Part shown: positions 1 through 64,000 of the stretch, piece after piece
Layout of the letters: each line of letters begins with the position of its first letter
Position numbering within the stretch: position 1 is the stretch's first letter
Assembly: GCA_002009975.1 (NCBI GenBank)
Contig: MTLP01000002.1
Coordinates: forward strand, 34,795-98,794
Length of the DNA stretch: 64,000 nucleotides
Source: Thermococcus sp. JdFR-02
Lineage (GTDB): Archaea; Methanobacteriota_B; Thermococci; Thermococcales; Thermococcaceae
Reading direction: 5' to 3'
Position numbers and translations under genes: made by a program
Notes under the pieces: generated by a model
Seen by the model: the letters and a program-made list of their open reading frames with translations, nothing else
Told to the model about the DNA's origin: nothing
Database searches by the model: none

Positions 1-349
1 TCATCTAATTGGGAAGAGAGAACTTAGGCTTATGAAGTCAACTGCTATTCTTGTTAATACAGCAAGGGGAAAGGTTATTGACACAAAAGCTTTAATTAAA
101 GCTTTAAAAGAGGGATGGATTGCTGGAGCAGGTTTAGATGTATTTGAGGAAGAACCTTACTACAATGAAGAGCTTTTCAGCTTAGATAATGTGGTTTTAG
201 CACCACATATTGGAAGCGCAACGTATGGTGCGAGAGAAGGGATGGCAGAGCTTGTTGCTAAAAACTTAATAGCCTTTGCCAAAGGTGAAATTCCTCCGAC
301 GCTTGTGAATAAAGAAGTTGTAAAGATCAGAAAGCCAGGATTCGAATGA
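1..349 (+). CDS. gyaR: Glyoxylate reductase / D-2-hydroxyacid dehydrogenase, C-terminal part (5' end outside window)
   Basis: [15 protein letters not shown] and PHIGSAT motifs; frame open from window start. Confidence 0.85.
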
Positions 350-1043
350 AGCGCTTAGCATCTTCACACATAAAGGTATTGTTAAAATAGATGTAGCTCT
401 CACCCTTGTTCCATTCTTTTACTCTCTTTGCGATTTCTTTTAGCTCTTCCTCGCTGTATTTATACTTATAAATAATTCTACCCCTTTCATAAGCTCCGTG
501 AAGGCGGTAATAGTTAAGCATTCCCTCATGGGCTGGCTTTCTAACTAACGGATCTGTTACATCAATTAGGTTAAAATCTCTAACAAATCGCTTTATTGAA
601 TTTTCATTCCAACCTCTAAGCTCAATTGCAATTTCAAACTCTTTTCTATCAATTTCTGAAAAGAACTTTTCAGCATTTTGCCAGCTCTCTTCACTATCTC
701 TAAAGCTCTTTGGAAGCTGGATTAGAATGAACTTAGCCTTTAAAATCTCTGCTTCTCTTAAAGTCTTTCTCCAAAACTCAAAGACTTCCTTTGTTGGCTT
801 TAAAAATCCTACATCTTTACTTGGCGTTACATTACTCCTCCTCCAAGTTGGCGAGCTTTTTGGATGTGTTATTCCCTGAAAAGCTTTGATTGAAAATACA
901 AAATCTTCTGGTGCCTCATTCCTCCACCTTTTGAGGGTTTTCTCTTCCAATATACGGTAAAAAGTTTGCTGAATTTCCACAGTTTTAAAGTCTTGGAAGT
1001 ATTTCTTCTTAGCTTCACAAAAACCGCAAGTTCCTACTAACAT
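327..1043 (-). CDS. DUF72 family protein
   Basis: [29 protein letters not shown] motifs. Confidence 0.85.
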
Positions 1044-1086
1044 ACGCTCACCAAGAATAAACTTAGAAATTCAATGCTAATTACCT

Positions 1087-1767
1087 TTACTCCTTCCACT
1101 CCAAATGTGCTCTTTTAACGCTCAGAATACCTGAGTAAGTGTACTCATCAAAATATCTTTCAACTTCATCAAAGATTATTCTTGCTTTGAAAAAAGGAGC
1201 ATCTTTAACAAAGGTCTCAAATTCGCCGCCTTCACCGCCTATGTGAATTCCATATTTTTGATTTAGCCTTTTGAGTTCTTCAACTGCTTTTTCATCAATT
1301 TTCCTTCCAAGCCACTCTTTTCCTAATCCGTAAGCAGAAACCCCAACAATAATGATGTCAAATCCTGCATGTATCATCTCTCTCAAAAGCTGCTCAGAAT
1401 TTTTGTGCCAAAGGGGAGTGTAGCTTACTAAACCAAGCTCATGACACACTTTTTCAATCCGAGTTCTCTGATATTCGCTCTCCAATGCTCCAGCAACAAT
1501 ACCATCAATATTTAAATCCTCTAAAACCTTTTTCAAATCTTCAACTTCTTTTTCCTCTTCTCCACTTGTGTATCCCTTAATAAGTGGGATTCCTATAGCT
1601 TTAGCTTGTAAATCGGTTAAATGTATGTTAGGGACGTGATACATGTAGCTTTCTTCACTTTTAGAATGCATACTAACCAAATGCTTCACTTCAAATCCCT
1701 GCTGAAGAGCCCAATACAAAGCATAAGTTGAATCCTTTCCTCCAGAAAATAAAGCTGCTAATCTCAT
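1087..1767 (-). CDS. Diphthine--ammonia ligase (Dph6 family PP-loop ATPase)
   Basis: SGGKDS PP-loop, [13 protein letters not shown]. Confidence 0.85.
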
Positions 1768-1859
1768 TTTTGTCCCTCGAAAATTTTAAAACTACCTATT
1801 TCTTAATAAATTTTGGCTTTTAAATTTGGCTTGATTTTTGCCAAACTGGAGGTGATTCT

Positions 1860-3140
1860 TTGAAGGCAGTGATTCTAGCAGCTGGCTTAGGTACAAGGCT
1901 AGGTTCCTTAACAGAAGAAGTTCCAAAGGGGCTTTTAAGAATAGCTGGGCGAGAAATACTTTACCGCACAATGAAAGCTTTAGAGGAGCTTGGGATTGAA
2001 GAATTTATTGTGGTTACAAATCCCAAGTATAAAAGCAAATTTGAGGAGTTTTTAAACAGAGAAGGCTTCAAACATAAGATTATCCTGAATAAAAGCCCTG
2101 AAAGGGGGAATGGATACTCCCTCTACTTAGCTAAGGATTATGTTAGTGATAAATTTGTTTTAGTAATGAGCGATCATCTCTATGAGAAGGCTTTTTTTGA
2201 GAGAGCCTTGAAATGTGAAGGACTGGTAATTGACAAAATTGGAATGTTTATAAACAAGAAAGAGGCAACAAAGGTTTTATACGAAAATGAGAGAATTAGA
2301 GACATTGGAAAGCATTTAGAGAGATGGGATGGATTTGATACAGGCTTCTTTATCCTAACTCCAGAAATTTTTAGTTATGCTGAAGAGATTATCAAGGAAA
2401 AAGCAAAAGCAGAATTGAGTGAAATAGTAAAGAGAGCAAAGCTTAAAGTTAGCGAAGTAAGCGGTTACTTTTGGGTGGATATTGACACTCCAAGCGAATT
2501 AAAAAGAGCTAGGCGAGAAATAATAAAGAACTCAATAAAGGGAGTTGGAGATGGATTGATTTCAAGAACAATAAATAGGAAAATCTCAACAAGGATATCG
2601 GGGGTTCTCATTGATTACGTTACTCCAAATCAAATGACTGTGATAACTTTCTTCCTTGGAATCGTTTCAGCGTTAGTTGCTTTGTTTAATATACCTTTAG
2701 CTGGTGCTCTATATCAAGTAAGCTCAATTCTTGATGGTGTTGATGGAGAGATAGCTAGGGCTTCAATGAGAATGAGCAAGTTTGGTGGATGGATGGATTC
2801 CATTTTAGATAGATACGTTGATTTCGCATTTCTTTTAGCGTTAGCATTTTCAATAAATCCGAGTCTCAGGCTTTGGGTCATTATAGCTTTAGCGATATTC
2901 GGTTCATTTATGGTTAGTTATTCAACCGAGCGTTACAAGGCAGCTTATTCCAAAGATATCTATAAAGAGATCCCTGCCATGAAATATTTAATTGGTAAGA
3001 GAGACGAGAGAATATTTCTAGCGATGATCTTCTGTTTAATTAATAGAATACCAGAGCTTTTCGTCTTATTGGCAATGATAACCAATTTACGCATAGTTTT
3101 AACGGTTTGGCTAGCATGGAAGCATGACAAAAATATTTAA
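1860..3140 (+). CDS. Bifunctional inositol-1-phosphate cytidylyltransferase / DIPP synthase (IPCT/DIPPS)
   Basis: N-terminal LAAGLGTRL..PK nucleotidyltransferase plus DGVDGEIAR...G.WMDSILD CDP-alcohol phosphotransferase motif; adjacent to inositol-phosphate synthase. Confidence 0.9.
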   Translation: MKAVILAAGLGTRLGSLTEEVPKGLLRIAGREILYRTMKALEELGIEEFIVVTNPKYKSKFEEFLNREGFKHKIILNKSPERGNGYSLYLAKDYVSDKFVLVMSDHLYEKAFFERALKCEGLVIDKIGMFINKKEATKVLYENERIRDIGKHLERWDGFDTGFFILTPEIFSYAEEIIKEKAKAELSEIVKRAKLKVSEVSGYFWVDIDTPSELKRARREIIKNSIKGVGDGLISRTINRKISTRISGVLIDYVTPNQMTVITFFLGIVSALVALFNIPLAGALYQVSSILDGVDGEIARASMRMSKFGGWMDSILDRYVDFAFLLALAFSINPSLRLWVIIALAIFGSFMVSYSTERYKAAYSKDIYKEIPAMKYLIGKRDERIFLAMIFCLINRIPELFVLLAMITNLRIVLTVWLAWKHDKNI

Positions 3141-3252
3141 AAGTTCTAAACTCAATTATTATTTTAGAGGTAATTTTTTGCATCTTGACAGTCTTTGTCA
3201 TGACTTTTTAGCACCTTAGGGTTGTATTTAATCCTTGACATTTGATCCAATG

Positions 3253-3269
3253 TATCACCGAAAGTGTTA
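3253..3269. promoter_or_regulatory. TGM-like (TrmBL1/Tgr) operator overlapping the BRE/TATA of ino1
   Basis: TATCAC-CGAAA-GTGTTA, 11/12 match to TATCAC-N5-GTGATA, running into TTATAAA. Confidence 0.45.
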
Positions 3270-3360
3270 TAAACTCAAAGAGACTTTAAGCTGTAAAATA
3301 TTACAAAACCAAAAACTATTTAATATTTATAAAATATAGCAAATGCAGGAGGTTAGAAAG

Positions 3361-4512
3361 ATGGTTAAGGTTGTGATATTAGGACAGGGATACGTCGGAA
3401 GCATTTTTGCCCTTGGAGTTGAGAGGATAAAAAATGGTGATCTCGGCTATTATGGAGTCCCATTGGCAAACGAACTCCCAATAAAAATTGAGGAGATTGA
3501 GATTGTTGGGAGTTATGACGTCGATAAAAGCAAGATTGGAAGATCTCTTTATGAAGTAGTAAAGCTGTATTGGGATAATAATATCCCAGAGAGTCTAAAA
3601 AGCATTGTTGTAAGAAAGGGGATTCATTTAAGAAGCTTAAAAAATCTTCCAATTGAGGCAGAAGGATTGGAGGATGAAATGACATTAAGTGAAGTCGTTG
3701 AAAAGTTGATTGAAGAGTGGAAAGATCTTAAGGCAGAGGTCTTTATAAACGTCTGCACAACTGAAGCTTCTGTTCCCTTTGAAAGTAAGGAAGAGCTGAT
3801 AAAGGCAATTGAAGAGAATAATAAGGAAAGATTAACCGCTACTCAAGTTTACACCTATGCAATTGCCAAATATGCCAAAGAGGTTGGAGGAGCTGCTTTT
3901 GTTAATGCAATTCCAACCTTAATAGCAAATGATCCCGCCTTTGTTGAGCTTGCAAAGGAAAGCAACTTAGTGATCTTTGGAGATGACGGAGCAACAGGAG
4001 CAACACCTTTAACAGCTGATATTCTCTCTCACTTAGCCCAAAGGAACAGGTATGTTAAGGATATTGCCCAATTCAACATAGGAGGAAATACGGACTTCTT
4101 AGCATTGACAGACAAAGAGAGAAACAAGAGTAAAGAATTTACAAAATCAAGCATTGTTAAAGACATTCTCGGTTATGATGCGCCACACTACATAAAGCCC
4201 ACCGGTTTCTTAGAACCTTTGGGAGACAAGAAGTTCATTGCAATGCACATCGAGTATGTGAGCTTCAACGGAGCAGTTGATGAGCTTATGATTACTGGAA
4301 GAATAAATGATAGCCCTGCATTGGCAGGTCTTTTAGTGGATTTGGCAAGGCTTGGGAAGTTAGCTATCGAGAGGAGAGAGTTTGGAACAGTCTATCCAGT
4401 GAATGCGTTTTACATGAAAAACCCCGGTCCAAAAGAAATGGGCAACATTCCAAGGATAATTGCCTATGAAAAAATGAGAGTTTGGGCTGGATTAAATCCA
4501 AAATGGTTCTGA
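3361..4512 (+). CDS. ino1: myo-inositol-1-phosphate synthase
   Basis: GQGYVG, GDDGATGAT, FNIGGNTDF, DSPALAG; start placed at ATG 3361 after GGAGG. Confidence 0.92.
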   Translation: MVKVVILGQGYVGSIFALGVERIKNGDLGYYGVPLANELPIKIEEIEIVGSYDVDKSKIGRSLYEVVKLYWDNNIPESLKSIVVRKGIHLRSLKNLPIEAEGLEDEMTLSEVVEKLIEEWKDLKAEVFINVCTTEASVPFESKEELIKAIEENNKERLTATQVYTYAIAKYAKEVGGAAFVNAIPTLIANDPAFVELAKESNLVIFGDDGATGATPLTADILSHLAQRNRYVKDIAQFNIGGNTDFLALTDKERNKSKEFTKSSIVKDILGYDAPHYIKPTGFLEPLGDKKFIAMHIEYVSFNGAVDELMITGRINDSPALAGLLVDLARLGKLAIERREFGTVYPVNAFYMKNPGPKEMGNIPRIIAYEKMRVWAGLNPKWF

Positions 4513-4598
4513 AATATCTATTTTCAATTCATATTTTTCTCTCTTTGGGAGCAAATTAAGGGAAGGTTTTTAAACTCCTTACCACTTCTCAAGATTGG

Positions 4599-5222
4599 GT
4601 GGTACCCTTGAGGTTTAAGGGCAAAACTTTTGGAAAAAATGTTAGGATTGAATTTGAGATATTAACCCTCAGCGAGCTTCAAATCGAAGATTTGGGAGAT
4701 TTTGATGTTAAAAATTTAAAAATCGAATTGCGTTCAACTTCATCTGGTCTTAAAATAATTGGGATTTGGGAAGGCAAGGTTGAAAATGCTGGTGAGGGTA
4801 TTAAAAAAGCCCTTGAAGAGAGCTATAAGTTAAAAGATAGATTGCTTAAAAGGATGAGGACAAAAGTAGAGAGCATAAGGAGCACAATGAATAGACTGGG
4901 GTTCAAAGAAGAGGTTTTAGGTTATGGAAATTTGATAAAATTCACAAAAAAAGTTGGCGACTATGAGATTGTGGTATTGGCTTCAGCAAGAGACGACTCA
5001 ATAAGGGTTGAAGTTTATGGAAATGATAAAAAGATTATAACGCCTGAAGTTGAAGCTCTCTTTGAAGATGTTGACATTGAAGAGCTCGAAGCCTATGATT
5101 TAGAAAGTGAAAGACAAGAGGAGAGATTGGTCATTAACATTGAGCTACCAAAAGGGGAAGAGAAACCAGAGAAGAAAATCGCTGAAGCAATAAGGCTCAT
5201 CGAAAATCTGTTAATGACTTAA
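4599..5222 (+). CDS. Hypothetical protein
   Basis: 207-aa ORF with host-like codon usage, preceded by a TATA-like TTTTAAA. Confidence 0.65.
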   Translation: MVPLRFKGKTFGKNVRIEFEILTLSELQIEDLGDFDVKNLKIELRSTSSGLKIIGIWEGKVENAGEGIKKALEESYKLKDRLLKRMRTKVESIRSTMNRLGFKEEVLGYGNLIKFTKKVGDYEIVVLASARDDSIRVEVYGNDKKIITPEVEALFEDVDIEELEAYDLESERQEERLVINIELPKGEEKPEKKIAEAIRLIENLLMT

Positions 5223-5225
5223 GCT

Positions 5226-5242
5226 TATCACCTTTAGTGTTT
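5226..5242. promoter_or_regulatory. TGM-like site upstream of the pgk TATA box
   Basis: TATCAC-CTTTA-GTGTTT about 20 bp upstream of TTTTATAA. Confidence 0.4.
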
Positions 5243-5288
5243 AAATAACCTTTTAACTGCTTTTTATAAACATTTTCTTGGTGGTGGA

Positions 5289-6518
5289 ATGTTTAAGCTC
5301 ACGGATTTTGATTATCACAATAAAACTGTGTTTTTAAGAGCTGATTTAAATTCACCAGTGAAAAATGGGAAGATAATCAGCGATGCAAGGTTTAGGGGAG
5401 TTTTGCCCACGATACTGTATCTTCTTGAGCATGGAGCAAAAGTTGTAGTCTCAACCCATCAAAGCAAGCCGTACAATGAAGATTATATAACAACGGAACA
5501 GCATGCAGAGATCTTGAGCAATCTCCTAGGTCAGGAGGTTGAGTATGTTGAAGACATTTTTGGGAAATATGCGAGGGATAAAATAAGAGCTTTAAAATCG
5601 GGTGAAATAATAATGCTTGAAAATCTCCGCTTTGCCGCTGAAGAGGTTAAATATAAACCTTTAGAGGACTGTGAGAGGACGTATTTTGTACGAAAGCTGG
5701 TGCCTCTAATAGATTATGTGGTAAATGATGCCTTTGCAGCTTCCCATCGCTCACAACCTTCTCTGGTAGGATTTGCACGCCTAAAGCCAATGATAATGGG
5801 CTTTTTAATGGAGAAGGAAATTAAAGCTCTAAAGAAGGCTTATGAGAGTGATGAGAGACCTAAAATTTATGTATTGGGTGGAGCAAAAGTTGGTGATTCT
5901 TTACAAGTTGCAGAAAACGTGCTAACTCAAGGAAAAGCCGATTTAATTCTAACTGGCGGCTTAGTCGGACAAATCTTCACATTAGCTAAAGGCTTTGATT
6001 TAGGTGATGCCAATATAGAGTTCTTGGAGAAAAAGGGATTAATAGAACTGGTGGATTGGGCAGAGAGGCTTTTAGACATGTTCTATACCTTAATTAGAAC
6101 GCCCGTAGATTTTGCCATAAATTATAGAGGAGAAAGGTTTGAGATTGATTTGCTAAGCGATGAAAAGAAGTTTTTTGATGAATATGCTATAATGGACATT
6201 GGAAGCAGAACTGTAGAAAAGTATGCACAGATATTAAAAGAGGCTAGCATTATAGTTGCTAACGGTCCAATGGGAATATTTGAAGTTGAAGAGTTTGCTA
6301 AAGGAACGGTAGGCGTGTTTAGAGCTATAGGAAAAAGTGGTGCATTCTCTATTATTGGGGGAGGACATAGTATAGCCAGCATTTACAAGTATAACATTCA
6401 AGGAATTAGTCATATAAGCACTGGCGGTGGAGCAATGTTGAATTTCTTTGGGGGTAAAGGTTTACCTGTTTTAGAAGCTTTGAAGATAAGCTATGAAATT
6501 TTTAAAGATAAAATTTAG
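5289..6518 (+). CDS. pgk: Phosphoglycerate kinase
   Basis: RADLNSP, LENLRF, NDAFAASHR, NGPMGIFE, GGGH, STGGGA. Confidence 0.96.
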   Translation: MFKLTDFDYHNKTVFLRADLNSPVKNGKIISDARFRGVLPTILYLLEHGAKVVVSTHQSKPYNEDYITTEQHAEILSNLLGQEVEYVEDIFGKYARDKIRALKSGEIIMLENLRFAAEEVKYKPLEDCERTYFVRKLVPLIDYVVNDAFAASHRSQPSLVGFARLKPMIMGFLMEKEIKALKKAYESDERPKIYVLGGAKVGDSLQVAENVLTQGKADLILTGGLVGQIFTLAKGFDLGDANIEFLEKKGLIELVDWAERLLDMFYTLIRTPVDFAINYRGERFEIDLLSDEKKFFDEYAIMDIGSRTVEKYAQILKEASIIVANGPMGIFEVEEFAKGTVGVFRAIGKSGAFSIIGGGHSIASIYKYNIQGISHISTGGGAMLNFFGGKGLPVLEALKISYEIFKDKI

Positions 6519-6531
6519 ATGAGAAGATTGA

Positions 6532-7296
6532 TTATTCAATCGTAGCCCTCTCAAAGGAATACATTGCAATTCCAAGTAAAGCGATGCTTAACAGAGCTAA
6601 AACACTCAAATCTGTCGTTATTGGAAATTTTGAAGTACCTAACAAGAAATATCTCGATCCGTCAACTGCATAGGTTAAAGGATTTATATGTGCTAAAACC
6701 TGCATCCAATTGGGCATTGTGTCTATTGGATAAAAAGCTCCGCTCAGGAAAAGCAATGGAAGCATTAGAAAGCTCATTATCATTTGAAAGCCTTCCATAC
6801 TCGTCATTCTCAAAGCTAAGCTAACGCCAAAGCTTGCAAATGCTACTGCTAACATGAAGCCAATTAGCAAAACAAATGGAATTCCTGAGACTTTTAGGCT
6901 ATCCGCTATCATAAACATCAAAAGCAAGATTACAGTTCCTTGGAAGAGTGATGTCAGTGAATCGCCTACAATTCTACCCACTATAGCGGCTTTCCTAGAA
7001 GCTGGTGCAACAAGGATCTCCTTTAGAAATCCAAACTGCTTATCCCAAATAACGCTTATTCCACTTATGAAACTTGAATTAAATATCGTCATTGCTACAA
7101 TGCCCGGAGCAAGGAATGAAAGATAATCTACCCCTCCAAATATTTGTCTTGCCATAGGGAAGTTGAAGACTTCACTCCACCCAAGTCCAAAGAATATCAA
7201 CCATATTATTGGATTTACAAAGCTCCCAATAACTCTTGAGCGAGCTCTTGTAAAGCGCTTAAGCTGGCGATAGGCAAGTGTTATAAATGCATTCAT
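6532..7296 (-). CDS. ABC-2 type exporter permease (DrrB-like)
   Basis: Six hydrophobic segments, LSGAFYP and NPLTYAVD motifs. Confidence 0.88.
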   Translation of the reverse strand: MNAFITLAYRQLKRFTRARSRVIGSFVNPIIWLIFFGLGWSEVFNFPMARQIFGGVDYLSFLAPGIVAMTIFNSSFISGISVIWDKQFGFLKEILVAPASRKAAIVGRIVGDSLTSLFQGTVILLLMFMIADSLKVSGIPFVLLIGFMLAVAFASFGVSLALRMTSMEGFQMIMSFLMLPLLFLSGAFYPIDTMPNWMQVLAHINPLTYAVDGSRYFLLGTSKFPITTDLSVLALLSIALLGIAMYSFERATIE

Positions 7297-8273
7297 CTGA
7301 ATCTCCTCCTAGCAACTGTCTTTAATATAGCAAAACTTTCCCCATTTTCTTCCCTAATCTCCCTTCCTGTCAAATAAAGGAACACATCATTTAGCGTTGG
7401 CTTATGATAACTCACTTCAAGAATTTTCCAACTTTTTTGGATTGAAAGCTCGAAAATCTTTGGAATTGCCTCACTTGCATTTTCAACCCCCAACTCTATC
7501 CTTCCATCCGGTAAAATCTTGCAATCCTTAATAAACTCCGCCTTTATACACTCAATCATTCCATTTGTGAACTTCAAGTACACTACGTCATTTCCAATAA
7601 GTCTCTTAAGCTCATCTGCTGTTCCCTCTGCTATAATTTTACCGTGGTCAATTATTGCTATTCTATCAGCTAACTGATCAGCTTCATCCATGTAATGCGT
7701 CGTTAGAAAAATCGTCATATCCCTCTCTTTCTTCATCCTCTTTATATACTCCCAAATATGAGCTCGTGTATGTGGATCTAAGCCTATTGTAGGTTCATCT
7801 AAAAAGAGAATCTCAGGTTCATGAATCAAAGCTCTTGCAATCTCCAAACGTCTTGCCATCCCGCCACTAAATGTTTTAACGACCTTATCCTTAAACCTCT
7901 CAAGCTCGACAAATTTTAAAAGATCGTTGATTCTTTCTTTAAGCTTAATTCCATTGTATCCATAGATTTTACCATGAATATACATGTTCTCATAAGCCGT
8001 TAATTCTCTATCCAAGCTTGGATCTTGAAAAACTATCCCAATTTTCTTGCGAACTTCGCTCGGTTCCTTAACAACATCATAACCAGCAACTGTAGCTCTT
8101 CCCTCCGTTGGTTTTAGGAGCGTCGTTAACATGTTTATTGTGGTTGTCTTTCCAGCACCATTTGGACCTAAAAATGCAAAGATCTCGCCTTTTTTGACTG
8201 TAAAATTAACATGATCAACTGCTATTAAATCGCCGAATCTTTTGGTTAAGTTCTCAACTTCAATTGCATACAT
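7293..8273 (-). CDS. ABC exporter ATP-binding protein (DrrA-like)
   Basis: GPNGAGKTT, FSGGM, LFLDEPT, TTHY. Confidence 0.92.
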   Translation of the reverse strand: MYAIEVENLTKRFGDLIAVDHVNFTVKKGEIFAFLGPNGAGKTTTINMLTTLLKPTEGRATVAGYDVVKEPSEVRKKIGIVFQDPSLDRELTAYENMYIHGKIYGYNGIKLKERINDLLKFVELERFKDKVVKTFSGGMARRLEIARALIHEPEILFLDEPTIGLDPHTRAHIWEYIKRMKKERDMTIFLTTHYMDEADQLADRIAIIDHGKIIAEGTADELKRLIGNDVVYLKFTNGMIECIKAEFIKDCKILPDGRIELGVENASEAIPKIFELSIQKSWKILEVSYHKPTLNDVFLYLTGREIREENGESFAILKTVARRRFR

Positions 8274-8738
8274 TCAATCACCACCAAATTCCACAATAAA
8301 TTTTATTTCTCTGGCGCATTTTCGCATTAACTCTCCTAATTTCTCCTTTTGCTCATCATTAAGTTCAGGGAACTTTTTAATCATCAAGAATATCGCATCC
8401 CTCAATTCTCTTCCTCCCAAGTTGAAAAACTCACCCATCACTTTAGCGTGATTTAACACTCTTTCAAGTTCTTTTTTATGTTCTTCGAGGTACTTTTTGC
8501 CATTTTCTGTGATTTTATATGTTTTCTTTTCTCTTTTTCCTTTTCCAACAGTCTCTATAAGACCACTTTTCTTTAAACTTGATAATGTGGGATAGATTAT
8601 TCCAGCACTCGGTCTGTAGTCACTAAACAGCTCACTCAGCTTTTGCATTATTGCATAACCATGCAAAGGTTCCTTCTCTAGAACATAGAGGATTAGAAGC
8701 TTGAGCGATCCTTTAAACTTTCTAAGCACGCTTTCCAT
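8274..8738 (-). CDS. PadR family transcriptional regulator
   Basis: LHGYAIM...SAGIIYPTL...KTYKITENG; first gene of the ABC operon. Confidence 0.88.
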   Translation of the reverse strand: MESVLRKFKGSLKLLILYVLEKEPLHGYAIMQKLSELFSDYRPSAGIIYPTLSSLKKSGLIETVGKGKREKKTYKITENGKKYLEEHKKELERVLNHAKVMGEFFNLGGRELRDAIFLMIKKFPELNDEQKEKLGELMRKCAREIKFIVEFGGD

Positions 8739-8808
8739 ATTATCACCGATATGTCTTCAGATATATCTAGAGTTATAAGACTTTCGGTATCTTTATATAT
8801 TCGGGGTA

Positions 8809-8838
8809 CGAAATACTTCTGGGGGCAGAAGTAGTTCG
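8809..8838. promoter_or_regulatory. Inverted repeat between the TATA box and start of the archaeal ATPase gene
   Basis: CGAA-A-TACTTCTG-GGGG-CAGAAGTA-G-TTCG; TTTATATA at 8792-8799. Confidence 0.5.
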
Positions 8839-8849
8839 GAGGGCTGTAA

Positions 8850-9917
8850 ATGCTATTTGATTTGAGACCAAAAGAAAAGAGAGAGGAATTATTTGATAGA
8901 GAGAAAGAGCTTAAAGAGACTCTGGATGCATTTGATAGATATTCCTTAGTTTTGTTACTTGGAATCAGGAGAATTGGCAAAAGTTCACTTCTTCGGGTTG
9001 CAATAAATGAATCTGAGAATATTGGAATAATAATAGATGCAAGAAAGCTATATCTCAAAGGCAGCCTTAATGAGAGCGCTGTTCTGAATGAAATGGGCAA
9101 GATTAAAGGATACTTCAAAAAGCTGAAGCTCAGAGAAGTTGATCTTAAGTTTTTGAAATTTGATGTAAACAGTAACAAACACTTAGTTGATATATTTGAA
9201 GAGCTTAACAGGCTTGGAGAGAAGAGTGGAAGGAGAATTATCTTAGCATTTGATGAAGCCCAATATCTAAGGTTTTATGGAAACAGGGGCGGGCGTGATT
9301 TATTGGTTCTTTTTGCTTATACCTATGATAATTTGGAAAATATAACACTCGTTTTCACAGGTTCTGAGGTTGGTCTTTTGCACAGCTACTTAAACCTTGA
9401 AAATTATGAAATGCCATTGTATGGTAGATTAGCAAAAGAGATTACAGTCGAACCTTTTTCTCGGGAGGTTTCATTTGAATTTTTGAGACAGGGATTTAGA
9501 GAACTTGGGATTAATGCTCCAGACCATCACATTGAGCTTGCAATTGATCACTTAGATGGGATTCCCGGGTGGCTTGTAGAATTCGGAACAATTTATGCTG
9601 AAACTAGGAACTTTGAAATATCGCTTGATCAAACATTTAGGAGAGCCAAGAACACAATACACAATGAGATTAGAGAGTTAGAAAAAAGAAGCAATAAATA
9701 CCGGTTCGTTTTAAAAGCAATAGCCTTGGGATGGGATAGATGGAAGAACATAAAAGAGTATCTACATGCAAGAAAGATTAGAACCTCCGATTCAAGATTA
9801 TCCGAGATTTTAAGAAATCTTGAGAAGATGGGCTGGATTAAAATGGAGCTTAGGGATGGTAAAAAGGTATACAAGATAATAGATCCAGTTGTGGAACAGA
9901 TTTTAAAGGGTGATTAG
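8850..9917 (+). CDS. Archaeal AAA ATPase (ATPase_2 type) with C-terminal winged HTH
   Basis: LFDRE, GIRRIGKSS Walker A, FDEAQ Walker B, TGSE, GIPGWL. Confidence 0.85.
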   Translation: MLFDLRPKEKREELFDREKELKETLDAFDRYSLVLLLGIRRIGKSSLLRVAINESENIGIIIDARKLYLKGSLNESAVLNEMGKIKGYFKKLKLREVDLKFLKFDVNSNKHLVDIFEELNRLGEKSGRRIILAFDEAQYLRFYGNRGGRDLLVLFAYTYDNLENITLVFTGSEVGLLHSYLNLENYEMPLYGRLAKEITVEPFSREVSFEFLRQGFRELGINAPDHHIELAIDHLDGIPGWLVEFGTIYAETRNFEISLDQTFRRAKNTIHNEIRELEKRSNKYRFVLKAIALGWDRWKNIKEYLHARKIRTSDSRLSEILRNLEKMGWIKMELRDGKKVYKIIDPVVEQILKGD

Positions 9918-10350
9918 GGTGAGGCTTATCCTAAAACCCCTCTTTGGAGTGGAACTTCCCCCAGAATTTGTGGAGATTTTAAAGTCTAAGTTAAAGGGAA
10001 GAGAAGTTAAGGAAGGTGAAACAATAGAGATTGATCTTTTGGGGAAGTCTTTGAGCTTTAAAGTTGTATATGCTGAGCCCAAAGAATTTAAAGTTGATGT
10101 AAGGACGAAAATTGAACTAACGGAGAGAGAAGTTGTTCCAATAAGTTTTGAATTTGAAGAGCCTGTTAAAGATGTTATTCCCTTTGAGAAAGGGCTTGTT
10201 ATGGTCTTTGAAAATGAGGTTCTAATCTTAAACCAAGAAGGGCATAAAATTTTTAATATGAAGTTCGAGAAAATAACAAAGATTGTAATAAATGGAAATG
10301 TAGTGACGGTGGTTCATAATGACAAAAAGCTCACAATCATTCGAGTTTGA
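9910..10350 (+). CDS. Hypothetical protein with Cdc48 N-domain-like N-terminus
   Basis: LKGREVKEGETIEI...FKVVYAEP resembles Cdc48 domain 2; overlaps neighbours in an operon. Confidence 0.55.
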   Translation: MIRVRLILKPLFGVELPPEFVEILKSKLKGREVKEGETIEIDLLGKSLSFKVVYAEPKEFKVDVRTKIELTEREVVPISFEFEEPVKDVIPFEKGLVMVFENEVLILNQEGHKIFNMKFEKITKIVINGNVVTVVHNDKKLTIIRV

Positions 10351-11056
10351 GAGCTGGGACGAAAAGAAGGAAAGAGCAGTTAAAATCGTTAAGAAGCTCA
10401 TGAAAATGTATCCAAGAGGGACAATGGAGAAAATTCTGCATGGAGACCCTTATTTCACTTTGATTCGGTGTATAATATCTCAAAGGAATAGGGATGAGGT
10501 AACAGACAGAGTAAGCAAAATTTTATTCAAAAAATATCCAACAATGGAAGCTTTAGCTGCTGCAAAAGCGGAGGAAATTCAAGCACTTTTGAAAGAAAAT
10601 GGCGTCGGTCTTTGGAAGACGAAGGGTAGATGGATTGTAGAGGCTTCAAGGATTTTGCTTGAAAAGTATAGAGGTAAAGTTCCAGACACTCTTGAAGAGC
10701 TTGTGAAATTGCCTGGTATTGGGAGAAAATGTGCAAATATAGTTTTAGCATATGGATTTGGAAAGCAGGCTATCCCAGTTGATACTCACGTTCATAGAAT
10801 AAGCAAGCGCTTAGGCTTAGCACCTCCGAAATCATCCCCAGAGAAGGTTGAAGAGCATCTAAAGGAACTAATCCCGAAAGAACTATGGATTTATGTTAAC
10901 CATGCAATGGTTGATCACGGAAAGACTATTTGTAAGCCAATAGGTCCAAAATGTGGTGAATGTCCCTTAAATCAACTCTGCCCTTATGCTAAGGGCTTAA
11001 TAAAAGAAGAGGACATTAAAGGAAAGTCCTCAACCAAAAAGAAGAAAAATGCGTAA
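10319..11056 (+). CDS. nth: Endonuclease III (HhH-GPD DNA glycosylase)
   Basis: LPGIGRKCA HhH, PVDTHV, C-X6-C-X2-C-X5-C Fe-S motif. Confidence 0.92.
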   Translation: MTKSSQSFEFESWDEKKERAVKIVKKLMKMYPRGTMEKILHGDPYFTLIRCIISQRNRDEVTDRVSKILFKKYPTMEALAAAKAEEIQALLKENGVGLWKTKGRWIVEASRILLEKYRGKVPDTLEELVKLPGIGRKCANIVLAYGFGKQAIPVDTHVHRISKRLGLAPPKSSPEKVEEHLKELIPKELWIYVNHAMVDHGKTICKPIGPKCGECPLNQLCPYAKGLIKEEDIKGKSSTKKKKNA

Positions 11057-11123
11057 TCCAAAGTTTTATATACCCTTTTTTCTCCTCTTATAAGTTGGAG
11101 AGAGGTGGTGAAAGAGATGGAGA

Positions 11124-12308
11124 GTGAGAACGATGACAGTCCTTTTGGAGCTGAAAGGGAAGCTCAAGGAAACTTACAAGGTAACCTTATTCTCCCTAGT
11201 GGCATCTTTAATCATAGGGTTCTTTGGAGGAACTTTTCTTGGCAAATATTTTGATAAGATACGCTCTTCTTATCCGGGCTTGCTTGTGATTCTTCCTGGA
11301 ATGATGGGTTTGAGGGGAAACGTTTTTGGTTCTATGGCTTCTCGCTTTTCCACTATGCTTTATCTGGGTGACTTAGAACCGAGTTTAAAGGATAAGAAGG
11401 TTTTAAGAAATATCGTTGTTGGGATAATGCTCTCTATGATCCCTGTAACACTCCTATGGAGCATTGGAGTTCTTAAGGGAATTAGGGAGAATGCTTTTGA
11501 AATTTTTCTGATAGTTATAAGTTCAACGGTCTTTGTATCTATACTCTTAGGGTATTTTACAGCTTTTGTAACCATCTTCACCTTTAAGAGAGGGACAGAC
11601 CCAGATAGCATTGCTGCGCCTTTAGTGGCTTCAATGGGTGACTTGCTAACTATTCCATCCCTTATAGCTTTTATTCTGTTTCTGGAATATAGTGTAAAAG
11701 AATTCTGGCTCTCAAACTTGGTTTTAATTGCCACATTTGTCGTATTAATTAGAATAAGCAGAATTAGATGGGGAAAGCTTTTTGAATTTAGAGAAATTTT
11801 CATAACAATAACACTCTTAGCTCTACTCTCAACGATATCTGGAGGTCTCCTAGAGCATTACAGTGATGCGATTCATAAGTCTATCTTGCTCAGTTTTGCA
11901 TATCCCTCTCTCTTAAGCAGTTTTGGAAACTATGGTTCCGTAATTGCTGCCAAGACATCTACAAAGCTTCATTTAGGTGAGATAAACAAATTCCTTTCGC
12001 TTGATCCATTTTTGGACATATTATCTTTATTCACAACTACCCCTTTAATTGGACTCCTAATAAATATTTTCAGTATTTTAGTTGCCAAGCTGGTTTTAGG
12101 GGTTAGCATTAAGCCAATATTCCTCCTTGCATTGACCTACCCATTTATGGCTCTTTTCATAATGCTCTTTTCTTATTCCCTCTCATACGTTCTTTTTATG
12201 AAAAACATAGACCCAGATAATGTTGCAATTCCCTTGATAGCAACAAACAGCGATATATTAGGAACAATTTATGCAGTATTTGTTGCTAAGTTAGTGATAG
12301 GAGGATGA
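11124..12308 (+). CDS. MgtE-type divalent cation transporter (duplicated membrane domain)
   Basis: GLRGN...DPD..A.P....GD motif occurs twice. Confidence 0.8.
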   Translation: MRTMTVLLELKGKLKETYKVTLFSLVASLIIGFFGGTFLGKYFDKIRSSYPGLLVILPGMMGLRGNVFGSMASRFSTMLYLGDLEPSLKDKKVLRNIVVGIMLSMIPVTLLWSIGVLKGIRENAFEIFLIVISSTVFVSILLGYFTAFVTIFTFKRGTDPDSIAAPLVASMGDLLTIPSLIAFILFLEYSVKEFWLSNLVLIATFVVLIRISRIRWGKLFEFREIFITITLLALLSTISGGLLEHYSDAIHKSILLSFAYPSLLSSFGNYGSVIAAKTSTKLHLGEINKFLSLDPFLDILSLFTTTPLIGLLINIFSILVAKLVLGVSIKPIFLLALTYPFMALFIMLFSYSLSYVLFMKNIDPDNVAIPLIATNSDILGTIYAVFVAKLVIGG

Positions 12309-12312
12309 TAAA

Positions 12313-13077
12313 ATGAAGATAGGTGCTTCAACACTTTGCTTGCTTGATAAAAGCTTAGGAGTTGCATTAAACAAGCTGGTACGATACAAATTAGATTTCG
12401 TTGAGATACTCAATGAAGGTTATCACAGCTTAAACAAGTATAACTATCATCTTCATCTTGGATTTTTGGAAAGCTATGGGCTGAAAAATATCATACATGC
12501 CCCTTTTAGCGATGTGAATATTGCATCACTGAATGAGAGGCTTAGAAGACCAATGCTCCAGCTGATTTTTAATACCCTTGAAATAGCTCAAAAAATGGGT
12601 TCCCTTTTAGTCGTGGTTCATCCAGGGCATTTTTCACCTTTAAGCAAGAGATTCCCAAGAACTTATGAGAAAGTTCATAAACGCTCTTTAGAAGAGATAG
12701 ATAGAGTCGCTCAAAAATTGGACATTAAAGTAGGTTTAGAAAACATGCCAGCTTTCCCAATCTTAGATGGATTAACTCCTGAAAGGCTTTATGAGCTGAT
12801 TGATGGAACAGAGCTATACATAACATTTGATGTTGGACATTTGAACACTGTAAACAGTGAATTTGAGGAGTTCATTGACCTTTTGGGAGATAGAATTATT
12901 CACGTCCATCTGCACGACAATGATGGAAAAAATGATAATCACTTACCGTTGGGTGAAGGGAGCATAGATTGGAATGCTCTGATAAGAAATCTTCCAAAGA
13001 ATGTTACTTGGGGCATTGAAATGGAAAGTTTGAGAGATTTAGAGAAGAGCTTGAAATATCTGCAAAGCCTTGTTTAG
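12313..13077 (+). CDS. Sugar phosphate isomerase/epimerase (AP endonuclease 2 TIM barrel)
   Basis: HAPFSDVN, HPG, LENM, FDVGH, HLHDNDG. Confidence 0.82.
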   Translation: MKIGASTLCLLDKSLGVALNKLVRYKLDFVEILNEGYHSLNKYNYHLHLGFLESYGLKNIIHAPFSDVNIASLNERLRRPMLQLIFNTLEIAQKMGSLLVVVHPGHFSPLSKRFPRTYEKVHKRSLEEIDRVAQKLDIKVGLENMPAFPILDGLTPERLYELIDGTELYITFDVGHLNTVNSEFEEFIDLLGDRIIHVHLHDNDGKNDNHLPLGEGSIDWNALIRNLPKNVTWGIEMESLRDLEKSLKYLQSLV

Positions 13078-13341
13078 ATTTTAAAGCTAAATTGTCCGGA
13101 CTTTACTTTTGTAAAGCTTTATCTCAGAAATACAATATTAATAAGAACTGTACCTTTTCAGTAGTCAAGAAGAGTTGGACATTTTTTGCCTAATAAAAGC
13201 ATAGATGTTCTTTTCTAAACATTAAAGCCCATATTTTAAGTGCATAAAACTTTTATAGAGCTAAATAGAAAAATTTCGAATGGAAAGCATTTGTTATCAA
13301 AAAACTTTCAACGAAAGTTTTCAACCAAAGGTGGTGATAAG

Positions 13342-14763
13342 ATGGAGAAACCAAAAATAGTTGAAGAGCTTGAGCCTTTCTTTAATCCTAAGGGTGTCGC
13401 AATTATCGGTGCTACGAATAAAAAAGGAAAAGTCGGTAACGTCATTTTTGAGAACTTTAAAGTGAATAAAGAGAGGGGGATTTTTAAGGGTGAAATCTAT
13501 CCAGTAAACCCAAAGCTTGCTGAAATCGATGGGATAAAATGCTATCCTAACGTTAAGAGCCTCCCAGACGGAGTTGACTTAGCAGTTATATCAATTCCAG
13601 CGCCTTTTGTCCCAAACGTTATGAAAGAAATAGCCGAGAAAGGCATTAAAAGAGTTGTAATTATTACAGGTGGATTTGGAGAGCTTGGAGAAGAAGGAAA
13701 GAAGCTTGAGCAGGAGATTCTACAAATAGCAAAGGAAAATGGAATTAGAATTATTGGACCAAACTGTGTTGGTGTTTATGTTCCAGAGACGGGTGTAGAT
13801 ACAGTTTTCCTTCCAGAAACAAAAATGGATAGACCAACAAGCGGTTCAATCGCCTTCGTTTCTCAAAGTGGTGCATTTGCAGCTGCAATGCTCGATTGGG
13901 CTGCAATGGCTGGAATAGGAATTGGAAAGATGGTTAGTTATGGAAACAAAATTGACGTTGATGATGCAGACTTAATGGAGTACTTCATGTACGACGACCA
14001 AATAAAGGTGATAACCTTATACATTGAGGGAGTTAAGGATGGAAGGAAGTTTATAGAGGCTGCAAAGAGAGTTACACCTCACAAACCAGTTATAGCTTTA
14101 AAGAGTGGAAGAACAGAGTATGGAGCAAAGGCTGCTTCTTCACATACAGGCTCATTGGCTGGAGCAGATGTTATTTACGATGCTGTATTTAAGCAAACTG
14201 GAATTTTAAGAGCTGAGGACTTTGAGCACATGTTTGATATTGCTAAGGCTTTCGCAAAGTGTAAGCTTCCAAAGGGAGATAGAATTGGAATTATCACTGA
14301 TGGCGGTGGAGCTGGAGTTATGGCAAGCGATGCAGTTGCAAAGTTTGGCTTAAAGATGGCTAATCTCAGCGAAGAGACCCTCAAATACTTAAAGGAGAAC
14401 TTCCCACCTCATGCAGTTGCTGGAAATCCAACCGATGTTGTTGGAGATACAGATGCCCAAAGGTACAAAGTTGCAATTGAAGGATTTGTAAATGATCCAA
14501 ACGTTGACGGGATTGTAATAATAACACTATTCCAAGTTCCATTGCTTGATGAAATGGAGCTAATTGAAATTTTAGCCGATTACGCAAAGAAGAGTGAAAA
14601 ACCAATTATTGCAGTTGCTATGGGTGGTAAAAAGACAGAATATTATGCAAAGATTTTAGAAGACAAGGGAGTTCCAGTTTACCCAACCCCCGAGAGAGGA
14701 GTTAGAGCAATGGCTGGTTTGGTTCAATACGCAAAATATTTGGAGAAGGTTGAGGGGGAATGA
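13342..14763 (+). CDS. acdA: ADP-forming acetate-CoA ligase, alpha subunit
   Basis: IGPNC, SQSG, SHTGSLAG phospho-His motif; start placed at ATG 13342 after GGTGGTGA. Confidence 0.9.
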   Translation: MEKPKIVEELEPFFNPKGVAIIGATNKKGKVGNVIFENFKVNKERGIFKGEIYPVNPKLAEIDGIKCYPNVKSLPDGVDLAVISIPAPFVPNVMKEIAEKGIKRVVIITGGFGELGEEGKKLEQEILQIAKENGIRIIGPNCVGVYVPETGVDTVFLPETKMDRPTSGSIAFVSQSGAFAAAMLDWAAMAGIGIGKMVSYGNKIDVDDADLMEYFMYDDQIKVITLYIEGVKDGRKFIEAAKRVTPHKPVIALKSGRTEYGAKAASSHTGSLAGADVIYDAVFKQTGILRAEDFEHMFDIAKAFAKCKLPKGDRIGIITDGGGAGVMASDAVAKFGLKMANLSEETLKYLKENFPPHAVAGNPTDVVGDTDAQRYKVAIEGFVNDPNVDGIVIITLFQVPLLDEMELIEILADYAKKSEKPIIAVAMGGKKTEYYAKILEDKGVPVYPTPERGVRAMAGLVQYAKYLEKVEGE

Positions 14764-14767
14764 TTTT

Positions 14768-15475
14768 ATGAAAGATGAAGCTTTGAAAGTTATTAATGAT
14801 GTTTTAGCTCAAGGTAGGAAGGCTTTAGTTGAATACGAGGCTAAGCAAGTTTTAAAAGCCTATGGCTTACCTTTACCAGATGAAAAGCTGGCAAAAACAG
14901 TTGATGAGGCTTTGGAATATGCCAAAGAAATTGGCTATCCTGTTGTCCTTAAACTCATGTCACCACAAATACTCCACAAAAGCGATGCAAAAGTTATTGC
15001 CCTTAAGATAAAAGATGAGGAAGAGCTAAAGAAAAAGTGGGAAGAAATTCATGAGAATGCCAAAAAGTATAGACCTGATGCAGAGATTTTAGGTGTCTTA
15101 GTTGCTCCAATGCTCAAGCCTGGAAGAGAAATAATCATTGGTATAACTGAGGACCCACAATTTGGACATGCAATAATGTTTGGTCTTGGAGGAATTTTCG
15201 TCGAGATTCTTAAAGATGTAACCTTCAGAATTATTCCAATTGAAGAGAAAGACGCTTGGACAATGGTAAAGAGCATTAAAGGTTATCCAATCTTGGCTGG
15301 AGCAAGAGGAGAACCACCAGCGGATATGAAAGCAATAGTCGACATGATGCTTAGAGTTTCCCAACTAGTTAATGACTTGGAGGAATACATAAAAGAGATG
15401 GACTTGAACCCAGTTTTCGTTTACAATGAGGGCGAGGGTGCAGTTATAGTCGATGCAAGGATTATTTTGAAGTGA
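14768..15475 (+). CDS. acdB: ADP-forming acetate-CoA ligase, beta subunit (ATP-grasp)
   Basis: GYPVVLK..SPQILHKSD, FGLGGIFVE, DLNPV. Confidence 0.9.
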   Translation: MKDEALKVINDVLAQGRKALVEYEAKQVLKAYGLPLPDEKLAKTVDEALEYAKEIGYPVVLKLMSPQILHKSDAKVIALKIKDEEELKKKWEEIHENAKKYRPDAEILGVLVAPMLKPGREIIIGITEDPQFGHAIMFGLGGIFVEILKDVTFRIIPIEEKDAWTMVKSIKGYPILAGARGEPPADMKAIVDMMLRVSQLVNDLEEYIKEMDLNPVFVYNEGEGAVIVDARIILK

Positions 15476-15559
15476 TTTTATTCTTTTCTCTTATCTTTCA
15501 ATTGATTAATTACAAGGATATATAGTTTTGTTTTGAGATGTTATATTGAGGTGTAGATA

Positions 15560-16555
15560 ATGCACCTGAGGTATTACGCCCCTTATTATGATAAAGAAAC
15601 TCATGAAAAAATACTAAATTATTTGAAGAACATAAAGAAGGTTCATGATATAGATTATGAAGAAATACCAGTAAAGCCCTGGCCTCCAGAATGGTATTCT
15701 AAAAAAGCCGAAATGTCTGAGGCTTATGTATATGACTACCACCTAAAACCGTATTCAAGTTTGATTTTGTCTAATTGCAACAAGCTAATCCAAATGGGTC
15801 TTAATTTACATTGCGACACAGTTTCTTCTAAATTCAAGAGCAGATCGGGAAATATTTATGTGGCAGGAACAATAGCAGTTGTTGAAAATGATGCAGTATT
15901 ACTAGCTCTGGATTATAAAGATGAAATTTTTGAATTTCTGAAAGCTCTATTGAGAGATGGTTGGAATTTATTAAACGTGCTGGAAAAAACAAAGCCAAAA
16001 ACAATTGTTCCATTAGAGGAAAGTGAAAAAGAAATAAAACGAGCCTTGATTTTTGCCCTTTCAAAAGATTTTGATTATGTTTTTATGAATGTAAGACAAA
16101 ATGCTCCAAGTGGAGATAAGTGGGATCCATTCATAGATTTTTCGCCAGATGCAGACATAATAGCAGTAAATGAAGAAGAGAATCGTATAATAGGGATAGA
16201 GGTGAAAGGATACCGCTCTAATAGGGGATTTACACAAAAGGCGAACATATATGAAGCCATCGGTGAGGCTATGATGTACCTTGTAAATCCATACATAGAG
16301 TACAGAGGAGAAAAGATAGAAGGAAGTATATTTGACAAAGTTTGGCTCTGTTATCCATACAAGAAGGACTTTGAAGACTTCAAAAAGGTAATGAAAATCA
16401 CGCCAATAGGATTGCTTTCAGCTTATGAAGGAGTTGTTAAAGAACCCAAAAAGAATCCTTTTGTTAATGAAAAAGCCAAAGAGATATTCTTGGGAAACCT
16501 GAGCACATTTAGAAGTTATATCCGCGGAGGGAAGAAAATGCACAAAATCATTTAA
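15560..16555 (+). CDS. Uncharacterised N-terminal domain fused to a PD-(D/E)xK nuclease-like domain
   Basis: PDADIIAV...IIGIEVKG...EAIGEAMMY pattern; GAGGTG RBS. Confidence 0.6.
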   Translation: MHLRYYAPYYDKETHEKILNYLKNIKKVHDIDYEEIPVKPWPPEWYSKKAEMSEAYVYDYHLKPYSSLILSNCNKLIQMGLNLHCDTVSSKFKSRSGNIYVAGTIAVVENDAVLLALDYKDEIFEFLKALLRDGWNLLNVLEKTKPKTIVPLEESEKEIKRALIFALSKDFDYVFMNVRQNAPSGDKWDPFIDFSPDADIIAVNEEENRIIGIEVKGYRSNRGFTQKANIYEAIGEAMMYLVNPYIEYRGEKIEGSIFDKVWLCYPYKKDFEDFKKVMKITPIGLLSAYEGVVKEPKKNPFVNEKAKEIFLGNLSTFRSYIRGGKKMHKII

Positions 16556-17568
16556 TTGCTTCTTTCAATATCTTCTTTGCATCTCTTAGTGTTTTTCTAT
16601 CAAATTCTCCTTTCTTTGCAAGGTTAACAAATGCTTCAAATGAGTTTTTAGGCAGAATGTGTTCTAACAGAAAGTATACGCTTCTATACGTCTCTTTTTG
16701 CCGTTCCCATTCGAGCTGATTTAAATAACGTCTAATCTCTCTTTCCCATTGATCGAGGATATCTTCTGTTATGTTATGTCCAAGAATTTCATGAAACCTT
16801 TTAAATTGCCTTCTGTTGATTTTCACACTTTGTTCTGCTTGTTCAAACTTTATAGTTATCTTAAAACTCTTTTCTTTGTTTTTTGTTATCTCATGAGCCA
16901 TCTTATAAAACTCACGATAAAATCGTGTAAAATCGTGAGATGCCTTTGTCCATGTCCTCAACTTTAGCCCAAGAATACATGGAAGAATGAGCTTCACGAT
17001 GGCATTGCCTGCATAAAGTGATTAAATTGTTCGGATTATTATTTAGTCTATCATTATCTATATGGTGTACCTCTAAATATCCATATCCACAATCTGAACA
17101 TCTGTAATTATATCTTTCAAGAATGATTTTGCGGAAGGATTCAGTAGTACTTGTGTGTTCTTTCTCTATTTCTTCTTCAATTTCTCTTACCATCTTTTTC
17201 GTTAATTTGATCAGAATTCTACTTTTAACAGAAAACATGAAGTTATGTGTAATCTCTCTTTGGATTCTATTTTTAAAATTCTCAACAACTTCTTCAAAGT
17301 TAGTATTCACGAGTATTTCGATGGGTTTTTCAAAGAGTTCATTAAAGAAATTCCCAAGAACAGGTTTAATCTCTCTTAGTTTCTTATTTTGGTGAAGTTT
17401 GTAATGACACTGTCTGCATAGAACTATCAAGTTTTCTAAATCCCTATTTTCAACATCTCCATCCTTATAGTGGATATCAAGATAATTGTAATCACAATTT
17501 TGGCACTTATACCCATCTCTTTTCAAAATCTTTTTCCTAATATGGGGTGGTACTCCATCATTTCCCAT
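16548..17568 (-). pseudogene. Double-HNH endonuclease frameshifted by a 10-bp tandem duplication
   Basis: Two CxxC..H....N..L...CxxCH units; TAAAATCGTG duplicated at 16918-16937; removing one copy fuses ORFs 16912-17595 and 16548-16997. Confidence 0.8.
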
Positions 17569-17923
17569 AAACCCTCGCCTTGAATTAATATTCAAAGACG
17601 CTCATCTATTTATTGTGACTGAAAGGTTTTAAGTTTTCTTCCTGAGTGGAGTTATTTGGACTTTCTGGCGTTGATTTGAATGTGGAAATGGTTTTCGGAA
17701 CTAATATCAGCCAAATACGTAGATGAGCGTACGATCTATTTTTGGAAAAAAGGAGCGAGAAGATAGCCAACGAAATCATTAAAAGGGTTAAAGGTACAGA
17801 AAATTGATCTGTAACAACAGTAGTTGTTTTGTGATGCTCCTTCATTTTTGTATCAGGAACACTTAGCAGAATAATTCAACTAAATATCTTTCATTCGAGC
17901 TTTTCTCTTTTTGTGAGTATCCT

Positions 17924-18979
17924 TTACTCACTACATTCTAAGACCTTTGGCTTTTCTCCTAACAACTCTGCAGCAGTTAAAACTCTCTTATTGAGCCTTT
18001 CTCCAGCTTCCCAAACTTCTTTTGTATGCTCCTTAAAGTGAACTTCTCTCGGCAAGTGATGATCATAAATTATTACTTCCGCATCAATGCCCTTCACTAT
18101 CTTCACCGCATTATCTACTGCTCTCCTCAAATTGGTCTTGTTGAGAAGATAACCGAGCATATAAGTCATAGGACCGTCTAAGATGAGCACGTTTGGGTTT
18201 TCTTTAATTATCCACTCCGCATAGTCTTCTATTATTGGACCATTTAAATCGCTCGAATGAATTAGCTTTTCATCTTCATATTCAACCACAGTTGCAAAAA
18301 CCCACCCAACCCTAGAAAACTCAATTCCATGGAATAGAGGGTTTGTAAACCTAACTTTGGTTTCTCCAAATTGAAATTCTCTTCCATCAGCAAAGAAAAC
18401 TTGCAAATTTTTAAATTTCATTTCAGGAATTTTGGGGCTGTTGTTCCACTTTTTAGTTCTATTTTTGAACCATTTGAAACCTTTCTCAAGCAACTGTTTC
18501 CTTCTCACATTATAATCTCCAAAGTCTTTGCTTCTTGCTATGGGAAGTTCATCCATTGGATTTGAGTACTCCTTAGCTTTGGTTTCTTCTATTATGTTCT
18601 CCAATTTTGCGTCTCCAAAATGTTCGCAGAGATTTGAATAAAAAGCCTCAGCCCTCTTCCTTTGTGAATCGTTTATGTATTCGTTTGGATTCTTAGCGAG
18701 GAGTATCTTTCCTCTATAAATCTCCATATTATGGGGAAAGTAGTGGTCGTAGTGATAGTGGGAGATAATGATAACATCAGCTTTTTCGCTTGCTTTTATT
18801 ATCGCTTCTTCTCCCTCAACCAACCACTTGATCTTTTCTTCTTCACTTGCTGGAAAGCTTGGATGCATAACAGCAATTCCTGGATCAATTAGAACTGAAA
18901 CATCTGGAGTTTTAACTAGTACGCAAGAGCTTTTAGCACCTAAAGAATCGAACCATATTGGTCTAAAGGAGAGCTTCAT
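17924..18979 (-). CDS. Metallo-beta-lactamase fold hydrolase (UPF0282-like)
   Basis: DSLGAKS, IDPG, SHYHYDH, DHH. Confidence 0.8.
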   Translation of the reverse strand: MKLSFRPIWFDSLGAKSSCVLVKTPDVSVLIDPGIAVMHPSFPASEEEKIKWLVEGEEAIIKASEKADVIIISHYHYDHYFPHNMEIYRGKILLAKNPNEYINDSQRKRAEAFYSNLCEHFGDAKLENIIEETKAKEYSNPMDELPIARSKDFGDYNVRRKQLLEKGFKWFKNRTKKWNNSPKIPEMKFKNLQVFFADGREFQFGETKVRFTNPLFHGIEFSRVGWVFATVVEYEDEKLIHSSDLNGPIIEDYAEWIIKENPNVLILDGPMTYMLGYLLNKTNLRRAVDNAVKIVKGIDAEVIIYDHHLPREVHFKEHTKEVWEAGERLNKRVLTAAELLGEKPKVLECSE

Positions 18980-18995
18980 GTTATGAAATTACACT

Positions 18996-20090
18996 CTAAG
19001 ATTTAAATCTTAACCTCATCAAAAACACTCCTAAAGCCAAAATCCCAAAAATTCCTACAAATACGAATCCAAGCTTAAAGCCTAGAAACCCAACTACAAT
19101 TGGTCCCAAAGCCTGCCCTATATCCTTTATGCTCTCCAAAAAGCCCAAAGCAGTTCCCTTAAGCTTTGAGATTTCAGTTGCTAATGGTTTGGTTGAGGCT
19201 TCACTTATTGAAGCACCCAAGGAAAATAAAACCGCCCCAGCAATTATGAAGATCAGAGACTTAGAGAAGGCAAGTAAAAGCATGGCTAAGCTAACCAAGA
19301 ACATTCCTAAAGCTATAGGCTTTATCCTCCCAATTTTGTCGCTCAAATAACCAGCATAAGGTTTTACAACTGCCATTATTGAAATCTCTATCGTTAAAAT
19401 TAATCCAGAGAGCCAGGCTTTGTTTTCCAAAAAGTAGAAGAGGGGCAAAAAGGTTTCTATGCTTTGATAAGCCATGTAAACTGAGGCATCTAATAAGCCA
19501 AGCAAAAGCAAATCAAAGCTGAATGAGAATTCAAATCTCCTCAATTCTTTTCCAGCATCTGGAAAAGTGAAGGTTAAAGCGAGAACTATGAATCCAAAGA
19601 GAGAACAAAGAAGAAAAACAATCCAAAAGCCAGCAAAGTAAATTAGAGTTCCAGCCAAAAGAGGTGCAAAAGCTCTTCCTATGAGTGTGGAAGAGCTTAG
19701 AATCCCCATAAACGTGCCTTTCCTCTCTGGAAATAGATCGCTTATTAAAGCCAAAGAAACTGGAACAAATATAGCTGTTGCAATTCCATAGTATGCTCTA
19801 ACTAAAGCTAAAACCAGTGCATCTTTTGCAAGAAAGTAAAGGAGAGGAGCAGAGAAAAACACAAAGCCACTAATCTTTAACAACTTTTTCCTTCCATAAA
19901 TGTCGCTCAAGAGTCCAGAAGCAAAGTTAACAAAGATTCCAGTTATCGTTGATGCTGAAGCAACTAATCCAATTTCGCCCTTTGTTAAGCCTAAGCTTTT
20001 GGCATAGAGTGGTAAAGTTGGGGATTTACTCATTGTTGAGCCGAGTATTGCAAAGAATCCCGCAACTAAGATGAGGTAGAGCTTTCTCAT
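18996..20090 (-). CDS. MFS transporter
   Basis: GLLSDIYGRK and GYLSDKIGR motif A copies; about 12 TM segments. Confidence 0.88.
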   Translation of the reverse strand: MRKLYLILVAGFFAILGSTMSKSPTLPLYAKSLGLTKGEIGLVASASTITGIFVNFASGLLSDIYGRKKLLKISGFVFFSAPLLYFLAKDALVLALVRAYYGIATAIFVPVSLALISDLFPERKGTFMGILSSSTLIGRAFAPLLAGTLIYFAGFWIVFLLCSLFGFIVLALTFTFPDAGKELRRFEFSFSFDLLLLGLLDASVYMAYQSIETFLPLFYFLENKAWLSGLILTIEISIMAVVKPYAGYLSDKIGRIKPIALGMFLVSLAMLLLAFSKSLIFIIAGAVLFSLGASISEASTKPLATEISKLKGTALGFLESIKDIGQALGPIVVGFLGFKLGFVFVGIFGILALGVFLMRLRFKS

Positions 20091-20141
20091 GATTGAAATT
20101 TTGGATGAAAGAAAATAAAAATCTTCTTGAAACTTTTGAGA

Positions 20142-20453
20142 TCACTCCTCTCTAACCGCTCCTCTTTCTTCTTCCTTTTGTCCAAAAAGCCCCACTAAAT
20201 CGTGAATTATTACAAAATCAATCAAAGCACTTATTCCAGAGCTTAAAGAACCAGCCATAAGCATTAAAACAGAGAAAAATAGGTCAAGACCTTTATAGAT
20301 TAGTGTAATCTTCACAATCCTTTTATTCCCTCTAATAAGTCCCCAAGCTAAAAGAAAGTTCAGAACTCCAAAAGCCAAGTAAATGTTCGATTCCTTAGAA
20401 TAATAGAGCAAAAAGAAAGCTTGAAGGAAAAGTAAATAAGCCGCTAACTTCAT
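20142..20453 (-). CDS. Small membrane protein
   Basis: Hydrophobic 103-aa ORF coupled to upstream gene by ATGA overlap. Confidence 0.65.
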   Translation of the reverse strand: MKLAAYLLFLQAFFLLYYSKESNIYLAFGVLNFLLAWGLIRGNKRIVKITLIYKGLDLFFSVLMLMAGSLSSGISALIDFVIIHDLVGLFGQKEEERGAVREE

Positions 20454-21379
20454 TCTTCACCACTAAAGTAAGATTCAAAGGCTTCGACATATTTAAACCC
20501 ATCGTCTGGGAATATCAAAACATAAACTCCCTTTCCATACTTCTCCCTAACCTTCCCAAAGGCTTTAACAACTGCACCAGAGCTTAACCCTATTAAAAGC
20601 CCTTCTTTTCTTGCTATCTCTATTGAGCCCTCTATAGCCTCCTTCCTTGTCACCTCAATTACCTCATCAACATCCACTTGGAAGAACCACTTTGGTTTAG
20701 TTTCTAAGCGCTTTATCCCCGGAATCTTCTCGCCCTGAGCTGGAACGACGCCTATAACAGCTACATCCTTGTATTTCTCTTTGAAGTGCTTTGCTATACC
20801 TCCAATGTGCCCGGAAGTACCAATACCTGCTATAATTACATTTGGCTTTTTCCCTATGCTCTTTAACTGCTCATCAATTTCTTTTGCCGTAATTTTGTAG
20901 TGAACCTCAAAGTTGTCATCGTTTTCAAATTGGTTGAGGTTTACAGCATTAGCTTTCTCAGCCTCTTTTTTAACAAAGTTTACCATCTCTGGATCTATTG
21001 TTTCAAACTCCGTTTTAACCACTTCAGCACCAAGAACTTTAAGCAAGATTTGTGTTGTTTGTGGTGTTGGCTTTGGGAGATAAACTCTAAACTTAATTCC
21101 AAGTATGTTTGATAAGGAAGCCATTGCAATTCCAACGTTTCCAGAGGTGGCTTCATAGAGTTTATCCTTCAGATCACCCCGCTTTTTAGCCTTCATTAGC
21201 ATGTTCCAAACTGCTCTATCTTTTATGCTCTTGCTGTAGGGGTTGAAAAATTCAAGCTTTGCAAATACCTCCTGCTCATCAGTTGATAATCTTGAAAGCT
21301 TTACCATGGGAGTGGGCCAACCAGCTTCGAGCAAATCTAAGGTACTTCCAAAAATATTTGTGCATTTCATTTCTCTCAC
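20450..21379 (-). CDS. Cysteine synthase family PLP enzyme
   Basis: KLEFFNPYSKSIKDR, TSGN, GTSGH, GLSSGA, FPDDG.KY. Confidence 0.85.
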   Translation of the reverse strand: MREMKCTNIFGSTLDLLEAGWPTPMVKLSRLSTDEQEVFAKLEFFNPYSKSIKDRAVWNMLMKAKKRGDLKDKLYEATSGNVGIAMASLSNILGIKFRVYLPKPTPQTTQILLKVLGAEVVKTEFETIDPEMVNFVKKEAEKANAVNLNQFENDDNFEVHYKITAKEIDEQLKSIGKKPNVIIAGIGTSGHIGGIAKHFKEKYKDVAVIGVVPAQGEKIPGIKRLETKPKWFFQVDVDEVIEVTRKEAIEGSIEIARKEGLLIGLSSGAVVKAFGKVREKYGKGVYVLIFPDDGFKYVEAFESYFSGEE

Positions 21380-21471
21380 CTAAACTTTGCTCTGTATAAG
21401 TGCTTTAAAAAGAAGCGATTGCGGCAAAAGGTTACTCATAACAAAAGTCAAAATTGAAAATAGCACCCAAA

Positions 21472-22086
21472 TCAAACAAATCTGCTTACTTCCTCAACAC
21501 TTTTTCTTCTTTTCCTTGGAATTTCTTCTCTTGCTGAATATCCAACTGTAATAAGCCCAACTAAGAAATATTTTTCATCCAAGCCAGCTATCTCCTTAAG
21601 CTCTTCTTCTATATATGGAAAGTTTGCTACTCCAATATAACAAGTCCCCAAGTCTAGCTCAACGGCTTTTAGCATTAGGTTTTGTATAGCCATTGCCGCA
21701 CTTTCAATTGCCCAATAAAACTCCAACTCACTATATTTCTCGCACTTTAAGACATTAATCTCTTTGTTTATGAAAACTCCGATGTAAACTGGTGCTTTAT
21801 ACATGCCCTCCTCGAACCTCTGCTTTAGTTTTTTCATCTTCTCCTCTGATAAGCCTCTGTTTTTGTAATACTCTAAATGACCTTCCAAAATTAGCTTGTA
21901 AACCTTTTCTCTAACTTCTTCGCTTTTATATATAACAAAGAGCCAATTTTCTAAGCCACTTGCCGTTGGAGCCCTTATTGCAGCTTCGATAAGCTCCTTT
22001 AATTTTTCCTTCTCAACTTCTCGCTCTTGATAAAACCTCACAGAAGCGCGTTTGTTTATAGCTTCGCTCAATTCCATACAATTCAC
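21472..22086 (-). CDS. Nitroreductase family protein
   Basis: RASVRFY, APTASGLENW, QNLML.A..LDLGTC. Confidence 0.88.
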   Translation of the reverse strand: MNCMELSEAINKRASVRFYQEREVEKEKLKELIEAAIRAPTASGLENWLFVIYKSEEVREKVYKLILEGHLEYYKNRGLSEEKMKKLKQRFEEGMYKAPVYIGVFINKEINVLKCEKYSELEFYWAIESAAMAIQNLMLKAVELDLGTCYIGVANFPYIEEELKEIAGLDEKYFLVGLITVGYSAREEIPRKRRKSVEEVSRFV

Positions 22087-22183
22087 CGATTAACGTCAAA
22101 ATTTTACTTTATATTAATTTTTTGAAAACCAAAGGTTTATTGCATGGGATAAAGTTATATAGCGTAGGAAAGAGTCTCTTTAG

Positions 22184-22906
22184 GTGAAAAAAATGTATGG
22201 CTGGAGAGGTAGAGTCGGTTTGATAGTCCCTTCATCAAACACAACAATGGAAATGGAGTTACATGAAGCTCTTCCAGAGGGAGTCTCACTTCACACCTCA
22301 CGCATGCCTCTAAGGGAAGTTACCGAAGAGGAATTAATAAAAATGAGTGCTTTAGCTGTGGAGAGTGCAAGGCTTCTAAGAGATGCCCAAGTGGATCTAA
22401 TCCTTTATGGATGTACAAGTGGCAGTTTCATTGGTGGAATCGATTTTGAAAAGGAAATTGAAGAAAAGATAGAGCGTGAAGTTAATACTCCTGTAATCAC
22501 CACAAGCTCTGCTGTTATTGAAGCGTTGAGAATTTTAGATGCCCAGCAAATTATCGTAATAACCCCTTATACCAATGATATAAATCAAAGGGAGAGGGAG
22601 TTTCTAGAATCCAATGAATTTGAAGTTCTCGATATTAGAGGCATAGGAATTGTAGAAAACACAAAAATTGGAAAGCTTGAGCCCTATGAAGCTTATAGAA
22701 TGGCTAAAGCAATGTTTATGGAGGAGGCTGATGCTGTTTTTATAAGCTGCACTAATTTTAGGACTTTTGAAATAATTGAACCTTTAGAGCAGGATTTGGG
22801 AATTCCTGTCGTTACAAGCAATCAAGCATCCTTATGGCTAGCTCTGAGAGAGCTGGATGTAATGGAGAAAATCCCATGGCTTGGGAAGCTTTTAACAGAG
22901 TTTTAG
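22184..22906 (+). CDS. Maleate cis-trans isomerase / Asp-Glu racemase family
   Basis: VPSSNTTME, YGCTSGS, ISCTNF, TSNQA. Confidence 0.85.
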   Translation: MKKMYGWRGRVGLIVPSSNTTMEMELHEALPEGVSLHTSRMPLREVTEEELIKMSALAVESARLLRDAQVDLILYGCTSGSFIGGIDFEKEIEEKIEREVNTPVITTSSAVIEALRILDAQQIIVITPYTNDINQREREFLESNEFEVLDIRGIGIVENTKIGKLEPYEAYRMAKAMFMEEADAVFISCTNFRTFEIIEPLEQDLGIPVVTSNQASLWLALRELDVMEKIPWLGKLLTEF

Positions 22907-22963
22907 CACTCCATACACCATGGAAAAATTTTTAAATCGAACTTCAGTTTATTACTTAGCTAT

Positions 22964-22980
22964 ATTCACCGAGGGTGATA
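22964..22980. promoter_or_regulatory. TGM operator downstream of the pfk TATA box
   Basis: ATTCAC-CGAGG-GTGATA between TTTTTAAA (~22929-22936) and ATG 22985; typical repressor position for glycolytic genes. Confidence 0.6.
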
Positions 22981-22984
22981 TAAT

Positions 22985-24376
22985 ATGACAACGTGGCAGG
23001 AGTTTATCAAAGATTTCAGTGAGATGAGCATTTTTCTTGCTTATAACATCAATGTAGATGCGATAAAGGTGCTTAGGAGTGAGGATATTCAAAAGCTCAT
23101 AGATGAGTTTGGTGCTGATAAGATCAAAAAGAGGCTTGATGAATATCCAAGGGAGATAAATGAGCCTTTAGATTTTGTTGCAAGATTAGTTCATGCTTTA
23201 AAAACAGGGAAGCCAAATGCTGTCCCCCTAATGAATCCAGAGCTAAATTCATGGTTTGATTCCAAGTTCAAATATGAAACTGAGAGAATAGGTGGACAAG
23301 TGGGAATTATAGCAAATCTCCTAGCAAATTTGAACTTTAAGAGAGTTATAGCATACTCTCCTGTTTTGTCTAAAAAGCAGGCTACAATGTTCGTCCATAG
23401 AAAAAATCTTCTGTACCCTATTATCGAAGATGGAAAGCTTTCCTTAAAGATGCCACTCGAAGCCTACCGCGAAGATGATCCATTAAAAATTAATCGTATT
23501 TTTGAGTTTAGAAAGGGAACAGTCTTCAAGTTGGGCAGTGAAACAATTGAAGTTCCCTTTTCTGGGCGTTTTATAGTATCATCTCGTCCAGAAAGTGTTA
23601 GGATTGAGATTAAAGAACATTTGAAGCCTTTTCTTCCCGAAATTGGTGAGATGGTTGATGGAGCTATTCTTTCAGGATATCAGGGAATAAAAGAACACTA
23701 CAGTGATGGAAAAACCGCTGATTATTATTTTGAGAAAGCCAAGGAAGATATAAGGCTTTTAAAGAAGAACAAAGATGTGAAAGTCCACGTTGAATTTGCA
23801 TCCATTCAAAATAAGAAGATAAGAAAGAAGGTTGTTAAAGAAATCTTTCCATTAGCCGACAGTGTAGGAATGGATGAAGCAGAAATTGCTCACGTTCTTA
23901 ACGTTTTAGGCTATCCAGAGCTTAGCGATAGAATTTTTAATTACAACAGGATTCATGACGTCGTTTTAGGAGGAAAAATTATCCTCGATGAAGCTAACCT
24001 CGAAATCCTCCAGATTCACACCATCTATTATCTTATGTACATTACAAGAAGAGAAAATCCACTAAGCGAAGAAGAGCTTAGGAGTTCTCTAGAGCTTGCA
24101 ACAACTTTAGCCGCTACAAGAGCTTTCCTTGGAGATATAAGAAACCCAGGGGACATTAAAGTTGGAACAAAGATACCATATAACGAGCAAGGGGAGTTTG
24201 TAAAGCTTAGGTTTGAAGAAGCAAAGAGAAGGTTGAGAAGCAAGGAATATAAAATAGTGCTGATACCAACGAGATTGGTCAAGAATCCAGTAAACACCGT
24301 TGGATTGGGAGATACCATATCCGCTGGAGCATTTACGAGCTATTTAGCTCTTCTCCGAGAAAAGGGTCTCTACTAA
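22985..24376 (+). CDS. pfkC: ADP-dependent phosphofructokinase
   Basis: [30 protein letters not shown]. Confidence 0.92.
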
Positions 24377-25186
24377 CTTAGCCTTTTCTTGGGCTTTTCT
24401 CAAATGCTCTACAGTGACTTTTGTATAAATTTGTGTCGTTGAAAGGTTTGAATGACCCAAAATCTCTTGAATTGCCCTTATATCAACGCCACTTTCGAGC
24501 ATATGTGTTGCAAAGCTGTGCCTTAAGACGTGGGGAGTAACACTAACACCAGCTCTTTTTCCATATTTCTTTAAAATGTACCAAACGGTTTTGGTGGATA
24601 TCCTATCCTTCTTTTCTCTTCTCTCCTCGACAAAGAGATATTCACTTTCATCTTCCCTGCTGTCTAAATAAGATTTTATTTCCTCAATGATGGGTTTTGG
24701 AATAGGAACTACTCTATCTTTAGCACCCTTTCCACTCCTAACAACTATCAAAGAGCGCTCGAAGTCAATATCAGAAATTTTCAAATTGCATAGCTCTCCA
24801 ACTCTTAAACCACTTGTATAGAGAAGCAAGACAATTAGGCGATCCCTTTTCTTAGTTGGAGGTATAACACTAACCAGCTTTTTTACTTCTTCTCTTCTCA
24901 AGCTCTTTGGTAAGCTCTTTGGGACTTTCGGTGATTTTAACTTTGCAGCTTCATCTTCAAGTCCTTCAAACCTAAAGTATGCTTTCAAAGCCTGAACAAC
25001 CAAATTTAAACTTCTATTTGAATAACCCTCCCTCTTTAACTTTGCTAAAAACCTTAAAGCAGAGCGTGCTGTTAAGTCATTCCCTTCTTTAAGAAAACGA
25101 CTAACGTAATAAGAATACATTCTTACAGTATGTTTGCTCTTTCCCTCAAGCTCAAGATGCATCTCAAAATCGTCCATCGTCACCAC
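24344..25186 (-). CDS. xerA: Chromosomal tyrosine recombinase XerA
   Basis: [35 protein letters not shown]; core-genome context. Confidence 0.88.
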
Positions 25187-25204
25187 AAAAAGAAAATTGT
25201 AAGA

Positions 25205-26035
25205 CTAAAGCTCAATAGTGCCCTCAATAGGTTCTACTTCCTTTGGCTCTTCTTTCTTTTCCTGCTCAACAAATGAGAGGCTTAAGTAAACTGTTTTAAG
25301 CAAATCCCTTACTGTTTCTTCATCTTCGGCATAAATATATCCCTGCCCAACTATGACCTTTCCAGCCAAGTTTAGCCTTTCTACAGCCCTAGCAAGATAT
25401 TTTTCCTCTGGAAGTGGAGCTTCCCCAAAAAGCTCCTTCCAAAGCTCTGCCAACTTGAAAATGTTTGCTTTCTTTTCTAAGAGCAATACTAAGTTTTCAT
25501 TCTCGCTCTTTAGCTTTACGTATTCATCTTCAAGCTTATTGTATCTCTTTTGCAATTCTTCGAAATTCCTTTTAAGTTCACCATTCTCATGCAAAGCTGC
25601 TTCATACTTGCCCTTAAGGTCTAGAAGTTCGTTTCTCAATGCCATATACTCTGGCAAGATTTGAAGGCTCTTTAGCCCAGCTCTCACTAAAGTGTTCTTT
25701 ATTTCTTTTCTAACTAGTTCTACGTCAATATGCTCTAAATCATGACCTAATGGGATTTTCATCCTCTCTACATGTCCAACTAATTCACTGATTTCAGAAA
25801 AAAGACGCTCTGCTAACTCCCTTCCAACCCTATCCGCATCTGTTGCTATTATGAGTAAATCTGCTCCAGCAGCAGCACTTTTTGCAATCTCCAAGTTTGT
25901 AGTTGGAATTATTGCAGAGATGGTTATGTTGTATTCGCTTCCTAATGCTAAACCTTGAAGAGCTTTACTTACAACCTCAACATCACTCGCCCCTTCAACC
26001 AAAATTCTAACATCAACTATTGTCATTCCAAGCAC
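25205..26035 (-). CDS. Toprim domain protein with coiled coil
   Basis: ILVEGASD, ATDADRVG. Confidence 0.8.
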   Translation of the reverse strand: MLGMTIVDVRILVEGASDVEVVSKALQGLALGSEYNITISAIIPTTNLEIAKSAAAGADLLIIATDADRVGRELAERLFSEISELVGHVERMKIPLGHDLEHIDVELVRKEIKNTLVRAGLKSLQILPEYMALRNELLDLKGKYEAALHENGELKRNFEELQKRYNKLEDEYVKLKSENENLVLLLEKKANIFKLAELWKELFGEAPLPEEKYLARAVERLNLAGKVIVGQGYIYAEDEETVRDLLKTVYLSLSFVEQEKKEEPKEVEPIEGTIEL

Positions 26036-26185
26036 CTCTCAGCTTTGGGGTGTTACCCCTAAATGATTATGAGCTTTAAGATGCTTAAAAATTCTCGCAT
26101 TTTAAAATTTGGATAAAATATCCAATGTAAAACTTAACCTTTAGTTATGTAAAAGGTTTTTATAGGCTTAGAACATAGCTAAGCA

Positions 26186-27883
26186 ATGGTGGTGTTAATG
26201 ACTTTCGATAAAGAAAAGCTTGATGAGATTAAAAAAGCCGAGCAAGAGTGGGAAGAAAAAACAGTCAAACCTCTAATCCAAAAGAGACCTGAGAGAAAAG
26301 AAAAGTTTCATACTGATAGCGGATTTGAGGTTAAAAGAGTTTATACTCCAGCAGATTTAGGAGATTGGGATTATATGGAAAAACTCGGCTTTCCAGGTCA
26401 GTATCCCTTTACAAGGGGAGTTTACCCAACCATGTATAGGGGAAGATTCTGGACGATGAGACAATATGCAGGTTATGCAACTGCAGAAGAAAGCAACAAA
26501 AGATACAAATACCTTTTAGAGCAGGGGCAAACAGGTTTAAGTGTAGCTTTTGATTTACCAACCCAATTGGGTTATGATTCTGATCATCCAATGTCCGAAG
26601 GTGAAGTTGGTAAAGTAGGTGTTGCAATTGATTCACTTTGGGATATGGAAATTCTTTTTGATGGAATTCCCTTGGATAAGGTTTCAACTTCAATGACCAT
26701 TAATTCAACCGCTGCTAATTTGTTAGCCTTTTACATACTTGTAGCAGAGAAGCAGGGAGTTGCTCAAGGTGTTTTAAGAGGAACAGTTCAAAACGACATC
26801 CTAAAGGAATACATTGCGAGGGGAACTTACATATTCCCACCGCAGCCTTCTATGCGTTTAACAACTGATATAATAATGTACTGTGCCGAAAACGTTCCAA
26901 AATGGAACCCCATTTCAATCAGCGGTTATCATATTAGGGAAGCCGGGGCAACAGCTATTCAAGAAGTAGCCTTCACCTTAGCAGATGGAATTGAATACGT
27001 TAAAGCCGTTATTGAGAGAGGAATGGACGTTGATAAATTCGCCCCAAGATTGAGCTTCTTCTTTGCAGCACACAACAACTTTCTTGAAGAGATCGCAAAG
27101 TTTAGAGCCGCAAGAAGGCTTTGGGCAAAAATTATGAAAGAGAAGTTTGGTGCAAAGAATCCAAAGTCAATGCTCTTAAGATTCCACACCCAAACAGGAG
27201 GCTCAACTTTAACAGCTCAACAACCAGAGAACAATATCGTTAGAGTAGCAATACAAGCATTAGCCGCTGTACTTGGAGGAACACAAAGTTTGCACACGAA
27301 TAGCTATGATGAAGCTTTATCATTGCCAACTGAAAAGAGCGTTAGAATAGCTTTGAGAACACAGCAGATAATAGCCTATGAAAGCGGTGTTGCAGACACT
27401 GTAGATCCATTAGCAGGGAGCTACTATATCGAGTGGCTAACTGATCATATTGAAGAAGAAGCCATGAAGTACATAGAGAAGATTGAGGGAATGGGCGGAA
27501 TGATGAAGGCAATTGAAAGAGGATACATTCAAAAGGAAATTGCAGACTCTGCATATAGGTTCCAGAAAGAGGTTGAGGAAAAGAAGAGGATAATTGTCGG
27601 TGTCAATGCATTTACGGTTGATGAACCAGTAGATGTTGAAATACTTAAAGTTGATCCAAGCATAAGGGAGAAGCAAATTGAAAGATTGAAGAAGCTTAGA
27701 AGCGAGAGAGATAACAAGAAAGTCCAAGAAGCTCTGGATATGCTAAGAAAAGCAGCAGAAAAGGATGACGTTAATTTAATGCCTTACATAATCGAAGCCC
27801 ATAGACACTTAGCCACATTAGGAGAAGTTACCAACGTTTTGAGAGAAGTTTGGGGAGAGTATAGAGCTCCCTTAATCTTCTGA
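26186..27883 (+). CDS. Methylmalonyl-CoA mutase, substrate-binding subunit
   Basis: [29 protein letters not shown]. Confidence 0.93.
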
Positions 27884-27997
27884 TCTTTCACATTTTTCTC
27901 AATTTTAAAAGCTTTAATATTTCTTTGAATGCCCTTTTACTCAAATCTAAACATTTTTATAGTTTCTCATGGTGAGTAAAATAAGAGGGGTGAAAGA

Positions 27998-28597
27998 ATG
28001 AGTTGGAAAAGAGGTGCTTATCCAGAGTTCACACTCGAAGATGCTATCGCAACTCTTTTCTTGTTAACGACTCCAAAAGGGAGGAAACAGATTTCTGAAG
28101 AACTAGATTTAGGAGAGGGGAGCGTTAGAACATTACTAAAGAAGCTGAGCAATTTAAACTTGCTTGAGTCTAAACAAAGGGGGCACTATTTAAACGAAAA
28201 AGGTATGGAGGTTTATAAAGCGATATCAAAGCTTTTCTCTGAGCCTGTTGAAGTTAAAAGCATAGATAACTTACCCACCTATGCTACAGTTGTAAAGAAT
28301 CCTCCAAATTTTAAGAGCATAGAGCTTAGAGATGAAGCCATCAGGTTTTTTGCAAAGGGAGCCATGATTTTAGTATGCAAAAACAACGATGTGATTTTCC
28401 CTGAAGATGGAAGATTATTGAGTGAGACACTTCCAGAACTAAGTGAGGATTTAAGAAAGCTCTCTCCAAGAGAAGGAGATTTAATAGTTGTGACCTGGGC
28501 AGAAAAGAGGGCAAACGCTATAAAGAGTGCGATACATGTTGCTTTAACTCTCAAAAAGAAAGAACTTCCTATGGAAATCATAAATCTAACGAGGTGA
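27998..28597 (+). CDS. HTH / DUF4443-type protein
   Basis: GRKQISEELDLGEGSVRT HTH; LRDEAIR.GA motif. Confidence 0.7.
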   Translation: MSWKRGAYPEFTLEDAIATLFLLTTPKGRKQISEELDLGEGSVRTLLKKLSNLNLLESKQRGHYLNEKGMEVYKAISKLFSEPVEVKSIDNLPTYATVVKNPPNFKSIELRDEAIRFFAKGAMILVCKNNDVIFPEDGRLLSETLPELSEDLRKLSPREGDLIVVTWAEKRANAIKSAIHVALTLKKKELPMEIINLTR

Positions 28598-28601
28598 ACG
28601 G

Positions 28602-29243
28602 ATGAGCAGGATAATTCTCGCATTGGATGTCTATGAAAAAGAAAAAGCTTTGAAAATCGCGAGAGAGACAAGGGACTATCTTTGGGCGATAAAGATCAAT
28701 TGGCCCTTAATCTTAGGGAGCGGGTTAGGTATCGTTAAAGAACTCAAGAAAGAAACCAAATTGCCAATTATTGGAGATTTTAAAGTTGCAGATATCCCCA
28801 ATACCAACAGACTTATAGCAAAGAAAGCTTTTGAAGCTGGAGTGGATTACATAATAGTTCATGGATTCGTTGGAAGAGATAGCGTAGAAGCTGTAATGGA
28901 AGAAGGAAAAACGATAATAGTTGTTGAGATGAGCCATGAAGGTGCCAAGCAATTTATCCAGCCCATTACAGATGAACTTATCGAGCTTGCAAATGAATTA
29001 AATCCCTTTGGGGTCATTGCTCCAGCAACAAGACCAGAGAGAGTTAGATATATACGAAAAAAGCTCGATAGGAGCATAAAGATTTTAACTCCAGGAGTAG
29101 GAGCACAGGGAGGAAAAGCATTGGAAGCTTTAAAAGCTGGTGCAGATTATATCATAATTGGAAGGAGCATTTACAAAAGCGACAATCCGAGGGAAAGTGC
29201 TAAGATCATTTGGGAGGAGATAGAAAATGGAGTTAAAAGTTAG
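28602..29243 (+). CDS. pyrF: Orotidine-5'-phosphate decarboxylase
   Basis: ALD, DFKVADIPNT, TPGVGAQGG, GRSIY. Confidence 0.95.
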   Translation: MSRIILALDVYEKEKALKIARETRDYLWAIKINWPLILGSGLGIVKELKKETKLPIIGDFKVADIPNTNRLIAKKAFEAGVDYIIVHGFVGRDSVEAVMEEGKTIIVVEMSHEGAKQFIQPITDELIELANELNPFGVIAPATRPERVRYIRKKLDRSIKILTPGVGAQGGKALEALKAGADYIIIGRSIYKSDNPRESAKIIWEEIENGVKS

Positions 29244-29748
29244 GAGGTTCTTGAGCAAGAAAGAGATCAAGCAAATAACAAGAGAGATGGCAAAAATTTT
29301 TGGAGAGGAAGTTGCTGATAGACTTATAAGAAAGAAAGATGATGTCGAAATTGCTGAGCTGGATAAGCTGACCCAAATAATATTCGTGAATGGAAAGGCT
29401 ATGTTCATAAAGAGAGAGAACCTTGTTTTTCCACTTGTTATAGCCTTGTATGAACTTTCCAATGAAGAGGATCTAAGGAATTGGAAGAGAAGGGTTGTTG
29501 TTGACCAAGGCGCTATCCCTTACATTTTAAACGGTGCCGACGTTATGGCACCAGGAATCGTTGATGCAGATGAGGAGATAAAAGAGGGAGACTTTGTTTT
29601 TGTAATTGAAGAGCAGTTTGGAAGACCTTTAGCAATTGGAATAGCTTTAATGAGCGGTAAAGAAATGAAAGAGAAGAATAAGGGAAAAGCGGTAAAGGTA
29701 ATTCATCATGCAAAGGATAAGATATGGGAGCTAACGGTGAGAGCATGA
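29227..29748 (+). CDS. PUA-domain RNA-binding protein
   Basis: [17 protein letters not shown]. Confidence 0.85.
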
Positions 29749-30191
29749 AAGAGAGCAAGAAAATTCGGGTCGTGGTGGGAGGAGTATTTGACCTGCTTCA
29801 TGTTGGTCATATTCACTTTTTAACTCAAGCAAAAAAGCTTGGAGATGAGCTAATAGTTATCGTTGCCCATGATGATACTGTAAAAAAGAGAAAGGGTAGA
29901 CCTCCAATAAACTCCATGCATGAGAGAGCAGAAGTTTTAAGAGCTTTAAAGCCTGTGGATGAAGTTGTTATAGGAGATCCAAATGAAATAAGCTTTGAAC
30001 TAATAAAAAAACTAAGCCCAGATATCATTGCATTGGGTCCAGATCAAGACTTTAATGAGATAAAATTGAAGGAAGAGCTTAAGAGGCATGGGATAAAAGC
30101 AGAGGTCATAAGGATCCCATACTTATACAAAAGTGACATTGCAAAAACAAGCAAAATAATAAAAAGGATAATAGAAACTTTCTGTGACTGA
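29745..30191 (+). CDS. ribL: Archaeal FAD synthase (cytidylyltransferase family)
   Basis: [20 protein letters not shown]; start placed at ATG 29745. Confidence 0.8.
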
Positions 30192-30245
30192 GTTTTAGCA
30201 TCTTATTTAATGAAAGCTCTGATTTTAGAGGGTTATTTAATGAGC

Positions 30246-30575
30246 CTAAAGTCTGAACTTTTCCATATAACTCCTTAAAAGCTCTGGATTTTCTCTATCC
30301 ACGACGCTTAATAGCTCATCAAACTTTCTCTCGCCGATAGCTTTCTTTAGGTAATAATAAAGGTTAACAGCATCTTCAACTATGTTACTCTGCCTCCTCC
30401 CCTCTTCACCGTAAAGTTCAATAAGCTTTAGGTTCGTGTCAAGGCTTATGTAGAGGGTTTTTTGCTTTTTAACTTTCTTTAGGTCTTCTCTTCTCGCTTT
30501 CTCTTCCTTTTTTGCTGGTTTGGTTAGTTCATCAACAGAACCTGCAAAGAGTTTTGGGATTTTATCTCTCGACAA
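30246..30575 (-). CDS. RHH/CopG-like protein downstream of parA
   Basis: QKTLYIS...[13 protein letters not shown] pattern. Confidence 0.65.
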
Positions 30576-31332
30576 GATTAATCACCTCATTTGCCAATTT
30601 TAAAAATGCCTTTGAAGCTCTTCCATTTGGTTCAAACTCAAATATACTAACTCCTTGAGATTGAGCTTTTTCTAAGGCTATTGATTTTGGAATTGTAGTT
30701 AAAAGCGGTGCATTTGGATATGCTCCTTTAAGCTCCTTTAATCTAGTTGCTGGAACTTTCGTCTGTTTTGTATATTTGTTAGGAACCAATCCAAGAAGAG
30801 AGAGATTTTCATTTGTTTCCTCTCTTATCATCCTCATTAAGTTAAACATTAACTGCATACCTATTACTCCGAAGTAGCTCAATTCTAGAGGTATTAGAAC
30901 GTAATCAGAGCTCGTTAATGAGTTTACAAGAAATATTCCCATACTTGGAGGATTGTCGATAAGTATATAATCATAATCAGGTAGTATTGGCTTTAATGCC
31001 TTTTCTAACCTTCTCTCCCTGTTATAAGCGTTTATTATCTCAATTTCCTTAGCAGAGAGATTAAGGTGTGATGGTATTAAGTGCAGGTTTCCATTTAGCT
31101 CTATTATTGTGCTATAAACATCACTCTCTCTTGTCAACAAAGTACCAACATTGCTTTCTTCACATTTTAGCACATCCATTCCTATTAAACCAAATGTCAA
31201 GTTGAACTGTGGATCTATATCTACCAAAAGAACCTTCTTTCCTTTGTTTGCAAGTGCATGACCTAAGTTCATTGCAAGTGTAGTCTTGCCAACTCCTCCC
31301 TTCTGATTGGCTATACTAATAACTGTCGCCAT
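30562..31332 (-). CDS. ParA/Soj family ATPase
   Basis: [19 protein letters not shown]. Confidence 0.9.
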
Positions 31333-31360
31333 AGAACCACCTAATAAAAAGTGGTAAAAA

Positions 31361-32590
31361 TCAAAGCTCTAATATACCATCAAAGGGTCCTTTTCCAATT
31401 CTAAATCCATTGCTCTTCTTGTCCTCATAAAAGTCAGTGAACAGTTCTGAAAATCCGTTTCTTGATCTGTAAGTGGATCTTTGTCCGAATTGTAGCACGT
31501 TGTCACTTCCTACATTAAATGCTTCTTGACTTCCATAGATGTAAGGTGATTTCACCCCAGTCATAATTAACATTACTCTTACATAGCTCTCAAGGTCTTC
31601 ATCTATCCTTGCTCCCCAGATAATTTCGCTTCTCTTACCCAATCTTTTGTTTACCTCTTCCATAGCCTTGTTTATCTCATCAAGCTTAACATCAGGACCC
31701 ATTGTAAAGTGAACCAAAGCAGCCTTTCCTCCCTTATACTCAACATCGAGCATTCTATTGTTTAAGGCATCTAGAACAGCATCAACTGCTCTGTTCCTTG
31801 AGTTTGACTCGCCAATACCAATTAGAGCAGTTCCCCCATGCTTCATCACGCTATAAACGTCTGCAAAATCGATATTGATCATTGAATCTTGATTTATTGT
31901 CTCGCTCAATCCTTTAACCATCCTTGCAATGACTTCATCGGCAACTCTAAATGCTTGAGTTATAGGAAGATTTGGAACTAAATCCAAAAGCTTGTTGTTG
32001 TCAACAACTATCACAGTGTCAGCATATTGCATTAAAGCCTTTAAACCAGCCCTTGCCTTTTCCAACTTAATCTGCCCTTCCATTTTGAAGGGGAAGGTAA
32101 CTACACCAACGACAAGGGGGTCTTGGTGTCTTCCCTTATTCTTTGCAACTTCCTTCACAATTTTTGCAACAACCGGTGCAGCACCAGTTCCAGTCCCACC
32201 ACCCATTCCAGCTGTTATGAACACCAAGTCTGCACCGTCAACAACGTTTGCTATATCTTGGGCGCTTGCTTCAGCAGCTCTATAAGCTATTTTTGGATCT
32301 CCCCCAGCACCTTTTCCATAGGTAACGTTTGGACCCAAAAGAAGTTTCAAATCAGCTCTCGTTTTTGCCAATTGCTGGGAATCAGTATTCATGGCAATTA
32401 ACTCAGCTCCATGAACACCAATTTGGTGAAGCCGCGTGATCGTGTTATTCCCAGAACCACCAATACCAATAACAACGATCCTTACAGGACTTCGTGGGAA
32501 TTTGCCTTTCTTTTCATTTTGGCTTTCGTCAAAGTTCAAATCAATGCCCGCTTGCTCTAAAAGCTTAAATACCATTTTCATTACCCCCAA
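31361..32590 (-). CDS. ftsZ: Cell division protein FtsZ (FtsZ2-type context)
   Basis: [24 protein letters not shown]. Confidence 0.95.
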
Positions 32591-32615
32591 ACGAGTTATG
32601 TAATTATTTTAATGC

Positions 32616-32807
32616 TTATTCTACAACATATTCGGGGAGGCTCTTCTCTTCGACCTCTGAACTATAAAGCTCTCTCTTTACCAAATCCCTGATAGCTGCT
32701 CTTATAGCTTCACTCCTATTAGGATAAACACCCCTCTTTACGAGGGCATCGATAGCATTTATAAGCCCTTGAGGTAGTTGAACACTGATGATTTTCATCT
32801 TTGCCAT
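32616..32807 (-). CDS. cdrS: CdrS-like RHH cell division regulator
   Basis: ISVQLP...YPNRSEAIRAAIR immediately upstream of ftsZ. Confidence 0.8.
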   Translation of the reverse strand: MAKMKIISVQLPQGLINAIDALVKRGVYPNRSEAIRAAIRDLVKRELYSSEVEEKSLPEYVVE

Positions 32808-33030
32808 TTCTGCTCCTCCATACCATAAGTGATATTGCTAATACGATAATGCACTTTACTTCGTTAAATACTTTTTCGTGCAAAATAATATCATAATAAT
32901 ATTAAATTCAAAAAATTTTAAGTTCTAATAGCTAAAAACTTAAAAATTTTAAATGTACAGTTTTGACATATCCCTGATTACAAAAAACTATAATAGCGAT
33001 TCATAGTGAACACACAATGGAGGTAATCAC

Positions 33031-33453
33031 ATGAAGGTTGTAAACTGGCATGGAACAGAAATAGCAATAGCTAAGATATCACTTAAAGATACCTCTTGGC
33101 TATTTAACGAACTTGATGAAAGCATGCAAGTTGCAAGTGTCGAATGCTGGGAACAATTAGCATTTGCAACTATAGTTTCATTGAAATCTTTCGAAAGAGG
33201 CACAAACAAAGCCAGAACAATTAAAGGGGAGATTCTGTTGAGGCTAGCAGGCACAATACAAATTCATGAGGCAATAAAACAAATAGGGGCAAAGGAAGGA
33301 GAAAACTTTATTGTCTCCTTTGGAAAAGATGCAGATAAAAGGTTGAGAGATTTCTTAATAAAGCATAACTTAAAGGAAATTCTGATAAAAGACTGCAAAA
33401 AAGAAAAGGTAAAGGATTTGATGGAACTTTCTGCAGTGGTTGATGTTATCTAA
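33031..33453 (+). CDS. cgi121: KEOPS subunit Cgi121
   Basis: GEILLRLAGT.QI.EAI..IG. Confidence 0.8.
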   Translation: MKVVNWHGTEIAIAKISLKDTSWLFNELDESMQVASVECWEQLAFATIVSLKSFERGTNKARTIKGEILLRLAGTIQIHEAIKQIGAKEGENFIVSFGKDADKRLRDFLIKHNLKEILIKDCKKEKVKDLMELSAVVDVI

Positions 33454-33598
33454 ATAACCCTCATGTTTATGAAAACTTTTTCAAAAATCCTCAAAATACA
33501 CAAAATAATTTCCGAATTTTCTAAACTGATGCAAATTCTATCTTCGATAATTTTATAAGCTCTTTTACGTGCCAATAAAATGCAGAGGGGTGATATTC

Positions 33599-34777
33599 AT
33601 GCGCTATAAAACCCGTACTTATTTCATAGCTGAGCGTATAGCATTAATTCAGCGCTCAAAAATTAGAGAACTCTTTGAACGGGCTTCAAAAATGGAAAAT
33701 GTGATTTCTCTTGGAATTGGAGAACCAGATTTCGATACTCCACAAAACATTAAAGAAGCTGCTAAAAAGGCTTTAGATGAAGGATGGACACACTATACTC
33801 CAAATGCTGGAATTTTAGAGCTTAGACAAGCAATAAAAGAGTATTATAAGGATTTTTACGGAATTGACATTTCAGAAAGCAACATAATAGTAACTGCTGG
33901 TGCGTATGAGGCAACATATCTAGCTTTTGAAAGCCTCTTAGAGAAAGGAGACGAAGTTATAATACCAGATCCAGCTTTCGTTTGCTATGTTGAAGATGCA
34001 AAAGTTGCAGAGGCTACTCCGATTAGACTTGCTCTAAAGGAAGAGAATAACTTTCAACCCGACCCAGATGAACTTTTAGAGTTAATTACAAAGAGAACAA
34101 GAATGATAGTTGTTAATTACCCCAACAACCCAACTGGAGCGACGATTGATGAGAAAATAGTCAAAGCAATTGCAGATATTGCTCAAGATTATAACATCTA
34201 CATCTTAAGTGATGAGCCCTATGAACACTTTCTCTATGATGGAGCCAAGCATTATCCAATGCTTAAATATGCTCCAGAACATACAATTTTAGCAAATAGC
34301 TTTTCTAAGACCTTTGCAATGACCGGCTGGCGTTTAGGCTTTGCAGTTGCTCCTGAAGAGATCATTAAAGGCATGATAAAGCTCCATGCTTATGTGATAG
34401 GGAATGTTGCATCTTTTATTCAAGTCGCAGGGGTTACGGCTTTAAGGGATCCAAAGAGCTGGGAAGCTGTTGAAAAGATGAGAAAGGAATATGAGGAAAG
34501 AAGGGAAATAGTTCTGAATTATTTGAAAGAGATGCCTTACATAAAGACCTTTGAACCTAAAGGAGCATTCTACATTTTTGCAAACATAAAGGAGACTGGA
34601 ATGAAGAGCGAACAATTCAGCGAGTGGCTTTTAGAAAAGGCAAAAGTCGTTGTTGTCCCAGGAACAGCATTTGGAAAGCAAGGAGAAGGTTACGTGAGGA
34701 TTTCATATGCAACAAAGAAAGAAAAGTTAATCGAAGCTATGGAGAGAATGAAAAAAGCTCTGGAGGAGCTAAAGTGA
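33599..34777 (+). CDS. Class I/II PLP aminotransferase
   Basis: GEPDF, NYPNNPTG, SDEPYE, SFSKTFAMTGWRLG. Confidence 0.92.
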   Translation: MRYKTRTYFIAERIALIQRSKIRELFERASKMENVISLGIGEPDFDTPQNIKEAAKKALDEGWTHYTPNAGILELRQAIKEYYKDFYGIDISESNIIVTAGAYEATYLAFESLLEKGDEVIIPDPAFVCYVEDAKVAEATPIRLALKEENNFQPDPDELLELITKRTRMIVVNYPNNPTGATIDEKIVKAIADIAQDYNIYILSDEPYEHFLYDGAKHYPMLKYAPEHTILANSFSKTFAMTGWRLGFAVAPEEIIKGMIKLHAYVIGNVASFIQVAGVTALRDPKSWEAVEKMRKEYEERREIVLNYLKEMPYIKTFEPKGAFYIFANIKETGMKSEQFSEWLLEKAKVVVVPGTAFGKQGEGYVRISYATKKEKLIEAMERMKKALEELK

Positions 34778-35037
34778 AGGAAGTACTTTATGTCTTCATT
34801 GCAATTTTTTTAGCTGAGCTCGGCGATAAAACACAGCTCGCCACAATTGCCTTCGCATCCAAGTATGGCTGGGTTAAAGCGTTCGTTGGTGCAATACTCG
34901 GTTTAGCTGTTGTTAATTTGATTGGAGCATTTATAGGAGAAAAGATAGGGGAGGCTCTACCTATAGAGCTTATTCACAAAGGAGCTGGAGTTTTGTTTAT
35001 TCTCTTTGGCATTTTGATGTTAACTGGAAAAATGTAG
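34774..35037 (+). CDS. UPF0016/GDT1 family membrane protein (single repeat)
   Basis: ELGDKTQ motif; GTGA overlap with upstream stop. Confidence 0.85.
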   Translation: MKEVLYVFIAIFLAELGDKTQLATIAFASKYGWVKAFVGAILGLAVVNLIGAFIGEKIGEALPIELIHKGAGVLFILFGILMLTGKM

Positions 35038-35117
35038 TTGACATTTGTAGTGTAAATTTCGAAAAATATTTATTCACAAAAGAAGAGTGGAATTCAATAG
35101 TTAGGAGGGATGCAAAA

Positions 35118-36593
35118 ATGGAAATTACAACCCAGTTCATTATTGTGATGGCGTATTTTTTAATAGTAATTGGAGTTGGAGTTTTTGCAACAAAATTGGT
35201 TAAAACCTCCAAGGACATTTTGGTGGCAGGAAGAAATTTGGGTTTAGCACTAACAACTGTTGCAATTGCAGCTGAGTGGCTTGGAGGGACAAGCACAGTG
35301 GCTGTTGGTCAATGGGCGTTTAAATATGGAATTAGTCCAATTTGGTACAACATCTCCACTTCTATAGGAATGTTTCTATTTGGATTAACTTGGGCTGCTC
35401 TATACAGAAAGATGCAAGTTTACACTGTTCCAGAAATGATTGAAAGGGTTTATGATAGAAGAACTAGGTTAACTTCAGCTATCTTCTTTATTGCCGCTTA
35501 CCTCCTTCTCTCAGCAGTTCAAATTGGTGCCATTGGAGCCCTGTTTAGCGGTGCTTTGAAAATGGATATTAACACTGCAATAATCATAGCAGGTTTGGGA
35601 ATCACAATTTACACCTTAGCTGGAGGAATGTATAGTGTAGCTTTAACTAATTTTATCCACGTTTTCGTTATCTGGGGTGGAATGATAGCTGCTTATCTCT
35701 TCTATATGTCAAAAGTTGGTTGGTATGATGGAATTAGAGTTGCTCTTGACAACTGGGCTGCTCAAGGAGCTATCAAGCTTACAAGCGAGAAGGCTTTAAG
35801 CCCCTTTGGTATGGGACGTTCAGTTGTTTTAGCTTGGATTCTCGGTGGTATAACAGGGACCTTTGCAGCTCAAGCTAGTGTTCAACCAGTCTTTGCCGCT
35901 AAGGACTGGAAAACTGCTAAGAGAGCTGCTCTACTCACTCCATTAATAGTTGCACCACTTGGTTTCCTCGTTACAAGTATAGTTTTAGCAGCTATTTCCC
36001 TACATGGCAACTATGTCGGAACTGAGACTAGATTAGCATTTCCGTTGGCTCTAATGTATATACCAAATCCAATAATCGGTGGAATTGCAATGGCTGGTGT
36101 TTTTGCTGCAATAGCCTCAACCGAAGCTCCTATTCTCTTGGGAATGGCAACTATGTTTGTTAGAGATGTATATTCAACAAAAATAAAACCAGGAGCAAAA
36201 GATAAAGAGGTCCTCCTAGCAACTCGTGTAACAACTTTTGCTGTGGGAATAATAAGCATAATTATGGCTCTTGTGATCAAAGAACTACCAATAGCAACTT
36301 ATGTAAACTATGCAATGAGAGGAGCAGTATTTGTAATCTTAGCATTGGCTATTTATTGGGCTAAACCCTCTTCAAAGGCTGCAATAATTTCAATATACTC
36401 AGCATTAATAACTGCAATCATATGGTACGCCTATTACATGACCCACAAGAGCTATCCACATGGAATTCACATAGTTTACGCAACTCTCTTTGTGTCCTTT
36501 GTGATTGCACTCTTAGTGACCTATTTAGTCCCAGGTGGAAAAAGGGATATAACTCCAAAAGAACTCTTAGTGCCACCCGAGGGAGAAGAATAA
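35118..36593 (+). CDS. Sodium:solute symporter family protein
   Basis: AGRNLG, YTLAGGMYSVALT; about 13 TM segments. Confidence 0.88.
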   Translation: MEITTQFIIVMAYFLIVIGVGVFATKLVKTSKDILVAGRNLGLALTTVAIAAEWLGGTSTVAVGQWAFKYGISPIWYNISTSIGMFLFGLTWAALYRKMQVYTVPEMIERVYDRRTRLTSAIFFIAAYLLLSAVQIGAIGALFSGALKMDINTAIIIAGLGITIYTLAGGMYSVALTNFIHVFVIWGGMIAAYLFYMSKVGWYDGIRVALDNWAAQGAIKLTSEKALSPFGMGRSVVLAWILGGITGTFAAQASVQPVFAAKDWKTAKRAALLTPLIVAPLGFLVTSIVLAAISLHGNYVGTETRLAFPLALMYIPNPIIGGIAMAGVFAAIASTEAPILLGMATMFVRDVYSTKIKPGAKDKEVLLATRVTTFAVGIISIIMALVIKELPIATYVNYAMRGAVFVILALAIYWAKPSSKAAIISIYSALITAIIWYAYYMTHKSYPHGIHIVYATLFVSFVIALLVTYLVPGGKRDITPKELLVPPEGEE

Positions 36594-36922
36594 TGAAAGA
36601 AGCAAAAATTTTAGTTTTGTCTTTTTTCCTTTTAATGACTCTCTATTTCTTTGGGATTGGTTTGCTTAGCCTTTATGATAGAATGACCTTTCTCGGATTC
36701 TGGATTATAGGCTCAATCCATTTATTGGTAGCATTTGGAATCTTTTTAGGGAAGAGGATTGCTGTAAACATAGGAACATACATTGCCCTCTTAGACTTTG
36801 TTTTCGGACTTTTATGGGTCATTATAAGTTTTGAAATAGCTTCAATAACATTGGCGGTTTTATCAGCTTTAGCTTTGTTTCTTTTAACAGATGAAGATGT
36901 TAGGATGGAATTAGCGGGCTAA
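36593..36922 (+). CDS. Small membrane protein
   Basis: TAATG overlap with symporter; four hydrophobic segments. Confidence 0.65.
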   Translation: MKEAKILVLSFFLLMTLYFFGIGLLSLYDRMTFLGFWIIGSIHLLVAFGIFLGKRIAVNIGTYIALLDFVFGLLWVIISFEIASITLAVLSALALFLLTDEDVRMELAG

Positions 36923-37062
36923 AACACTATTTCTTAGCTCAACATAATCTAACATTAGCTTTTAAATCCATTGCTCATTTTTAAGTTTTTTCCGTCTATT
37001 TTTGCAAAATTCGCAAAATCTAATCGAAACATATATTGGGCTGAAATGCATAAAGTAAGCAG

Positions 37063-38403
37063 GTGGTACTTGTGAAGGTTGATGAAATAATTGAACGCTA
37101 TAACAAAGTTTTTTGTAAAGCCGCCCGTGTCACTTATGCACCCATTGTTGGCGTTAGAGCCAAAAATGCCAAGGTTTGGGACATAGAAGGAAAAGAATAT
37201 ATTGACTTCCTTTCGGATGCTGCTGTTCAAAATGTTGGACATAACAACGATAGGGTTGTTAAAGCTATTATAGAGCAAACAGAAAAGCTAATTCACTTCA
37301 CATTCATATACGGATTTCCAGTTGAACCTCTTCTACTAGCTGAAAAGTTAATAGAAATTTCGCCTATTAAAAACGCAAAAGTGACCTTTGGATTAAGCGG
37401 TGGACATGCAAATGATGGGGCAATAAAGTTCGTAAGAGCTTACACAAAGAGAAGAACATTATTGAGCTATTTAGGAAGTTACTTTGGTCCAACATATGGT
37501 GCAATGAGCATTACCGGTTTAGAGTTTGAAGTTAGAGCCTTAGTTGGAGAGCTAAGTGATGTTCACTATATTCCATTTCCTGATTGTTATAGGTGTCCCT
37601 TTGGTCAAACAAAAGAAAGCTGCCATTTTGAGTGTGTTGAATACATAAAGAAGAAGTTCGAGTATGAAGTTTATGCAGATGGTGTTGCCGCACTATTTGC
37701 AGAAGCTATCCAGGGAGATTCTGGAATGATTGTTCCTCCAGAGAACTACTTTAAGAAAGTTAAGAGAATTTTAGATGAGCATGGAATTTTGTTAGTAGTT
37801 GATGAAATTCAAACTGGTCTTGGAAGAACTGGAAAGTGGTTTGCAATAGAGCATTTTGATGTTGTTCCAGACATTATAACGATTGCCAAGCCATTAGGTG
37901 GAGGCTTGCCTATAAGTGCTGTGATTGGAAGGGAGGGGATAATGGAATCATTACCACCTTTGGGACATACATCAACCCTTAGCGGAAATCCTGTAACATG
38001 TAGGGCAGCCTTAGCTGTTATCGAAGAGATAGAGGAAAAAGACTTGCTTAGAAGAGCCGAAAAGCTTGGCAATTACACATTAAAGCGTTTAGAAAAAATG
38101 AAGAATGATCATGAACTTATTGGAGATGTGAGAGGAAAGGGATTAATGATAGGGGTTGATTTGGTTAAAGATAGAGAGACTAAAGAACGGGCTTATGATG
38201 AGGCTAAAAAAGTCGTTTGGAGAGCTTATGAGCTTGGCTTGATTCTAGCCTTCCTACACGGAAACGTTTTAAGGATTCAACCCCCTCTAACAATTGAAAA
38301 GGAAGTTTTAGATGAAGGTTTGGACAAGTTAGAGCAAGCTATAAGCGATGTTGAAGAGGGAAAAGTTGGAGATGAAGCACTAAAGAAAGTTCGTGGGTGG
38401 TGA
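37063..38403 (+). CDS. Class III PLP enzyme (aminotransferase or amino-acid racemase)
   Basis: [27 protein letters not shown]. Confidence 0.85.
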
Positions 38404-38404
38404 A

Positions 38405-38746
38405 ATGGCAACTATTAAAGAGCTAACCCAAAAAATTGTAAAATTTAGAGATGAAAGAGAATGGAAGCAGTATCACACTCCAAAGAACTTGGCAATTTCA
38501 ATAGCTGTCGAGCTTGGAGAACTCCTAGAGCACTTTCAATGGGATACTAATGAGGAAATTCTTGAGAAAATTAAAGACAGAAAAGTTAGAGAAGAGCTTG
38601 AGGATGAAATAGCTGATGTTGCCATTTACATCATGCTCTTAGCCAACGAACTCAACATTGATCTTGAAAGGGCTATTTTGAAGAAACTAAAGAAAAACGA
38701 GGAAAAATATCCTGTTAAGAAATTTAAAGAAGGCGAAAGAATATAA
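38405..38746 (+). CDS. MazG-like nucleotide pyrophosphohydrolase
   Basis: FRDER.W..YHTPKNLA, ELGEL, EIADV. Confidence 0.85.
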   Translation: MATIKELTQKIVKFRDEREWKQYHTPKNLAISIAVELGELLEHFQWDTNEEILEKIKDRKVREELEDEIADVAIYIMLLANELNIDLERAILKKLKKNEEKYPVKKFKEGERI

Positions 38747-38748
38747 TT

Positions 38749-39981
38749 TTATTCTTCGTCTTCATCTTCCTCTTCATGTTCCCTTTCTCTATGTTCCTTC
38801 ATCTTCTCTTTAACCTTCTCCCTCTCTTCCTTTTCTTCGTGTCTCTCCTTGAATTTTTCCTTTATGTACATTTTGTTTTCATGGAAGGTGCTTTTGATGA
38901 ATTCTCTAAGCTCTTCAAGTATTTGCTGAGCTTTCTCATAGTCGCCATTTTCAAGGGCTTTTTCTGCTTGCTTTAATAACTCCTCTGCTTTCGTAATATT
39001 CAATCCCAAGTCCTCAAGCCTGTCAATCATTTTTTCAAGCTTTTCAATCTTAATCTCAAGCCTGAATTCAATGTGCTCCTCTAATTTCTCTTCAAATTCT
39101 TCATTTGCAAACCTTATTATTATTTCAGCATGTGCTTTTGCAGCTATTGCCTTTCCATAAGCCTTTCCATACTTTCCTTCACTGTAGGCTTCCTTTGCAT
39201 CCTCAAGCTCTTCTTCTGCCAATTCTAAGAGCTTTGGAGCACTTGGGATTGTAACGTTCTCAATCAAGCTCTTTGCAAGATTTGTTCTGTTTTCTGCAAG
39301 TTGTATCGCTTCCCATGCCATATCTGCTGTTATTGTAACATTTTCCTCTGTTATGTTTGCCCTCACCCTCTCTCTAACCCTCTCCATAATTTCCTCTACT
39401 ATCTCTTCGGAGAGAGATGTTTTGATTACAATGACTTTCTTGACCTTAATAAGCTCTAAAACTCTTGTTTGATTGTCTTCATAGCCTTCACCAACATAGA
39501 GTACTAGGACATTTTTAAGTCCTTTAGCTTTTTCTATAGCACCTAAGTCCATTCCAGGTGCAATGACAATCTTAACATTCTCAAATAGTTCTGGGTAGTT
39601 TTCAAGCAGATATTCTAGAACTTCTACGTTTGTTTCATATCTGTTTTCTCCCCAAATCCTTGCATATTCAATGCCAAGTTCCTGCAAGTCTTTCTCGTAT
39701 TGCTTAGGAACAGCCGCTGGACCTCCAATTATCAAAACTTTATCTGGGGCATGGCTCACTATTTCCGATGTCACATTCGGATCATAGACTCCCCACACAG
39801 TCACAACTATTGACAGGTTCAAGTTCTCGCTTATTTTTTGGGCTAAAGTATAGTCTGCCTCATTATCACTAACCAATATTACGATATTAACATTGGTTCC
39901 TTGAGCTTTAGTAAATGGTGCTGGCAACACTGCTAAAACCAAAATACCAAGGGTAATTGACAGAACTTTTTTCCACATCAT
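38749..39981 (-). CDS. Secreted cell-surface protein (cell-wall-binding-2/S-layer-like domain plus helical repeats)
   Basis: Signal peptide, IIGGPAAV, RIWGENRYETN. Confidence 0.7.
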   Translation of the reverse strand: MMWKKVLSITLGILVLAVLPAPFTKAQGTNVNIVILVSDNEADYTLAQKISENLNLSIVVTVWGVYDPNVTSEIVSHAPDKVLIIGGPAAVPKQYEKDLQELGIEYARIWGENRYETNVEVLEYLLENYPELFENVKIVIAPGMDLGAIEKAKGLKNVLVLYVGEGYEDNQTRVLELIKVKKVIVIKTSLSEEIVEEIMERVRERVRANITEENVTITADMAWEAIQLAENRTNLAKSLIENVTIPSAPKLLELAEEELEDAKEAYSEGKYGKAYGKAIAAKAHAEIIIRFANEEFEEKLEEHIEFRLEIKIEKLEKMIDRLEDLGLNITKAEELLKQAEKALENGDYEKAQQILEELREFIKSTFHENKMYIKEKFKERHEEKEEREKVKEKMKEHREREHEEEDEDEE

Positions 39982-40197
39982 ATCTTACCACCTCATTATT
40001 TATTAGCAAATAACCATTATTTAAGCTTTTTTCACGAAATCGTTAACTAACGTTCGTTTTTGTTTACAAAAAAGGTTCTAGAGAGTATTTTTGCATTCTA
40101 ACCGTTAAAGAAGGTTTTTGAGTGTTTATCAATGTTTATACTAAATTTTTAACGTTAAAACTAAGAAAATAAGAGCTAAGAAAGGTTTTCTAAGGTA

Positions 40198-41358
40198 TTA
40201 AAGCCCAATACATTTATTTAACATCTCAAGTGTACACTCTCGAATCTCTAATTTTCTTCCTAAGGCTCCAAGAAACTTTAACCCAGAACCCGTTATAATG
40301 CTAACTATCCTTTCGCCTTTTGAAATTTCCTTTTCTTTCCTGAGCTCCTTTAAAGCAGCTATTCCAACTGTTGAAGCTGGTTGGGCAAATATTCCCTCCT
40401 TAGCAAGTTCTTTTTGAGCATTTAGAATTTCCTCATCACTTACAGCAATGCAAAAACCTTTGTATTTCCTGAGCTTTCTTAAAACATCGTTTCCGCTTGG
40501 TGGATATGGGTTTTCAATTGCATGGGCTATAGTGTTTGGATTTTTAAAATGCACGATTCTATCCTTCCCTTCAATGAAAGCTTTGTATATTGGTGAGCAT
40601 CCTTGGGCTTGAACACAAATTAAAGTTGGAATCTCTTCAATTATCTTGCTCTCTTTTAGCTCCAAGAATCCCTTTAGAATTCCTCTAAAAAGACCTCCAG
40701 AACTCGTTGGAATTAGAACATAATCAGGAACAAAACTTTCAACAATTTCGAAGCTTATCGTTTTATAACCTTCAATTCTAAATGGATCGTCTGAGTTTAT
40801 GAAGTATATCCTGTTTTTTCTCCCAATTTCAAGGCTCTTAAAATAAAGCTCCCCATAATCACCAAGTACTTTAATTAACTTTGGTTCATAAACAGCTATC
40901 GGCAAGAGCTTTTCTTCCGGAATAGTCGATGATACAAGGATATATGTTTCTAATCCGAATCTTTGACCGTAAGATGCAACACTTGCCGCCATATTTCCAG
41001 TTGAAACCGTACCTATTTTCCTAAAACCTAATTTCAAAGCTCTATGGATTCCAACAAAAGTTCCTCTATCCTTGAAGCTCCATGTTGGATTTAAGGTCTC
41101 ATTTTTAATGTAAAGTTCAACTTCAAGTTCCTTTGAAAGCTTTTGAACTTTTGTTAAAGGAGTATCTCCTTCTCCTAAGCTGTATTCAATCTCAAGCTCA
41201 AAAGGATAAAAATCCCTATAACGCTCCCAGACAGTTTTCCCTTCTCTAATTTCACCCTTTAAAAGCTCTAACTCTAAAGGTTCATTACAAATTTCACACC
41301 TTTGAATAAAGCTTTCCAGAGGATATTCTCTTCCACACTTTGTACATCTAAGCTTCAT
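40198..41358 (-). CDS. thrC: Threonine synthase family PLP enzyme
   Basis: LGEGDTPL, NPTWSFKDRG, STGNMAAS, TGSGLK; start placed at ATG 41358. Confidence 0.8.
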   Translation of the reverse strand: MKLRCTKCGREYPLESFIQRCEICNEPLELELLKGEIREGKTVWERYRDFYPFELEIEYSLGEGDTPLTKVQKLSKELEVELYIKNETLNPTWSFKDRGTFVGIHRALKLGFRKIGTVSTGNMAASVASYGQRFGLETYILVSSTIPEEKLLPIAVYEPKLIKVLGDYGELYFKSLEIGRKNRIYFINSDDPFRIEGYKTISFEIVESFVPDYVLIPTSSGGLFRGILKGFLELKESKIIEEIPTLICVQAQGCSPIYKAFIEGKDRIVHFKNPNTIAHAIENPYPPSGNDVLRKLRKYKGFCIAVSDEEILNAQKELAKEGIFAQPASTVGIAALKELRKEKEISKGERIVSIITGSGLKFLGALGRKLEIRECTLEMLNKCIGL

Positions 41359-41362
41359 GAAA

Positions 41363-42223
41363 TCACCTACCAAACTTTCCCAAAACCTCTCTAATAATTT
41401 TTGCAGCAGCAAATGAGCTTATTCCCTTATAATCATATTCAGGACAGAGTTCAACTATATCAAACCCAACGATTTCACACTCAAACCGATGTATTATTTC
41501 TATAAGCTCTCTTGTAGATAAGCCTCCTGGTTCAGGATTTCCAACTCCCGGAGCATACGCTGGATCCAGTACATCCATGTCAAAGGATAGGTATGCTTTT
41601 TTCATTCTTACATTAACAACGGGATTATTGTAAACATCCTTAGTCGTTATGATCCTTATGCCTTTTTCTCTTGCAAAATTAATCTGGTCTTGAGTAGGAG
41701 CCCTTATTCCAATTTGAATTATATCTCTAGGATTAACAATCTCTTCTTCAACTAATCTTCTAACGACACATGCATGTGAATATTTGTTGCCCATGTATTC
41801 TTCGTACAAATCAGGATGTGCATCAAAGTATATCAACCCAAAATCTTCTCCTGATGCCTCTTTTAAAGCCCTAACAGTTTGATATGTAATTGAGTGGTCA
41901 CCACCAAGAAATAAAAACAATGCCTCTTTTTTATAATTCGCTCGAATTATTGCGGAAACTTCTTCATAAACATCCATAAATTCTCTATTGCTAACATCTA
42001 TGTCCCCTAAATCCTTCAATTTCCAAACTCTGCTTAAATCCACAAGAGTTTCAGAAAAGCTGTTATATAACAGACCTGTAGTAGCCTCTCTTATTTCCTT
42101 TGGAGCTTTTCTCGCCCCTCGTCTGAAAGAAGAAGAGTTATCCCAAGGAATTCCAAGGACATAAAAATTAGCATCCTCAGAAAAGGGAATACCAAAGAAA
42201 GGCAACTCATCCATAAACCTCAC
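41363..42223 (-). CDS. speB: Agmatinase / ureohydrolase
   Basis: GGDHS, DAHPD, SFDMDVLDP, PEPGG. Confidence 0.82.
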   Translation of the reverse strand: MRFMDELPFFGIPFSEDANFYVLGIPWDNSSSFRRGARKAPKEIREATTGLLYNSFSETLVDLSRVWKLKDLGDIDVSNREFMDVYEEVSAIIRANYKKEALFLFLGGDHSITYQTVRALKEASGEDFGLIYFDAHPDLYEEYMGNKYSHACVVRRLVEEEIVNPRDIIQIGIRAPTQDQINFAREKGIRIITTKDVYNNPVVNVRMKKAYLSFDMDVLDPAYAPGVGNPEPGGLSTRELIEIIHRFECEIVGFDIVELCPEYDYKGISSFAAAKIIREVLGKFGR

Positions 42224-42552
42224 CAGACTTTAACTCCTACTGGAACTTCTTCACTGAGTGTTATTAGGTAAACTTTTCCCTCTTTGTCTTCAGCTACAAT
42301 CAGCATCGCCTGGCTTTCAACACCTGCTATTTTCTTAGGTTTGAGGTTCGTTACAAAAATCATCTTCTTTCCAATAAAATCTTCTGCTTCGTATTGGTCA
42401 CCTATTCCAGCTACTACTGTTCTAGTCTCATCTCCAAAATCCACAACCAATTTCAAAAGCTTTTTAGTTCTAGGAATTCTTTGAGCTTCCCTAATTAGCC
42501 CAACTTTCATTTTAAATTTCCAAAATTCTTCTACATCATAAACTTCTGACAT
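42220..42552 (-). CDS. tRNA-binding OB-fold protein (Trbp111/CsaA-like)
   Basis: KLLKLVVDFG, NLKPKKIAGVESQ. Confidence 0.85.
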   Translation of the reverse strand: MSEVYDVEEFWKFKMKVGLIREAQRIPRTKKLLKLVVDFGDETRTVVAGIGDQYEAEDFIGKKMIFVTNLKPKKIAGVESQAMLIVAEDKEGKVYLITLSEEVPVGVKVW

Positions 42553-42699
42553 TTAACTCCCTCCCCTTCTCTATCTCATCGATAATATATGAAAATTTTG
42601 GAGAGATGAGCCGATAGTTAAACACCACTTGGACAGAGTTATCTTTTGCAATTTGATTTCTCCATAAATTTTTAAAGCTCCTTAACATTAAATTTTCTC

Positions 42700-43290
42700 G
42701 TGAGCTCTATGAAGCAGGTTAAATTCTATAAAATTGCATCTTCAAACGTAATCACAGATCATATACCTCCAAGGATTAGTCAGGATAATATTAAAAATTT
42801 CAAAATAATGATAATGTCAAAAATAGTGCAGGATTTGAGGGATATCTATTTGGTGAATCCATACTATACACGACCTCTTTTAGTGTTTTCTCCAGACCTT
42901 ATTCATGCTAGCTTTGGCAAGACATTCTATGCCATTGAAAGTGAAGTTGAGAACCTCCTTAATAGGTGGGCTAATCTTTCTCAAACCCTCGCAATAAATG
43001 AAATGACCCCAGTAAATGCTAATAAGATAATTCTAAAAGAATTTTATGGGCTGGCATTGGAAAATGAGTTGTTGAGAGCTATCTTTAGGAAATCAAGAAA
43101 ATTAGCTTTTGTTGGAAGAGATGTAACTCTTTTTTCAGACAGAGGGCTGAGAGAACTTACGAGAAAAATGCTTAGCAGTAAGGGTGTATTGTTTGAATTT
43201 AACTGTTTCATTGGTGTTAAAAATTCTAGATCTCTAAGATTGATGTTGTTCCTCTTTGTTCCTGTAGAAAGAGAGTTAGAGTTTTTGTAA
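42700..43290 (+). CDS. Hypothetical protein
   Basis: 196-aa ORF with upstream TATA-like TTTTTAAA. Confidence 0.5.
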   Translation: MSSMKQVKFYKIASSNVITDHIPPRISQDNIKNFKIMIMSKIVQDLRDIYLVNPYYTRPLLVFSPDLIHASFGKTFYAIESEVENLLNRWANLSQTLAINEMTPVNANKIILKEFYGLALENELLRAIFRKSRKLAFVGRDVTLFSDRGLRELTRKMLSSKGVLFEFNCFIGVKNSRSLRLMLFLFVPVERELEFL

Positions 43291-43300
43291 GAGACAAAAA

Positions 43301-44059
43301 TCAAAACAGTTGGATATAACATTCCTTCGAGAGCTTGAGGGTATAATGGTATGGTGTAAATCCTGGAACTAAAGATTTGACAACCACAATAGTACTTTCT
43401 AAGCCAGAAGGACATATCTTTGAATTAAACTCTATAATCTGATCACTGAGACTGTAGAGCATGGCATTAATATGCTCTGGAACAGCATCTCTATTTAGAA
43501 GTGCAATTATGACGAGCTTGATATCTCTCATTGATTGCATTTCAATGCTTGCAAGTGAAAACCTGAGTATCTTGTGCATAACATCCTCATTAAAATTGTG
43601 ATACATTGTATCTAAGGTAGCTATTGCTCCAACAATTACCTTATCTTTAGGTATCTTTGACTCTAACTCCTTGTAAACATCCATTAGCTTAGAAACCCCA
43701 GTCTCATCGCTCCAATCTTCTATTTGGTAAACATATGTCTCATCCTCATGAATCTCATACTTTGATCCAAAGAGATCAATTATAAAAAGATTGCCTCTTT
43801 TACCATCTTCTTCAATATCCCACCCAAGATAATTGGCTCTTAACTTAAGCTTTGAAAGTGGTAGTGCTGTATTTAATATAACTCCAATTGCACCATTTTC
43901 TATCATCTGTTTAAGTATTTTCACTGCAAGAACCCATCCTAAAGATCTCTTATCATAATTTATTAACAAGATACCTTTATTGATCAAGCCCCCACCCAAA
44001 GCTTCATCTATGTCTCGTATGCCGGTTTTAAGTATTTCAACCCTCACCAAAATCACCAA
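43301..44059 (-). CDS. RAD55/KaiC-like RecA-fold protein lacking a recognisable Walker A
   Basis: LKTGIRDIDEALGGG start, IIDLFGSKY; no GxxxxGK[ST]. Confidence 0.7.
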   Translation of the reverse strand: MVILVRVEILKTGIRDIDEALGGGLINKGILLINYDKRSLGWVLAVKILKQMIENGAIGVILNTALPLSKLKLRANYLGWDIEEDGKRGNLFIIDLFGSKYEIHEDETYVYQIEDWSDETGVSKLMDVYKELESKIPKDKVIVGAIATLDTMYHNFNEDVMHKILRFSLASIEMQSMRDIKLVIIALLNRDAVPEHINAMLYSLSDQIIEFNSKICPSGLESTIVVVKSLVPGFTPYHYTLKLSKECYIQLF

Positions 44060-44351
44060 ATTTAGTTATTACTTAAAACCATAAAAACCTTTCACCATGT
44101 TCTTAACATAATATAGAAATAATGACCTTAATTATTAAGAAAGGTAACAAAAATATCAAAGAATGTGTACATTTTACACAAAATACACACTCAGAAAAAT
44201 AAAACAGAAAATAGGTTTATTTTTTAGAAAATCATGATGTTACATTTTTTCATATAGTTAACAATAAATGGCACTAATAATGACTTCAAATAGAATACTA
44301 ACAACAAATTTTTAAGTAAAAACATTCTAAATTTTACAATCAAAATGACAT

Positions 44352-45008
44352 GTGGGGAAGCCTATGATTGAGATAATACAAAAGATTTGGGATAGTATTA
44401 AGTGGGGAGAGACAGTATTGCTTGAGTATTCTACCAGTAATGTCCCTGCTTACTTAGGACTTTATCACCAGATAACATGGGCCAAGAAAAAAGGTTACCC
44501 AGTACTCATTGACGATATTTTAGATACCTTTTACGTTCATACACAACATATGAGATTAGCTGGCTTAGACATCAACACTTTAAGCGACGTTAAAGTCATA
44601 AAAATTGGAGGTCGATTAGAATTTGGAAATGTGTTAGGACATATTCCAATAAAGGAAACTTCTATCTTTATAAGAGAGTACACCCCCATTTTTAATGCTT
44701 ACATTAAAGAAGTCCAAGTGATAAACCCTGTCTTAGGGTACGAGAAGTTATTTATGCTCGCTGAATCAAGGAAAGAAATACTGGAGCGGGTGATTAACCA
44801 AATTTTATTCTTTGTCGGGAACGAAAGGAGGATTGCTTATTATTATGTTAACACTGCCATTATCGAGAAAGGATTCCCTGAAGCTTTACCCCTACTTGAA
44901 GAACTTGCAACTACTGTTATTAAACTGAAAAAGAGCGGGAAAACCTTTACATTCTCAGTAATCAAATCTATAAACAGTGAACTTGACGAAATTGAAGTAA
45001 AAATATAG
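44352..45008 (+). CDS. DUF257 family protein
   Basis: KWGETVLLEY, IDDILDT, IKIGG, LEELATTV. Confidence 0.75.
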   Translation: MGKPMIEIIQKIWDSIKWGETVLLEYSTSNVPAYLGLYHQITWAKKKGYPVLIDDILDTFYVHTQHMRLAGLDINTLSDVKVIKIGGRLEFGNVLGHIPIKETSIFIREYTPIFNAYIKEVQVINPVLGYEKLFMLAESRKEILERVINQILFFVGNERRIAYYYVNTAIIEKGFPEALPLLEELATTVIKLKKSGKTFTFSVIKSINSELDEIEVKI

Positions 45009-45166
45009 TTCTCACAGCTCTTTCGTTGATTAAAGTTCAACTCTTTCAATTTTAAGCTGATTTTACTTTCAATTTCATTTTAGTCAAAAAAGTTATGCAA
45101 ATAGAACAGAAGACAAAAATTAAGCATATCCATTAATGCAAAAGTGTGGAGAAATTCCAGAAATCA

Positions 45167-45481
45167 TTATAAGAGTAGAATGGTGCGGTGGCCGGGATTT
45201 GAACCCGGGTCGCCGGCTCGGAAGGCCGGAGTCCTAGACCAGACTAGACTACCACCGCACGAATCACCAATTCTAACTATCTCCACGCTTGATTTAAGAC
45301 CTAAAGCCACCTCAAGCAACTGCTCCACCAAACGGCTCACATTAGCGAACCTCTGCCTTGCCAATGTCCACACCTGTCTACGTATAGTCAAATTCACATG
45401 AATTCTCTCGTCCTCAAGGCGCTTTTTTGACGATTCCTGACCACTCCTGCCTTCTCTCTCAATACGTATTCCTACGTGCAT
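45167..45481 (-). CDS. N-terminal fragment of split SSV1-type integrase, Int(N), reading through tRNA-Gly
   Basis: GGTGA RBS and TTTATAAA upstream; frame through att (CGGSLVWSRTPAFRAG) matches the Int(C) frame. Confidence 0.85.
   Translation of the reverse strand: MHVGIRIEREGRSGQESSKKRLEDERIHVNLTIRRQVWTLARQRFANVSRLVEQLLEVALGLKSSVEIVRIGDSCGGSLVWSRTPAFRAGDPGSNPGHRTILLL
45181..45258 (-). tRNA. tRNA-Gly(TCC), intact copy with encoded CCA
   Basis: GCGGTGG...CCGGC-CTTCCGA-GCCGG...GGTTCAAATCC...CCACCGC-ACCA. Confidence 0.96.
45212..45259. repeat. Left att direct repeat (48 bp)
   Basis: Identical to 60018-60065. Confidence 0.95.
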
Positions 45482-45488
45482 ATACGTA

Positions 45489-45515
45489 TCACCAACTCAA
45501 ATTTATAAACTTTAC
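45489..45515 (-). promoter_or_regulatory. Integrase promoter (BRE-TATA) and RBS
   Basis: Minus strand reads GTAAAG-TTTATAAA-TTTGAGTT-GGTGA-TACGTAT-ATG. Confidence 0.7.
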
Positions 45516-45788
45516 GCTTATTAAACCATAATAAGAAAACCACAAAAAAACCAAAGAAAAACAATGAACAAAACCATACAAAAACAAACACAAAAAAGAA
45601 TGCGACATCAAAGGAGTCATTATAGCACTCGCACTACTAATTAGACTCGCATACATACTCAAAAAACTAAGCGAATGAAAATAATCACAAAAAGCTTAAT
45701 CACTTACGCTTTTTCTTCTTTTCTGGTGATTTTATAATTTCTAAAAATCAAAAAAATATAAATCTAACAAGACAACAAAGTATAATTC

Positions 45789-46532
45789 ATGAAGTGGAAT
45801 ATACTCTCAAAATATCTCAGCATTATTGTTTTAGGCCTTCCAATACTTGTAATATCTCTGATAGTATTTAACATTTTTAAGGCAGTATTTCTAGATTTAA
45901 TGCCAAATACTGAATTCTCTAAATTATTTGAGCCAATCCTTACAACGGAAAAATTTAAGCTACTCATTTTTGGAATCATAACAATCTCTGTTGGTCATAT
46001 TATGATAGACTACTTAAATGAGGTCAGAAGCATAAATAACAAACTTACTAAATCTAGATTTTCATTTCTCCTCATTTTTGTTCCAAGTATGATGATACTA
46101 GGTGGACTCTTATCACTATCACAAAATGCGAGTAATGTTATAATACTCGGATTAATTCTTCTAATAACAGTATTTTTGAAAGGAGTAGTTCGATTTGCTT
46201 CACTTATCCAGAACGAGTGGAATAAGGAGTATGTAATGTGGATGAAACTAATTTTTGGAATTTTATTTACAGCGCTAGAGGTCTCAGAGATAGTTGCATT
46301 AACTTTATTCTTTGCATCATTAGGTAGAATTGCTATGATATTAAATTATCAGGTTATAGGTGTCACCTTCATTATAGCCTCAATTGGAGGATTCACATTA
46401 AATCTTCTTCCAGATAAATGGTTGTTAGCTCCTTTTAAGCTCCGTTCAATTACCAGAAACTTATTTCTAAAATTACAAAAACAACAAGGAGAAATGCCAA
46501 AACATCCTCAAAAAACTAGGCGAAGGAAATAA
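45789..46532 (+). CDS. Polytopic membrane protein of the element
   Basis: About six hydrophobic segments, basic C-terminal tail. Confidence 0.7.
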   Translation: MKWNILSKYLSIIVLGLPILVISLIVFNIFKAVFLDLMPNTEFSKLFEPILTTEKFKLLIFGIITISVGHIMIDYLNEVRSINNKLTKSRFSFLLIFVPSMMILGGLLSLSQNASNVIILGLILLITVFLKGVVRFASLIQNEWNKEYVMWMKLIFGILFTALEVSEIVALTLFFASLGRIAMILNYQVIGVTFIIASIGGFTLNLLPDKWLLAPFKLRSITRNLFLKLQKQQGEMPKHPQKTRRRK

Positions 46533-46595
46533 CCACAAAAAATCCTAATTATCACCTTCTAGACTTCTTTTTCTCTTTCTTATCAGTCTTAATCA

Positions 46596-46757
46596 CTATT
46601 TCTCTGAATTCTCTTCTTTTTCAATTTCAAGAATTTTAATCTTCACGTAATCTCCTTCATTAAGCTCATACGCTTTGCGGAATGCTTTTGGTAAAACTAT
46701 CCTTCCAGCATTTCCAACTCTTAACTTAAACTCAACATCCACCTTTATCTTTGCCAT
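46596..46757 (-). CDS. AbrB/MazE/SpoVT-like DNA-binding protein (53 aa, below ORF-track cutoff)
   Basis: MAKIKVDVEFKLRVGNAGRIVLPKAFRKAYELNEGDYVKIKI...; GGAGG RBS. Confidence 0.82.
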   Translation of the reverse strand: MAKIKVDVEFKLRVGNAGRIVLPKAFRKAYELNEGDYVKIKILEIEKEENSEK

Positions 46758-46833
46758 TTGTATGACCTCCTAATGCCATCTCATTGTTATTTTAAATAAT
46801 CACCTTATAAAAACTTTGTCATTACGCCAAATG

Positions 46834-46920
46834 TATGCCATTTAAATGGTTAATATTTGGCAATTATTTGCCAAAAAGAATAAATACCACATATATGCCA
46901 ATTATATGGTGAATATTTGG
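46834..46920. repeat. Two 27-bp operator-like direct repeats 60 bp apart in a divergent promoter region
   Basis: TATGCCATTTAAATGGTTAATATTTGG and TATGCCAATTATATGGTGAATATTTGG (24/27 identical). Confidence 0.75.
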
Positions 46921-46961
46921 TATTACATATCTAATCAGCAATAATTGAATCAGCAAAACAA

Positions 46962-47192
46962 ATGGAGGCAGAAAAAATGGTTGGAACAATATTAGAGAAA
47001 ATAGAAATCTTTGAAGAAGATTTGAGCAGATTAAAAAGGTTCATTGAAAAAACAAAGTTAAAGAAAGAGCAACAGGTCTCAATACTATCCAATTACTTTG
47101 AGGACACAATATCGAAAGATTTTGAGTCTCTCAAGGTAGAGATTGAAACTTATCTGCACTACCGCCAATTAAAGATCAGATTTGAGGAATGA
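46962..47192 (+). CDS. Hypothetical protein (coiled-coil), first gene of the rightward operon
   Basis: 76-aa ORF; GGAGG precedes ATG 46977. Confidence 0.6.
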   Translation: MEAEKMVGTILEKIEIFEEDLSRLKRFIEKTKLKKEQQVSILSNYFEDTISKDFESLKVEIETYLHYRQLKIRFEE

Positions 47193-47198
47193 ACAGTT

Positions 47199-47726
47199 GT
47201 GGAGGTTATCAAAATGAGAATTCAGATGAAAGAAAAGGAAAGTGGAAAACTTGTCTGGATTGACACAGAAGACATTATCGTAGTTGGCTCATATGACCTA
47301 AAAGTATTTGTTGAAGACATCAATGAAAAAAGCTACCATCTAACTCTTGATCAACCTCTTTCAATAAAAGAGTGGATCAATGCAATGGAAATATTCAGCG
47401 AAATTATGAGAGGATACACACCAAAAGAAGTTGACAATAAGGAAGCAATTTCTTATCAAGAACTAAGACATATAATCAAAACATCAGACAGGTGGATAGA
47501 TTCTCCATTACTCTCAGATTTTCCATTGCGACACTCAATTACACTTAGAGCAGAAGCAAAAATAAGAAAGCTTCATGAACACATCATAGATACTCTTCCA
47601 TTTATTCTCATTGGTACAAGCATAGGATTACTTTTTGGAATAGGTGGTGTTATTCTCGGAGGAGTAATCGGCGCACTTTTTAGTGATGAATTCAAGAAGG
47701 TGATACTCCATGAAAATAACAGTTGA
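47199..47726 (+). CDS. Hypothetical protein with C-terminal glycine-zipper TM segment
   Basis: GTSIGLLFGIGGVILGGVIGALF. Confidence 0.65.
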   Translation: MEVIKMRIQMKEKESGKLVWIDTEDIIVVGSYDLKVFVEDINEKSYHLTLDQPLSIKEWINAMEIFSEIMRGYTPKEVDNKEAISYQELRHIIKTSDRWIDSPLLSDFPLRHSITLRAEAKIRKLHEHIIDTLPFILIGTSIGLLFGIGGVILGGVIGALFSDEFKKVILHENNS

Positions 47727-47865
47727 TGAAGTTTTAGCAGTTTTAGGAATAGAATTTGGCTTAGAGTATGCTATTGTAACAAAATCAAAAACAAAATCGA
47801 AGAATGGCTTATGCATTGCCTCACTATGTCTTGGATATCTTATTGGCAAGATAACGAGAAGGTGA
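47710..47865 (+). CDS. Small membrane protein (51 aa, not in ORF track)
   Basis: GGTGA RBS; MKITVDEVLAVLGIEFGLEY...LCLGYLIGKITRR. Confidence 0.55.
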   Translation: MKITVDEVLAVLGIEFGLEYAIVTKSKTKSKNGLCIASLCLGYLIGKITRR

Positions 47866-47918
47866 ATACCATGATTCATAACGAAGGAACTTTCAGTTTT
47901 CAAGGAGCGTGAGTGCTA

Positions 47919-48071
47919 ATGGCATCTGAAATATTGGCTTTTGTATTTGGTTTTGTAATAGTACAGGTTACACTAAGGTTTATTGTTGCAGTCATGTTCT
48001 GGAGGCAAGCAAAAGCTAATGGATTAGATATTAACTTCAAGGAAGCATTTGTAGAATTTCTTACTGAGTGA
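47919..48071 (+). CDS. Small single-TM protein (50 aa, not in ORF track)
   Basis: MASEILAFVFGFVIVQVTLRFIVAVMFWRQAK... Confidence 0.55.
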   Translation: MASEILAFVFGFVIVQVTLRFIVAVMFWRQAKANGLDINFKEAFVEFLTE

Positions 48072-48075
48072 GGAG

Positions 48076-48336
48076 GTGAGATTTATGAAAATTGAAGATC
48101 GAATTGAAAGAGAAATTATAGAAAAGCACAGATATGTTTTGATTTTAGAGGAAGAGATACTTAACAAACTCAAAGAAGAAATTAGCAAAGATGTTAAGAG
48201 ATATCTTGAATGTGAAGATTGTCAGATAAATATCATAAAGCTGAGATTAACAGCAGATATAGTAGTTGAAAGCTCTTTTGTTCCTATTCCTCTTCCACTT
48301 GCAAGACATTATGAGATTGAAGGTGAGGAGCAATGA
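48076..48336 (+). CDS. Hypothetical protein
   Basis: GGAGGTGA RBS; operon packing. Confidence 0.6.
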   Translation: MRFMKIEDRIEREIIEKHRYVLILEEEILNKLKEEISKDVKRYLECEDCQINIIKLRLTADIVVESSFVPIPLPLARHYEIEGEEQ

Positions 48337-48518
48337 TCACTGAAATAATAGGCATTTTCACAATTTTATGGCTTGGTGGACGATTAATCACCATTATAGC
48401 AATGTCTCTGATTTGGCTAGAGAGAAAGTTACGAAAGAAAGGCATTGACTTATACAAATCTTTGTTTCCTTTGACATATTTTGTTCAAAAAAGAGTTGAA
48501 ACCTGTGATGCTAAATGA
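48333..48518 (+). CDS. Small single-TM protein
   Basis: ATGA overlap, GGTGAGGAG RBS, hydrophobic N-terminal half. Confidence 0.6.
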   Translation: MITEIIGIFTILWLGGRLITIIAMSLIWLERKLRKKGIDLYKSLFPLTYFVQKRVETCDAK

Positions 48519-48788
48519 AAGTGTTAGGAATACACCAAAATACAAAAATTCCAAAATTTTTAAATAACTTGAGTAATATACCTGTACTGCCAAAGAATGT
48601 TAGAGTAATTAGTATAGTAAGGAAATATTACAGGAAACCGAAGGCATTATTGACATTAAAATCAGTAACTTTTCTCAGCAAATCAAGAAAATTAGTGGTT
48701 AGTGAAATTAAGCTTTCATTTTTGTTTTTAGAATAGTCAGCTCAGATGTTGAGATTGTTAGTGTGAGATATGTGAGGAGGTATCGAAT

Positions 48789-51359
48789 ATGGATGGTGAG
48801 AGTGAGAAATATTTTGGTGAGAGGAGTAAGGTAAGTGAGACGAAACAAAATTTTTTCAGTTTTTCAAACAGTGAAAAAGAAAAAAGAAGCAATAATATCT
48901 TTTTCATTTCAAATGAAAAAGTGAAAACAAACGAAAAATTAAATGAAAAACATGATGAAGCTGATTTTATCAACGAAATTATTGAAGCTGTAAGGCAATC
49001 ACTTAAACTTTTTCGTAATTATGATGCTATACCTTTTGCAGTTCTATTTCTGAATAGAGAAATAAGCGAAGAACAGCTAAGAACTGAAATTAAAAAATGG
49101 ATGGAAAAAGGCATCATTAAAAATTATAGCGTAGATTCTATGAAGCAAGCCTTATCAAGAGTTAAAAAGTCGCCATACGTTTTATCGAGAACAGATGAGC
49201 TTGGAATAACGTATTACCAGATGACAGATGAAGCAAAAACGAAAATCAAAAATAAATTAATAGTTTTAACTGAAGAAAAAGAAATTGAAGATAGTTCTAG
49301 AAAAGCTGAAGAAGCTGATAAGGAGACATTAATCACTTTATTTGTTGATTTCTTTAAGTCTTACATGGATTCTAATAGCAAGAAGGTTTACATAGAGAAG
49401 CTGAAAAACTTATTGACTGTAAGATCATCTAAGAGTCTGGTTATAGATTGGTCACATTTGAGTGCTTGGAATCCTAATTTAGCAGCACGTTTGATTAATG
49501 AGCCTGAAATGGTTATTAATGCTGCAGAAATTGCTATTACGATTGTATTTAAAGAGGAATTATTTAGTGATGAACAACCTAAGACTTTTGTTCGCTTCGT
49601 TAACTTGCCAAAGACTATTTTGATCAAGAATATTAGTAACGAGCATATCAACAAGCTGATTCAAATTGAAGCAGTAGTTACTAGAGTCGGAGAGTTAAAG
49701 CCGTTTGCTTACAAGTCCGTATTTGTATGCAAAGATTGTGGACATGAACATAAAAGAATTCAACAACCGTTTGCACCTGAAATTAAAGTTAAAAGATGTG
49801 AAAATTGCGGATCTAAAAATGTCGCATTGGATGTCACTAAATCCACATTTATACCTTTACAGAGTATTAGATTCCAAGAGTTACCTAACAACATGAAGCC
49901 TGGCGAACCACCAAGGATTTTGGATAGTATTGTATCGCATGATTTAGTAAATGTCCTAATTCCAGGAATGCGTGTTAGAATTGTTGGTATTTTGAGAGTA
50001 TTACCAGATTCTTCAAAGATTGCTACTTTCAAAAAGATGTTGGAAGTAAATAGTATAATTGTGCTAGACCAAGGATTAGAAGATATCGAGATTAATGATG
50101 AGGACATCATGAAAATTAAACAATTAGTTTCAGAGCCAAATCTTGAAGAGTTAGCTGTACAATCATTCGCACCTGCAATTTTTGGATATGATGACGTCAA
50201 ACTTGGTTTGATTTTATCCTTATTTAGTGCACCAAATGTTGAATTGCCTGATGGAATGAGATTAAGAGGTGAAATTCATTCACTCTTGATTGGTGATCCT
50301 TCTACTGCCAAATCTACATTAGTTAGATGGACTGTTAACATCGCTCCAAGAGCTGTTTATACAAGTGGTCGTGGTGCTACAGTCGCCGGTATTACTGCCG
50401 CCGCTGTCTGGGATGAAATTTCAAGAAGTTGGATGTTAGAAGGTGGTGTTTTAGTTTTAGCTGACCAAGGAGTGGCAATCATTGATGAATTGGATAAATT
50501 AAGTGAAGAAGCTAAAAAGAGTTTGCATGAAGCACTTGAACATGGTACAGTAAGTGTATCTAAAGCTGGAATTAATGCTAATTTGAATGCCAGAGCTACA
50601 TTAATTGCTGCAGCTAATCCTAAATATGGTCGTTGGAATCGGTATAAGAGTGTAGTTGAGCAGATTAATATTGATCCTGCATTGTTATCAAGATTTGACT
50701 TAATTTTTGTATTTATCGACGAACCAGAAGAAGAATTTGACAGTCAAGTTGCACACCATATTCTGAGTGTAAGAAATAAGAAAAAGGAGGCTATTTCGAC
50801 ACCAATTCCTTTAGACTTATTTAAAAAGTGGATTGCTTATGCGAAATTAAACATCAATCCAGTAATTCCTGAAAGCTTATGGAAGGATCTTGAGCAATAC
50901 TATGTTGAGTTAAGATCGAGTATTAAGAAATACGCAGAAAAACATGGTATTGTACCTATTCCTATTACTGTTAGACAGTTAGAGGCTATGATTAGATTGG
51001 CACAAGCTAGAGCTAGGATGTTTTTGAGAGAGAAAGTTACTGCAGAAGATATTATGAAAGCCAAAGAGATTATTGAGTACATGCTTAAACATATTGCAAT
51101 GGATTCAAGTGGAATTATTGACGTGAGTATTTTAGAAGTTGGAAAGTCTGCGAGAGAGATTGAAAAAATGGATATTGTTGTTGATTCCATTAAGTTTTGG
51201 CAAGATAAATTTGATTTTGGAGCACCTTTAGATGAAATTGTTAAGGAGTGTGAGAAAAAGAAGATTAATAGTACAGAGGTTAAGAAGATATTGGATAAGC
51301 TTATGGAGGAAGGAAAAGTTTATTCACCAAGAGATAGATATTACAGATTGGCTATGTGA
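48789..51359 (+). CDS. mcm: Element-encoded MCM helicase with long N-terminal extension
   Basis: CKDC..CENC Zn motif, GDPSTAKS, IDELDK, AAANP, SRFD, TVRQLE, C-terminal wHTH. Confidence 0.93.
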   Translation: MDGESEKYFGERSKVSETKQNFFSFSNSEKEKRSNNIFFISNEKVKTNEKLNEKHDEADFINEIIEAVRQSLKLFRNYDAIPFAVLFLNREISEEQLRTEIKKWMEKGIIKNYSVDSMKQALSRVKKSPYVLSRTDELGITYYQMTDEAKTKIKNKLIVLTEEKEIEDSSRKAEEADKETLITLFVDFFKSYMDSNSKKVYIEKLKNLLTVRSSKSLVIDWSHLSAWNPNLAARLINEPEMVINAAEIAITIVFKEELFSDEQPKTFVRFVNLPKTILIKNISNEHINKLIQIEAVVTRVGELKPFAYKSVFVCKDCGHEHKRIQQPFAPEIKVKRCENCGSKNVALDVTKSTFIPLQSIRFQELPNNMKPGEPPRILDSIVSHDLVNVLIPGMRVRIVGILRVLPDSSKIATFKKMLEVNSIIVLDQGLEDIEINDEDIMKIKQLVSEPNLEELAVQSFAPAIFGYDDVKLGLILSLFSAPNVELPDGMRLRGEIHSLLIGDPSTAKSTLVRWTVNIAPRAVYTSGRGATVAGITAAAVWDEISRSWMLEGGVLVLADQGVAIIDELDKLSEEAKKSLHEALEHGTVSVSKAGINANLNARATLIAAANPKYGRWNRYKSVVEQINIDPALLSRFDLIFVFIDEPEEEFDSQVAHHILSVRNKKKEAISTPIPLDLFKKWIAYAKLNINPVIPESLWKDLEQYYVELRSSIKKYAEKHGIVPIPITVRQLEAMIRLAQARARMFLREKVTAEDIMKAKEIIEYMLKHIAMDSSGIIDVSILEVGKSAREIEKMDIVVDSIKFWQDKFDFGAPLDEIVKECEKKKINSTEVKKILDKLMEEGKVYSPRDRYYRLAM

Positions 51360-51368
51360 GGTGAGCAC

Positions 51369-51770
51369 ATGGCTAAAGCTAAATATGTTATTTTCTTTGA
51401 TGGAGAAAAAGAATGGAAAATACCAATAGTTAAGTCAGATAGTGAATTAAGTAAGTATTACGAGGAGTTTAAGAAAGCTGGTAAGCCATTTATCCATATC
51501 AAACATATTGGTAGGACTGTCAAGTATAAGATAGATTTTGATCTAAATTCAGAGTTAACAGATGAGGCAAAAAATAAGCTTGAGGAAATAATTAGATATT
51601 ATACTTCAAAGTCAGCAGAATATTGCAAGAAGTGGCGCAATGATTTTGAATGGTATAGTTTATCCAGTCGACATGGCTATTTCATGGTACATACAAAATT
51701 CAAAGAAAAAGCAGCAATAGAAATTGCTTTAATTCTTTTTGATGAGTCTAATTGGAAGCATACTCTTTGA
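51369..51770 (+). CDS. Hypothetical protein
   Basis: GAGGTGA RBS directly after mcm. Confidence 0.65.
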   Translation: MAKAKYVIFFDGEKEWKIPIVKSDSELSKYYEEFKKAGKPFIHIKHIGRTVKYKIDFDLNSELTDEAKNKLEEIIRYYTSKSAEYCKKWRNDFEWYSLSSRHGYFMVHTKFKEKAAIEIALILFDESNWKHTL

Positions 51771-51978
51771 ATTGGTCTATCCTTTCTTTTTAGATTTTCA
51801 ATGAGTCCTAAAGTTCTTTGAATGGTAATTTTGTGGATATAATCGTATATTCAAACGTGGTACTATTAATTTCTATTTATCTATATATTTATTTTGACAG
51901 TTATATGTTATCATATGGTTTAACCGTAAAATCTATATAGTTATATGGTGGATATTAAGATAGAACCGGTTAAATCAG

Positions 51979-52629
51979 GTGGTTAAATTGGTAGAGAAGA
52001 AGAAATACGTTTGTTTAAAGTGTGGTAATATTTTTGATAGTAGAGCAAAAACTCCGAGATGTTCACTTTGCAAAAGTAGAAAGGTAGTAGAGTATGAGTT
52101 TTGGATTAAAAAGAAACAAGAAATTGAAAATAAGCAAAACGAAGAACAGAAATCAGAGTTTGATGTGGTTAATAATATGGTTAAGCCGGTTAAACCTGGT
52201 GATAATGTGGATTTAACCGGTGAAAAACCAGATAAAGATGTGGTTGAACTGGTGGTTAATGGTCAAAAACCGGTTAATCATTTGGAGGATGATGGCGAAA
52301 AATCACTTGTAAACGGTGAAACCAATGGTGAAAGTGAAAAACCACTAGGACCACATAATGATGAAAAGTCCAATGGCGAAATGGTTAAACATGCAGAAAA
52401 AGTGAAGCTTAAGAATATTAAAAAGAATGCAGGAATAAGTATTCCAATTCTTCCTGCCAGTTTCTTAGTCCTCGTTGGTGTTATAGTGTTGATTTACTGG
52501 AAGCGCAAAGAGATATGGAACATGATAGATTCCTTGTTTGGAAGAGAAAAAGATCAAGATCTTCTGTTAGACTATTCTTATCACTCTAAAAATCCTCTGA
52601 GGCTTAAAATTAGACAAAATTTAAGATAA
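51979..52629 (+). CDS. Zn-finger protein with low-complexity linker and C-terminal TM anchor
   Basis: CLKC...CSLC; ILPASFLVLVGVIVLIYW. Confidence 0.7.
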   Translation: MVKLVEKKKYVCLKCGNIFDSRAKTPRCSLCKSRKVVEYEFWIKKKQEIENKQNEEQKSEFDVVNNMVKPVKPGDNVDLTGEKPDKDVVELVVNGQKPVNHLEDDGEKSLVNGETNGESEKPLGPHNDEKSNGEMVKHAEKVKLKNIKKNAGISIPILPASFLVLVGVIVLIYWKRKEIWNMIDSLFGREKDQDLLLDYSYHSKNPLRLKIRQNLR

Positions 52630-52644
52630 AATAAGAAAGGTGAG

Positions 52645-53022
52645 GTGTTAAAGATGGCTTTAAGTGTGAGTGAGATTATTGCTAAGGTAAATAAGAAGCA
52701 TAGGTATTTGGTAATATTTAAGGATGGTAGAGAAGTGAAGCTGAAAGGAGATGAACTTAAGGAGAAGCTATTGAGTGGTCAAATTAGGCTTAGTGAGCTT
52801 AGAGATATCCAAGACTTGGATTATGATAGTCGTGTAGAAGAGATAAATGGACTAGAAAAGTTTCTAAAGAAAGTAGAGTGGCGCCTTGGTTCTTTAATGA
52901 AAGGAGGTCAAGACCTATCTAGTTGGTTCCAAACTATTCTAAAAGTGATAGGAATGTTAATTGGTCTTTTTATAGTAATTAAAGTTCTAAGTGGAACTTT
53001 AGGAGGTGGAAATAGTGATTAA
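52645..53022 (+). CDS. Hypothetical protein with C-terminal TM
   Basis: ILKVIGMLIGLFIVIKVL. Confidence 0.65.
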   Translation: MLKMALSVSEIIAKVNKKHRYLVIFKDGREVKLKGDELKEKLLSGQIRLSELRDIQDLDYDSRVEEINGLEKFLKKVEWRLGSLMKGGQDLSSWFQTILKVIGMLIGLFIVIKVLSGTLGGGNSD

Positions 53023-53170
53023 TCTTGAGGATAAAGAGACTATATATGGAAGCCTTATTTTTGGTCTTGGCTTGCTTTTTCTGTATACAATTGCTTTGAA
53101 TGTTAAGCAATGTAAGGATACATTAAAGGAGATTCATAAATTGTTGGCTACAACCACTACAAATGACTAA
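53015..53170 (+). CDS. Small single-TM protein (51 aa, not in ORF track)
   Basis: GGAGGTG RBS, GTG start; YGSLIFGLGLLFLYTIAL. Confidence 0.55.
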   Translation: MINLEDKETIYGSLIFGLGLLFLYTIALNVKQCKDTLKEIHKLLATTTTND

Positions 53171-53175
53171 ATCAG

Positions 53176-53373
53176 GTGAGTGTAGTGATAAAGGAGAAAG
53201 AAGTAGATAATAAGAATAAGAACCTAACACCAGAGGAAGAAAAGTTGGAGGAAATAGAGAAAGCTTTAGAATGGTGTATAGAACATCCTTTCATCTTTTC
53301 TCTTGTTCTAATAGTAGCCTTTTATTTTTTTACAGACTTTCCAGATTGTTGTTTTATCCTGTCCAAACTTTGA
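53176..53373 (+). CDS. Small membrane protein
   Basis: PFIFSLVLIVAFYFF. Confidence 0.55.
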   Translation: MSVVIKEKEVDNKNKNLTPEEEKLEEIEKALEWCIEHPFIFSLVLIVAFYFFTDFPDCCFILSKL

Positions 53374-53426
53374 ATGGAATTGTACAATTAGTGGATAGAC
53401 TCGGAAAAGATTAGGTAAAATCAGAG

Positions 53427-54101
53427 GTGATAAAAATGATAAATAAGACAATTAAGGTTGTTGACAAAAGTTTAGATTTGATACAAACTTTGTTTTATGT
53501 TAGTGTTGCTGGAGCAACGCTTTTTCTGCTTTACAAGCTTTATAAAATGCTTAAGAACTTAAATTTTGGTAAATTTGGAGAAGAAATAAAGAAAGCACTT
53601 AAGCCAACACCATTAACAGAAGAACAAAGGAGAGAGATTTCTAAGACTTCACCAAGCTTAGTTGGTGGAGCTTGGACTAAACCATCACCATTATACAAAG
53701 AATATCTTGAGAGAGTGAAAAGCGGTAAAGTTGATACAAGCATGACATTAAAGGAATTCTGGACTGAGGAGAGGAAAAAAGAGTATCTGGATAGAATAAA
53801 AAGATCAGAGTATTACAGGTATCTTGATACACAAAAAAGGCGTTATGAAACTTATGAGGAGTATTGGAAGAAACAAGGTTATACAAGCGTTCCAAGTGGT
53901 AATGTTGGAGTTCCAAGCCATATAAAAGCTATTCAAGAGAGGAGTAAAGCATTAGAGAGGTATTGGAAAGATAAAACAAAACAGGAACAACAGAGAAAAA
54001 GAGTAGCTCCATCTTTGCCAAAGCAATTAAGGATTAAAGTTTCACTTATGTCAAAGCCAAAATACACAATTCCAAAAGCAAAAACAGTGATAGCAATCTA
54101 A
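53427..54101 (+). CDS. Membrane-anchored basic hypothetical protein
   Basis: GAGGTGA RBS; N-terminal TM; Lys/Arg-rich remainder. Confidence 0.65.
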   Translation: MIKMINKTIKVVDKSLDLIQTLFYVSVAGATLFLLYKLYKMLKNLNFGKFGEEIKKALKPTPLTEEQRREISKTSPSLVGGAWTKPSPLYKEYLERVKSGKVDTSMTLKEFWTEERKKEYLDRIKRSEYYRYLDTQKRRYETYEEYWKKQGYTSVPSGNVGVPSHIKAIQERSKALERYWKDKTKQEQQRKRVAPSLPKQLRIKVSLMSKPKYTIPKAKTVIAI

Positions 54102-54117
54102 TTGGAGCATGAGTTCA

Positions 54118-54408
54118 TGCTTTTGAAGTTGCATCAGAAAAGCTGTAATTTCAAATGCTGCATAAGAATATCAATACAGTAGAATCTCTATAATAAGGTC
54201 ATAGGTCATATATGCCTTTTATTACCTTTGATTGATTATCCGAAAGTGGATAAAACCAAACAACATCAATTATTGGTGAATATCCTGGATATAGATCTTC
54301 AAATGGATACTCATCATATGCTAAGAATCCTAAGTCATTACCTAAGTAAATATGAGCTTCTTGTAGTTTCACATGAAAATTATCAACACATCGTTGTGCA
54401 CTACCAAT
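54118..54408 (-). pseudogene. Decayed PD-(D/E)xK nuclease-like gene fragment
   Basis: HVKLQEA..LG.DLGF.AYDEY...PIIDVVW, then 7-bp duplication GGTCATA (54197-54210), an in-frame stop, then YAAFEI. Confidence 0.5.
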
Positions 54409-54473
54409 TTAATTTCAGGCATAAAGGATTTTAGCTTTTTGTAAGACTTTAAACATAAGTGTATTCCACTAAC

Positions 54474-55474
54474 TCATGAAAGATAAAGTTTCAAAATTAG
54501 ATCTCTATTCTTTTGAACAAGTTCAATTTTGGTTAATTTGTTAATATTGCTACACAATTCTGCTTCAATTTTATTTCTAAGCGCTCTCAGCATAGAGTAT
54601 TGGACTATCTCATCATCTTCGCAATAAATTGCATAATTTTTTAGTTCTATTTCAAGATCTGGTTCTTTTTTCTCTGTTTTTTGACTCAACTTAAAAACCT
54701 TGACAAGTTCAAAGGTCAAATCCTTTATACACTCTTCATGATTATTGCTTTTGCTTCTAGCTCTTTTGTAAGCTCCACATTTCTCAAGGATTAACCTAGT
54801 CGAGTCTGCATTAACACTTTTTCTGAGTTTATGGAAAGTTATCTTCTTTTTGTTCCATTTCATTAACCAAGTATCCAAAGTAAAAATCGGTAAGCGTTGA
54901 TCCAGAATGTAGAGTTTCTCTCCAATTTTAACACCTACAGCAACATGACTAAAAAATGTAACAAAGTAAATTTCAGGATAAATATTCAGCAGTAGAGATG
55001 CAGTAAATCTTGCATAGTCTCTGCATATTGCTAGTTTGTACTTCAGGACTTTGTTTGATGACAGACCTGGTCGAATGGTGTCTATAAAATATCCAAATAG
55101 TTTTGCTAATTTTGATAATTTCGATTTTTCATATCTGCACAAAGGTCGATAACTAATTATTAAGTATACAATCACAAAGAAAGGCAATGTGATAAACAAT
55201 AAAGCTGGAATTAAAGTTAAAAATTGTGGTATCCTATAAAACTCACCAATAACGATTTCAACCACAATAATAACGAATAACACAATCCAGATTCCTAAAA
55301 ACCATGATACTATCCATCTTTCTGTCCAGTATCTTATATTTTTATCTTGCCATTCTAAGATATTAACTAATGTTTCTTTCTCAGAATCTCCTTTTAATTG
55401 ATTTACTAATCTTTGTATTTTTATGTCATCTATCTCTCCTAGTGTTGGACAAAATTCTCTATTCCTTTAATCAC
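54474..55474 (-). pseudogene. Membrane-associated transglutaminase-like (Cys-His-Asp) protein with a frameshift near its 5' end
   Basis: AICRDYA, SHVAVGV, YILD triad; frame open to 55466 without a start; GTG 55474 overlaps upstream TGA and comes into frame if the T4 run at 55451-55454 were T5. Confidence 0.7.
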
Positions 55475-57558
55475 TTTTGGAAATAACCGCATGAGTCATC
55501 ACATGCTTTATTAGTTAAATCTAAATATGCACTCAATACTAACGTTTTAACATTCTTATCCTTCAACAGATTTTTTGGAGGAGATATCTCTACTTTATAT
55601 CCACATTTTTCAAACTCTGGTTTTAAGTCTTCAAGAATTCTTTTTAGTTTCCTAAGTTGCTTATGGAAATTTTTATGCTTACCTGATTTCACTTCACTTA
55701 TGGAAAGCATAATTTGCTCTGGAGAAAATCCGATTATTAGGATATCCAATTCAACCTCTGGTTGGTTATTTTTCATTAACTTAGTGTCTAACGCTACTAA
55801 ATACCAATCCAATTTCTTCATTTTACCATAATACTCTAAAAGTTCAATCGCATACATAGGTTCTGCATACTTTCCTTTTTCTTTAACCGTATTAGAAAGG
55901 TTATCTTTTAGAATACTAGATGCAAAACTTAAATAATCGGATTTGATAACGAATGGAAAACTAAAAGTATTTAAGTATTCCTCTTCAATTGGAACTTCCT
56001 TAATATTAACCTCATATTCCTCAAAGAGTACTCGCAATATGTAATAAATAATATTAAAAGATCCATTTAGTGCAGTTTTAAGACTGTCTACTAGCCACAT
56101 ACTCAGAAATCGTTTCGTAACTATGGAATTCAGTTTAACATTTTTCTCAACTATCCTACTCCTTTTATTAATGCTATCAAGAGGATAATACAAAATGGTA
56201 CTAGTGTTTAATACAGCAAGTATCCTCGCAATTTTGTTAGGATATTGAGCTAAGTTTGGATATATAAACATCTGGTATTCTTTGCTTGCCATGTTATATA
56301 ATATTATACCAGGCATCTTTGTAAGAAAATTCAATTCACATGTAATCGGCTTGAATGACGTGATTTTCAAATCTCTAAAGTTAATTTCAATCACATCTTT
56401 TAAATCATTGTGTATTTTTCCTTGATGTTTCTCGGATAACATATTCCATATTTCCTTGTTAATTACATGCTTTATTTTTTCGTCGATTTTATTGGAGAGA
56501 ATATCCTCCAAAAGATCTTCCACTGAATCATATTTGCCAAAAACTTGACTTTCTAAGATACTAACAGCTCTAAGATGATAATAAGCTCCTTCTACACTTT
56601 GATACAGTGTTCTAGTGTAGAATTTTTCAATATTATCAACAACTTCTTTGTAATGTTTATTTTCGAGAAATAGTGGCAGTAAATTTAGAATTGCATGATA
56701 ATTAAGCTGTATAGGCGATTGAGCAACATATCCATCGAGAACAGTAAACGATAACTCTCTTAGTACTAGAAAATAATCTACAACATTCTCAACTTTTTCA
56801 GAATGCTCTAAATCTTTCTGTCTCTCAGGCTCTTCATAATTTAAATATCTCTTTCTAAACATCATAAGTTTTGTGAGCTCTCTTAACTTAGGAATTAACT
56901 CATCGTCATCTTGTAATTTTTCTGCGTTTTTAAGGATTTTAAGAAAGGTAAAGACTTTATGAACCTGCATAATTCTCTCTTGAATTATTATTGTCGCTAA
57001 CAACTTATATAGTTCATTTTTAACCTTTGTAGATTCCTTCTTAAAGAGTTTCGATTTTTCTATTTGCTCTCTAATTAATTTCAAAAATTTACTTTGACGA
57101 CTATTTTTTGATTTTATCCATCTCAGAAATGCATGTTCTGCAGCAAAAGTCATTTGAAAATGTCCTATTGCATATAATAAGGTCCAAGATTTTAATAATT
57201 CACTTAATGAAGAAAACCTAATACCATTAAGAGTTACAGATGTTGTCAGTCCATATTTTAGGAGTTTATTTACTTTGTCTTTCTCCTCTGCTTCATTAGT
57301 TTCCTTTTTCTTCTCTTTTTTGAATTTCTCCTGAGTTTCGAGTCTATTAATCAGAAGAAGCATTGTCAAGATGTGATCATAACGAGTATACTTAAAGAGT
57401 TTTTCTGAAAAGTAGTGTAACGCGCCTAGTTGCATAATATCCTTAAGTCGCAATATCTCATCTTTGAATAATTTGTATATTTGTCTGGACTCATCATACA
57501 AACTTATTTGTTGTTCTCCTATTATTGGTACTTCAATATGGAACTTATTATCCAACAT
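55471..57558 (-). CDS. Degenerate dNTPase-type HD domain fused to a C-terminal PD-(D/E)xK nuclease-like domain
   Basis: RLKDIMQLG, TRYDH, LLYAIGH (for LLHDIGH); C-terminal EVELDILI...ISEVKSG...KQL. Confidence 0.7.
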   Translation of the reverse strand: MLDNKFHIEVPIIGEQQISLYDESRQIYKLFKDEILRLKDIMQLGALHYFSEKLFKYTRYDHILTMLLLINRLETQEKFKKEKKKETNEAEEKDKVNKLLKYGLTTSVTLNGIRFSSLSELLKSWTLLYAIGHFQMTFAAEHAFLRWIKSKNSRQSKFLKLIREQIEKSKLFKKESTKVKNELYKLLATIIIQERIMQVHKVFTFLKILKNAEKLQDDDELIPKLRELTKLMMFRKRYLNYEEPERQKDLEHSEKVENVVDYFLVLRELSFTVLDGYVAQSPIQLNYHAILNLLPLFLENKHYKEVVDNIEKFYTRTLYQSVEGAYYHLRAVSILESQVFGKYDSVEDLLEDILSNKIDEKIKHVINKEIWNMLSEKHQGKIHNDLKDVIEINFRDLKITSFKPITCELNFLTKMPGIILYNMASKEYQMFIYPNLAQYPNKIARILAVLNTSTILYYPLDSINKRSRIVEKNVKLNSIVTKRFLSMWLVDSLKTALNGSFNIIYYILRVLFEEYEVNIKEVPIEEEYLNTFSFPFVIKSDYLSFASSILKDNLSNTVKEKGKYAEPMYAIELLEYYGKMKKLDWYLVALDTKLMKNNQPEVELDILIIGFSPEQIMLSISEVKSGKHKNFHKQLRKLKRILEDLKPEFEKCGYKVEISPPKNLLKDKNVKTLVLSAYLDLTNKACDDSCGYFQK

Positions 57559-57725
57559 GGCAATTTGTGTTTTGTACTTTAAAACTCTTAATTGTTTTGG
57601 TAATCACCATATAATGTTGTTAAAGTATTTTAAAAGTTAGTACTTTAAAAGTAAGCCTCTTTAAAAGTCAGCTTAGAAGACTTATTTTTCAAAAAGGAAG
57701 TGGATCTTATGACCTTGTAGGAGAT

Positions 57726-58172
57726 TTGATGAATGCGAAATTGAGATTTTATGAATTTGAACAAAAATCAGGTAGCTATGTTAGATTGGATAGTGATGTA
57801 GAGATAATAGAACCAAACAATTCTCTTAAGATCACATTATATGCAACATCAAGTATAGATGGTGCAAATAATGTGTGGTGTAATATTGCTCCATATGATG
57901 CATTGGATAATTTACTGACAGGAAAGTTTCTGGTTATGTTTGTAAGAACTCAAGGATTGACAAATTATCAGTTTGGTTTTTCAGTATCTCCACAGACGAA
58001 TAATGATAATGCAGTTTCATCTTTTGTGAATAACAGTGTTGATGCGGATAGAAAACTTGTGTTTTTACCATTTGAGACATTAGCTCCAACGCTAAGACTT
58101 AGAAAATATGCGAATGGTGGATATGGTTACGCATGGCTTGATGCAATATATCTTTTCAATAAGTTGCCTTGA
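57726..58172 (+). CDS. Beta-rich hypothetical protein, possibly the C-terminal remnant of a larger structural gene
   Basis: Asn/Ser/aromatic-rich, ends GYAWLDAIYL; stands alone after the cargo cassette. Confidence 0.5.
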   Translation: MMNAKLRFYEFEQKSGSYVRLDSDVEIIEPNNSLKITLYATSSIDGANNVWCNIAPYDALDNLLTGKFLVMFVRTQGLTNYQFGFSVSPQTNNDNAVSSFVNNSVDADRKLVFLPFETLAPTLRLRKYANGGYGYAWLDAIYLFNKLP

Positions 58173-58236
58173 TGCTTTTTTTCTCTTTCATTAAATTTTT
58201 AAATAGTGTTAAGGTAGAGATTAGAGTGGTGAGTAT

Positions 58237-58518
58237 ATGGCTGTTAAGAGTGCTGATCAGAGAGTGTTTGAGTTTATTGTTGGTGGTCTTGCTAAGGCTA
58301 TAAATGAAAAACCTGAGGATATTATTTGGTTCTTTCGAGTGAGAGAGTTAATGAGCGAGATGGAAAAGCCAATGAGTGATGAAAAGGCTTGGAAGATTAT
58401 TATGAAGGATAAGAAGTCCGTTAAAATGAGTGCTGAGGAGCTTCTTGAAGTTGCAAGGAGAGAGTTGAGGAAGTTTAGGAGGATTGAACGAAAGCTTAAG
58501 AAGCTTGGAGTGATTTGA
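58237..58518 (+). CDS. Putative antitoxin of PIN toxin
   Basis: Small charged protein directly upstream of the PIN gene; own TATA and GTGGTGA RBS. Confidence 0.65.
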   Translation: MAVKSADQRVFEFIVGGLAKAINEKPEDIIWFFRVRELMSEMEKPMSDEKAWKIIMKDKKSVKMSAEELLEVARRELRKFRRIERKLKKLGVI

Positions 58519-59013
58519 ATGCCTAAACTTAAGGTTGTTTTGGATACTTCTATTCTAATCAGTGCTTTAAAATCGAGAGATGTTACTCGAAGTCCTTCTT
58601 GGAAGATTTTAAAGCTCCTCAGTGAGGATAAGTTAGTTAATTATGGTTCTAAGGAGACTATTAAGGAAATGAAAGAGACGCTTGCAATTATTGGTTTGCT
58701 TATTGGAAAGCCTGATAAGGCTAAGGCTATTTATCACTTGGTTTTGAATCATACTAAGCGAGTTTCTCCAAGAATCAAATTTGAGGAATATAGAGAACTT
58801 GTTAAGCTGGTTGGTCATGCTAATGATGTTAAGTTTTTGAATGTTGTTTATGCCTCAAAGTCTCGCTATTTGATAAGTATGAACATTAAGCATTTGGTAA
58901 AACTGCGGAATCCAAAGACGCTTAAGTTTAATCTCAAAAGGCATTGGTTTTACATATTCAAGGATTCTGAATTTGTGAAATACATAAAGGAAAAATACAA
59001 ATGGAAAATCTGA
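58519..59013 (+). CDS. PIN-domain (VapC-like) toxin
   Basis: VVLDTSILISAL, ETIKE, NDVKFL, LISMN. Confidence 0.82.
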   Translation: MPKLKVVLDTSILISALKSRDVTRSPSWKILKLLSEDKLVNYGSKETIKEMKETLAIIGLLIGKPDKAKAIYHLVLNHTKRVSPRIKFEEYRELVKLVGHANDVKFLNVVYASKSRYLISMNIKHLVKLRNPKTLKFNLKRHWFYIFKDSEFVKYIKEKYKWKI

Positions 59014-59030
59014 AAAAGAGTGAAAAACGG

Positions 59031-60017
59031 TTAATCGAGTTTTGGAAACTTATCTGCAACTTTTTTGGAATATTCTTCTTTTGCATGCATTAGCAATTTT
59101 AGATAGTATTCTCGCAATACGGTTGCTGGAGTTTTTCCAGTTAGGAAACTAATGATACTCTCTTTTACATCATTCTTGAATAGGAAATTGCTAAACCATG
59201 TTCTTATTGTAACTGCTTGAAGTCCAGCTCTTTGTAATCTTTTAGAATATGCTTTGTAGGTTGTGAATTTTATTTTATCAATTTTTCTTAACAGTTCTTT
59301 TCCAAACCATGAAGGCATTATCGCTACAAATGCTCTTTTATGTCCTTTTGATACGAATTCAATGTCCATGTGTGCAATGTTATTTTCGAATTTCAATTTT
59401 TTCTTATCTTTCTTCAATGCTTTTAAGGCTTCTAATGCGTGTTCTAATCTTTGACCAGTGTAGAACATGAACTTTATTATTAGTGCTGTATCTTCTCCAT
59501 ATTTTTCCATAGCTTTCTTATAACCTTCTTTAATTTTGTCTAATTCGGCTTCTTCGAATTTTTTAGTTCTAACTTTTGTTTCTTTTCTTACAATGCCTTT
59601 TCTCCATGTTTGTTCTTCGTCTTTACTCATGTATTCGAAATAGCTTAGAAAAGTTAGGAATTTGCCTAAGCCGTTTGTTATGTTTTTCTTCATGTTTTCT
59701 TTGATTAATGCGTTTCTTAGTTCTCTCCAATCTTTTATTTTATACTTTTTGAAGAATTTTGTTAAGGCGTTCATGTAGTCTCTTATTGTGTCTTTTGAAA
59801 CTGGTTTTATTTTTGGTGGTGAGCCTTCTTTTAAGAATTGTCTAAATTCTTCTTTATATGTGTTCCAATAGTCGTTTAAGGTTTTTATTTCTGCTTTTTC
59901 AAGCATTAAAGCCTTTTCTTCTCTTTCTCTTATTTGTGGCTCATAAAAAATGTTAGCGCCTTTAGAAGTGTCCATTTCTAAGGTTTGACGTTCTGTTGGT
60001 TTTAATTCTTCAAAAGA
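59031..60017 (-). CDS. C-terminal catalytic fragment of split SSV1-type tyrosine integrase, Int(C)
   Basis: YTGQRLEH (R), KGHKRAF (K), TIRTWF (R), FLTGK, VLREYY (Y); frame open from att to ATG 59975. Confidence 0.88.
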   Translation of the reverse strand, partial: SFEELKPTERQTLEMDTSKGANIFYEPQIREREEKALMLEKAEIKTLNDYWNTYKEEFRQFLKEGSPPKIKPVSKDTIRDYMNALTKFFKKYKIKDWRELRNALIKENMKKNITNGLGKFLTFLSYFEYMSKDEEQTWRKGIVRKETKVRTKKFEEAELDKIKEGYKKAMEKYGEDTALIIKFMFYTGQRLEHALEALKALKKDKKKLKFENNIAHMDIEFVSKGHKRAFVAIMPSWFGKELLRKIDKIKFTTYKAYSKRLQRAGLQAVTIRTWFSNFLFKNDVKESIISFLTGKTPATVLREYYLKLLMHAKEEYSKKVADKFPKLD

Positions 60018-60065
60018 GCCGGCTCGGAAGGCCGGAGTCCTAGACCAGACTAGACTACCACCGCA
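60018..60065. repeat. Right att direct repeat = truncated 5' part of tRNA-Gly
   Basis: Identical to 45212-45259; T-arm and 3' acceptor strand absent. Confidence 0.95.
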
Positions 60066-60073
60066 AAATGACG

Positions 60074-60150
60074 TGGTGGGGCGAGGGGGATTTGAACCCC
60101 CGACACCCGGATCTTCAGTCCGGCGCTCTCCCAGGCTGAGCTACCGCCCC
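60074..60150 (-). tRNA. tRNA-Phe(GAA) with encoded CCA
   Basis: GGGGCGG...CCGGA-CTGAAGA-TCCGG...GGTTCAAATCC...CGCCCC-ACCA. Confidence 0.96.
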
Positions 60151-60180
60151 ACACCCAGAATATAGAAGGTCAGGATCATC

Positions 60181-60195
60181 TTATAAATCTTGCGG
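60181..60195 (-). promoter_or_regulatory. Host tRNA promoter (BRE-TATA)
   Basis: Minus strand CCGCAAGA-TTTATAA about 30 bp upstream of tRNA-Phe. Confidence 0.7.
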
Positions 60196-60298
60196 TACTT
60201 GGATTAGCATGAAAACAATTGCTTGTTAACTTTATTTCAACATAAGTGTTATATAATAAGAAAATCATTTTTGATTATGACAACTTGGAGGTTTGCAA

Positions 60299-62233
60299 AT
60301 GAAATTTGCTCCTCTCCTCTTAATTTTTGTAATTTTAGTTGCAGGATGCATCCAAGAAACCCCTTCTTCAACCTTTTCCTCATCCCCCTCTAAAACTCCT
60401 GAAGTAGCTTCTACACAAACTCCCTTAAAAACGAGTGAAACTCCAACACAAACGAAAACACATGAAACACCAACCCCAACCACTACTACAAAAGTTTTTT
60501 ACACCCCTAAACTTTTCATACAGCCCCAAAACATAAGTGTAGAAATTAAACTTGGTGAGTCTTTCATGGGTAAAATATTAATAACAAACAAGGGAAATGG
60601 CACAGCACACGTAAATGTGACATCAACCGAACATATCCACCAAATAACTCCAAGAAACCTTATCCTTAAACCACAGACCTCACAAAATATTTCGTTTGAC
60701 ATTTTAATCTCCAACATTGGTACATATAATGCAACATTGGTCTTTACTTATGAAGAGGGCATAATTGAAGTCCCAGTTACAATAATAGTAAAACCCCCAC
60801 TAGCCAATTTAACCAACCAATCTCAAATTGCTCCCCAAAATCAAACCATCGAGATGAATCTAACTTTCACTATACCCACATATCCCATGGCAAAGATTAT
60901 CACGATTCCTGAGAATCTCTGGTCCGAAATGGGTATTCCTGTCGAAGCTGAGCGTCGCGCGTATATTACCAATGCAAGTGTAGACGAGCTAACCAAATGG
61001 TATGAGCAACAAATGAGTGAATGGAAGCTTGAGAAGGATATAGGTCATCATGATCCTATGCAAGGGGTAGATTTTGTATGGAGATTATATAAGAGAAATG
61101 ATTATGGTGCTGTTTTATTCTTCCAGTCAGGACCACAAATACCAAAAGGCTCAGTATTTGGAATTGCAACTGGCTCATGGAATATATTTGAAAATCTTAC
61201 ACCAGCATTCGAAGAACATGTAGAGTACACAGAGGAAAAACCACCCTTTGCCAATCTACCAGAATTAGGAGAAGGAGCAGTAACGTTTGAGGTATCACCA
61301 ATAGACTTTGATGCCATAGAGAGAGTTGAACCCTTAGGGAGATTAAATGCTCCTATGGGACATGTGTTTCCTACTGAACATGGAGGTTTTATTCTAAAAG
61401 ATCCATCTTCCTTCTATGAGATTAGAGCACCTGCTGATGGTATAATAATAGAAATCGAATTTAGCCCGAAATCCGAAGAGTATAGAATTACTATCGCACA
61501 TTCAAGGACCTTCAGCAGTATTTTTGACCACATAACAAAACTGAGCGACTCCATTGCTCAGTTATTGGCTCAGCAGGGATATGAGTTCAAACCCAATACC
61601 TATCGTATTAAGATACCAATCAAAGCAGGTGATGTTATTGGGTTAGTTGGTGGTCATCCAGATGTTGTAGTTGGGTTTGATTGGGGCGTTTATGACAAGG
61701 AGGTTACAAACAACTTCATACATCCAGAAAAATATGATAACAAGTATTTACATGCAACACACTTTATTAATTACTGCAGTGAGGATTTAAAGCGAAAATT
61801 CCTTGCCAAACTACCAAGAACCGCTGAACCGGTCGTAGGAAAGATTGATTATGATCAACCAGGCAAATTGGTTGGAAATTGGATTCTTGAAGAGACAACT
61901 AAATCCGAAGCAATAGAGGAGTGGAGAAAACACCTCTCGTTTGTCTACGACTATCTCGATCCTACCCAAATAAGAATAGGAATAGGAGGCTTTTTAACTC
62001 CAAAACCGGGAACCTATGCTGTCTATGGCAACACACCAGATCCAGCGGATGTTGGCATTGAAAGTGGGAAAGTTGTGTACTGGCTCTACGGTGATCCTGA
62101 ACTGAACCCAGATCTACCAAAAATCACTCTTATAGTCGAGCTAATAAGCGAGGAAAAAATAAAAGTCGAAGTCTTTGAAGGCTGGATAAATAACCCAGAT
62201 TTCACTGAAAATGCACTATATTACACAAGATAA
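60299..62233 (+). CDS. Surface lipoprotein: S/T/P linker, Ig-like domain, C-terminal M23-like fold
   Basis: LVAGC lipobox; Thr/Pro-rich linker; RAPADG and IKAGDVIG motifs. Confidence 0.65.
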   Translation: MKFAPLLLIFVILVAGCIQETPSSTFSSSPSKTPEVASTQTPLKTSETPTQTKTHETPTPTTTTKVFYTPKLFIQPQNISVEIKLGESFMGKILITNKGNGTAHVNVTSTEHIHQITPRNLILKPQTSQNISFDILISNIGTYNATLVFTYEEGIIEVPVTIIVKPPLANLTNQSQIAPQNQTIEMNLTFTIPTYPMAKIITIPENLWSEMGIPVEAERRAYITNASVDELTKWYEQQMSEWKLEKDIGHHDPMQGVDFVWRLYKRNDYGAVLFFQSGPQIPKGSVFGIATGSWNIFENLTPAFEEHVEYTEEKPPFANLPELGEGAVTFEVSPIDFDAIERVEPLGRLNAPMGHVFPTEHGGFILKDPSSFYEIRAPADGIIIEIEFSPKSEEYRITIAHSRTFSSIFDHITKLSDSIAQLLAQQGYEFKPNTYRIKIPIKAGDVIGLVGGHPDVVVGFDWGVYDKEVTNNFIHPEKYDNKYLHATHFINYCSEDLKRKFLAKLPRTAEPVVGKIDYDQPGKLVGNWILEETTKSEAIEEWRKHLSFVYDYLDPTQIRIGIGGFLTPKPGTYAVYGNTPDPADVGIESGKVVYWLYGDPELNPDLPKITLIVELISEEKIKVEVFEGWINNPDFTENALYYTR

Positions 62234-62347
62234 CCATTCACTCAACGTGAATCTTTTATTTTTCTTTTACCTAATTCCAAGATGAGTACATCTTTTGATG
62301 TTCTAGCAGTAACAATATAATGGCGAAAAATTTATAAAGGTTAATAT

Positions 62348-62370
62348 TTTAGTAACTATTGGTAACCAAA
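62348..62370. promoter_or_regulatory. Phr heat-shock repressor operator
   Basis: TTTAGTAAC-TATTG-GTAACCAAA fits TTTnnTnnC-N5-GnnAnnAAA, just downstream of TTTATAAA. Confidence 0.75.
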
Positions 62371-62380
62371 ATATAGGGAG

Positions 62381-62893
62381 GTGGTCCCGGTGAGAAAACC
62401 AAGAAGATTTGATATCTGGGACCCCTTTGACATAATGAGAGAGATACAAGAGGAGATAGATGAGATATTTAATGAATTCTTCAGAGGTCCCAGAATTTGG
62501 GGATATAGAAGATACCGCCCAATAAGTGAGACTTTCGAAGAGAGAATCGGCGAAGTTTGGAGAGAGCCATTCGTTGATATATTTGACACTGGGGAAGAGA
62601 TAGTCATTACTGCAGAATTACCAGGAGTGAGAAAAGAAGACATCAGGGTGAACGTTAAAGAGGATACAGTATACATCGAAGCTCAAGTTAAGAGAGAGCA
62701 AGAAATAGAAAGGGAAGGTGCAGTAAGAATTGAAAGATACTACAGCGGCTACAGAAGAGTGATTAGACTTCCAGCGGAAGTCATTCCAGAAAAGGCTAAA
62801 GCTAAATACAACAATGGCGTTTTAGAAATTAGAATTCCAAAGAAGCATCCAACAAAGAGAGAAAAAGAGGGATTTGAGGTTAAAGTTGAGTGA
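62381..62893 (+). CDS. Small heat shock protein Hsp20
   Basis: EPFVDIFD, AELPGV.KEDI, AKYNNGVLEI. Confidence 0.93.
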   Translation: MVPVRKPRRFDIWDPFDIMREIQEEIDEIFNEFFRGPRIWGYRRYRPISETFEERIGEVWREPFVDIFDTGEEIVITAELPGVRKEDIRVNVKEDTVYIEAQVKREQEIEREGAVRIERYYSGYRRVIRLPAEVIPEKAKAKYNNGVLEIRIPKKHPTKREKEGFEVKVE

Positions 62894-62972
62894 AGTTTTT
62901 AACTTCGTTTTCTTAATTTTTAATTAAGATAAAATCAGACTGACATCACTTTCATAATTAGGAGGTGAGGTT

Positions 62973-64000
62973 ATGACAGATAAAAGAAAAGAAGTTAAGC
63001 TTAAAGTTGCTTCTGCTTATCAAAGGGATGTTGGTAGGGGAATCGTAAGAATAGATAGCAAAACGATGAGGGCATTGAATGTTGATCAGGGCGATGTTGT
63101 GGAGATTATTGGGACAAAAAACACGGCAGCAATTGTTTGGAGAGCTTATCCAGAAGATGAAGGATTAGACATCATAAGGATGGATGGTACAATAAGAAGG
63201 AATGCTGGAGTTAGCTTAGGAGACGAAGTTATTGTGAGAAAAGCTGAAGTTAAAGAGGCAAAAAAGGTTGTAGTGGCACCAACTGAACCAATAATGTTTG
63301 GTGGAGATTTCGTTGAGTGGTTACACTCAAGATTGGTTGGAAGACCAGTTGTTAAGGGAGATTACATCAAAGTTGGCGTTTTAGGACAAGAGCTAACTTT
63401 CGTAGTCACAGCGACAATGCCTTCTGGAATAGTTCAAATTACAGAATTTACAGACTTCCAAATCTCTGAAAAGCCAGTGAAAGAAGTTGAGAAGGCAGCA
63501 GCATTAGGAGTTACTTATGAGGATATAGGTGGTTTAAAAGATGTTATTCAAAAGATCAGAGAAATGATTGAGTTGCCTTTGAAGCATCCGGAGCTTTTTG
63601 AAAAGCTGGGTATTGAGCCTCCTAAGGGTGTTTTGTTGTATGGTCCGCCTGGGACTGGTAAGACTCTTTTAGCTAAGGCTGTTGCTAATGAAGCTAATGC
63701 CCACTTTATAGCAATAAACGGCCCAGAAATAATGAGCAAATACTATGGAGAGAGTGAGGAAAGGCTAAGACAAATCTTTAAAGAGGCTGAGGAGAGTGCT
63801 CCGAGTATTATTTTTATTGATGAGGTTGATGCTATTGCGCCGAAGAGGGAGGAGGTTACTGGGGAGGTTGAGAAGAGGGTTGTTAGTCAGCTTTTGACTT
63901 TGATGGATGGTTTGAAGTCGAGGGGTAAGGTTATTGTTATTGCTGCGACTAATAGGCCTGATGCTTTGGATCCTGCTTTGAGAAGACCCGGGCGTTTTGA
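62973..64000 (+). CDS. cdc48: Cdc48/VAT AAA+ ATPase, 5' part (runs off window; not in ORF track)
   Basis: [42 protein letters not shown]. Confidence 0.93.

Follow-up and report, generated by a model that had tools for sequence, protein, structure and literature searches.

A split SSV-family integrase gene and a tRNA-Gly(UCC) gene located behind its promoter in an integrated element of Thermococcus sp. JdFR-02

Background

The integrated elements pTN3 of Thermococcus nautili and TKV4 of T. kodakarensis, both PRD1-like proviruses, carry integrases for which a promoter swap and the possible expression of the C-terminal integrase fragment, Int(C), have been published (Badel et al. 2021, PMC8371274; Cossu et al. 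2017, PMC5495485). According to these reports, attB is taken from a tRNA gene, of which it forms the 5' half, in the same sense as the integrase gene; the latter is divided on integration, giving Int(N) and Int(C); the tRNA gene, once rebuilt, is separated from its native promoter and comes to lie downstream of that of the integrase, and Int(C) is what the host tRNA promoter now faces. All these features recur at the locus described here. Functional expression of the TKV4 Int(C) is suggested in PMC8371274, where the excision of TKV4 upon supply of Int-pTN3 Y428A is taken to mean that this fragment is made. The integrase of SSV1 uses the downstream part of tRNA-Arg (PMC8371274).

Results

An element inserted in the front half of tRNA-Gly(UCC)

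The window, a 64,000-nt stretch of contig MTLP01000002.1 of Thermococcus sp. JdFR-02 (GCA_002009975.1, positions 34,795 to 98,794), contains an element of about 14.8 kb inserted within the front half of tRNA-Gly(UCC). A repeat search found a single exact direct repeat of 48 nt (45212-45259 and 60018-60065), corresponding to the base preceding tRNA-Gly(TCC) plus the 5' 47 nt of the gene. The tRNA gene is intact, rebuilt at the Int(N) end of the element, and the half copy begins 9 nt past the 3' end of tRNA-Phe. Both the extent of the repeat and the position of the truncated copy had been given in a preliminary description, and are borne out by ARAGORN and the repeat coordinates, the former by BLAST as well. 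Features of the two junctions are:

45181..45258, minus strand: tRNA-Gly(TCC), intact (ARAGORN)
45212-45259, minus strand: attL, covering the 5' 47 nt of the intact tRNA-Gly(TCC)
45260..45481, minus strand: Int(N), 74 codons ahead of the tRNA; the ORF continues across the tRNA and stops at 45167
59031..60017, minus strand: Int(C), C-terminal 328 codons with the catalytic domain; internal ATG at 59975
60018..60065, minus strand: attR, truncated tRNA-Gly(TCC) copy (exact repeat; BLAST to tRNA positions 1-47)
60074..60150, minus strand: tRNA-Phe(GAA), intact host gene (ARAGORN)

The att sequence resides inside the integrase ORF, the 48-nt repeat being in frame in both Int(N) and Int(C). From the ATG at 45481 the Int(N) frame spans exactly 90 codons as far as the att end; the same frame is taken up again at 60017 and ends with the stop at 59031, to give an integrase of 418 aa. 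That the integrase gene is split without loss of frame, Int(N) at one end and Int(C) at the other, is established by the repeat, by the reading frames and by the Pfam match given below. The element has probably entered the chromosome via site-specific recombination by its own SSV-family 'suicidal' tyrosine integrase; the attachment site is inside the integrase gene and is identical to the first 47 nt of host tRNA-Gly(UCC), in sense direction.

The interval is an integrated plasmid- or virus-like element encoding an MCM helicase, a PIN protein and several proteins of unassigned role:

48789..51359, plus strand: MCM helicase, 856 aa (Pfam MCM 6.8e-81; MCM_OB, lid and N domains)
51979..52629, plus strand: zinc-finger-type protein, homologue of pTN3 TNaP3-03
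54474-55283, minus strand: transglutaminase-like DUF553 protein, cargo (Pfam DUF553 3.1e-17)
55471-57558, minus strand: 695-aa protein, cargo (ORF)
58237-58518, plus strand: small ORF, convergent with Int(C)
58519-59013, plus strand: PIN-domain protein (Pfam PIN_3 4e-12), convergent with Int(C)

The MCM helicase, likely the replication protein of the element, matches phrog_10371 at 1.8e-182 and is 31% identical to the MCM of pTN3. The zinc-finger-type protein aligns with pTN3 positions 932-1528 (tblastn, 29% identity, 2e-13). A PIN homologue adjoins Int(C) in two related elements too (32-33% identity). The 695-aa protein has no match in Pfam, PHROG or PADLOC. None of the element ORFs matched the pTN3 double-jelly-roll capsid protein or FtsK/HerA packaging ATPase genes by tblastn, nor was either function found among them by Pfam or PHROG, searches that distant homologues could escape.

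The integrase and its relatives

Int(C) matches Pfam PF16795 (1.9e-30, 106 bits, cut-off 27) and the phrog_5127 integrase (7.8e-23), and aligns to the catalytic-domain structures 3UXU, 4DKS and 3VCF of the SSV1 integrase (E 2e-5 to 1e-4). Of the catalytic set R..K..(A/H)xxR..Y of the SSV family, residues R206, K243, A284 and R288 (P0002 numbering) are invariant in the integrase alignment; the C-terminal Tyr of 'REYYL' is aligned with that of 'TQHYV', which we take to be the catalytic residue of the SSV1 integrase. By these matches the protein belongs to the SSV family (type I, 'suicidal') of tyrosine integrases. The ORF starting at the ATG at 59975 spans 314 aa, and both this start and the catalytic residues, noted earlier for Int(C), are found in the ORF and the alignment.

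Among 29 Int(C) loci of the family, att lies in the tRNA's 5' half, in sense, in three, and in the 3' part, in antisense, in 25 (tRNA positions ~78 down to ~33), the remaining one being a pseudogene. The 5' and 3' att classes separate on the tree with 100/100 support, the window falling in the 5' class. Homologues of Int(N) (45-80% identity) lie directly upstream of intact tRNAs in six other loci. Int(N) is 32% identical to the N-terminus of Int-pTN3 (E 5e-7), the catalytic part 20% (E 0.04); on the tree, Int-pTN3 sits on a long branch outside the clade of the window and outside every supported set. The integrase appears to combine the N-terminal module of pTN3/TKV4-type integrases with a catalytic domain of a different lineage.

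The empty site and the copy number of tRNA-Gly(TCC)

Eleven loci of the family were fetched. Eight of them carry tRNA-Gly(TCC) 4-17 nt past tRNA-Phe; three, all from one genus, have a solitary tRNA-Phe, and their tRNA-Gly(TCC) is found elsewhere with its own canonical promoter. The BRE/TATA ahead of tRNA-Phe is conserved in all 11. The ancestral empty site is, by this comparison, a tRNA-Phe/tRNA-Gly tandem behind one conserved promoter, as had been proposed from the window.

A second Gly(TCC) gene, the finding of which would have relieved the host of any dependence on this copy, was sought by ARAGORN and BLAST in the 44-contig assembly, and none was found: ARAGORN called 43 tRNAs, one being Gly(TCC), and BLAST searches with the tRNA and with the entire element as queries returned only a single gene, the fragment of 47 nt, and the paralogues for CCC and GCC. 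GGA, the codon that this tRNA reads, makes up 46% of Gly codons. Relatives also have a single Gly(TCC) gene.

Promoters at the two junctions

Promoters were scored on a matrix trained on 36 stand-alone tRNA units of the same genome, which score -0.2 to 21.0 bits (median 16.4); 32 of them have a site of at least 9.5 bits 24-42 nt upstream. Two sites matter here:

45502..45517, minus strand: integrase promoter P_int, BRE/TATA GCGTAAAGTTTATAAA, 20.1 bits; its TATA, TTTATAAA, is at 45502-45509
60180..60195, minus strand: host BRE/TATA promoter of the ancestral tRNA-Phe/tRNA-Gly unit, CCGCAAGATTTATAAG, 18.4 bits; its TATA, TTTATAAG, is at 60180-60187

P_int lies 20 nt ahead of the int ATG and 243 nt ahead of tRNA-Gly. 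It is the sole promoter-grade site upstream of this gene, the next best within 362 nt scoring 0.1 bits, in agreement with the earlier view that the integrase TATA is the nearest clear promoter. No T5 run interrupts the DNA between P_int and tRNA-Gly. The same arrangement is found in all seven Int(N)-tRNA loci, which cover Gly, Leu, Pro, Ser and Ala-like tRNAs: the best site scores 12.3-20.1 bits and is located 242-264 nt upstream, and between this site and the tRNA there is nothing above 6.4 bits and no T5 run. Transcription starting at the integrase BRE/TATA would yield tRNA-Gly as a precursor whose 5' leader, ~220 nt long, carries Int(N) codons, and RNase P and 3' processing would free the tRNA from this precursor.

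The host promoter lies 29 nt ahead of tRNA-Phe and is now directed at that gene, at the half tRNA and at Int(C). Transcription from it would give tRNA-Phe, and then pass through the half tRNA into Int(C), where one further feature is met:

59945..59950, minus strand: T6 tract on the sense strand, 68 nt past att and 25 nt past the ATG at 59975

This is the sole run of five or more T from tRNA-Phe to the Int(C) stop. A T5-T6 tract is present 66-81 nt past att in 17/17 loci of the 5' class, always encoded as (G/A)TT TTT, and in 13 of them it is the only such run in ~1 kb. The conserved tract may attenuate read-through into Int(C); here it would probably halt part of the transcription from the host promoter, so that Int(C) protein would be made at a low level at best. 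In long ORFs of the genome, sense-strand runs of this kind occur 1.8 times per kb, and the tract need not therefore be an efficient terminator.

The explanation as a whole, insertion by a split integrase gene, transcription of tRNA-Gly from P_int, and read-through into Int(C) partly stopped at the T6 tract, is in our judgement probable. The promoter swap first read from the window is supported in its geometry by the matrix and the relatives; the further claim that Int(C) may stay expressed fares less well, as the host promoter does face it, but no Shine-Dalgarno motif precedes its ATG and the T6 tract lies within the ORF.

Alternative readings

tRNA-Gly could be driven by a cryptic promoter in the Int(N) coding sequence, a TTAAAT stretch ~33-40 nt upstream, P_int being then not needed. 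TCTTAAATC ends 32-33 nt before the mature tRNA 5' end, a spacing like that of genuine tRNA TATA boxes of the genome (24-42 nt); TTAAAT- or TTTAAAT-like codons occur at the same place in five of seven Int(N) loci, and CTTAAAT is used by some real tRNA promoters of the genome. The matrix sees consensus BRE/TATA only and could miss a weak unconventional promoter near tRNA-Gly, conceivable since 4/36 stand-alone tRNAs have no consensus site. The stretch scores, however, -4.6 bits for want of a BRE, and no promoter-grade site is detected directly upstream of 45258, a position where a dedicated promoter would have gone against the preliminary description. Its distance from the tRNA varies (32 nt here, 41-43 nt in four other loci), it is absent from two of the seven loci (L054 and L056), and its letters are accounted for by conserved A-L-G/N-L-K codons. 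We regard a cryptic promoter as improbable. Less probable still is a second tRNA-Gly(UCC), or an episomal form of the element, in unassembled sequence, which would leave the host independent of this copy: the assembly is a draft, and 43 called tRNAs imply that a few genes, e.g. intron-bearing ones, went uncalled, yet marker completeness is 99.99%, and the BLAST result and the single gene of each relative argue against it.

The two remaining alternatives concern the start of Int(C). That the host tRNA promoter keeps Int(C) usefully expressed from the ATG at 59975, the integrase being partly active or complementable, is in our view rather doubtful. In its favor, the promoter pointing at Int(C) is strong and conserved and no T run longer than T4 precedes the ATG, all the catalytic-domain residues are in Int(C), and TKV4 was excised in vivo with the inactive Int-pTN3 Y428A (PMC8371274). 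The TKV4 integrase is only a distant relative of the present one, however, and truncated SSV-type Int(C) proteins are described as poorly active alone in the same paper. Only 6/17 loci of the 5' class have an in-frame ATG within 50 nt of att. The synonymously conserved T5-T6 tract is found in all 17. The tract itself might have no role in transcription, being a DNA feature of attP (an integrase binding or bending site) or a by-product of the [DN]-[VI]-F protein motif. This is possible, if somewhat less likely than not. In its favor, the motif is conserved in 17/17 loci, T5+ runs are frequent in ORFs of the genome, and such a run lies within 150 nt past att in 11/25 loci of the 3' class (nine at offsets 106-131), where no host promoter reads in. 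Against this, the two codons read xTT TTT in every locus, while synonymous sites nearby vary; the probability of xTT TTT is 0.04-0.27 from the codon usage of each ORF, with a product of ~8e-7 when one member is taken from each of six clusters at 80% identity, and the rarity of other T5+ runs in ~1 kb of most loci points the same way.

Decayed relatives

Two decayed relatives retain promoter, Int(N) and tRNA. One is a solo Int(N) ahead of the sole tRNA-Leu(CAA) of a complete genome, the other a 1.85-kb remnant in another genome. They lend limited support to the earlier suggestion that partial deletion of the element is penalised. Integrase promoter, Int(N) and 5'-half att may form a cassette, coupled with no fewer than three widely differing catalytic domains and five or more tRNA targets. 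The wider reading, in which a portable cassette donates its promoter, the host comes to depend on it, decay spares it, and the tract replaces a terminator, is speculative and, taken jointly, unlikely rather than likely. Host dependence on the cassette for an essential tRNA would lead element decay to spare promoter, Int(N) and tRNA, and the element promoter would become the permanent promoter of the tRNA. The T5-T6 tract would substitute for the terminator lost by the truncated tRNA copy, shield the provirus from the strong host tRNA promoter, and throttle the integrase.

Comparison with known systems

As in SSV1 (Fuselloviridae), prototype of the family, attP lies within the int ORF and the gene splits upon integration in a tRNA gene; the catalytic domain can be aligned to the solved SSV1 structures (E 2e-5), but sequence identity is low and the SSV1 host is a crenarchaeon. 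Among named relatives, the catalytic domain is closest to those of the pT26-2 family and TPV1 of Thermococcales (29-30% identity, and 26-36% to the 25 genomic loci of the class), whose integrases are also suicidal, belong to the SSV family and match PF16795. They form a separate clade (100/100). In 25/25 loci att corresponds to the 3' part of the tRNA and runs antisense to the integrase gene; the tRNA consequently retains its native promoter, and Int(C) is not read from any host tRNA promoter. A further system cited in PMC8371274 integrates at the promoter side of a tRNA gene, and the element has to supply transcription; the integrase is there described as belonging to another family, and its gene as unsplit.

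pTN3 shares with the element homologous Int(N) domain, MCM and zinc-finger protein, and differs in the integrase's catalytic part, only 20% identical. The target here is the second tRNA of a Phe/Gly tandem, those of pTN3 and TKV4 a stand-alone tRNA-Leu(CAA) or tRNA-Ser(CGA), and the capsid protein and packaging ATPase of these proviruses were not detected in the element. The promoter-swap interpretation is a rediscovery, already published for pTN3/TKV4-type integrases. What is added here is a distant catalytic domain with a shared Int(N), the conserved T5-T6 tract, and the two decayed relatives.

Structure of the integrated element

The window contains two tRNA genes, each encoded on the minus strand, and a 48-nt direct repeat is the sole long exact repeat in 44000-61500:

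45181-45258, minus strand, tRNA-Gly(TCC) (ARAGORN)
60074-60150, minus strand, tRNA-Phe(GAA) (ARAGORN)
45212-45259 and 60018-60065, the two copies of the 48-nt direct repeat, att (exact repeat search)

As already described, the repeat is made up by the 5' part of the tRNA-Gly gene, precisely one base upstream of it plus its first 47 nt, and the truncated copy begins 9 nt past the 3' end of tRNA-Phe. An ORF starting at the ATG at 45481 runs for exactly 90 codons up to the repeat end, and the integrase frame resumes unbroken at 60017 to stop at 59031, which gives a 418-aa protein. The C-terminal part of this protein matches PF16795, the archaeal phage-integrase family (1.9e-30), and also aligns with the SSV1 integrase catalytic domain, for which structures are solved. 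The repeat, the in-frame split and these matches identify the interval as an integrated element of ~14.8 kb, its integrase gene cut in two, Int(N) and Int(C), by its own integration. The observation made in the preliminary description is thus confirmed, and the geometry of its interpretation is sound; the expression side is something we infer from sequence.

Among element proteins, PHROGs matches are restricted to the MCM, the integrase and, weakly, a PIN protein; PADLOC found no defence systems among 12 of them, and no capsid or packaging genes were found in the element. The PIN gene, located next to Int(C), is common to the element and two relatives. Four further SSV-family integrase fragments, 24-36% identical to Int(C), reside in the source assembly (contigs C19:1412-2200, C11:38900-39688, C7:44073-44843 and C14:18054-18776), so that several elements are integrated in this host genome. 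At C7:44840-44884 there is a 3' piece of a Gly-type tRNA.

Empty site and tRNA copy number

The region from tRNA-Phe to ~45 nt upstream is conserved in all 18 other family genomes searched, and 11 of these loci were fetched for comparison. tRNA-Gly(TCC) lies 4-17 nt after tRNA-Phe in eight of them, and the same BRE/TATA box, resembling ACCGCAAGATTTATAA, is found upstream of tRNA-Phe in all 11. In the remaining three, all from one genus, tRNA-Phe stands alone, and tRNA-Gly(TCC) is placed elsewhere, behind its own canonical promoter. Tandem and shared promoter point to an ancestral site made up by a Phe/Gly tandem under one promoter, in line with the empty site that had been postulated.

The assembly (44 contigs, 2.36 Mb, marker completeness 99.99%) encodes 43 tRNAs according to ARAGORN, with Gly(TCC), Gly(CCC) and Gly(GCC) found once each. 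BLAST searches of the assembly, using the tRNA or the complete element as query, detected, besides the gene, the 47-nt fragment alone, and the supposed single-copy status of tRNA-Gly(TCC) holds within this assembly. GGA makes up 46% of all Gly codons in the long ORFs of the genome, so this tRNA is the most heavily used glycine isoacceptor.

The window tRNA-Gly(TCC) differs from the family consensus (loci L005-L012) at positions 16, 29, 40 and 47, all within the 47-nt att part, the 3' 31 nt being identical to those of most relatives; this clustering is only a hint, because its chance by position alone is ~0.13. Ten contigs (C18, C22, C24-C26, C32, C37, C38, C43 and C44) have a G+C content of 42-49% vs. 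36-40% for most of the assembly, and may be foreign or mis-binned DNA; the stated contamination is 1.76%.

The promoter upstream of tRNA-Gly

A 16-column BRE/TATA matrix was trained on the regions upstream of 36 stand-alone tRNA units of this genome, leaving out tRNA-Gly(TCC) itself and six tRNAs located 60 nt or less behind another tRNA. Scores over the 36 units have a median of 16.4 and a maximum of 21.0 bits; in 32 units the site reaches 9.5 bits or more and is placed 24-42 nt ahead of the mature 5' end. The remaining four, tRNA-Ser(GGA), tRNA-Pro(GGG), tRNA-Ser(TGA) and tRNA-Asp(GTC) on contigs C3 and C14, have no match within 80 nt upstream (4.3 bits or less), and may share a transcript with upstream genes or have unusual promoters.

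One site stands out in the 362 nt upstream of tRNA-Gly:

45517-45502, minus strand, P_int, the integrase BRE/TATA promoter (GCGTAAAGTTTATAAA), 20.1 bits, 243 nt upstream of tRNA-Gly and 20 nt before the int ATG

The second-best site reaches 0.1 bits, and the integrase TATA is indeed the nearest clear promoter, as had been claimed. No dedicated promoter was scored directly upstream of 45258, a TTAAAT stretch at the usual promoter distance reaching -4.6 bits. T5 runs are missing between P_int and the 3' end of tRNA-Gly, and T5-T7 runs are abundant just upstream of P_int. The best reading is that tRNA-Gly would be made as a long-leader precursor started at the integrase promoter.

Seven loci in which Int(N) or a homologue adjoins an intact tRNA were compared: Gly-TCC, three Leu-CAA, Pro-CGG, Ser-CGA and, at the end of a contig, the start of an Ala-GGC-like gene. 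In all of them the best site is 242-264 nt upstream of the tRNA and scores 12.3-20.1 bits, the stretch between site and tRNA has neither a T5 run nor any site scoring more than 6.4 bits, and the G+C content of the Int(N) stretch is higher than that upstream of the promoter. Three loci of the type of pTN3, the Thermococcus nautili prototype, also feature a TATA box at a distance of 20 nt from the ATG; a different BRE part lowers their scores to 8.5-12.7.

A conserved GGTGAT(A/G)..TAT block lies between TATA and int ATG in the window (45482-45501) and in six related loci. TATA and ATG are just 20 nt apart. Since the integrase transcript probably starts at or adjoining the ATG, the block may be an element close to the promoter, and not a site for ribosome binding. 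Just upstream of P_int (45520-45790, minus strand) is a very T-rich non-coding stretch, which could act in upstream termination, as an origin or in binding; its block TTCTTTGGTT..TTTTT..GGTTTTCTTATTAT recurs in two related elements (L054 and L057). A ribbon-helix-helix fold was also considered for Int(N) as a possibility; all seven Int(N) give only sub-threshold matches to the CcdA antitoxin family (best E 0.0015). The AlphaFold2 model of Int(N) is all-helical and poor (mean pLDDT 67, pTM 0.39).

Integrase classes

Matches to Int(C) at E <=1e-6 were detected in 54 of 97 family genomes, and the 29 best loci outside the window were classified. In 25, a 3' tRNA part lies antisense, immediately upstream of Int(C) (3' class); three carry a sense 5' tRNA part (5' class), corresponding to positions 1-28/44 of Pro, 1-48 of Leu-CAA and 1-41 of Leu-CAA; one is a pseudogene with no tRNA match. 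In a maximum-likelihood tree of 33 catalytic parts, which omitted the pseudogene (L038), the two kinds split at 100/100, and the window falls in the 5' kind; four database proteins (P0004-P0007) were assigned to this group by protein sequence alone. The nearest relatives of the window integrase are metagenomic proteins (60-64% identity). Relatives include a full-length 415-aa protein (49% identity), in which the same N-terminal domain is followed by a different tRNA-like peptide.

The first search of genome contigs for related loci returned no relatives with the Int(C) query, and two loci with an alignment (A1). In plasmid and phage collections the Int(C) query did not return pTN3, which was reached via MCM only, as the catalytic domain has truly diverged.

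Host promoter, Int(C) and the oligo-T tract

At the other end of the element the relevant features are:

60195-60180, minus strand, host promoter upstream of tRNA-Phe, 18.4 bits on the BRE/TATA matrix
59950-59945, minus strand (sense to Int(C)), T6 run, the sole T5+ run from tRNA-Phe to the Int(C) stop

The host promoter is followed by tRNA-Phe, then by a spacer of 9 nt that includes a T4 run, the half tRNA, a second T4 run immediately past att, and the Int(C) frame. In the preliminary description this promoter was held to read into Int(C), which may stay expressed. The promoter does face Int(C), and is a strong match; yet no Shine-Dalgarno motif precedes the ATG at 59975, and the T6 run may attenuate transcription through the gene. 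A Shine-Dalgarno motif suspected before the internal ATG of Leu-class Int(C) is missing from the DNA.

The tract was monitored in 18 5'-targeting Int(C) loci (the window, three relatives of its clade, 14 of pTN3 type), and counts rest on the 17 with a recognisable 5' tRNA fragment (window 59945-59950; L014, L016, L021, L077-L086, L088-L090). A T5 or T6 run is found 66-81 nt past the att end in all 17, and likewise in one further element, G102:C91 (L091); in 13 of the 17 it is the only T5+ run in ~1 kb. The run always codes for [V/I]-F within a [D/N]-[V/I]-F motif, the codons being invariably GTT or ATT followed by TTT, and adjoining synonymous sites vary. Given the codon usage of each ORF, the chance of the pair is 0.04-0.27; the 17 loci form six clusters at 80% identity, and the product over one member each is ~8e-7.

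Since short poly-U stretches, as reported in PMC7289017, can terminate euryarchaeal RNA polymerases without added factors, the tract is a candidate, and no more, for an attenuator of read-through into Int(C). A simple terminator reading is opposed by three data: the sense strand of long ORFs in this genome has T5+ runs at a density of 1.8 per kb; in the control class, with int antisense to the tRNA, a T5+ run lies within 150 nt after att in 11 of 25 loci, nine of the 25 having it at offsets 106-131, a weaker counterpart of the 5'-class tract; and an in-frame ATG 50 nt or less past att is found in just six of 17 5'-class loci. Badel et al. 2021 (PMC8371274) and Cossu et al. 2017 (PMC5495485) make no mention of terminator, termination or read-through, and in the paper on the primary transcriptome of T. 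kodakarensis (PMC4247193) the main text never mentions integrase, TKV, provirus, viral or 'tRNA genes'.

Decayed elements

In the complete genome G043 (locus L092, G043:C1:476000-495900) the integrase promoter and an intact Int(N) precede the only tRNA-Leu(CAA) 5' sequence there:

~10060-10400 in L092 coordinates, solo promoter, Int(N) and tRNA-Leu(CAA)

Neither a second att copy within 2 mismatches nor an unpaired integrase catalytic domain was found in G043. Upstream of this Int(N) are an AbrB-like small ORF and an iteron-like array of GGTGAAAA repeats, and, beyond the array, genes for DUF6884, a TGT-like protein, DUF5591 and a 1451-aa ATPase.

A pTN3-type remnant in G064 (L093, G064:C46:9300-12900) spans 1851 bp from att to att, the order being host promoter, half tRNA, truncated Int(C), ~1.1 kb of other DNA, promoter (14.8 bits), Int(N) and tRNA-Leu(CAA). 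Small ORFs are found on its opposite strand. Two more pTN3-type pairs measure ~2.8 kb (G071, the host-side att copy of which is truncated too) and ~6.1 kb (G077) from Int(C) start to Int(N) end, and Int(N) adjoins the tRNA in both.

The idea, suggested before, that a penalty attaches to losing the promoter-donating end fits the few cases in G043, G064, G071 and G077, but the sample is biased towards Int(N) retention, because these cases were found by searching for Int(N). A single-copy tRNA for the commonest Gly codon appears dependent on a mobile-element promoter; such dependence would link the fitness of the host to a portion of the element, and may be the reason why integrase front ends last beside tRNA genes after element decay.

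Comparison with pTN3 and TKV4

The pTN3 record KF527230.1 encodes a 455-aa SSV1-like integrase, the N-terminal domain of which is a homologue of Int(N) (32% identity, E 5e-7), whereas the catalytic part is just 20% identical to that of the window (E 0.04) and is a long branch outside every supported tree group. MCM (31%) and a zinc-finger protein (29%) are common to pTN3 and the window element. Split integrases truly of pTN3 type, with 63-99% identity to Int-pTN3, were found in 16 of 97 genomes; their targets are positions 1-42 of Leu-CAA or positions 1-40 of Ser-CGA. In G102:C91 (L054, L091) Int(N) is 77-80% identical to that of the window, Int(C) only 30%, and the target is an Ala-GGC-like tRNA. 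This contig of 16,192 bp carries at both ends the same 42-nt 5' half of the tRNA, and is either a whole element cut at the att repeats or a circular episome. Homologous Int(N) beside divergent Int(C) in pTN3 and G102:C91 suggests that promoter and Int(N) travel as a module with several catalytic domains, which fits the hybrid integrases described in PMC7253208 for the pT26-2 family.

The promoter-swap principle is not new, being in print for pTN3 and TKV4 (T. kodakarensis), a sister lineage; the account in PMC8371274 cites Krupovic and Bamford 2008 and Cossu et al. 2017. The value of the present case is therefore smaller. Compared with those prototypes, it extends the principle to a second lineage of integrases, to tRNA-Gly(UCC) in a two-tRNA unit as a new target, and to an element with an MCM and without recognisable capsid genes. 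Testable additions are the conserved oligo-T tract, which may control Int(C) read-through, and comparative signs that remnants retain the promoter-donating end; both are leads deserving a bench test.

What the first reader, a model, noticed from the sequence alone, without database searches (positions are those of the whole stretch)
55471..57558. Catalytically degenerate dNTPase-type HD domain fused to a PD-(D/E)xK nuclease: candidate nucleotide-sensing defence effector
Seen: the N-terminal half keeps the ordered landmarks of SAMHD1-like dNTP triphosphohydrolases (RLKDIMQLG for RLxxIxQLG; TRYDH for TRFEH; FYTRTLY for YxxVY), but the metal ligands are replaced (LLYAIGH for LLHDIGH; RELSF..LD for DRLDY..RD). 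The C-terminus carries ELD-x-EVK-x-QL, a restriction-endonuclease-fold pattern. The 695-aa frame is intact, AT-rich and lies as opposite-strand cargo in an integrated element. Known: HD dNTPases oligomerise on (d)NTP binding and active ones act in antiviral defence. Inference: the dead HD domain may be a nucleotide-pool sensor or oligomerisation switch gating a nuclease (abortive infection). I do not recognise this architecture as a named system.
Basis: partly seen in the sequence, partly recalled or inferred. Interest (0 to 1): 0.85.

Follow-up and report, generated by a model that had tools for sequence, protein, structure and literature searches.

The report
Dead SAMHD1-like domain fused to nuclease
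A gene carried by an integrated archaeal mobile element encodes a protein with a SAMHD1-type dNTPase body that has lost its metal-binding residues, joined to a restriction-enzyme-like nuclease with an intact active-site motif; it is probably an undescribed one-gene defence nuclease switched by nucleotides.

Summary
ORF 55471-57558 (-) is an intact 695-aa gene (30% GC) inside a 14.8-kb element bounded by a perfect 48-nt repeat in tRNA-Gly.

- **Library searches:** it matches nothing in Pfam, NCBIfam, PADLOC or PHROGs.
- **N-terminal module:** a confident AlphaFold model (pLDDT 88.8) superposes residues 3-~505 on human SAMHD1 (Z 21.1). Profile comparisons link it to EF1143 and to the host's own HD dNTPases (hhalign 95.7%).
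- **Lost metal site:** the HD dyad is absent in 0 of 62 relatives, and an Arg/Lys replaces the last metal-binding Asp.
- **Kept pocket:** positions matching SAMHD1's dNTP-pocket residues are invariant or nearly so.
- **C-terminal domain:** it has alpha-beta-beta-beta-alpha-beta topology with a near-invariant E...D...ExK motif. Fold matches to Card1/Can2 and restriction nucleases are weak (Z up to 5.4).
- **Distribution and context:** the family is rare (3 of 133 genomes of the phylum) and moves horizontally. It sits beside integrases and PADLOC-recognised defence genes (Dsr1, PDC-S01, PDC-M01).

The sensor-gates-nuclease mechanism remains inference. I found no description of this architecture in print.

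The parts
55471..57558 (-). Whole gene, 695 aa plus stop (protein P0001)
   Evidence: No hit in Pfam, PADLOC or NCBIfam at E<=10, nor in PHROGs at E<=0.01.
56029..57558 (-). SAMHD1-like module (HD core plus HD-associated lobe), residues 1-~510, with the metal site degenerate
   Evidence: VIA-align gives Z 21.1 to human SAMHD1 6u6x_C (332 aligned, rmsd 4.1, model residues 3-462), 19.2 to 2hek, 17.6 to EF1143 2o6i and 17.5 to BT4208. hhalign to the host HD proteins gives probability 95.7%, E 9.9e-9. hmmsearch of the family profile against PDB sequences gives EF1143 at E 1.5e-4.
57169..57174 (-). Y129-A130, at the position of the canonical H-D metal dyad (LLHDIGH becomes LLYAIGH)
   Evidence: Aligned to the HD of EF1143 and of the host HD proteins. 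HD occurs at this position in 0 of 62 family sequences; Asp occurs at position 130 in 0 of 62.
56758..56760 (-). R267, at the position of the last metal-binding Asp (D-x-x-D-Y motif)
   Evidence: Sandbox hhalign (mact 0.05) aligns RELSFTVLDGY with DQIDYLMRDAHY of the host enzyme, with local confidence up to 9. The position is Arg or Lys in 54 of 55 family sequences.
57160..57162 (-). H133 of the IGH motif, invariant; equivalent to the His that follows the HD dyad (SAMHD1 H210 by motif spacing, which I recall)
   Evidence: 61 of 61. The review PMC7045340 (passage read) says an H210A crystal structure lacked nucleotide in the catalytic site.
56734..56736 (-). D275, near-invariant; equivalent to the Asp of the R-D motif (SAMHD1 D319 by motif spacing)
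   Evidence: 55 of 56, alignment. PMC7045340 (passage) says Gln149 and Asp319 hydrogen-bond the 3'-OH of the dNTP.
55519..55953 (-). C-terminal restriction-endonuclease-like (PD-(D/E)xK) domain, residues ~536-680
   Evidence: The AF2 models give alpha(565-580)-beta(585-596)-beta(599-611)-beta(615-623)-alpha(630-651)-beta(654-658). The top VIA-wide hit is the Card1 nuclease domain at Z 5.4, and 16 of the 50 rows shown are restriction-type, Card1/Can or Shedu nucleases (the class labels are my recollection). The matches are weak.
55861..55863 (-). E566, at the start of helix alpha1 of the nuclease domain
   Evidence: 48 of 48.
55744..55746 (-). D605, in strand beta2: the Asp of the D...ExK motif
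   Evidence: 46 of 46.
55687..55695 (-). E622-V-K624, at the end of strand beta3: the ExK of the motif
   Evidence: E in 46 of 47 (one Gln) and K in 47 of 47.
57577..57590 (-). BRE/TATA-like TAAGAGTTTTAAAG, with the TATA centred about 23 nt before the ATG
   Evidence: Read. Interpreting it as the gene's own promoter with a leaderless mRNA is my inference from general knowledge of archaeal promoters.
45212..45259 (.). attL: left copy of the 48-nt perfect direct repeat, within tRNA-Gly(TCC)
60018..60065 (.). attR: right copy of the 48-nt repeat
59031..60017 (-). Integrase C-terminal part (PF16795). Its frame stays open upstream through attR.
54474..55283 (-). Downstream neighbour: membrane protein with a DUF553 transglutaminase-like domain. 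The same neighbour follows the homologue in L018.
   Evidence: 42% identity. The co-occurrence may only reflect a shared element backbone, because the two integrases are 61% identical.

Best explanation
P0001 is a self-contained conflict (defence) gene carried as cargo by an integrative MCM-encoding element.

**The two modules**
- Residues 3-~505 are a complete SAMHD1/EF1143-type dNTP-triphosphohydrolase body turned into a pseudoenzyme. In this protein three of the four metal ligands are replaced (HD becomes YA, the last Asp becomes Arg). In most relatives all four are gone. The positions that in SAMHD1 hold the deoxyribose, the 3'-OH and the triphosphate are kept.
- Residues ~536-680 are a PD-(D/E)xK-type nuclease with an intact E566...D605...E622-x-K624 site.

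**Proposed mechanism (inferred, not shown)**
1. The dead pocket binds a (d)NTP-like ligand but cannot hydrolyse it. The conserved Arg/Lys at the former metal position may contact the phosphates.
2. A change in ligand occupancy when a virus or plasmid replicates flips the conformation or oligomeric state of the SAMHD1-like body, as nucleotides do in real SAMHD1.
3. That switch licenses the C-terminal nuclease to cut DNA, which restricts the invader or kills the cell.

**Shown here:** the architecture, family-wide loss of the metal site, conservation of pocket-equivalent and nuclease residues, horizontal mobility, and defence or mobile-element neighbourhoods. **Inferred:** ligand binding, gating, the substrate and the outcome.
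For: **Architecture**
- The AF2 model is confident (pLDDT 88.8, pTM 0.90).
- Z is 21.1 to SAMHD1, and 17.5-19.2 to 2hek, EF1143 and BT4208.
- The family profile hits EF1143 at E 1.5e-4 and a fungal SAMHD1 at 4e-4.
- hhalign to 9 host Thermococcales-order HD+HD_assoc_2 proteins gives 95.7%, E 9.9e-9. Those host proteins match SAMHD1 chains at about 1e-42.

**Pseudoenzyme**
- The HD dyad is present in 0 of 62 sequences and the first His in 18 of 62.
- The last Asp position is R/K in 54 of 55.
- 0 of 38 members reach Pfam HD at E<=0.1.
- PMC7045340 (passages read) states that the HD motif is His167/His206/Asp207/Asp311. It also states that H206R/D207N abolishes metal binding and catalysis while dNTPs still occupy the catalytic site in crystals.

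**Retained pocket**
- L44 61 of 62, G45 62 of 62, R/K59 62 of 62.
- H133 61 of 61, T137 60 of 61, E141 59 of 61.
- F/Y271 52 of 56, D275 55 of 56, Y/F319 53 of 53.
- By motif spacing these correspond to SAMHD1 L150, G151, R164, H210, S214, D218, Y315, D319 and Y374. PMC7045340 gives pocket or catalytic roles to seven of these nine; I read nothing on G151 or S214 (passages).

**Nuclease**
- E566 48 of 48, D605 46 of 46, E622 46 of 47, K624 47 of 47, all on alpha1/beta2/beta3 of the model.
- The top VIA hit is the Card1 nuclease domain; Can1, Can2, NucS, type II restriction enzymes and SduA are also listed.
- Sub-threshold Pfam hits of C-terminal pieces are Endonuc_Holl 0.0089, HSDR_N_2 0.055 and VRR_NUC 0.11.

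**Conflict role**
- The family occurs in 3 of 133 genomes of the phylum, in 3 different genera.
- In G027 the gene is a lone 31-32% GC insert where most flanking 1-kb bins are 52-58% GC.
- An integrase lies within 6 kb in 5 of 7 contexts examined.
- PADLOC defence models hit neighbours in 3 of 7 contexts: Dsr1 at 2.7e-205, PDC-S01 at 6.4e-110, and PDC-M01A/B at 6.4e-185 and 8.2e-95.
- A PIN-domain gene with a small upstream ORF lies in the same cargo block of the window.
Against: - No ligand binding, oligomerisation or nuclease activity was or could be tested here.
- The nuclease fold assignment rests on motif, topology and weak fold matches only. Z is at most 5.4 and tied with kinase N-lobes, which make up 12 of the 50 rows. 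Foldseek returned no nuclease. A C-terminal profile found nothing in PDB sequences. hhalign to two Endonuc_Holl proteins gave only 2.7% probability, although D and EVK aligned in register.
- The residue equivalence to SAMHD1 numbering uses motif spacing that I recall, not a printed residue-level superposition.
- The guanine-specific allosteric-site residues of SAMHD1 are not recognisably kept in the hhalign alignment (roles recalled), so SAMHD1-style allostery cannot simply be assumed.
- Only 7 genomic contexts were examined, and the window, L018 and probably L020 share one element backbone, so they are not independent.
- PADLOC was run on 10 chosen neighbours, not all. As I recall, PDC systems are candidates, not validated systems.
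- The two window neighbours tested (148-aa ORF, DUF553) have no PADLOC hit.
Confidence: 0.5

Rival explanations
1. Nucleic-acid reader rather than nucleotide sensor. The dead SAMHD1-like body binds single-stranded or modified DNA/RNA and targets the nuclease to it. That would make the protein a methylase-less, restriction-like (type IV-like) enzyme that does not read the nucleotide pool.
For: - The best structural matches include SAMHD1 bound to oligonucleotides (6u6x, 6u6z, 8d9j, 8tdv). The title of PMC4513882 (search listing only) calls SAMHD1 a single-stranded nucleic acid binding protein.
- Precedent for a dead repair or metabolic enzyme domain acting as a DNA-modification sensor fused to a restriction-like nuclease: END nucleases (abstract of bioRxiv 10.1101/2025.03.31.646159).
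- The gene needs no partner. It occurs alone in G027.
Against: - The invariant residues of the N-terminal module are those equivalent to the dNTP pocket, not to a surface groove.
- That oligonucleotide-bound SAMHD1 entries rank first probably reflects conformational state, because Z values across SAMHD1 entries differ by under 4.
Confidence: 0.2
2. Element-serving nuclease or addiction toxin. The gene helps the integrative element itself (replication, recombination, exclusion of rival elements, or post-segregational killing) rather than defending the host against viruses.
For: - It lies in the integrase-proximal cargo block of three integrase-bearing loci (window, L018, L020).
- It sits near a PIN-domain gene.
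Against: - In G027 and G088 the gene stands in the chromosome with no integrase in the flanking ORFs scanned, which were 5 per locus. It therefore persists without the element.
- In L002, L016 and L021 it neighbours PADLOC-recognised defence genes.
- It is absent from the 50,697 phage records and found in only 1 of 72,556 plasmid records by tblastn.
Confidence: 0.15
3. Still an enzyme. The HD-like pocket keeps a phosphohydrolase or other catalytic activity through a non-canonical site, so the protein is a bifunctional dNTPase-nuclease.
For: - H62, H133 and E141 are present in P0001.
- In the 18 archaeal-type rows of A2, H48 and H328 are invariant (18 of 18) and H142 is kept in 17 of 18. These could line a re-modelled site.
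Against: - H48, H142 and H328 are not kept in the 20 distant (about 600-aa) rows, and H62 is Tyr or Phe in all 20 of those rows.
- In SAMHD1, loss of H206/D207 or D311 alone abolishes activity (PMC7045340 passage).
- Here three of these four ligands are replaced, one of them by Arg.
Confidence: 0.08
4. Decaying or functionless remnant of a dNTPase gene.
For: The metal ligands are lost, and no library family matches.
Against: - The frame is intact for 695 aa in AT-rich DNA.
- There are 61 relatives at E<=1e-3, and the Atlas's nearest clusters are mostly Bacillota.
- Many residues are invariant across sequences only 16-30% identical.
- The fold is predicted with confidence.
Confidence: 0.02

Closest known systems
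SAMHD1 / EF1143 / bacterial and archaeal HD+HD_assoc_2 dNTP triphosphohydrolases (including the antiviral dGTPase-type defence enzymes and Clover CloA)
   Same: - The whole catalytic-core fold is shared (Z 17.5-21.1), and profile homology is detectable.
- The RLxxIxQLG, xRxxH/Y, LLxxIGH and xxxxY/FxxLD landmarks come in the same order.
- The nucleotide-pocket-equivalent residues are kept.
- Real members are regulated by nucleotides. CloA is activated by dTTP and inhibited by p3diT (abstract of PMC12265719).
   Different: - The H...HD...D metal tetrad is lost family-wide.
- There is no Pfam HD match and no PADLOC match.
- A C-terminal nuclease domain is added.
- A 2026 survey of dGTPase fusions lists SAM, NLR, TIR, CARD, death and SIR2 partners. 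In the passages I read it mentions no nuclease fusion and no inactive form (PMC13519002; supplements not seen).
Card1 / Can1 / Can2 (CARF sensor + PD-(D/E)xK nuclease, cyclic-oligoadenylate activated) and, by recall, CBASS Cap4
   Same: - The logic is the same: a ligand-binding sensor domain fused to a restriction-type nuclease in a single protein.
- Their nuclease domains are the top, though weak, fold matches of the C-terminal domain: Card1 Z 5.4, VC1899 4.9, Can1 4.8, Can2 4.0-4.7.
   Different: - The sensor here is a SAMHD1-like body, not CARF or SAVED.
- No CRISPR or cyclase genes are nearby in the window.
- The Z values are too low to claim family membership.
END nucleases (inactive Endonuclease III domain + type IIS restriction-like nuclease)
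   Same: An enzyme domain that has lost catalysis serves as the sensing module of a stand-alone, methylase-less defence nuclease (abstract of bioRxiv 10.1101/2025.03.31.646159).
   Different: - The sensor fold is different (EndoIII versus SAMHD1-like).
- END reads hypermodified DNA, whereas the pocket conserved here resembles a free-dNTP site.

Membership tests
SAMHD1/EF1143-type HD dNTP triphosphohydrolases | Overall fold of the HD core plus the HD-associated lobe | tested here: met
   Z 21.1, 332 residues aligned, rmsd 4.1 to 6u6x_C. Z 19.2 to 2hek, 17.6 to 2o6i and 17.5 to 2q14. Foldseek probability 1.00, TM by target 0.54.
SAMHD1/EF1143-type HD dNTP triphosphohydrolases | Detectable sequence-profile homology | tested here: met
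   hmmsearch of A2 against PDB sequences gives 2o6i at 1.5e-4 and 9mr6 at 4e-4. hhalign of A2 against host HD proteins gives 95.7%, E 9.9e-9.
SAMHD1/EF1143-type HD dNTP triphosphohydrolases | H...HD...D metal-binding tetrad | tested here: not met
   P0001 has H62, then Y129-A130 in place of HD, and R267 in place of the last Asp. In the family, HD is present in 0 of 62, the first His in 18 of 62, and the last position is R/K in 54 of 55.
SAMHD1/EF1143-type HD dNTP triphosphohydrolases | Pfam HD (PF01966) or HD_assoc_2 (PF19276) above threshold | tested here: not met
   P0001 has no Pfam family at E<=10. 0 of 38 members match either family at E<=0.1. The host paralogue L017:455-1714 scores PF19276 at 2.6e-43 and PF01966 at 1e-13.
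SAMHD1/EF1143-type HD dNTP triphosphohydrolases | dNTP triphosphohydrolase activity | not testable with these tools
   This needs an enzyme assay.
PD-(D/E)xK (restriction-endonuclease-like) nucleases | Conserved acidic/Lys motif D...(D/E)xK, with an upstream helix Glu | tested here: met
   E566 48 of 48, D605 46 of 46, E622 46 of 47, K624 47 of 47.
PD-(D/E)xK (restriction-endonuclease-like) nucleases | alpha-beta-beta-beta-alpha-beta core, with the motif on alpha1, beta2 and beta3 | tested here: met
   In the predicted models only: H565-580, E585-596, E599-611, E615-623, H630-651, E654-658. The same order appears in the separate C-terminal model, pLDDT 83.9.
PD-(D/E)xK (restriction-endonuclease-like) nucleases | Significant structural similarity to solved members | tested here: inconclusive
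   VIA-wide gives Card1 Z 5.4 (111 aligned, rmsd 4.4). 16 of the 50 rows are nucleases of this kind, but all Z are under 8 and tied with kinase N-lobes. Foldseek lists no nuclease.
PD-(D/E)xK (restriction-endonuclease-like) nucleases | Sequence-profile match to a curated member family | tested here: inconclusive
   Only sub-threshold hits, each for 1 of 7 C-terminal pieces: Endonuc_Holl 0.0089, HSDR_N_2 0.055, VRR_NUC 0.11. hhalign to 2 Endonuc_Holl proteins gives 2.7% probability. A PDB profile search found nothing.
Card1/Can2 CARF-nuclease effectors | CARF sensor domain | tested here: not met
   The N-terminal module is SAMHD1-like. No CARF family was found in Pfam.
Defence systems modelled in PADLOC-DB 2.0 (including dGTPase-type) | Match to any of the 5027 models | tested here: not met
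   P0001 has 0 families at E<=10. The Peribacillus plasmid homologue has 0 families at E<=0.001. DefenseFinder models were not available.

The most novel reading that the evidence does not exclude
This would be the first case of the SAMHD1/dNTPase fold converted into a receptor. A metal-free pocket, in which an Arg replaces a metal-binding Asp, reads the cell's dNTP pool or a virus-made non-canonical dNTP. It transmits that reading by an oligomeric switch to a fused restriction-type nuclease. The result is a one-gene immune sensor-effector shared by archaeal mobile elements and Bacillota. Subfamily-specific pocket residues (H48/H142/H328 in the archaeal-type rows, different residues in the about 600-aa rows) may tune it to different ligands.
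Probability: 0.35. Interest if true: 0.85.

Novelty: new variant of a known kind. Interest (0 to 1): 0.7.

Why it matters
dNTPases of the SAMHD1 type are known in immunity as effectors that starve viruses of dNTPs. This family suggests the same fold has also been recruited as a sensor.

- **A new kind of trigger.** It would link the state of the nucleotide pool directly to DNA cleavage, something not yet described for single-gene defence nucleases.
- **A natural pseudoenzyme series.** Sixty-odd sequences with the metal site removed but the pocket kept could help separate nucleotide binding and allostery from catalysis in SAMHD1-like proteins.
- **A gap in archaeal immunity.** It adds a candidate defence gene to Thermococcales-order mobile elements, where few defence systems other than CRISPR and restriction-modification have been tested (my general knowledge).
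- **A blind spot in annotation.** The family is invisible to Pfam, NCBIfam, PHROGs and PADLOC, so it is currently annotated only as a hypothetical protein.

Tried and rejected
**Searches of P0001 that gave nothing**
- Direct library scans found no family in Pfam, NCBIfam, PADLOC or PHROGs.
- phmmer against PDB sequences gave only noise, E 0.7 and 1.6.
- tblastn found no match in plasmids.
- Viral contigs: 46 pattern matches, none confirmed.
- BFVD fold search: only giant-virus HD phosphohydrolases match the N-terminal part, and nothing has the full architecture.

**Searches with the bacterial-type relative P0044**
- Nothing in phages.
- One plasmid hit, Peribacillus, 25% identity over 44% of the query.

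**C-terminal domain**
- Foldseek against PDB gave only low-TM matches of about 0.2, such as anti-sigma factors and designed proteins.
- A profile of 7 C-terminal pieces found nothing in PDB sequences.
- hhalign to two Endonuc_Holl proteins was not significant, 2.7%.
- A profile search for longer proteins carrying the same C-terminal domain behind a different N-terminus returned only 3 family members. This is weak evidence, as the tool itself warns.

**Other attempts**
- Homodimer prediction of residues 1-500 x2: the verdict was 'no answer' (score 0.08, mark 0.42). It is no evidence either way.
- RNA evidence: no RNA holder was listed for the gene.
Contexts could therefore be read for only 7 loci. 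An eighth, L019, is a 3.3-kb contig with the homologue cut at its end, and I did not examine it.

**Readings considered and rejected**
- Recent decay of an active HD: rejected.
- DUF553 as an obligatory partner: it is present in 2 of 7 contexts, and those two share one element backbone.
- pTN3 identity of the element: the MCM is only 30.8% identical to the MCM of KF527230.1.

**Rows dropped**
- A2 holds 33 of the 61 hits, plus P0001 and P0003, P0004, P0005 and P0010.
- I left out 26 fragments shorter than about 570 aa and two repeat-type hits (P0036, P0050).
- The fragments, and the cluster members, were added back by mafft --addfragments for the site counts. P0011, P0036 and P0050 stayed out.
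- At position 129-130 the 74-aa fragment P0025 shows 'HI'. This is an end-of-fragment alignment and is counted among the 62.

**Literature**
- Searches for this architecture and passages of PMC13519002 showed no description of it.

Full report
**1. The observation**

The minus-strand ORF 55471-57558 is intact: 695 aa from an ATG. None of the 24 ORFs of 60 aa or more listed for 50000-62000 overlaps it.

The gene has 30.1% GC, against 32.4% for the surrounding element and 37.2% for the rest of the window.

The element is well defined:
- A perfect 48-nt direct repeat lies at 45212-45259 and 60018-60065. Its left copy lies within tRNA-Gly(TCC) at 45181-45258.
- Inside are an MCM helicase (48789-51359, +), several unknown + strand ORFs, a PIN_3 gene with a 93-aa ORF just upstream, and an archaeal phage-type integrase (59031-59975, -).
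- This gene and a DUF553 membrane protein lie on the - strand.

A BRE/TATA-like TAAGAGTTTTAAAG sits with its TATA about 23 nt before the ATG. That fits an own promoter and a leaderless mRNA, which is my inference.

**2. No library knows the protein, but it has a family**

Pfam, PADLOC and NCBIfam (E<=10) and PHROGs (E<=0.01) return nothing. phmmer against PDB sequences gives noise.

The word-indexed search finds 10 relatives, the best a 694-aa hypothetical protein of a Heimdallarchaeaceae MAG at 52% identity. The exhaustive search of 1.84 billion representatives finds 61 proteins at E<=1e-3, 30 at <=1e-10 and 17 at <=1e-30.

I aligned 38 full-length members as A2; the rows dropped are listed under Tried and rejected. 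The ESM Atlas's nearest clusters are unnamed, 585-618 aa, mostly Bacillota, with 62-182 members each. These correspond to the about 600-aa distant half of A2.

**3. The N-terminal 500 residues are a whole SAMHD1-type body**

The AF2 model built with A2 is confident (pLDDT 88.8, pTM 0.90).

| Comparison | Result |
|---|---|
| Foldseek, best matches | SAMHD1, EF1143, BT4208 (probability 1.00, TM by target up to 0.54) |
| VIA-align, human SAMHD1 6u6x_C | Z 21.1, 332 aligned, rmsd 4.1, model residues 3-462 |
| VIA-align, Aquifex 2hek | Z 19.2 |
| VIA-align, EF1143 2o6i | Z 17.6 |
| VIA-align, BT4208 | Z 17.5 |
| Family profile against PDB sequences | EF1143 E 1.5e-4, a fungal SAMHD1 4e-4, 2hek 4.6e-3 |

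Many alignments reach model residue about 505.

The same family profile, searched over 99 genomes of the order, picks up weak matches (E 1e-7 to 1e-3, mostly within profile positions about 24-121) in 96 of them. These fall in ORFs mostly of 360-540 aa. They are the hosts' ordinary HD proteins. The one in the window's own genome (L017:455-1714) scores HD_assoc_2 at 2.6e-43 and HD at 1e-13.

Nine such host proteins (A4) match SAMHD1 chains at about 1e-42. They align to the family at 95.7% probability, E 9.9e-9.

**4. The metal site is gone family-wide; the pocket is not**

The printed alignments show three things:
- LLYAIGH of P0001 sits on LLHDIGH/LLHDVGH, so the HD dyad is Y129-A130.
- TRYDH sits on HxRFEH, so H62 is the first ligand and is retained here.
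- With a permissive hhalign run, RELSFTVLDGY sits on DQIDYLMRDAHY with local confidence up to 9. R267 therefore occupies the last metal-binding Asp, and D275 the Asp of the R-D motif.

I counted 69 sequences: the 38 of A2 plus 31 fragments and cluster members.

| Position in P0001 | Canonical role | Count in the family |
|---|---|---|
| 129-130 | HD dyad | HD in 0 of 62; Asp at 130 in 0 of 62 |
| H62 | first metal-binding His | His in 18 of 62, Tyr in 42 |
| R267 | last metal-binding Asp | R/K in 54 of 55 |
| L44 | pocket | 61 of 62 |
| G45 | pocket | 62 of 62 |
| R/K59 | pocket | 62 of 62 |
| H133 | pocket | 61 of 61 |
| T137 | pocket | 60 of 61 |
| E141 | pocket | 59 of 61 |
| F/Y271 | pocket | 52 of 56 |
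| D275 | pocket | 55 of 56 |
| Y/F319 | pocket | 53 of 53 |

None of the 38 A2 members reaches Pfam HD at E<=0.1.

By the spacing of the motifs (HDxGH = 206, 207, 210; DxxDYxxRD = 311, 314, 315, 318, 319; my recollection of the SAMHD1 sequence), the pocket positions correspond to SAMHD1 L150, G151, R164, H210, S214, D218, Y315, D319 and Y374.

The review PMC7045340 (passages read) states the following:
- The HD motif is His167, His206, Asp207 and Asp311.
- H206R/D207N abolishes metal binding and catalysis, yet dNTPs still occupy the site in crystals.
- H210A lacks bound nucleotide.
- Leu150, Tyr315 and Tyr374 clamp the base and deoxyribose.
- Gln149 and Asp319 bind the 3'-OH.
- Arg164, Lys312 and Arg366 bind the triphosphate.

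The pattern is therefore metal ligands removed, ligand-contact positions frozen. That is what one expects of a binding module that no longer hydrolyses. The conserved Arg/Lys in place of a metal-binding Asp could take over phosphate contact. This last point is inference.

**5. The C-terminal domain**

In the whole-protein model and in a separate model of residues 512-695 (pLDDT 83.9), the order is:
- helix 565-580
- strands 585-596, 599-611 and 615-623
- helix 630-651
- strand 654-658

This is the alpha-beta-beta-beta-alpha-beta core of restriction-type nucleases (my knowledge). E566 opens the first helix, D605 lies in the second strand, and E622-x-K624 ends the third. These residues are 48 of 48, 46 of 46, 46 of 47 and 47 of 47.

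Fold searches are much less clear than for the N-terminus:
- Foldseek lists no nuclease.
- The Foldseek-independent VIA search puts the Card1 nuclease domain first (Z 5.4, 111 aligned, rmsd 4.4).
- By my classification, 16 of its 50 rows are nucleases of this kind: VC1899, Can1, three Can2, AF1548, NucS, BpuSI, PaqCI, both BspD6I subunits, NgoMIV, BstEII, EcoRI and SduA.
- Twelve rows are kinase N-lobes at the same Z, and the tool warns that Z under 8 may mean only a common arrangement.

Sequence evidence is sub-threshold. Endonuc_Holl scores 0.0089, HSDR_N_2 0.055 and VRR_NUC 0.11, each for 1 of 7 C-terminal pieces. hhalign to two Endonuc_Holl proteins gives 2.7%, although D and EVK fall in register. 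A PDB profile search found nothing.

I take the nuclease assignment as likely, about 0.85, on motif plus topology. It is not proven.

**6. Distribution and neighbourhoods**

Full-length members occur in 3 of 99 genomes of the order. At E<=1e-15 they occur in 3 of 133 genomes of the phylum, in three different genera.

| Context | What lies around the gene |
|---|---|
| G027 | A lone 31-32% GC insert where most flanking 1-kb bins are 52-58% GC. It lies between an S9 peptidase and small ORFs. TmcA lies beyond the S9 peptidase and a MobA-like gene beyond the small ORFs. |
| G088 | The same chromosomal site (S9 peptidase and TmcA upstream). A PDC-S01 candidate-defence ATPase (6.4e-110) lies 0.7 kb away. 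|
| L002 (Methanobacteriota MAG) | An integrase, and a Dsr1 gene (2.7e-205) split into two ORFs, lie 4-9 kb upstream. |
| L018 (metagenome contig) | integrase - homologue - DUF553. |
| L020 (metagenome contig) | NTase - integrase - homologue - glutamine synthetase. |
| L021 (Peribacillus plasmid) | The 622-aa homologue lies 0.8 kb from a PDC-M01A/B pair (6.4e-185, 8.2e-95) and 2 kb from a tyrosine recombinase. |

Across the 7 contexts, including the window, an integrase lies within 6 kb in 5 and a PADLOC hit in 3. The PADLOC figure is a lower bound, because only 10 neighbours were scanned.

L018 shares the window's backbone: the integrases are 61% identical and the DUF553 proteins 42%. These contexts are therefore not independent, and DUF553 need not be a partner.

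The gene was not found in phage records, in IMG/VR contigs or as a full architecture in BFVD.

**7. What it most likely is**

It is a stand-alone, horizontally mobile sensor-nuclease. The pseudo-dNTPase body is the input and the PD-(D/E)xK domain the output.

The closest working analogies are:
- Card1/Can2, a CARF sensor plus the same kind of nuclease.
- END nucleases, a dead EndoIII sensor plus a restriction-like nuclease (abstract).

Real dNTPase effectors show that this fold responds to nucleotide cues. CloA is activated by dTTP and inhibited by p3diT (abstract).

It is not a member of the active dNTPase family, because the metal tetrad was tested and not met. It is not in PADLOC 2.0.

The rivals are a nucleic-acid reader, an element-serving nuclease or toxin, residual catalysis, and a remnant. 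They are weighed in their own section.

**8. Novelty**

Three literature searches and the passages read of a 2026 survey of dGTPase fusions did not show this architecture. That survey lists SAM, NLR, TIR, CARD, death and SIR2 partners (PMC13519002). Its supplements could not be seen.

I rate it a new variant of a known kind (sensor-fused nuclease effectors) with an unprecedented sensor. Interest is 0.7.

Noticed in passing
window 45260-45481 (-) and 59031-60017 (-): The integrase is split by integration. The frame of the 314-aa integrase stays open upstream through attR (CGGSLVWSRTPAFRAG...). A 74-codon ORF at the other end runs into attL in the same frame and gives the same 16 att-encoded residues. 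The excised circle would therefore encode one longer SSV-type integrase. This phenomenon is described for deep-sea archaea (abstract of PMC7253208 in the listing).
   Followed up: partly
window 58237-59013 (+): A 93-aa ORF ends one base before a 164-aa PIN_3 domain gene begins (Pfam 4e-12). This is probably a VapBC-like toxin-antitoxin pair, in the same cargo block as the finding.
   Followed up: no
window 57628-57667: Three CTTTTAAAR motifs lie at 15-16-nt spacing in the divergent intergenic region upstream of the gene. They are 3 of only 12 matches in the whole window. The window-wide count is not enriched (12 against 9.4 expected). They may be extra TATA boxes or a regulator site.
   Followed up: partly
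window 54474-55283 (-); L018 3308-4438 (+): A membrane protein with a DUF553 transglutaminase-like domain lies directly downstream of the gene, both here and in the related metagenomic element (42% identity). Its function is unknown.
   Followed up: partly
L015 (G027:C1:611000-630999), 8961-10949: The 662-aa homologue is a single-gene island of 31-32% GC, where most flanking 1-kb bins are 52-58% GC. G088 carries its copy at the same chromosomal site, next to the S9 peptidase and TmcA.
   Followed up: partly
L002 588-4500 (-): A Dsr1-type defence gene appears as two overlapping ORFs. One is a 387-aa SIR2_2 part; the other is 928 aa and matches Dsr1 model positions 292-1225. This could be a frameshift, a split gene or an assembly error.
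   Followed up: no
window 48789-51359 (+): The element's MCM helicase is only 30.8% identical to the MCM of plasmid record KF527230.1 (Thermococcus nautili, 18,345 bp) and about 33% identical to haloarchaeal plasmid MCMs. The element is therefore not a close relative of that plasmid.
   Followed up: no
window 60074-60150 (-): A tRNA-Phe gene lies 9 nt beyond attR. Its first 26 nt are 81% identical to the corresponding part of tRNA-Gly.
   Followed up: no
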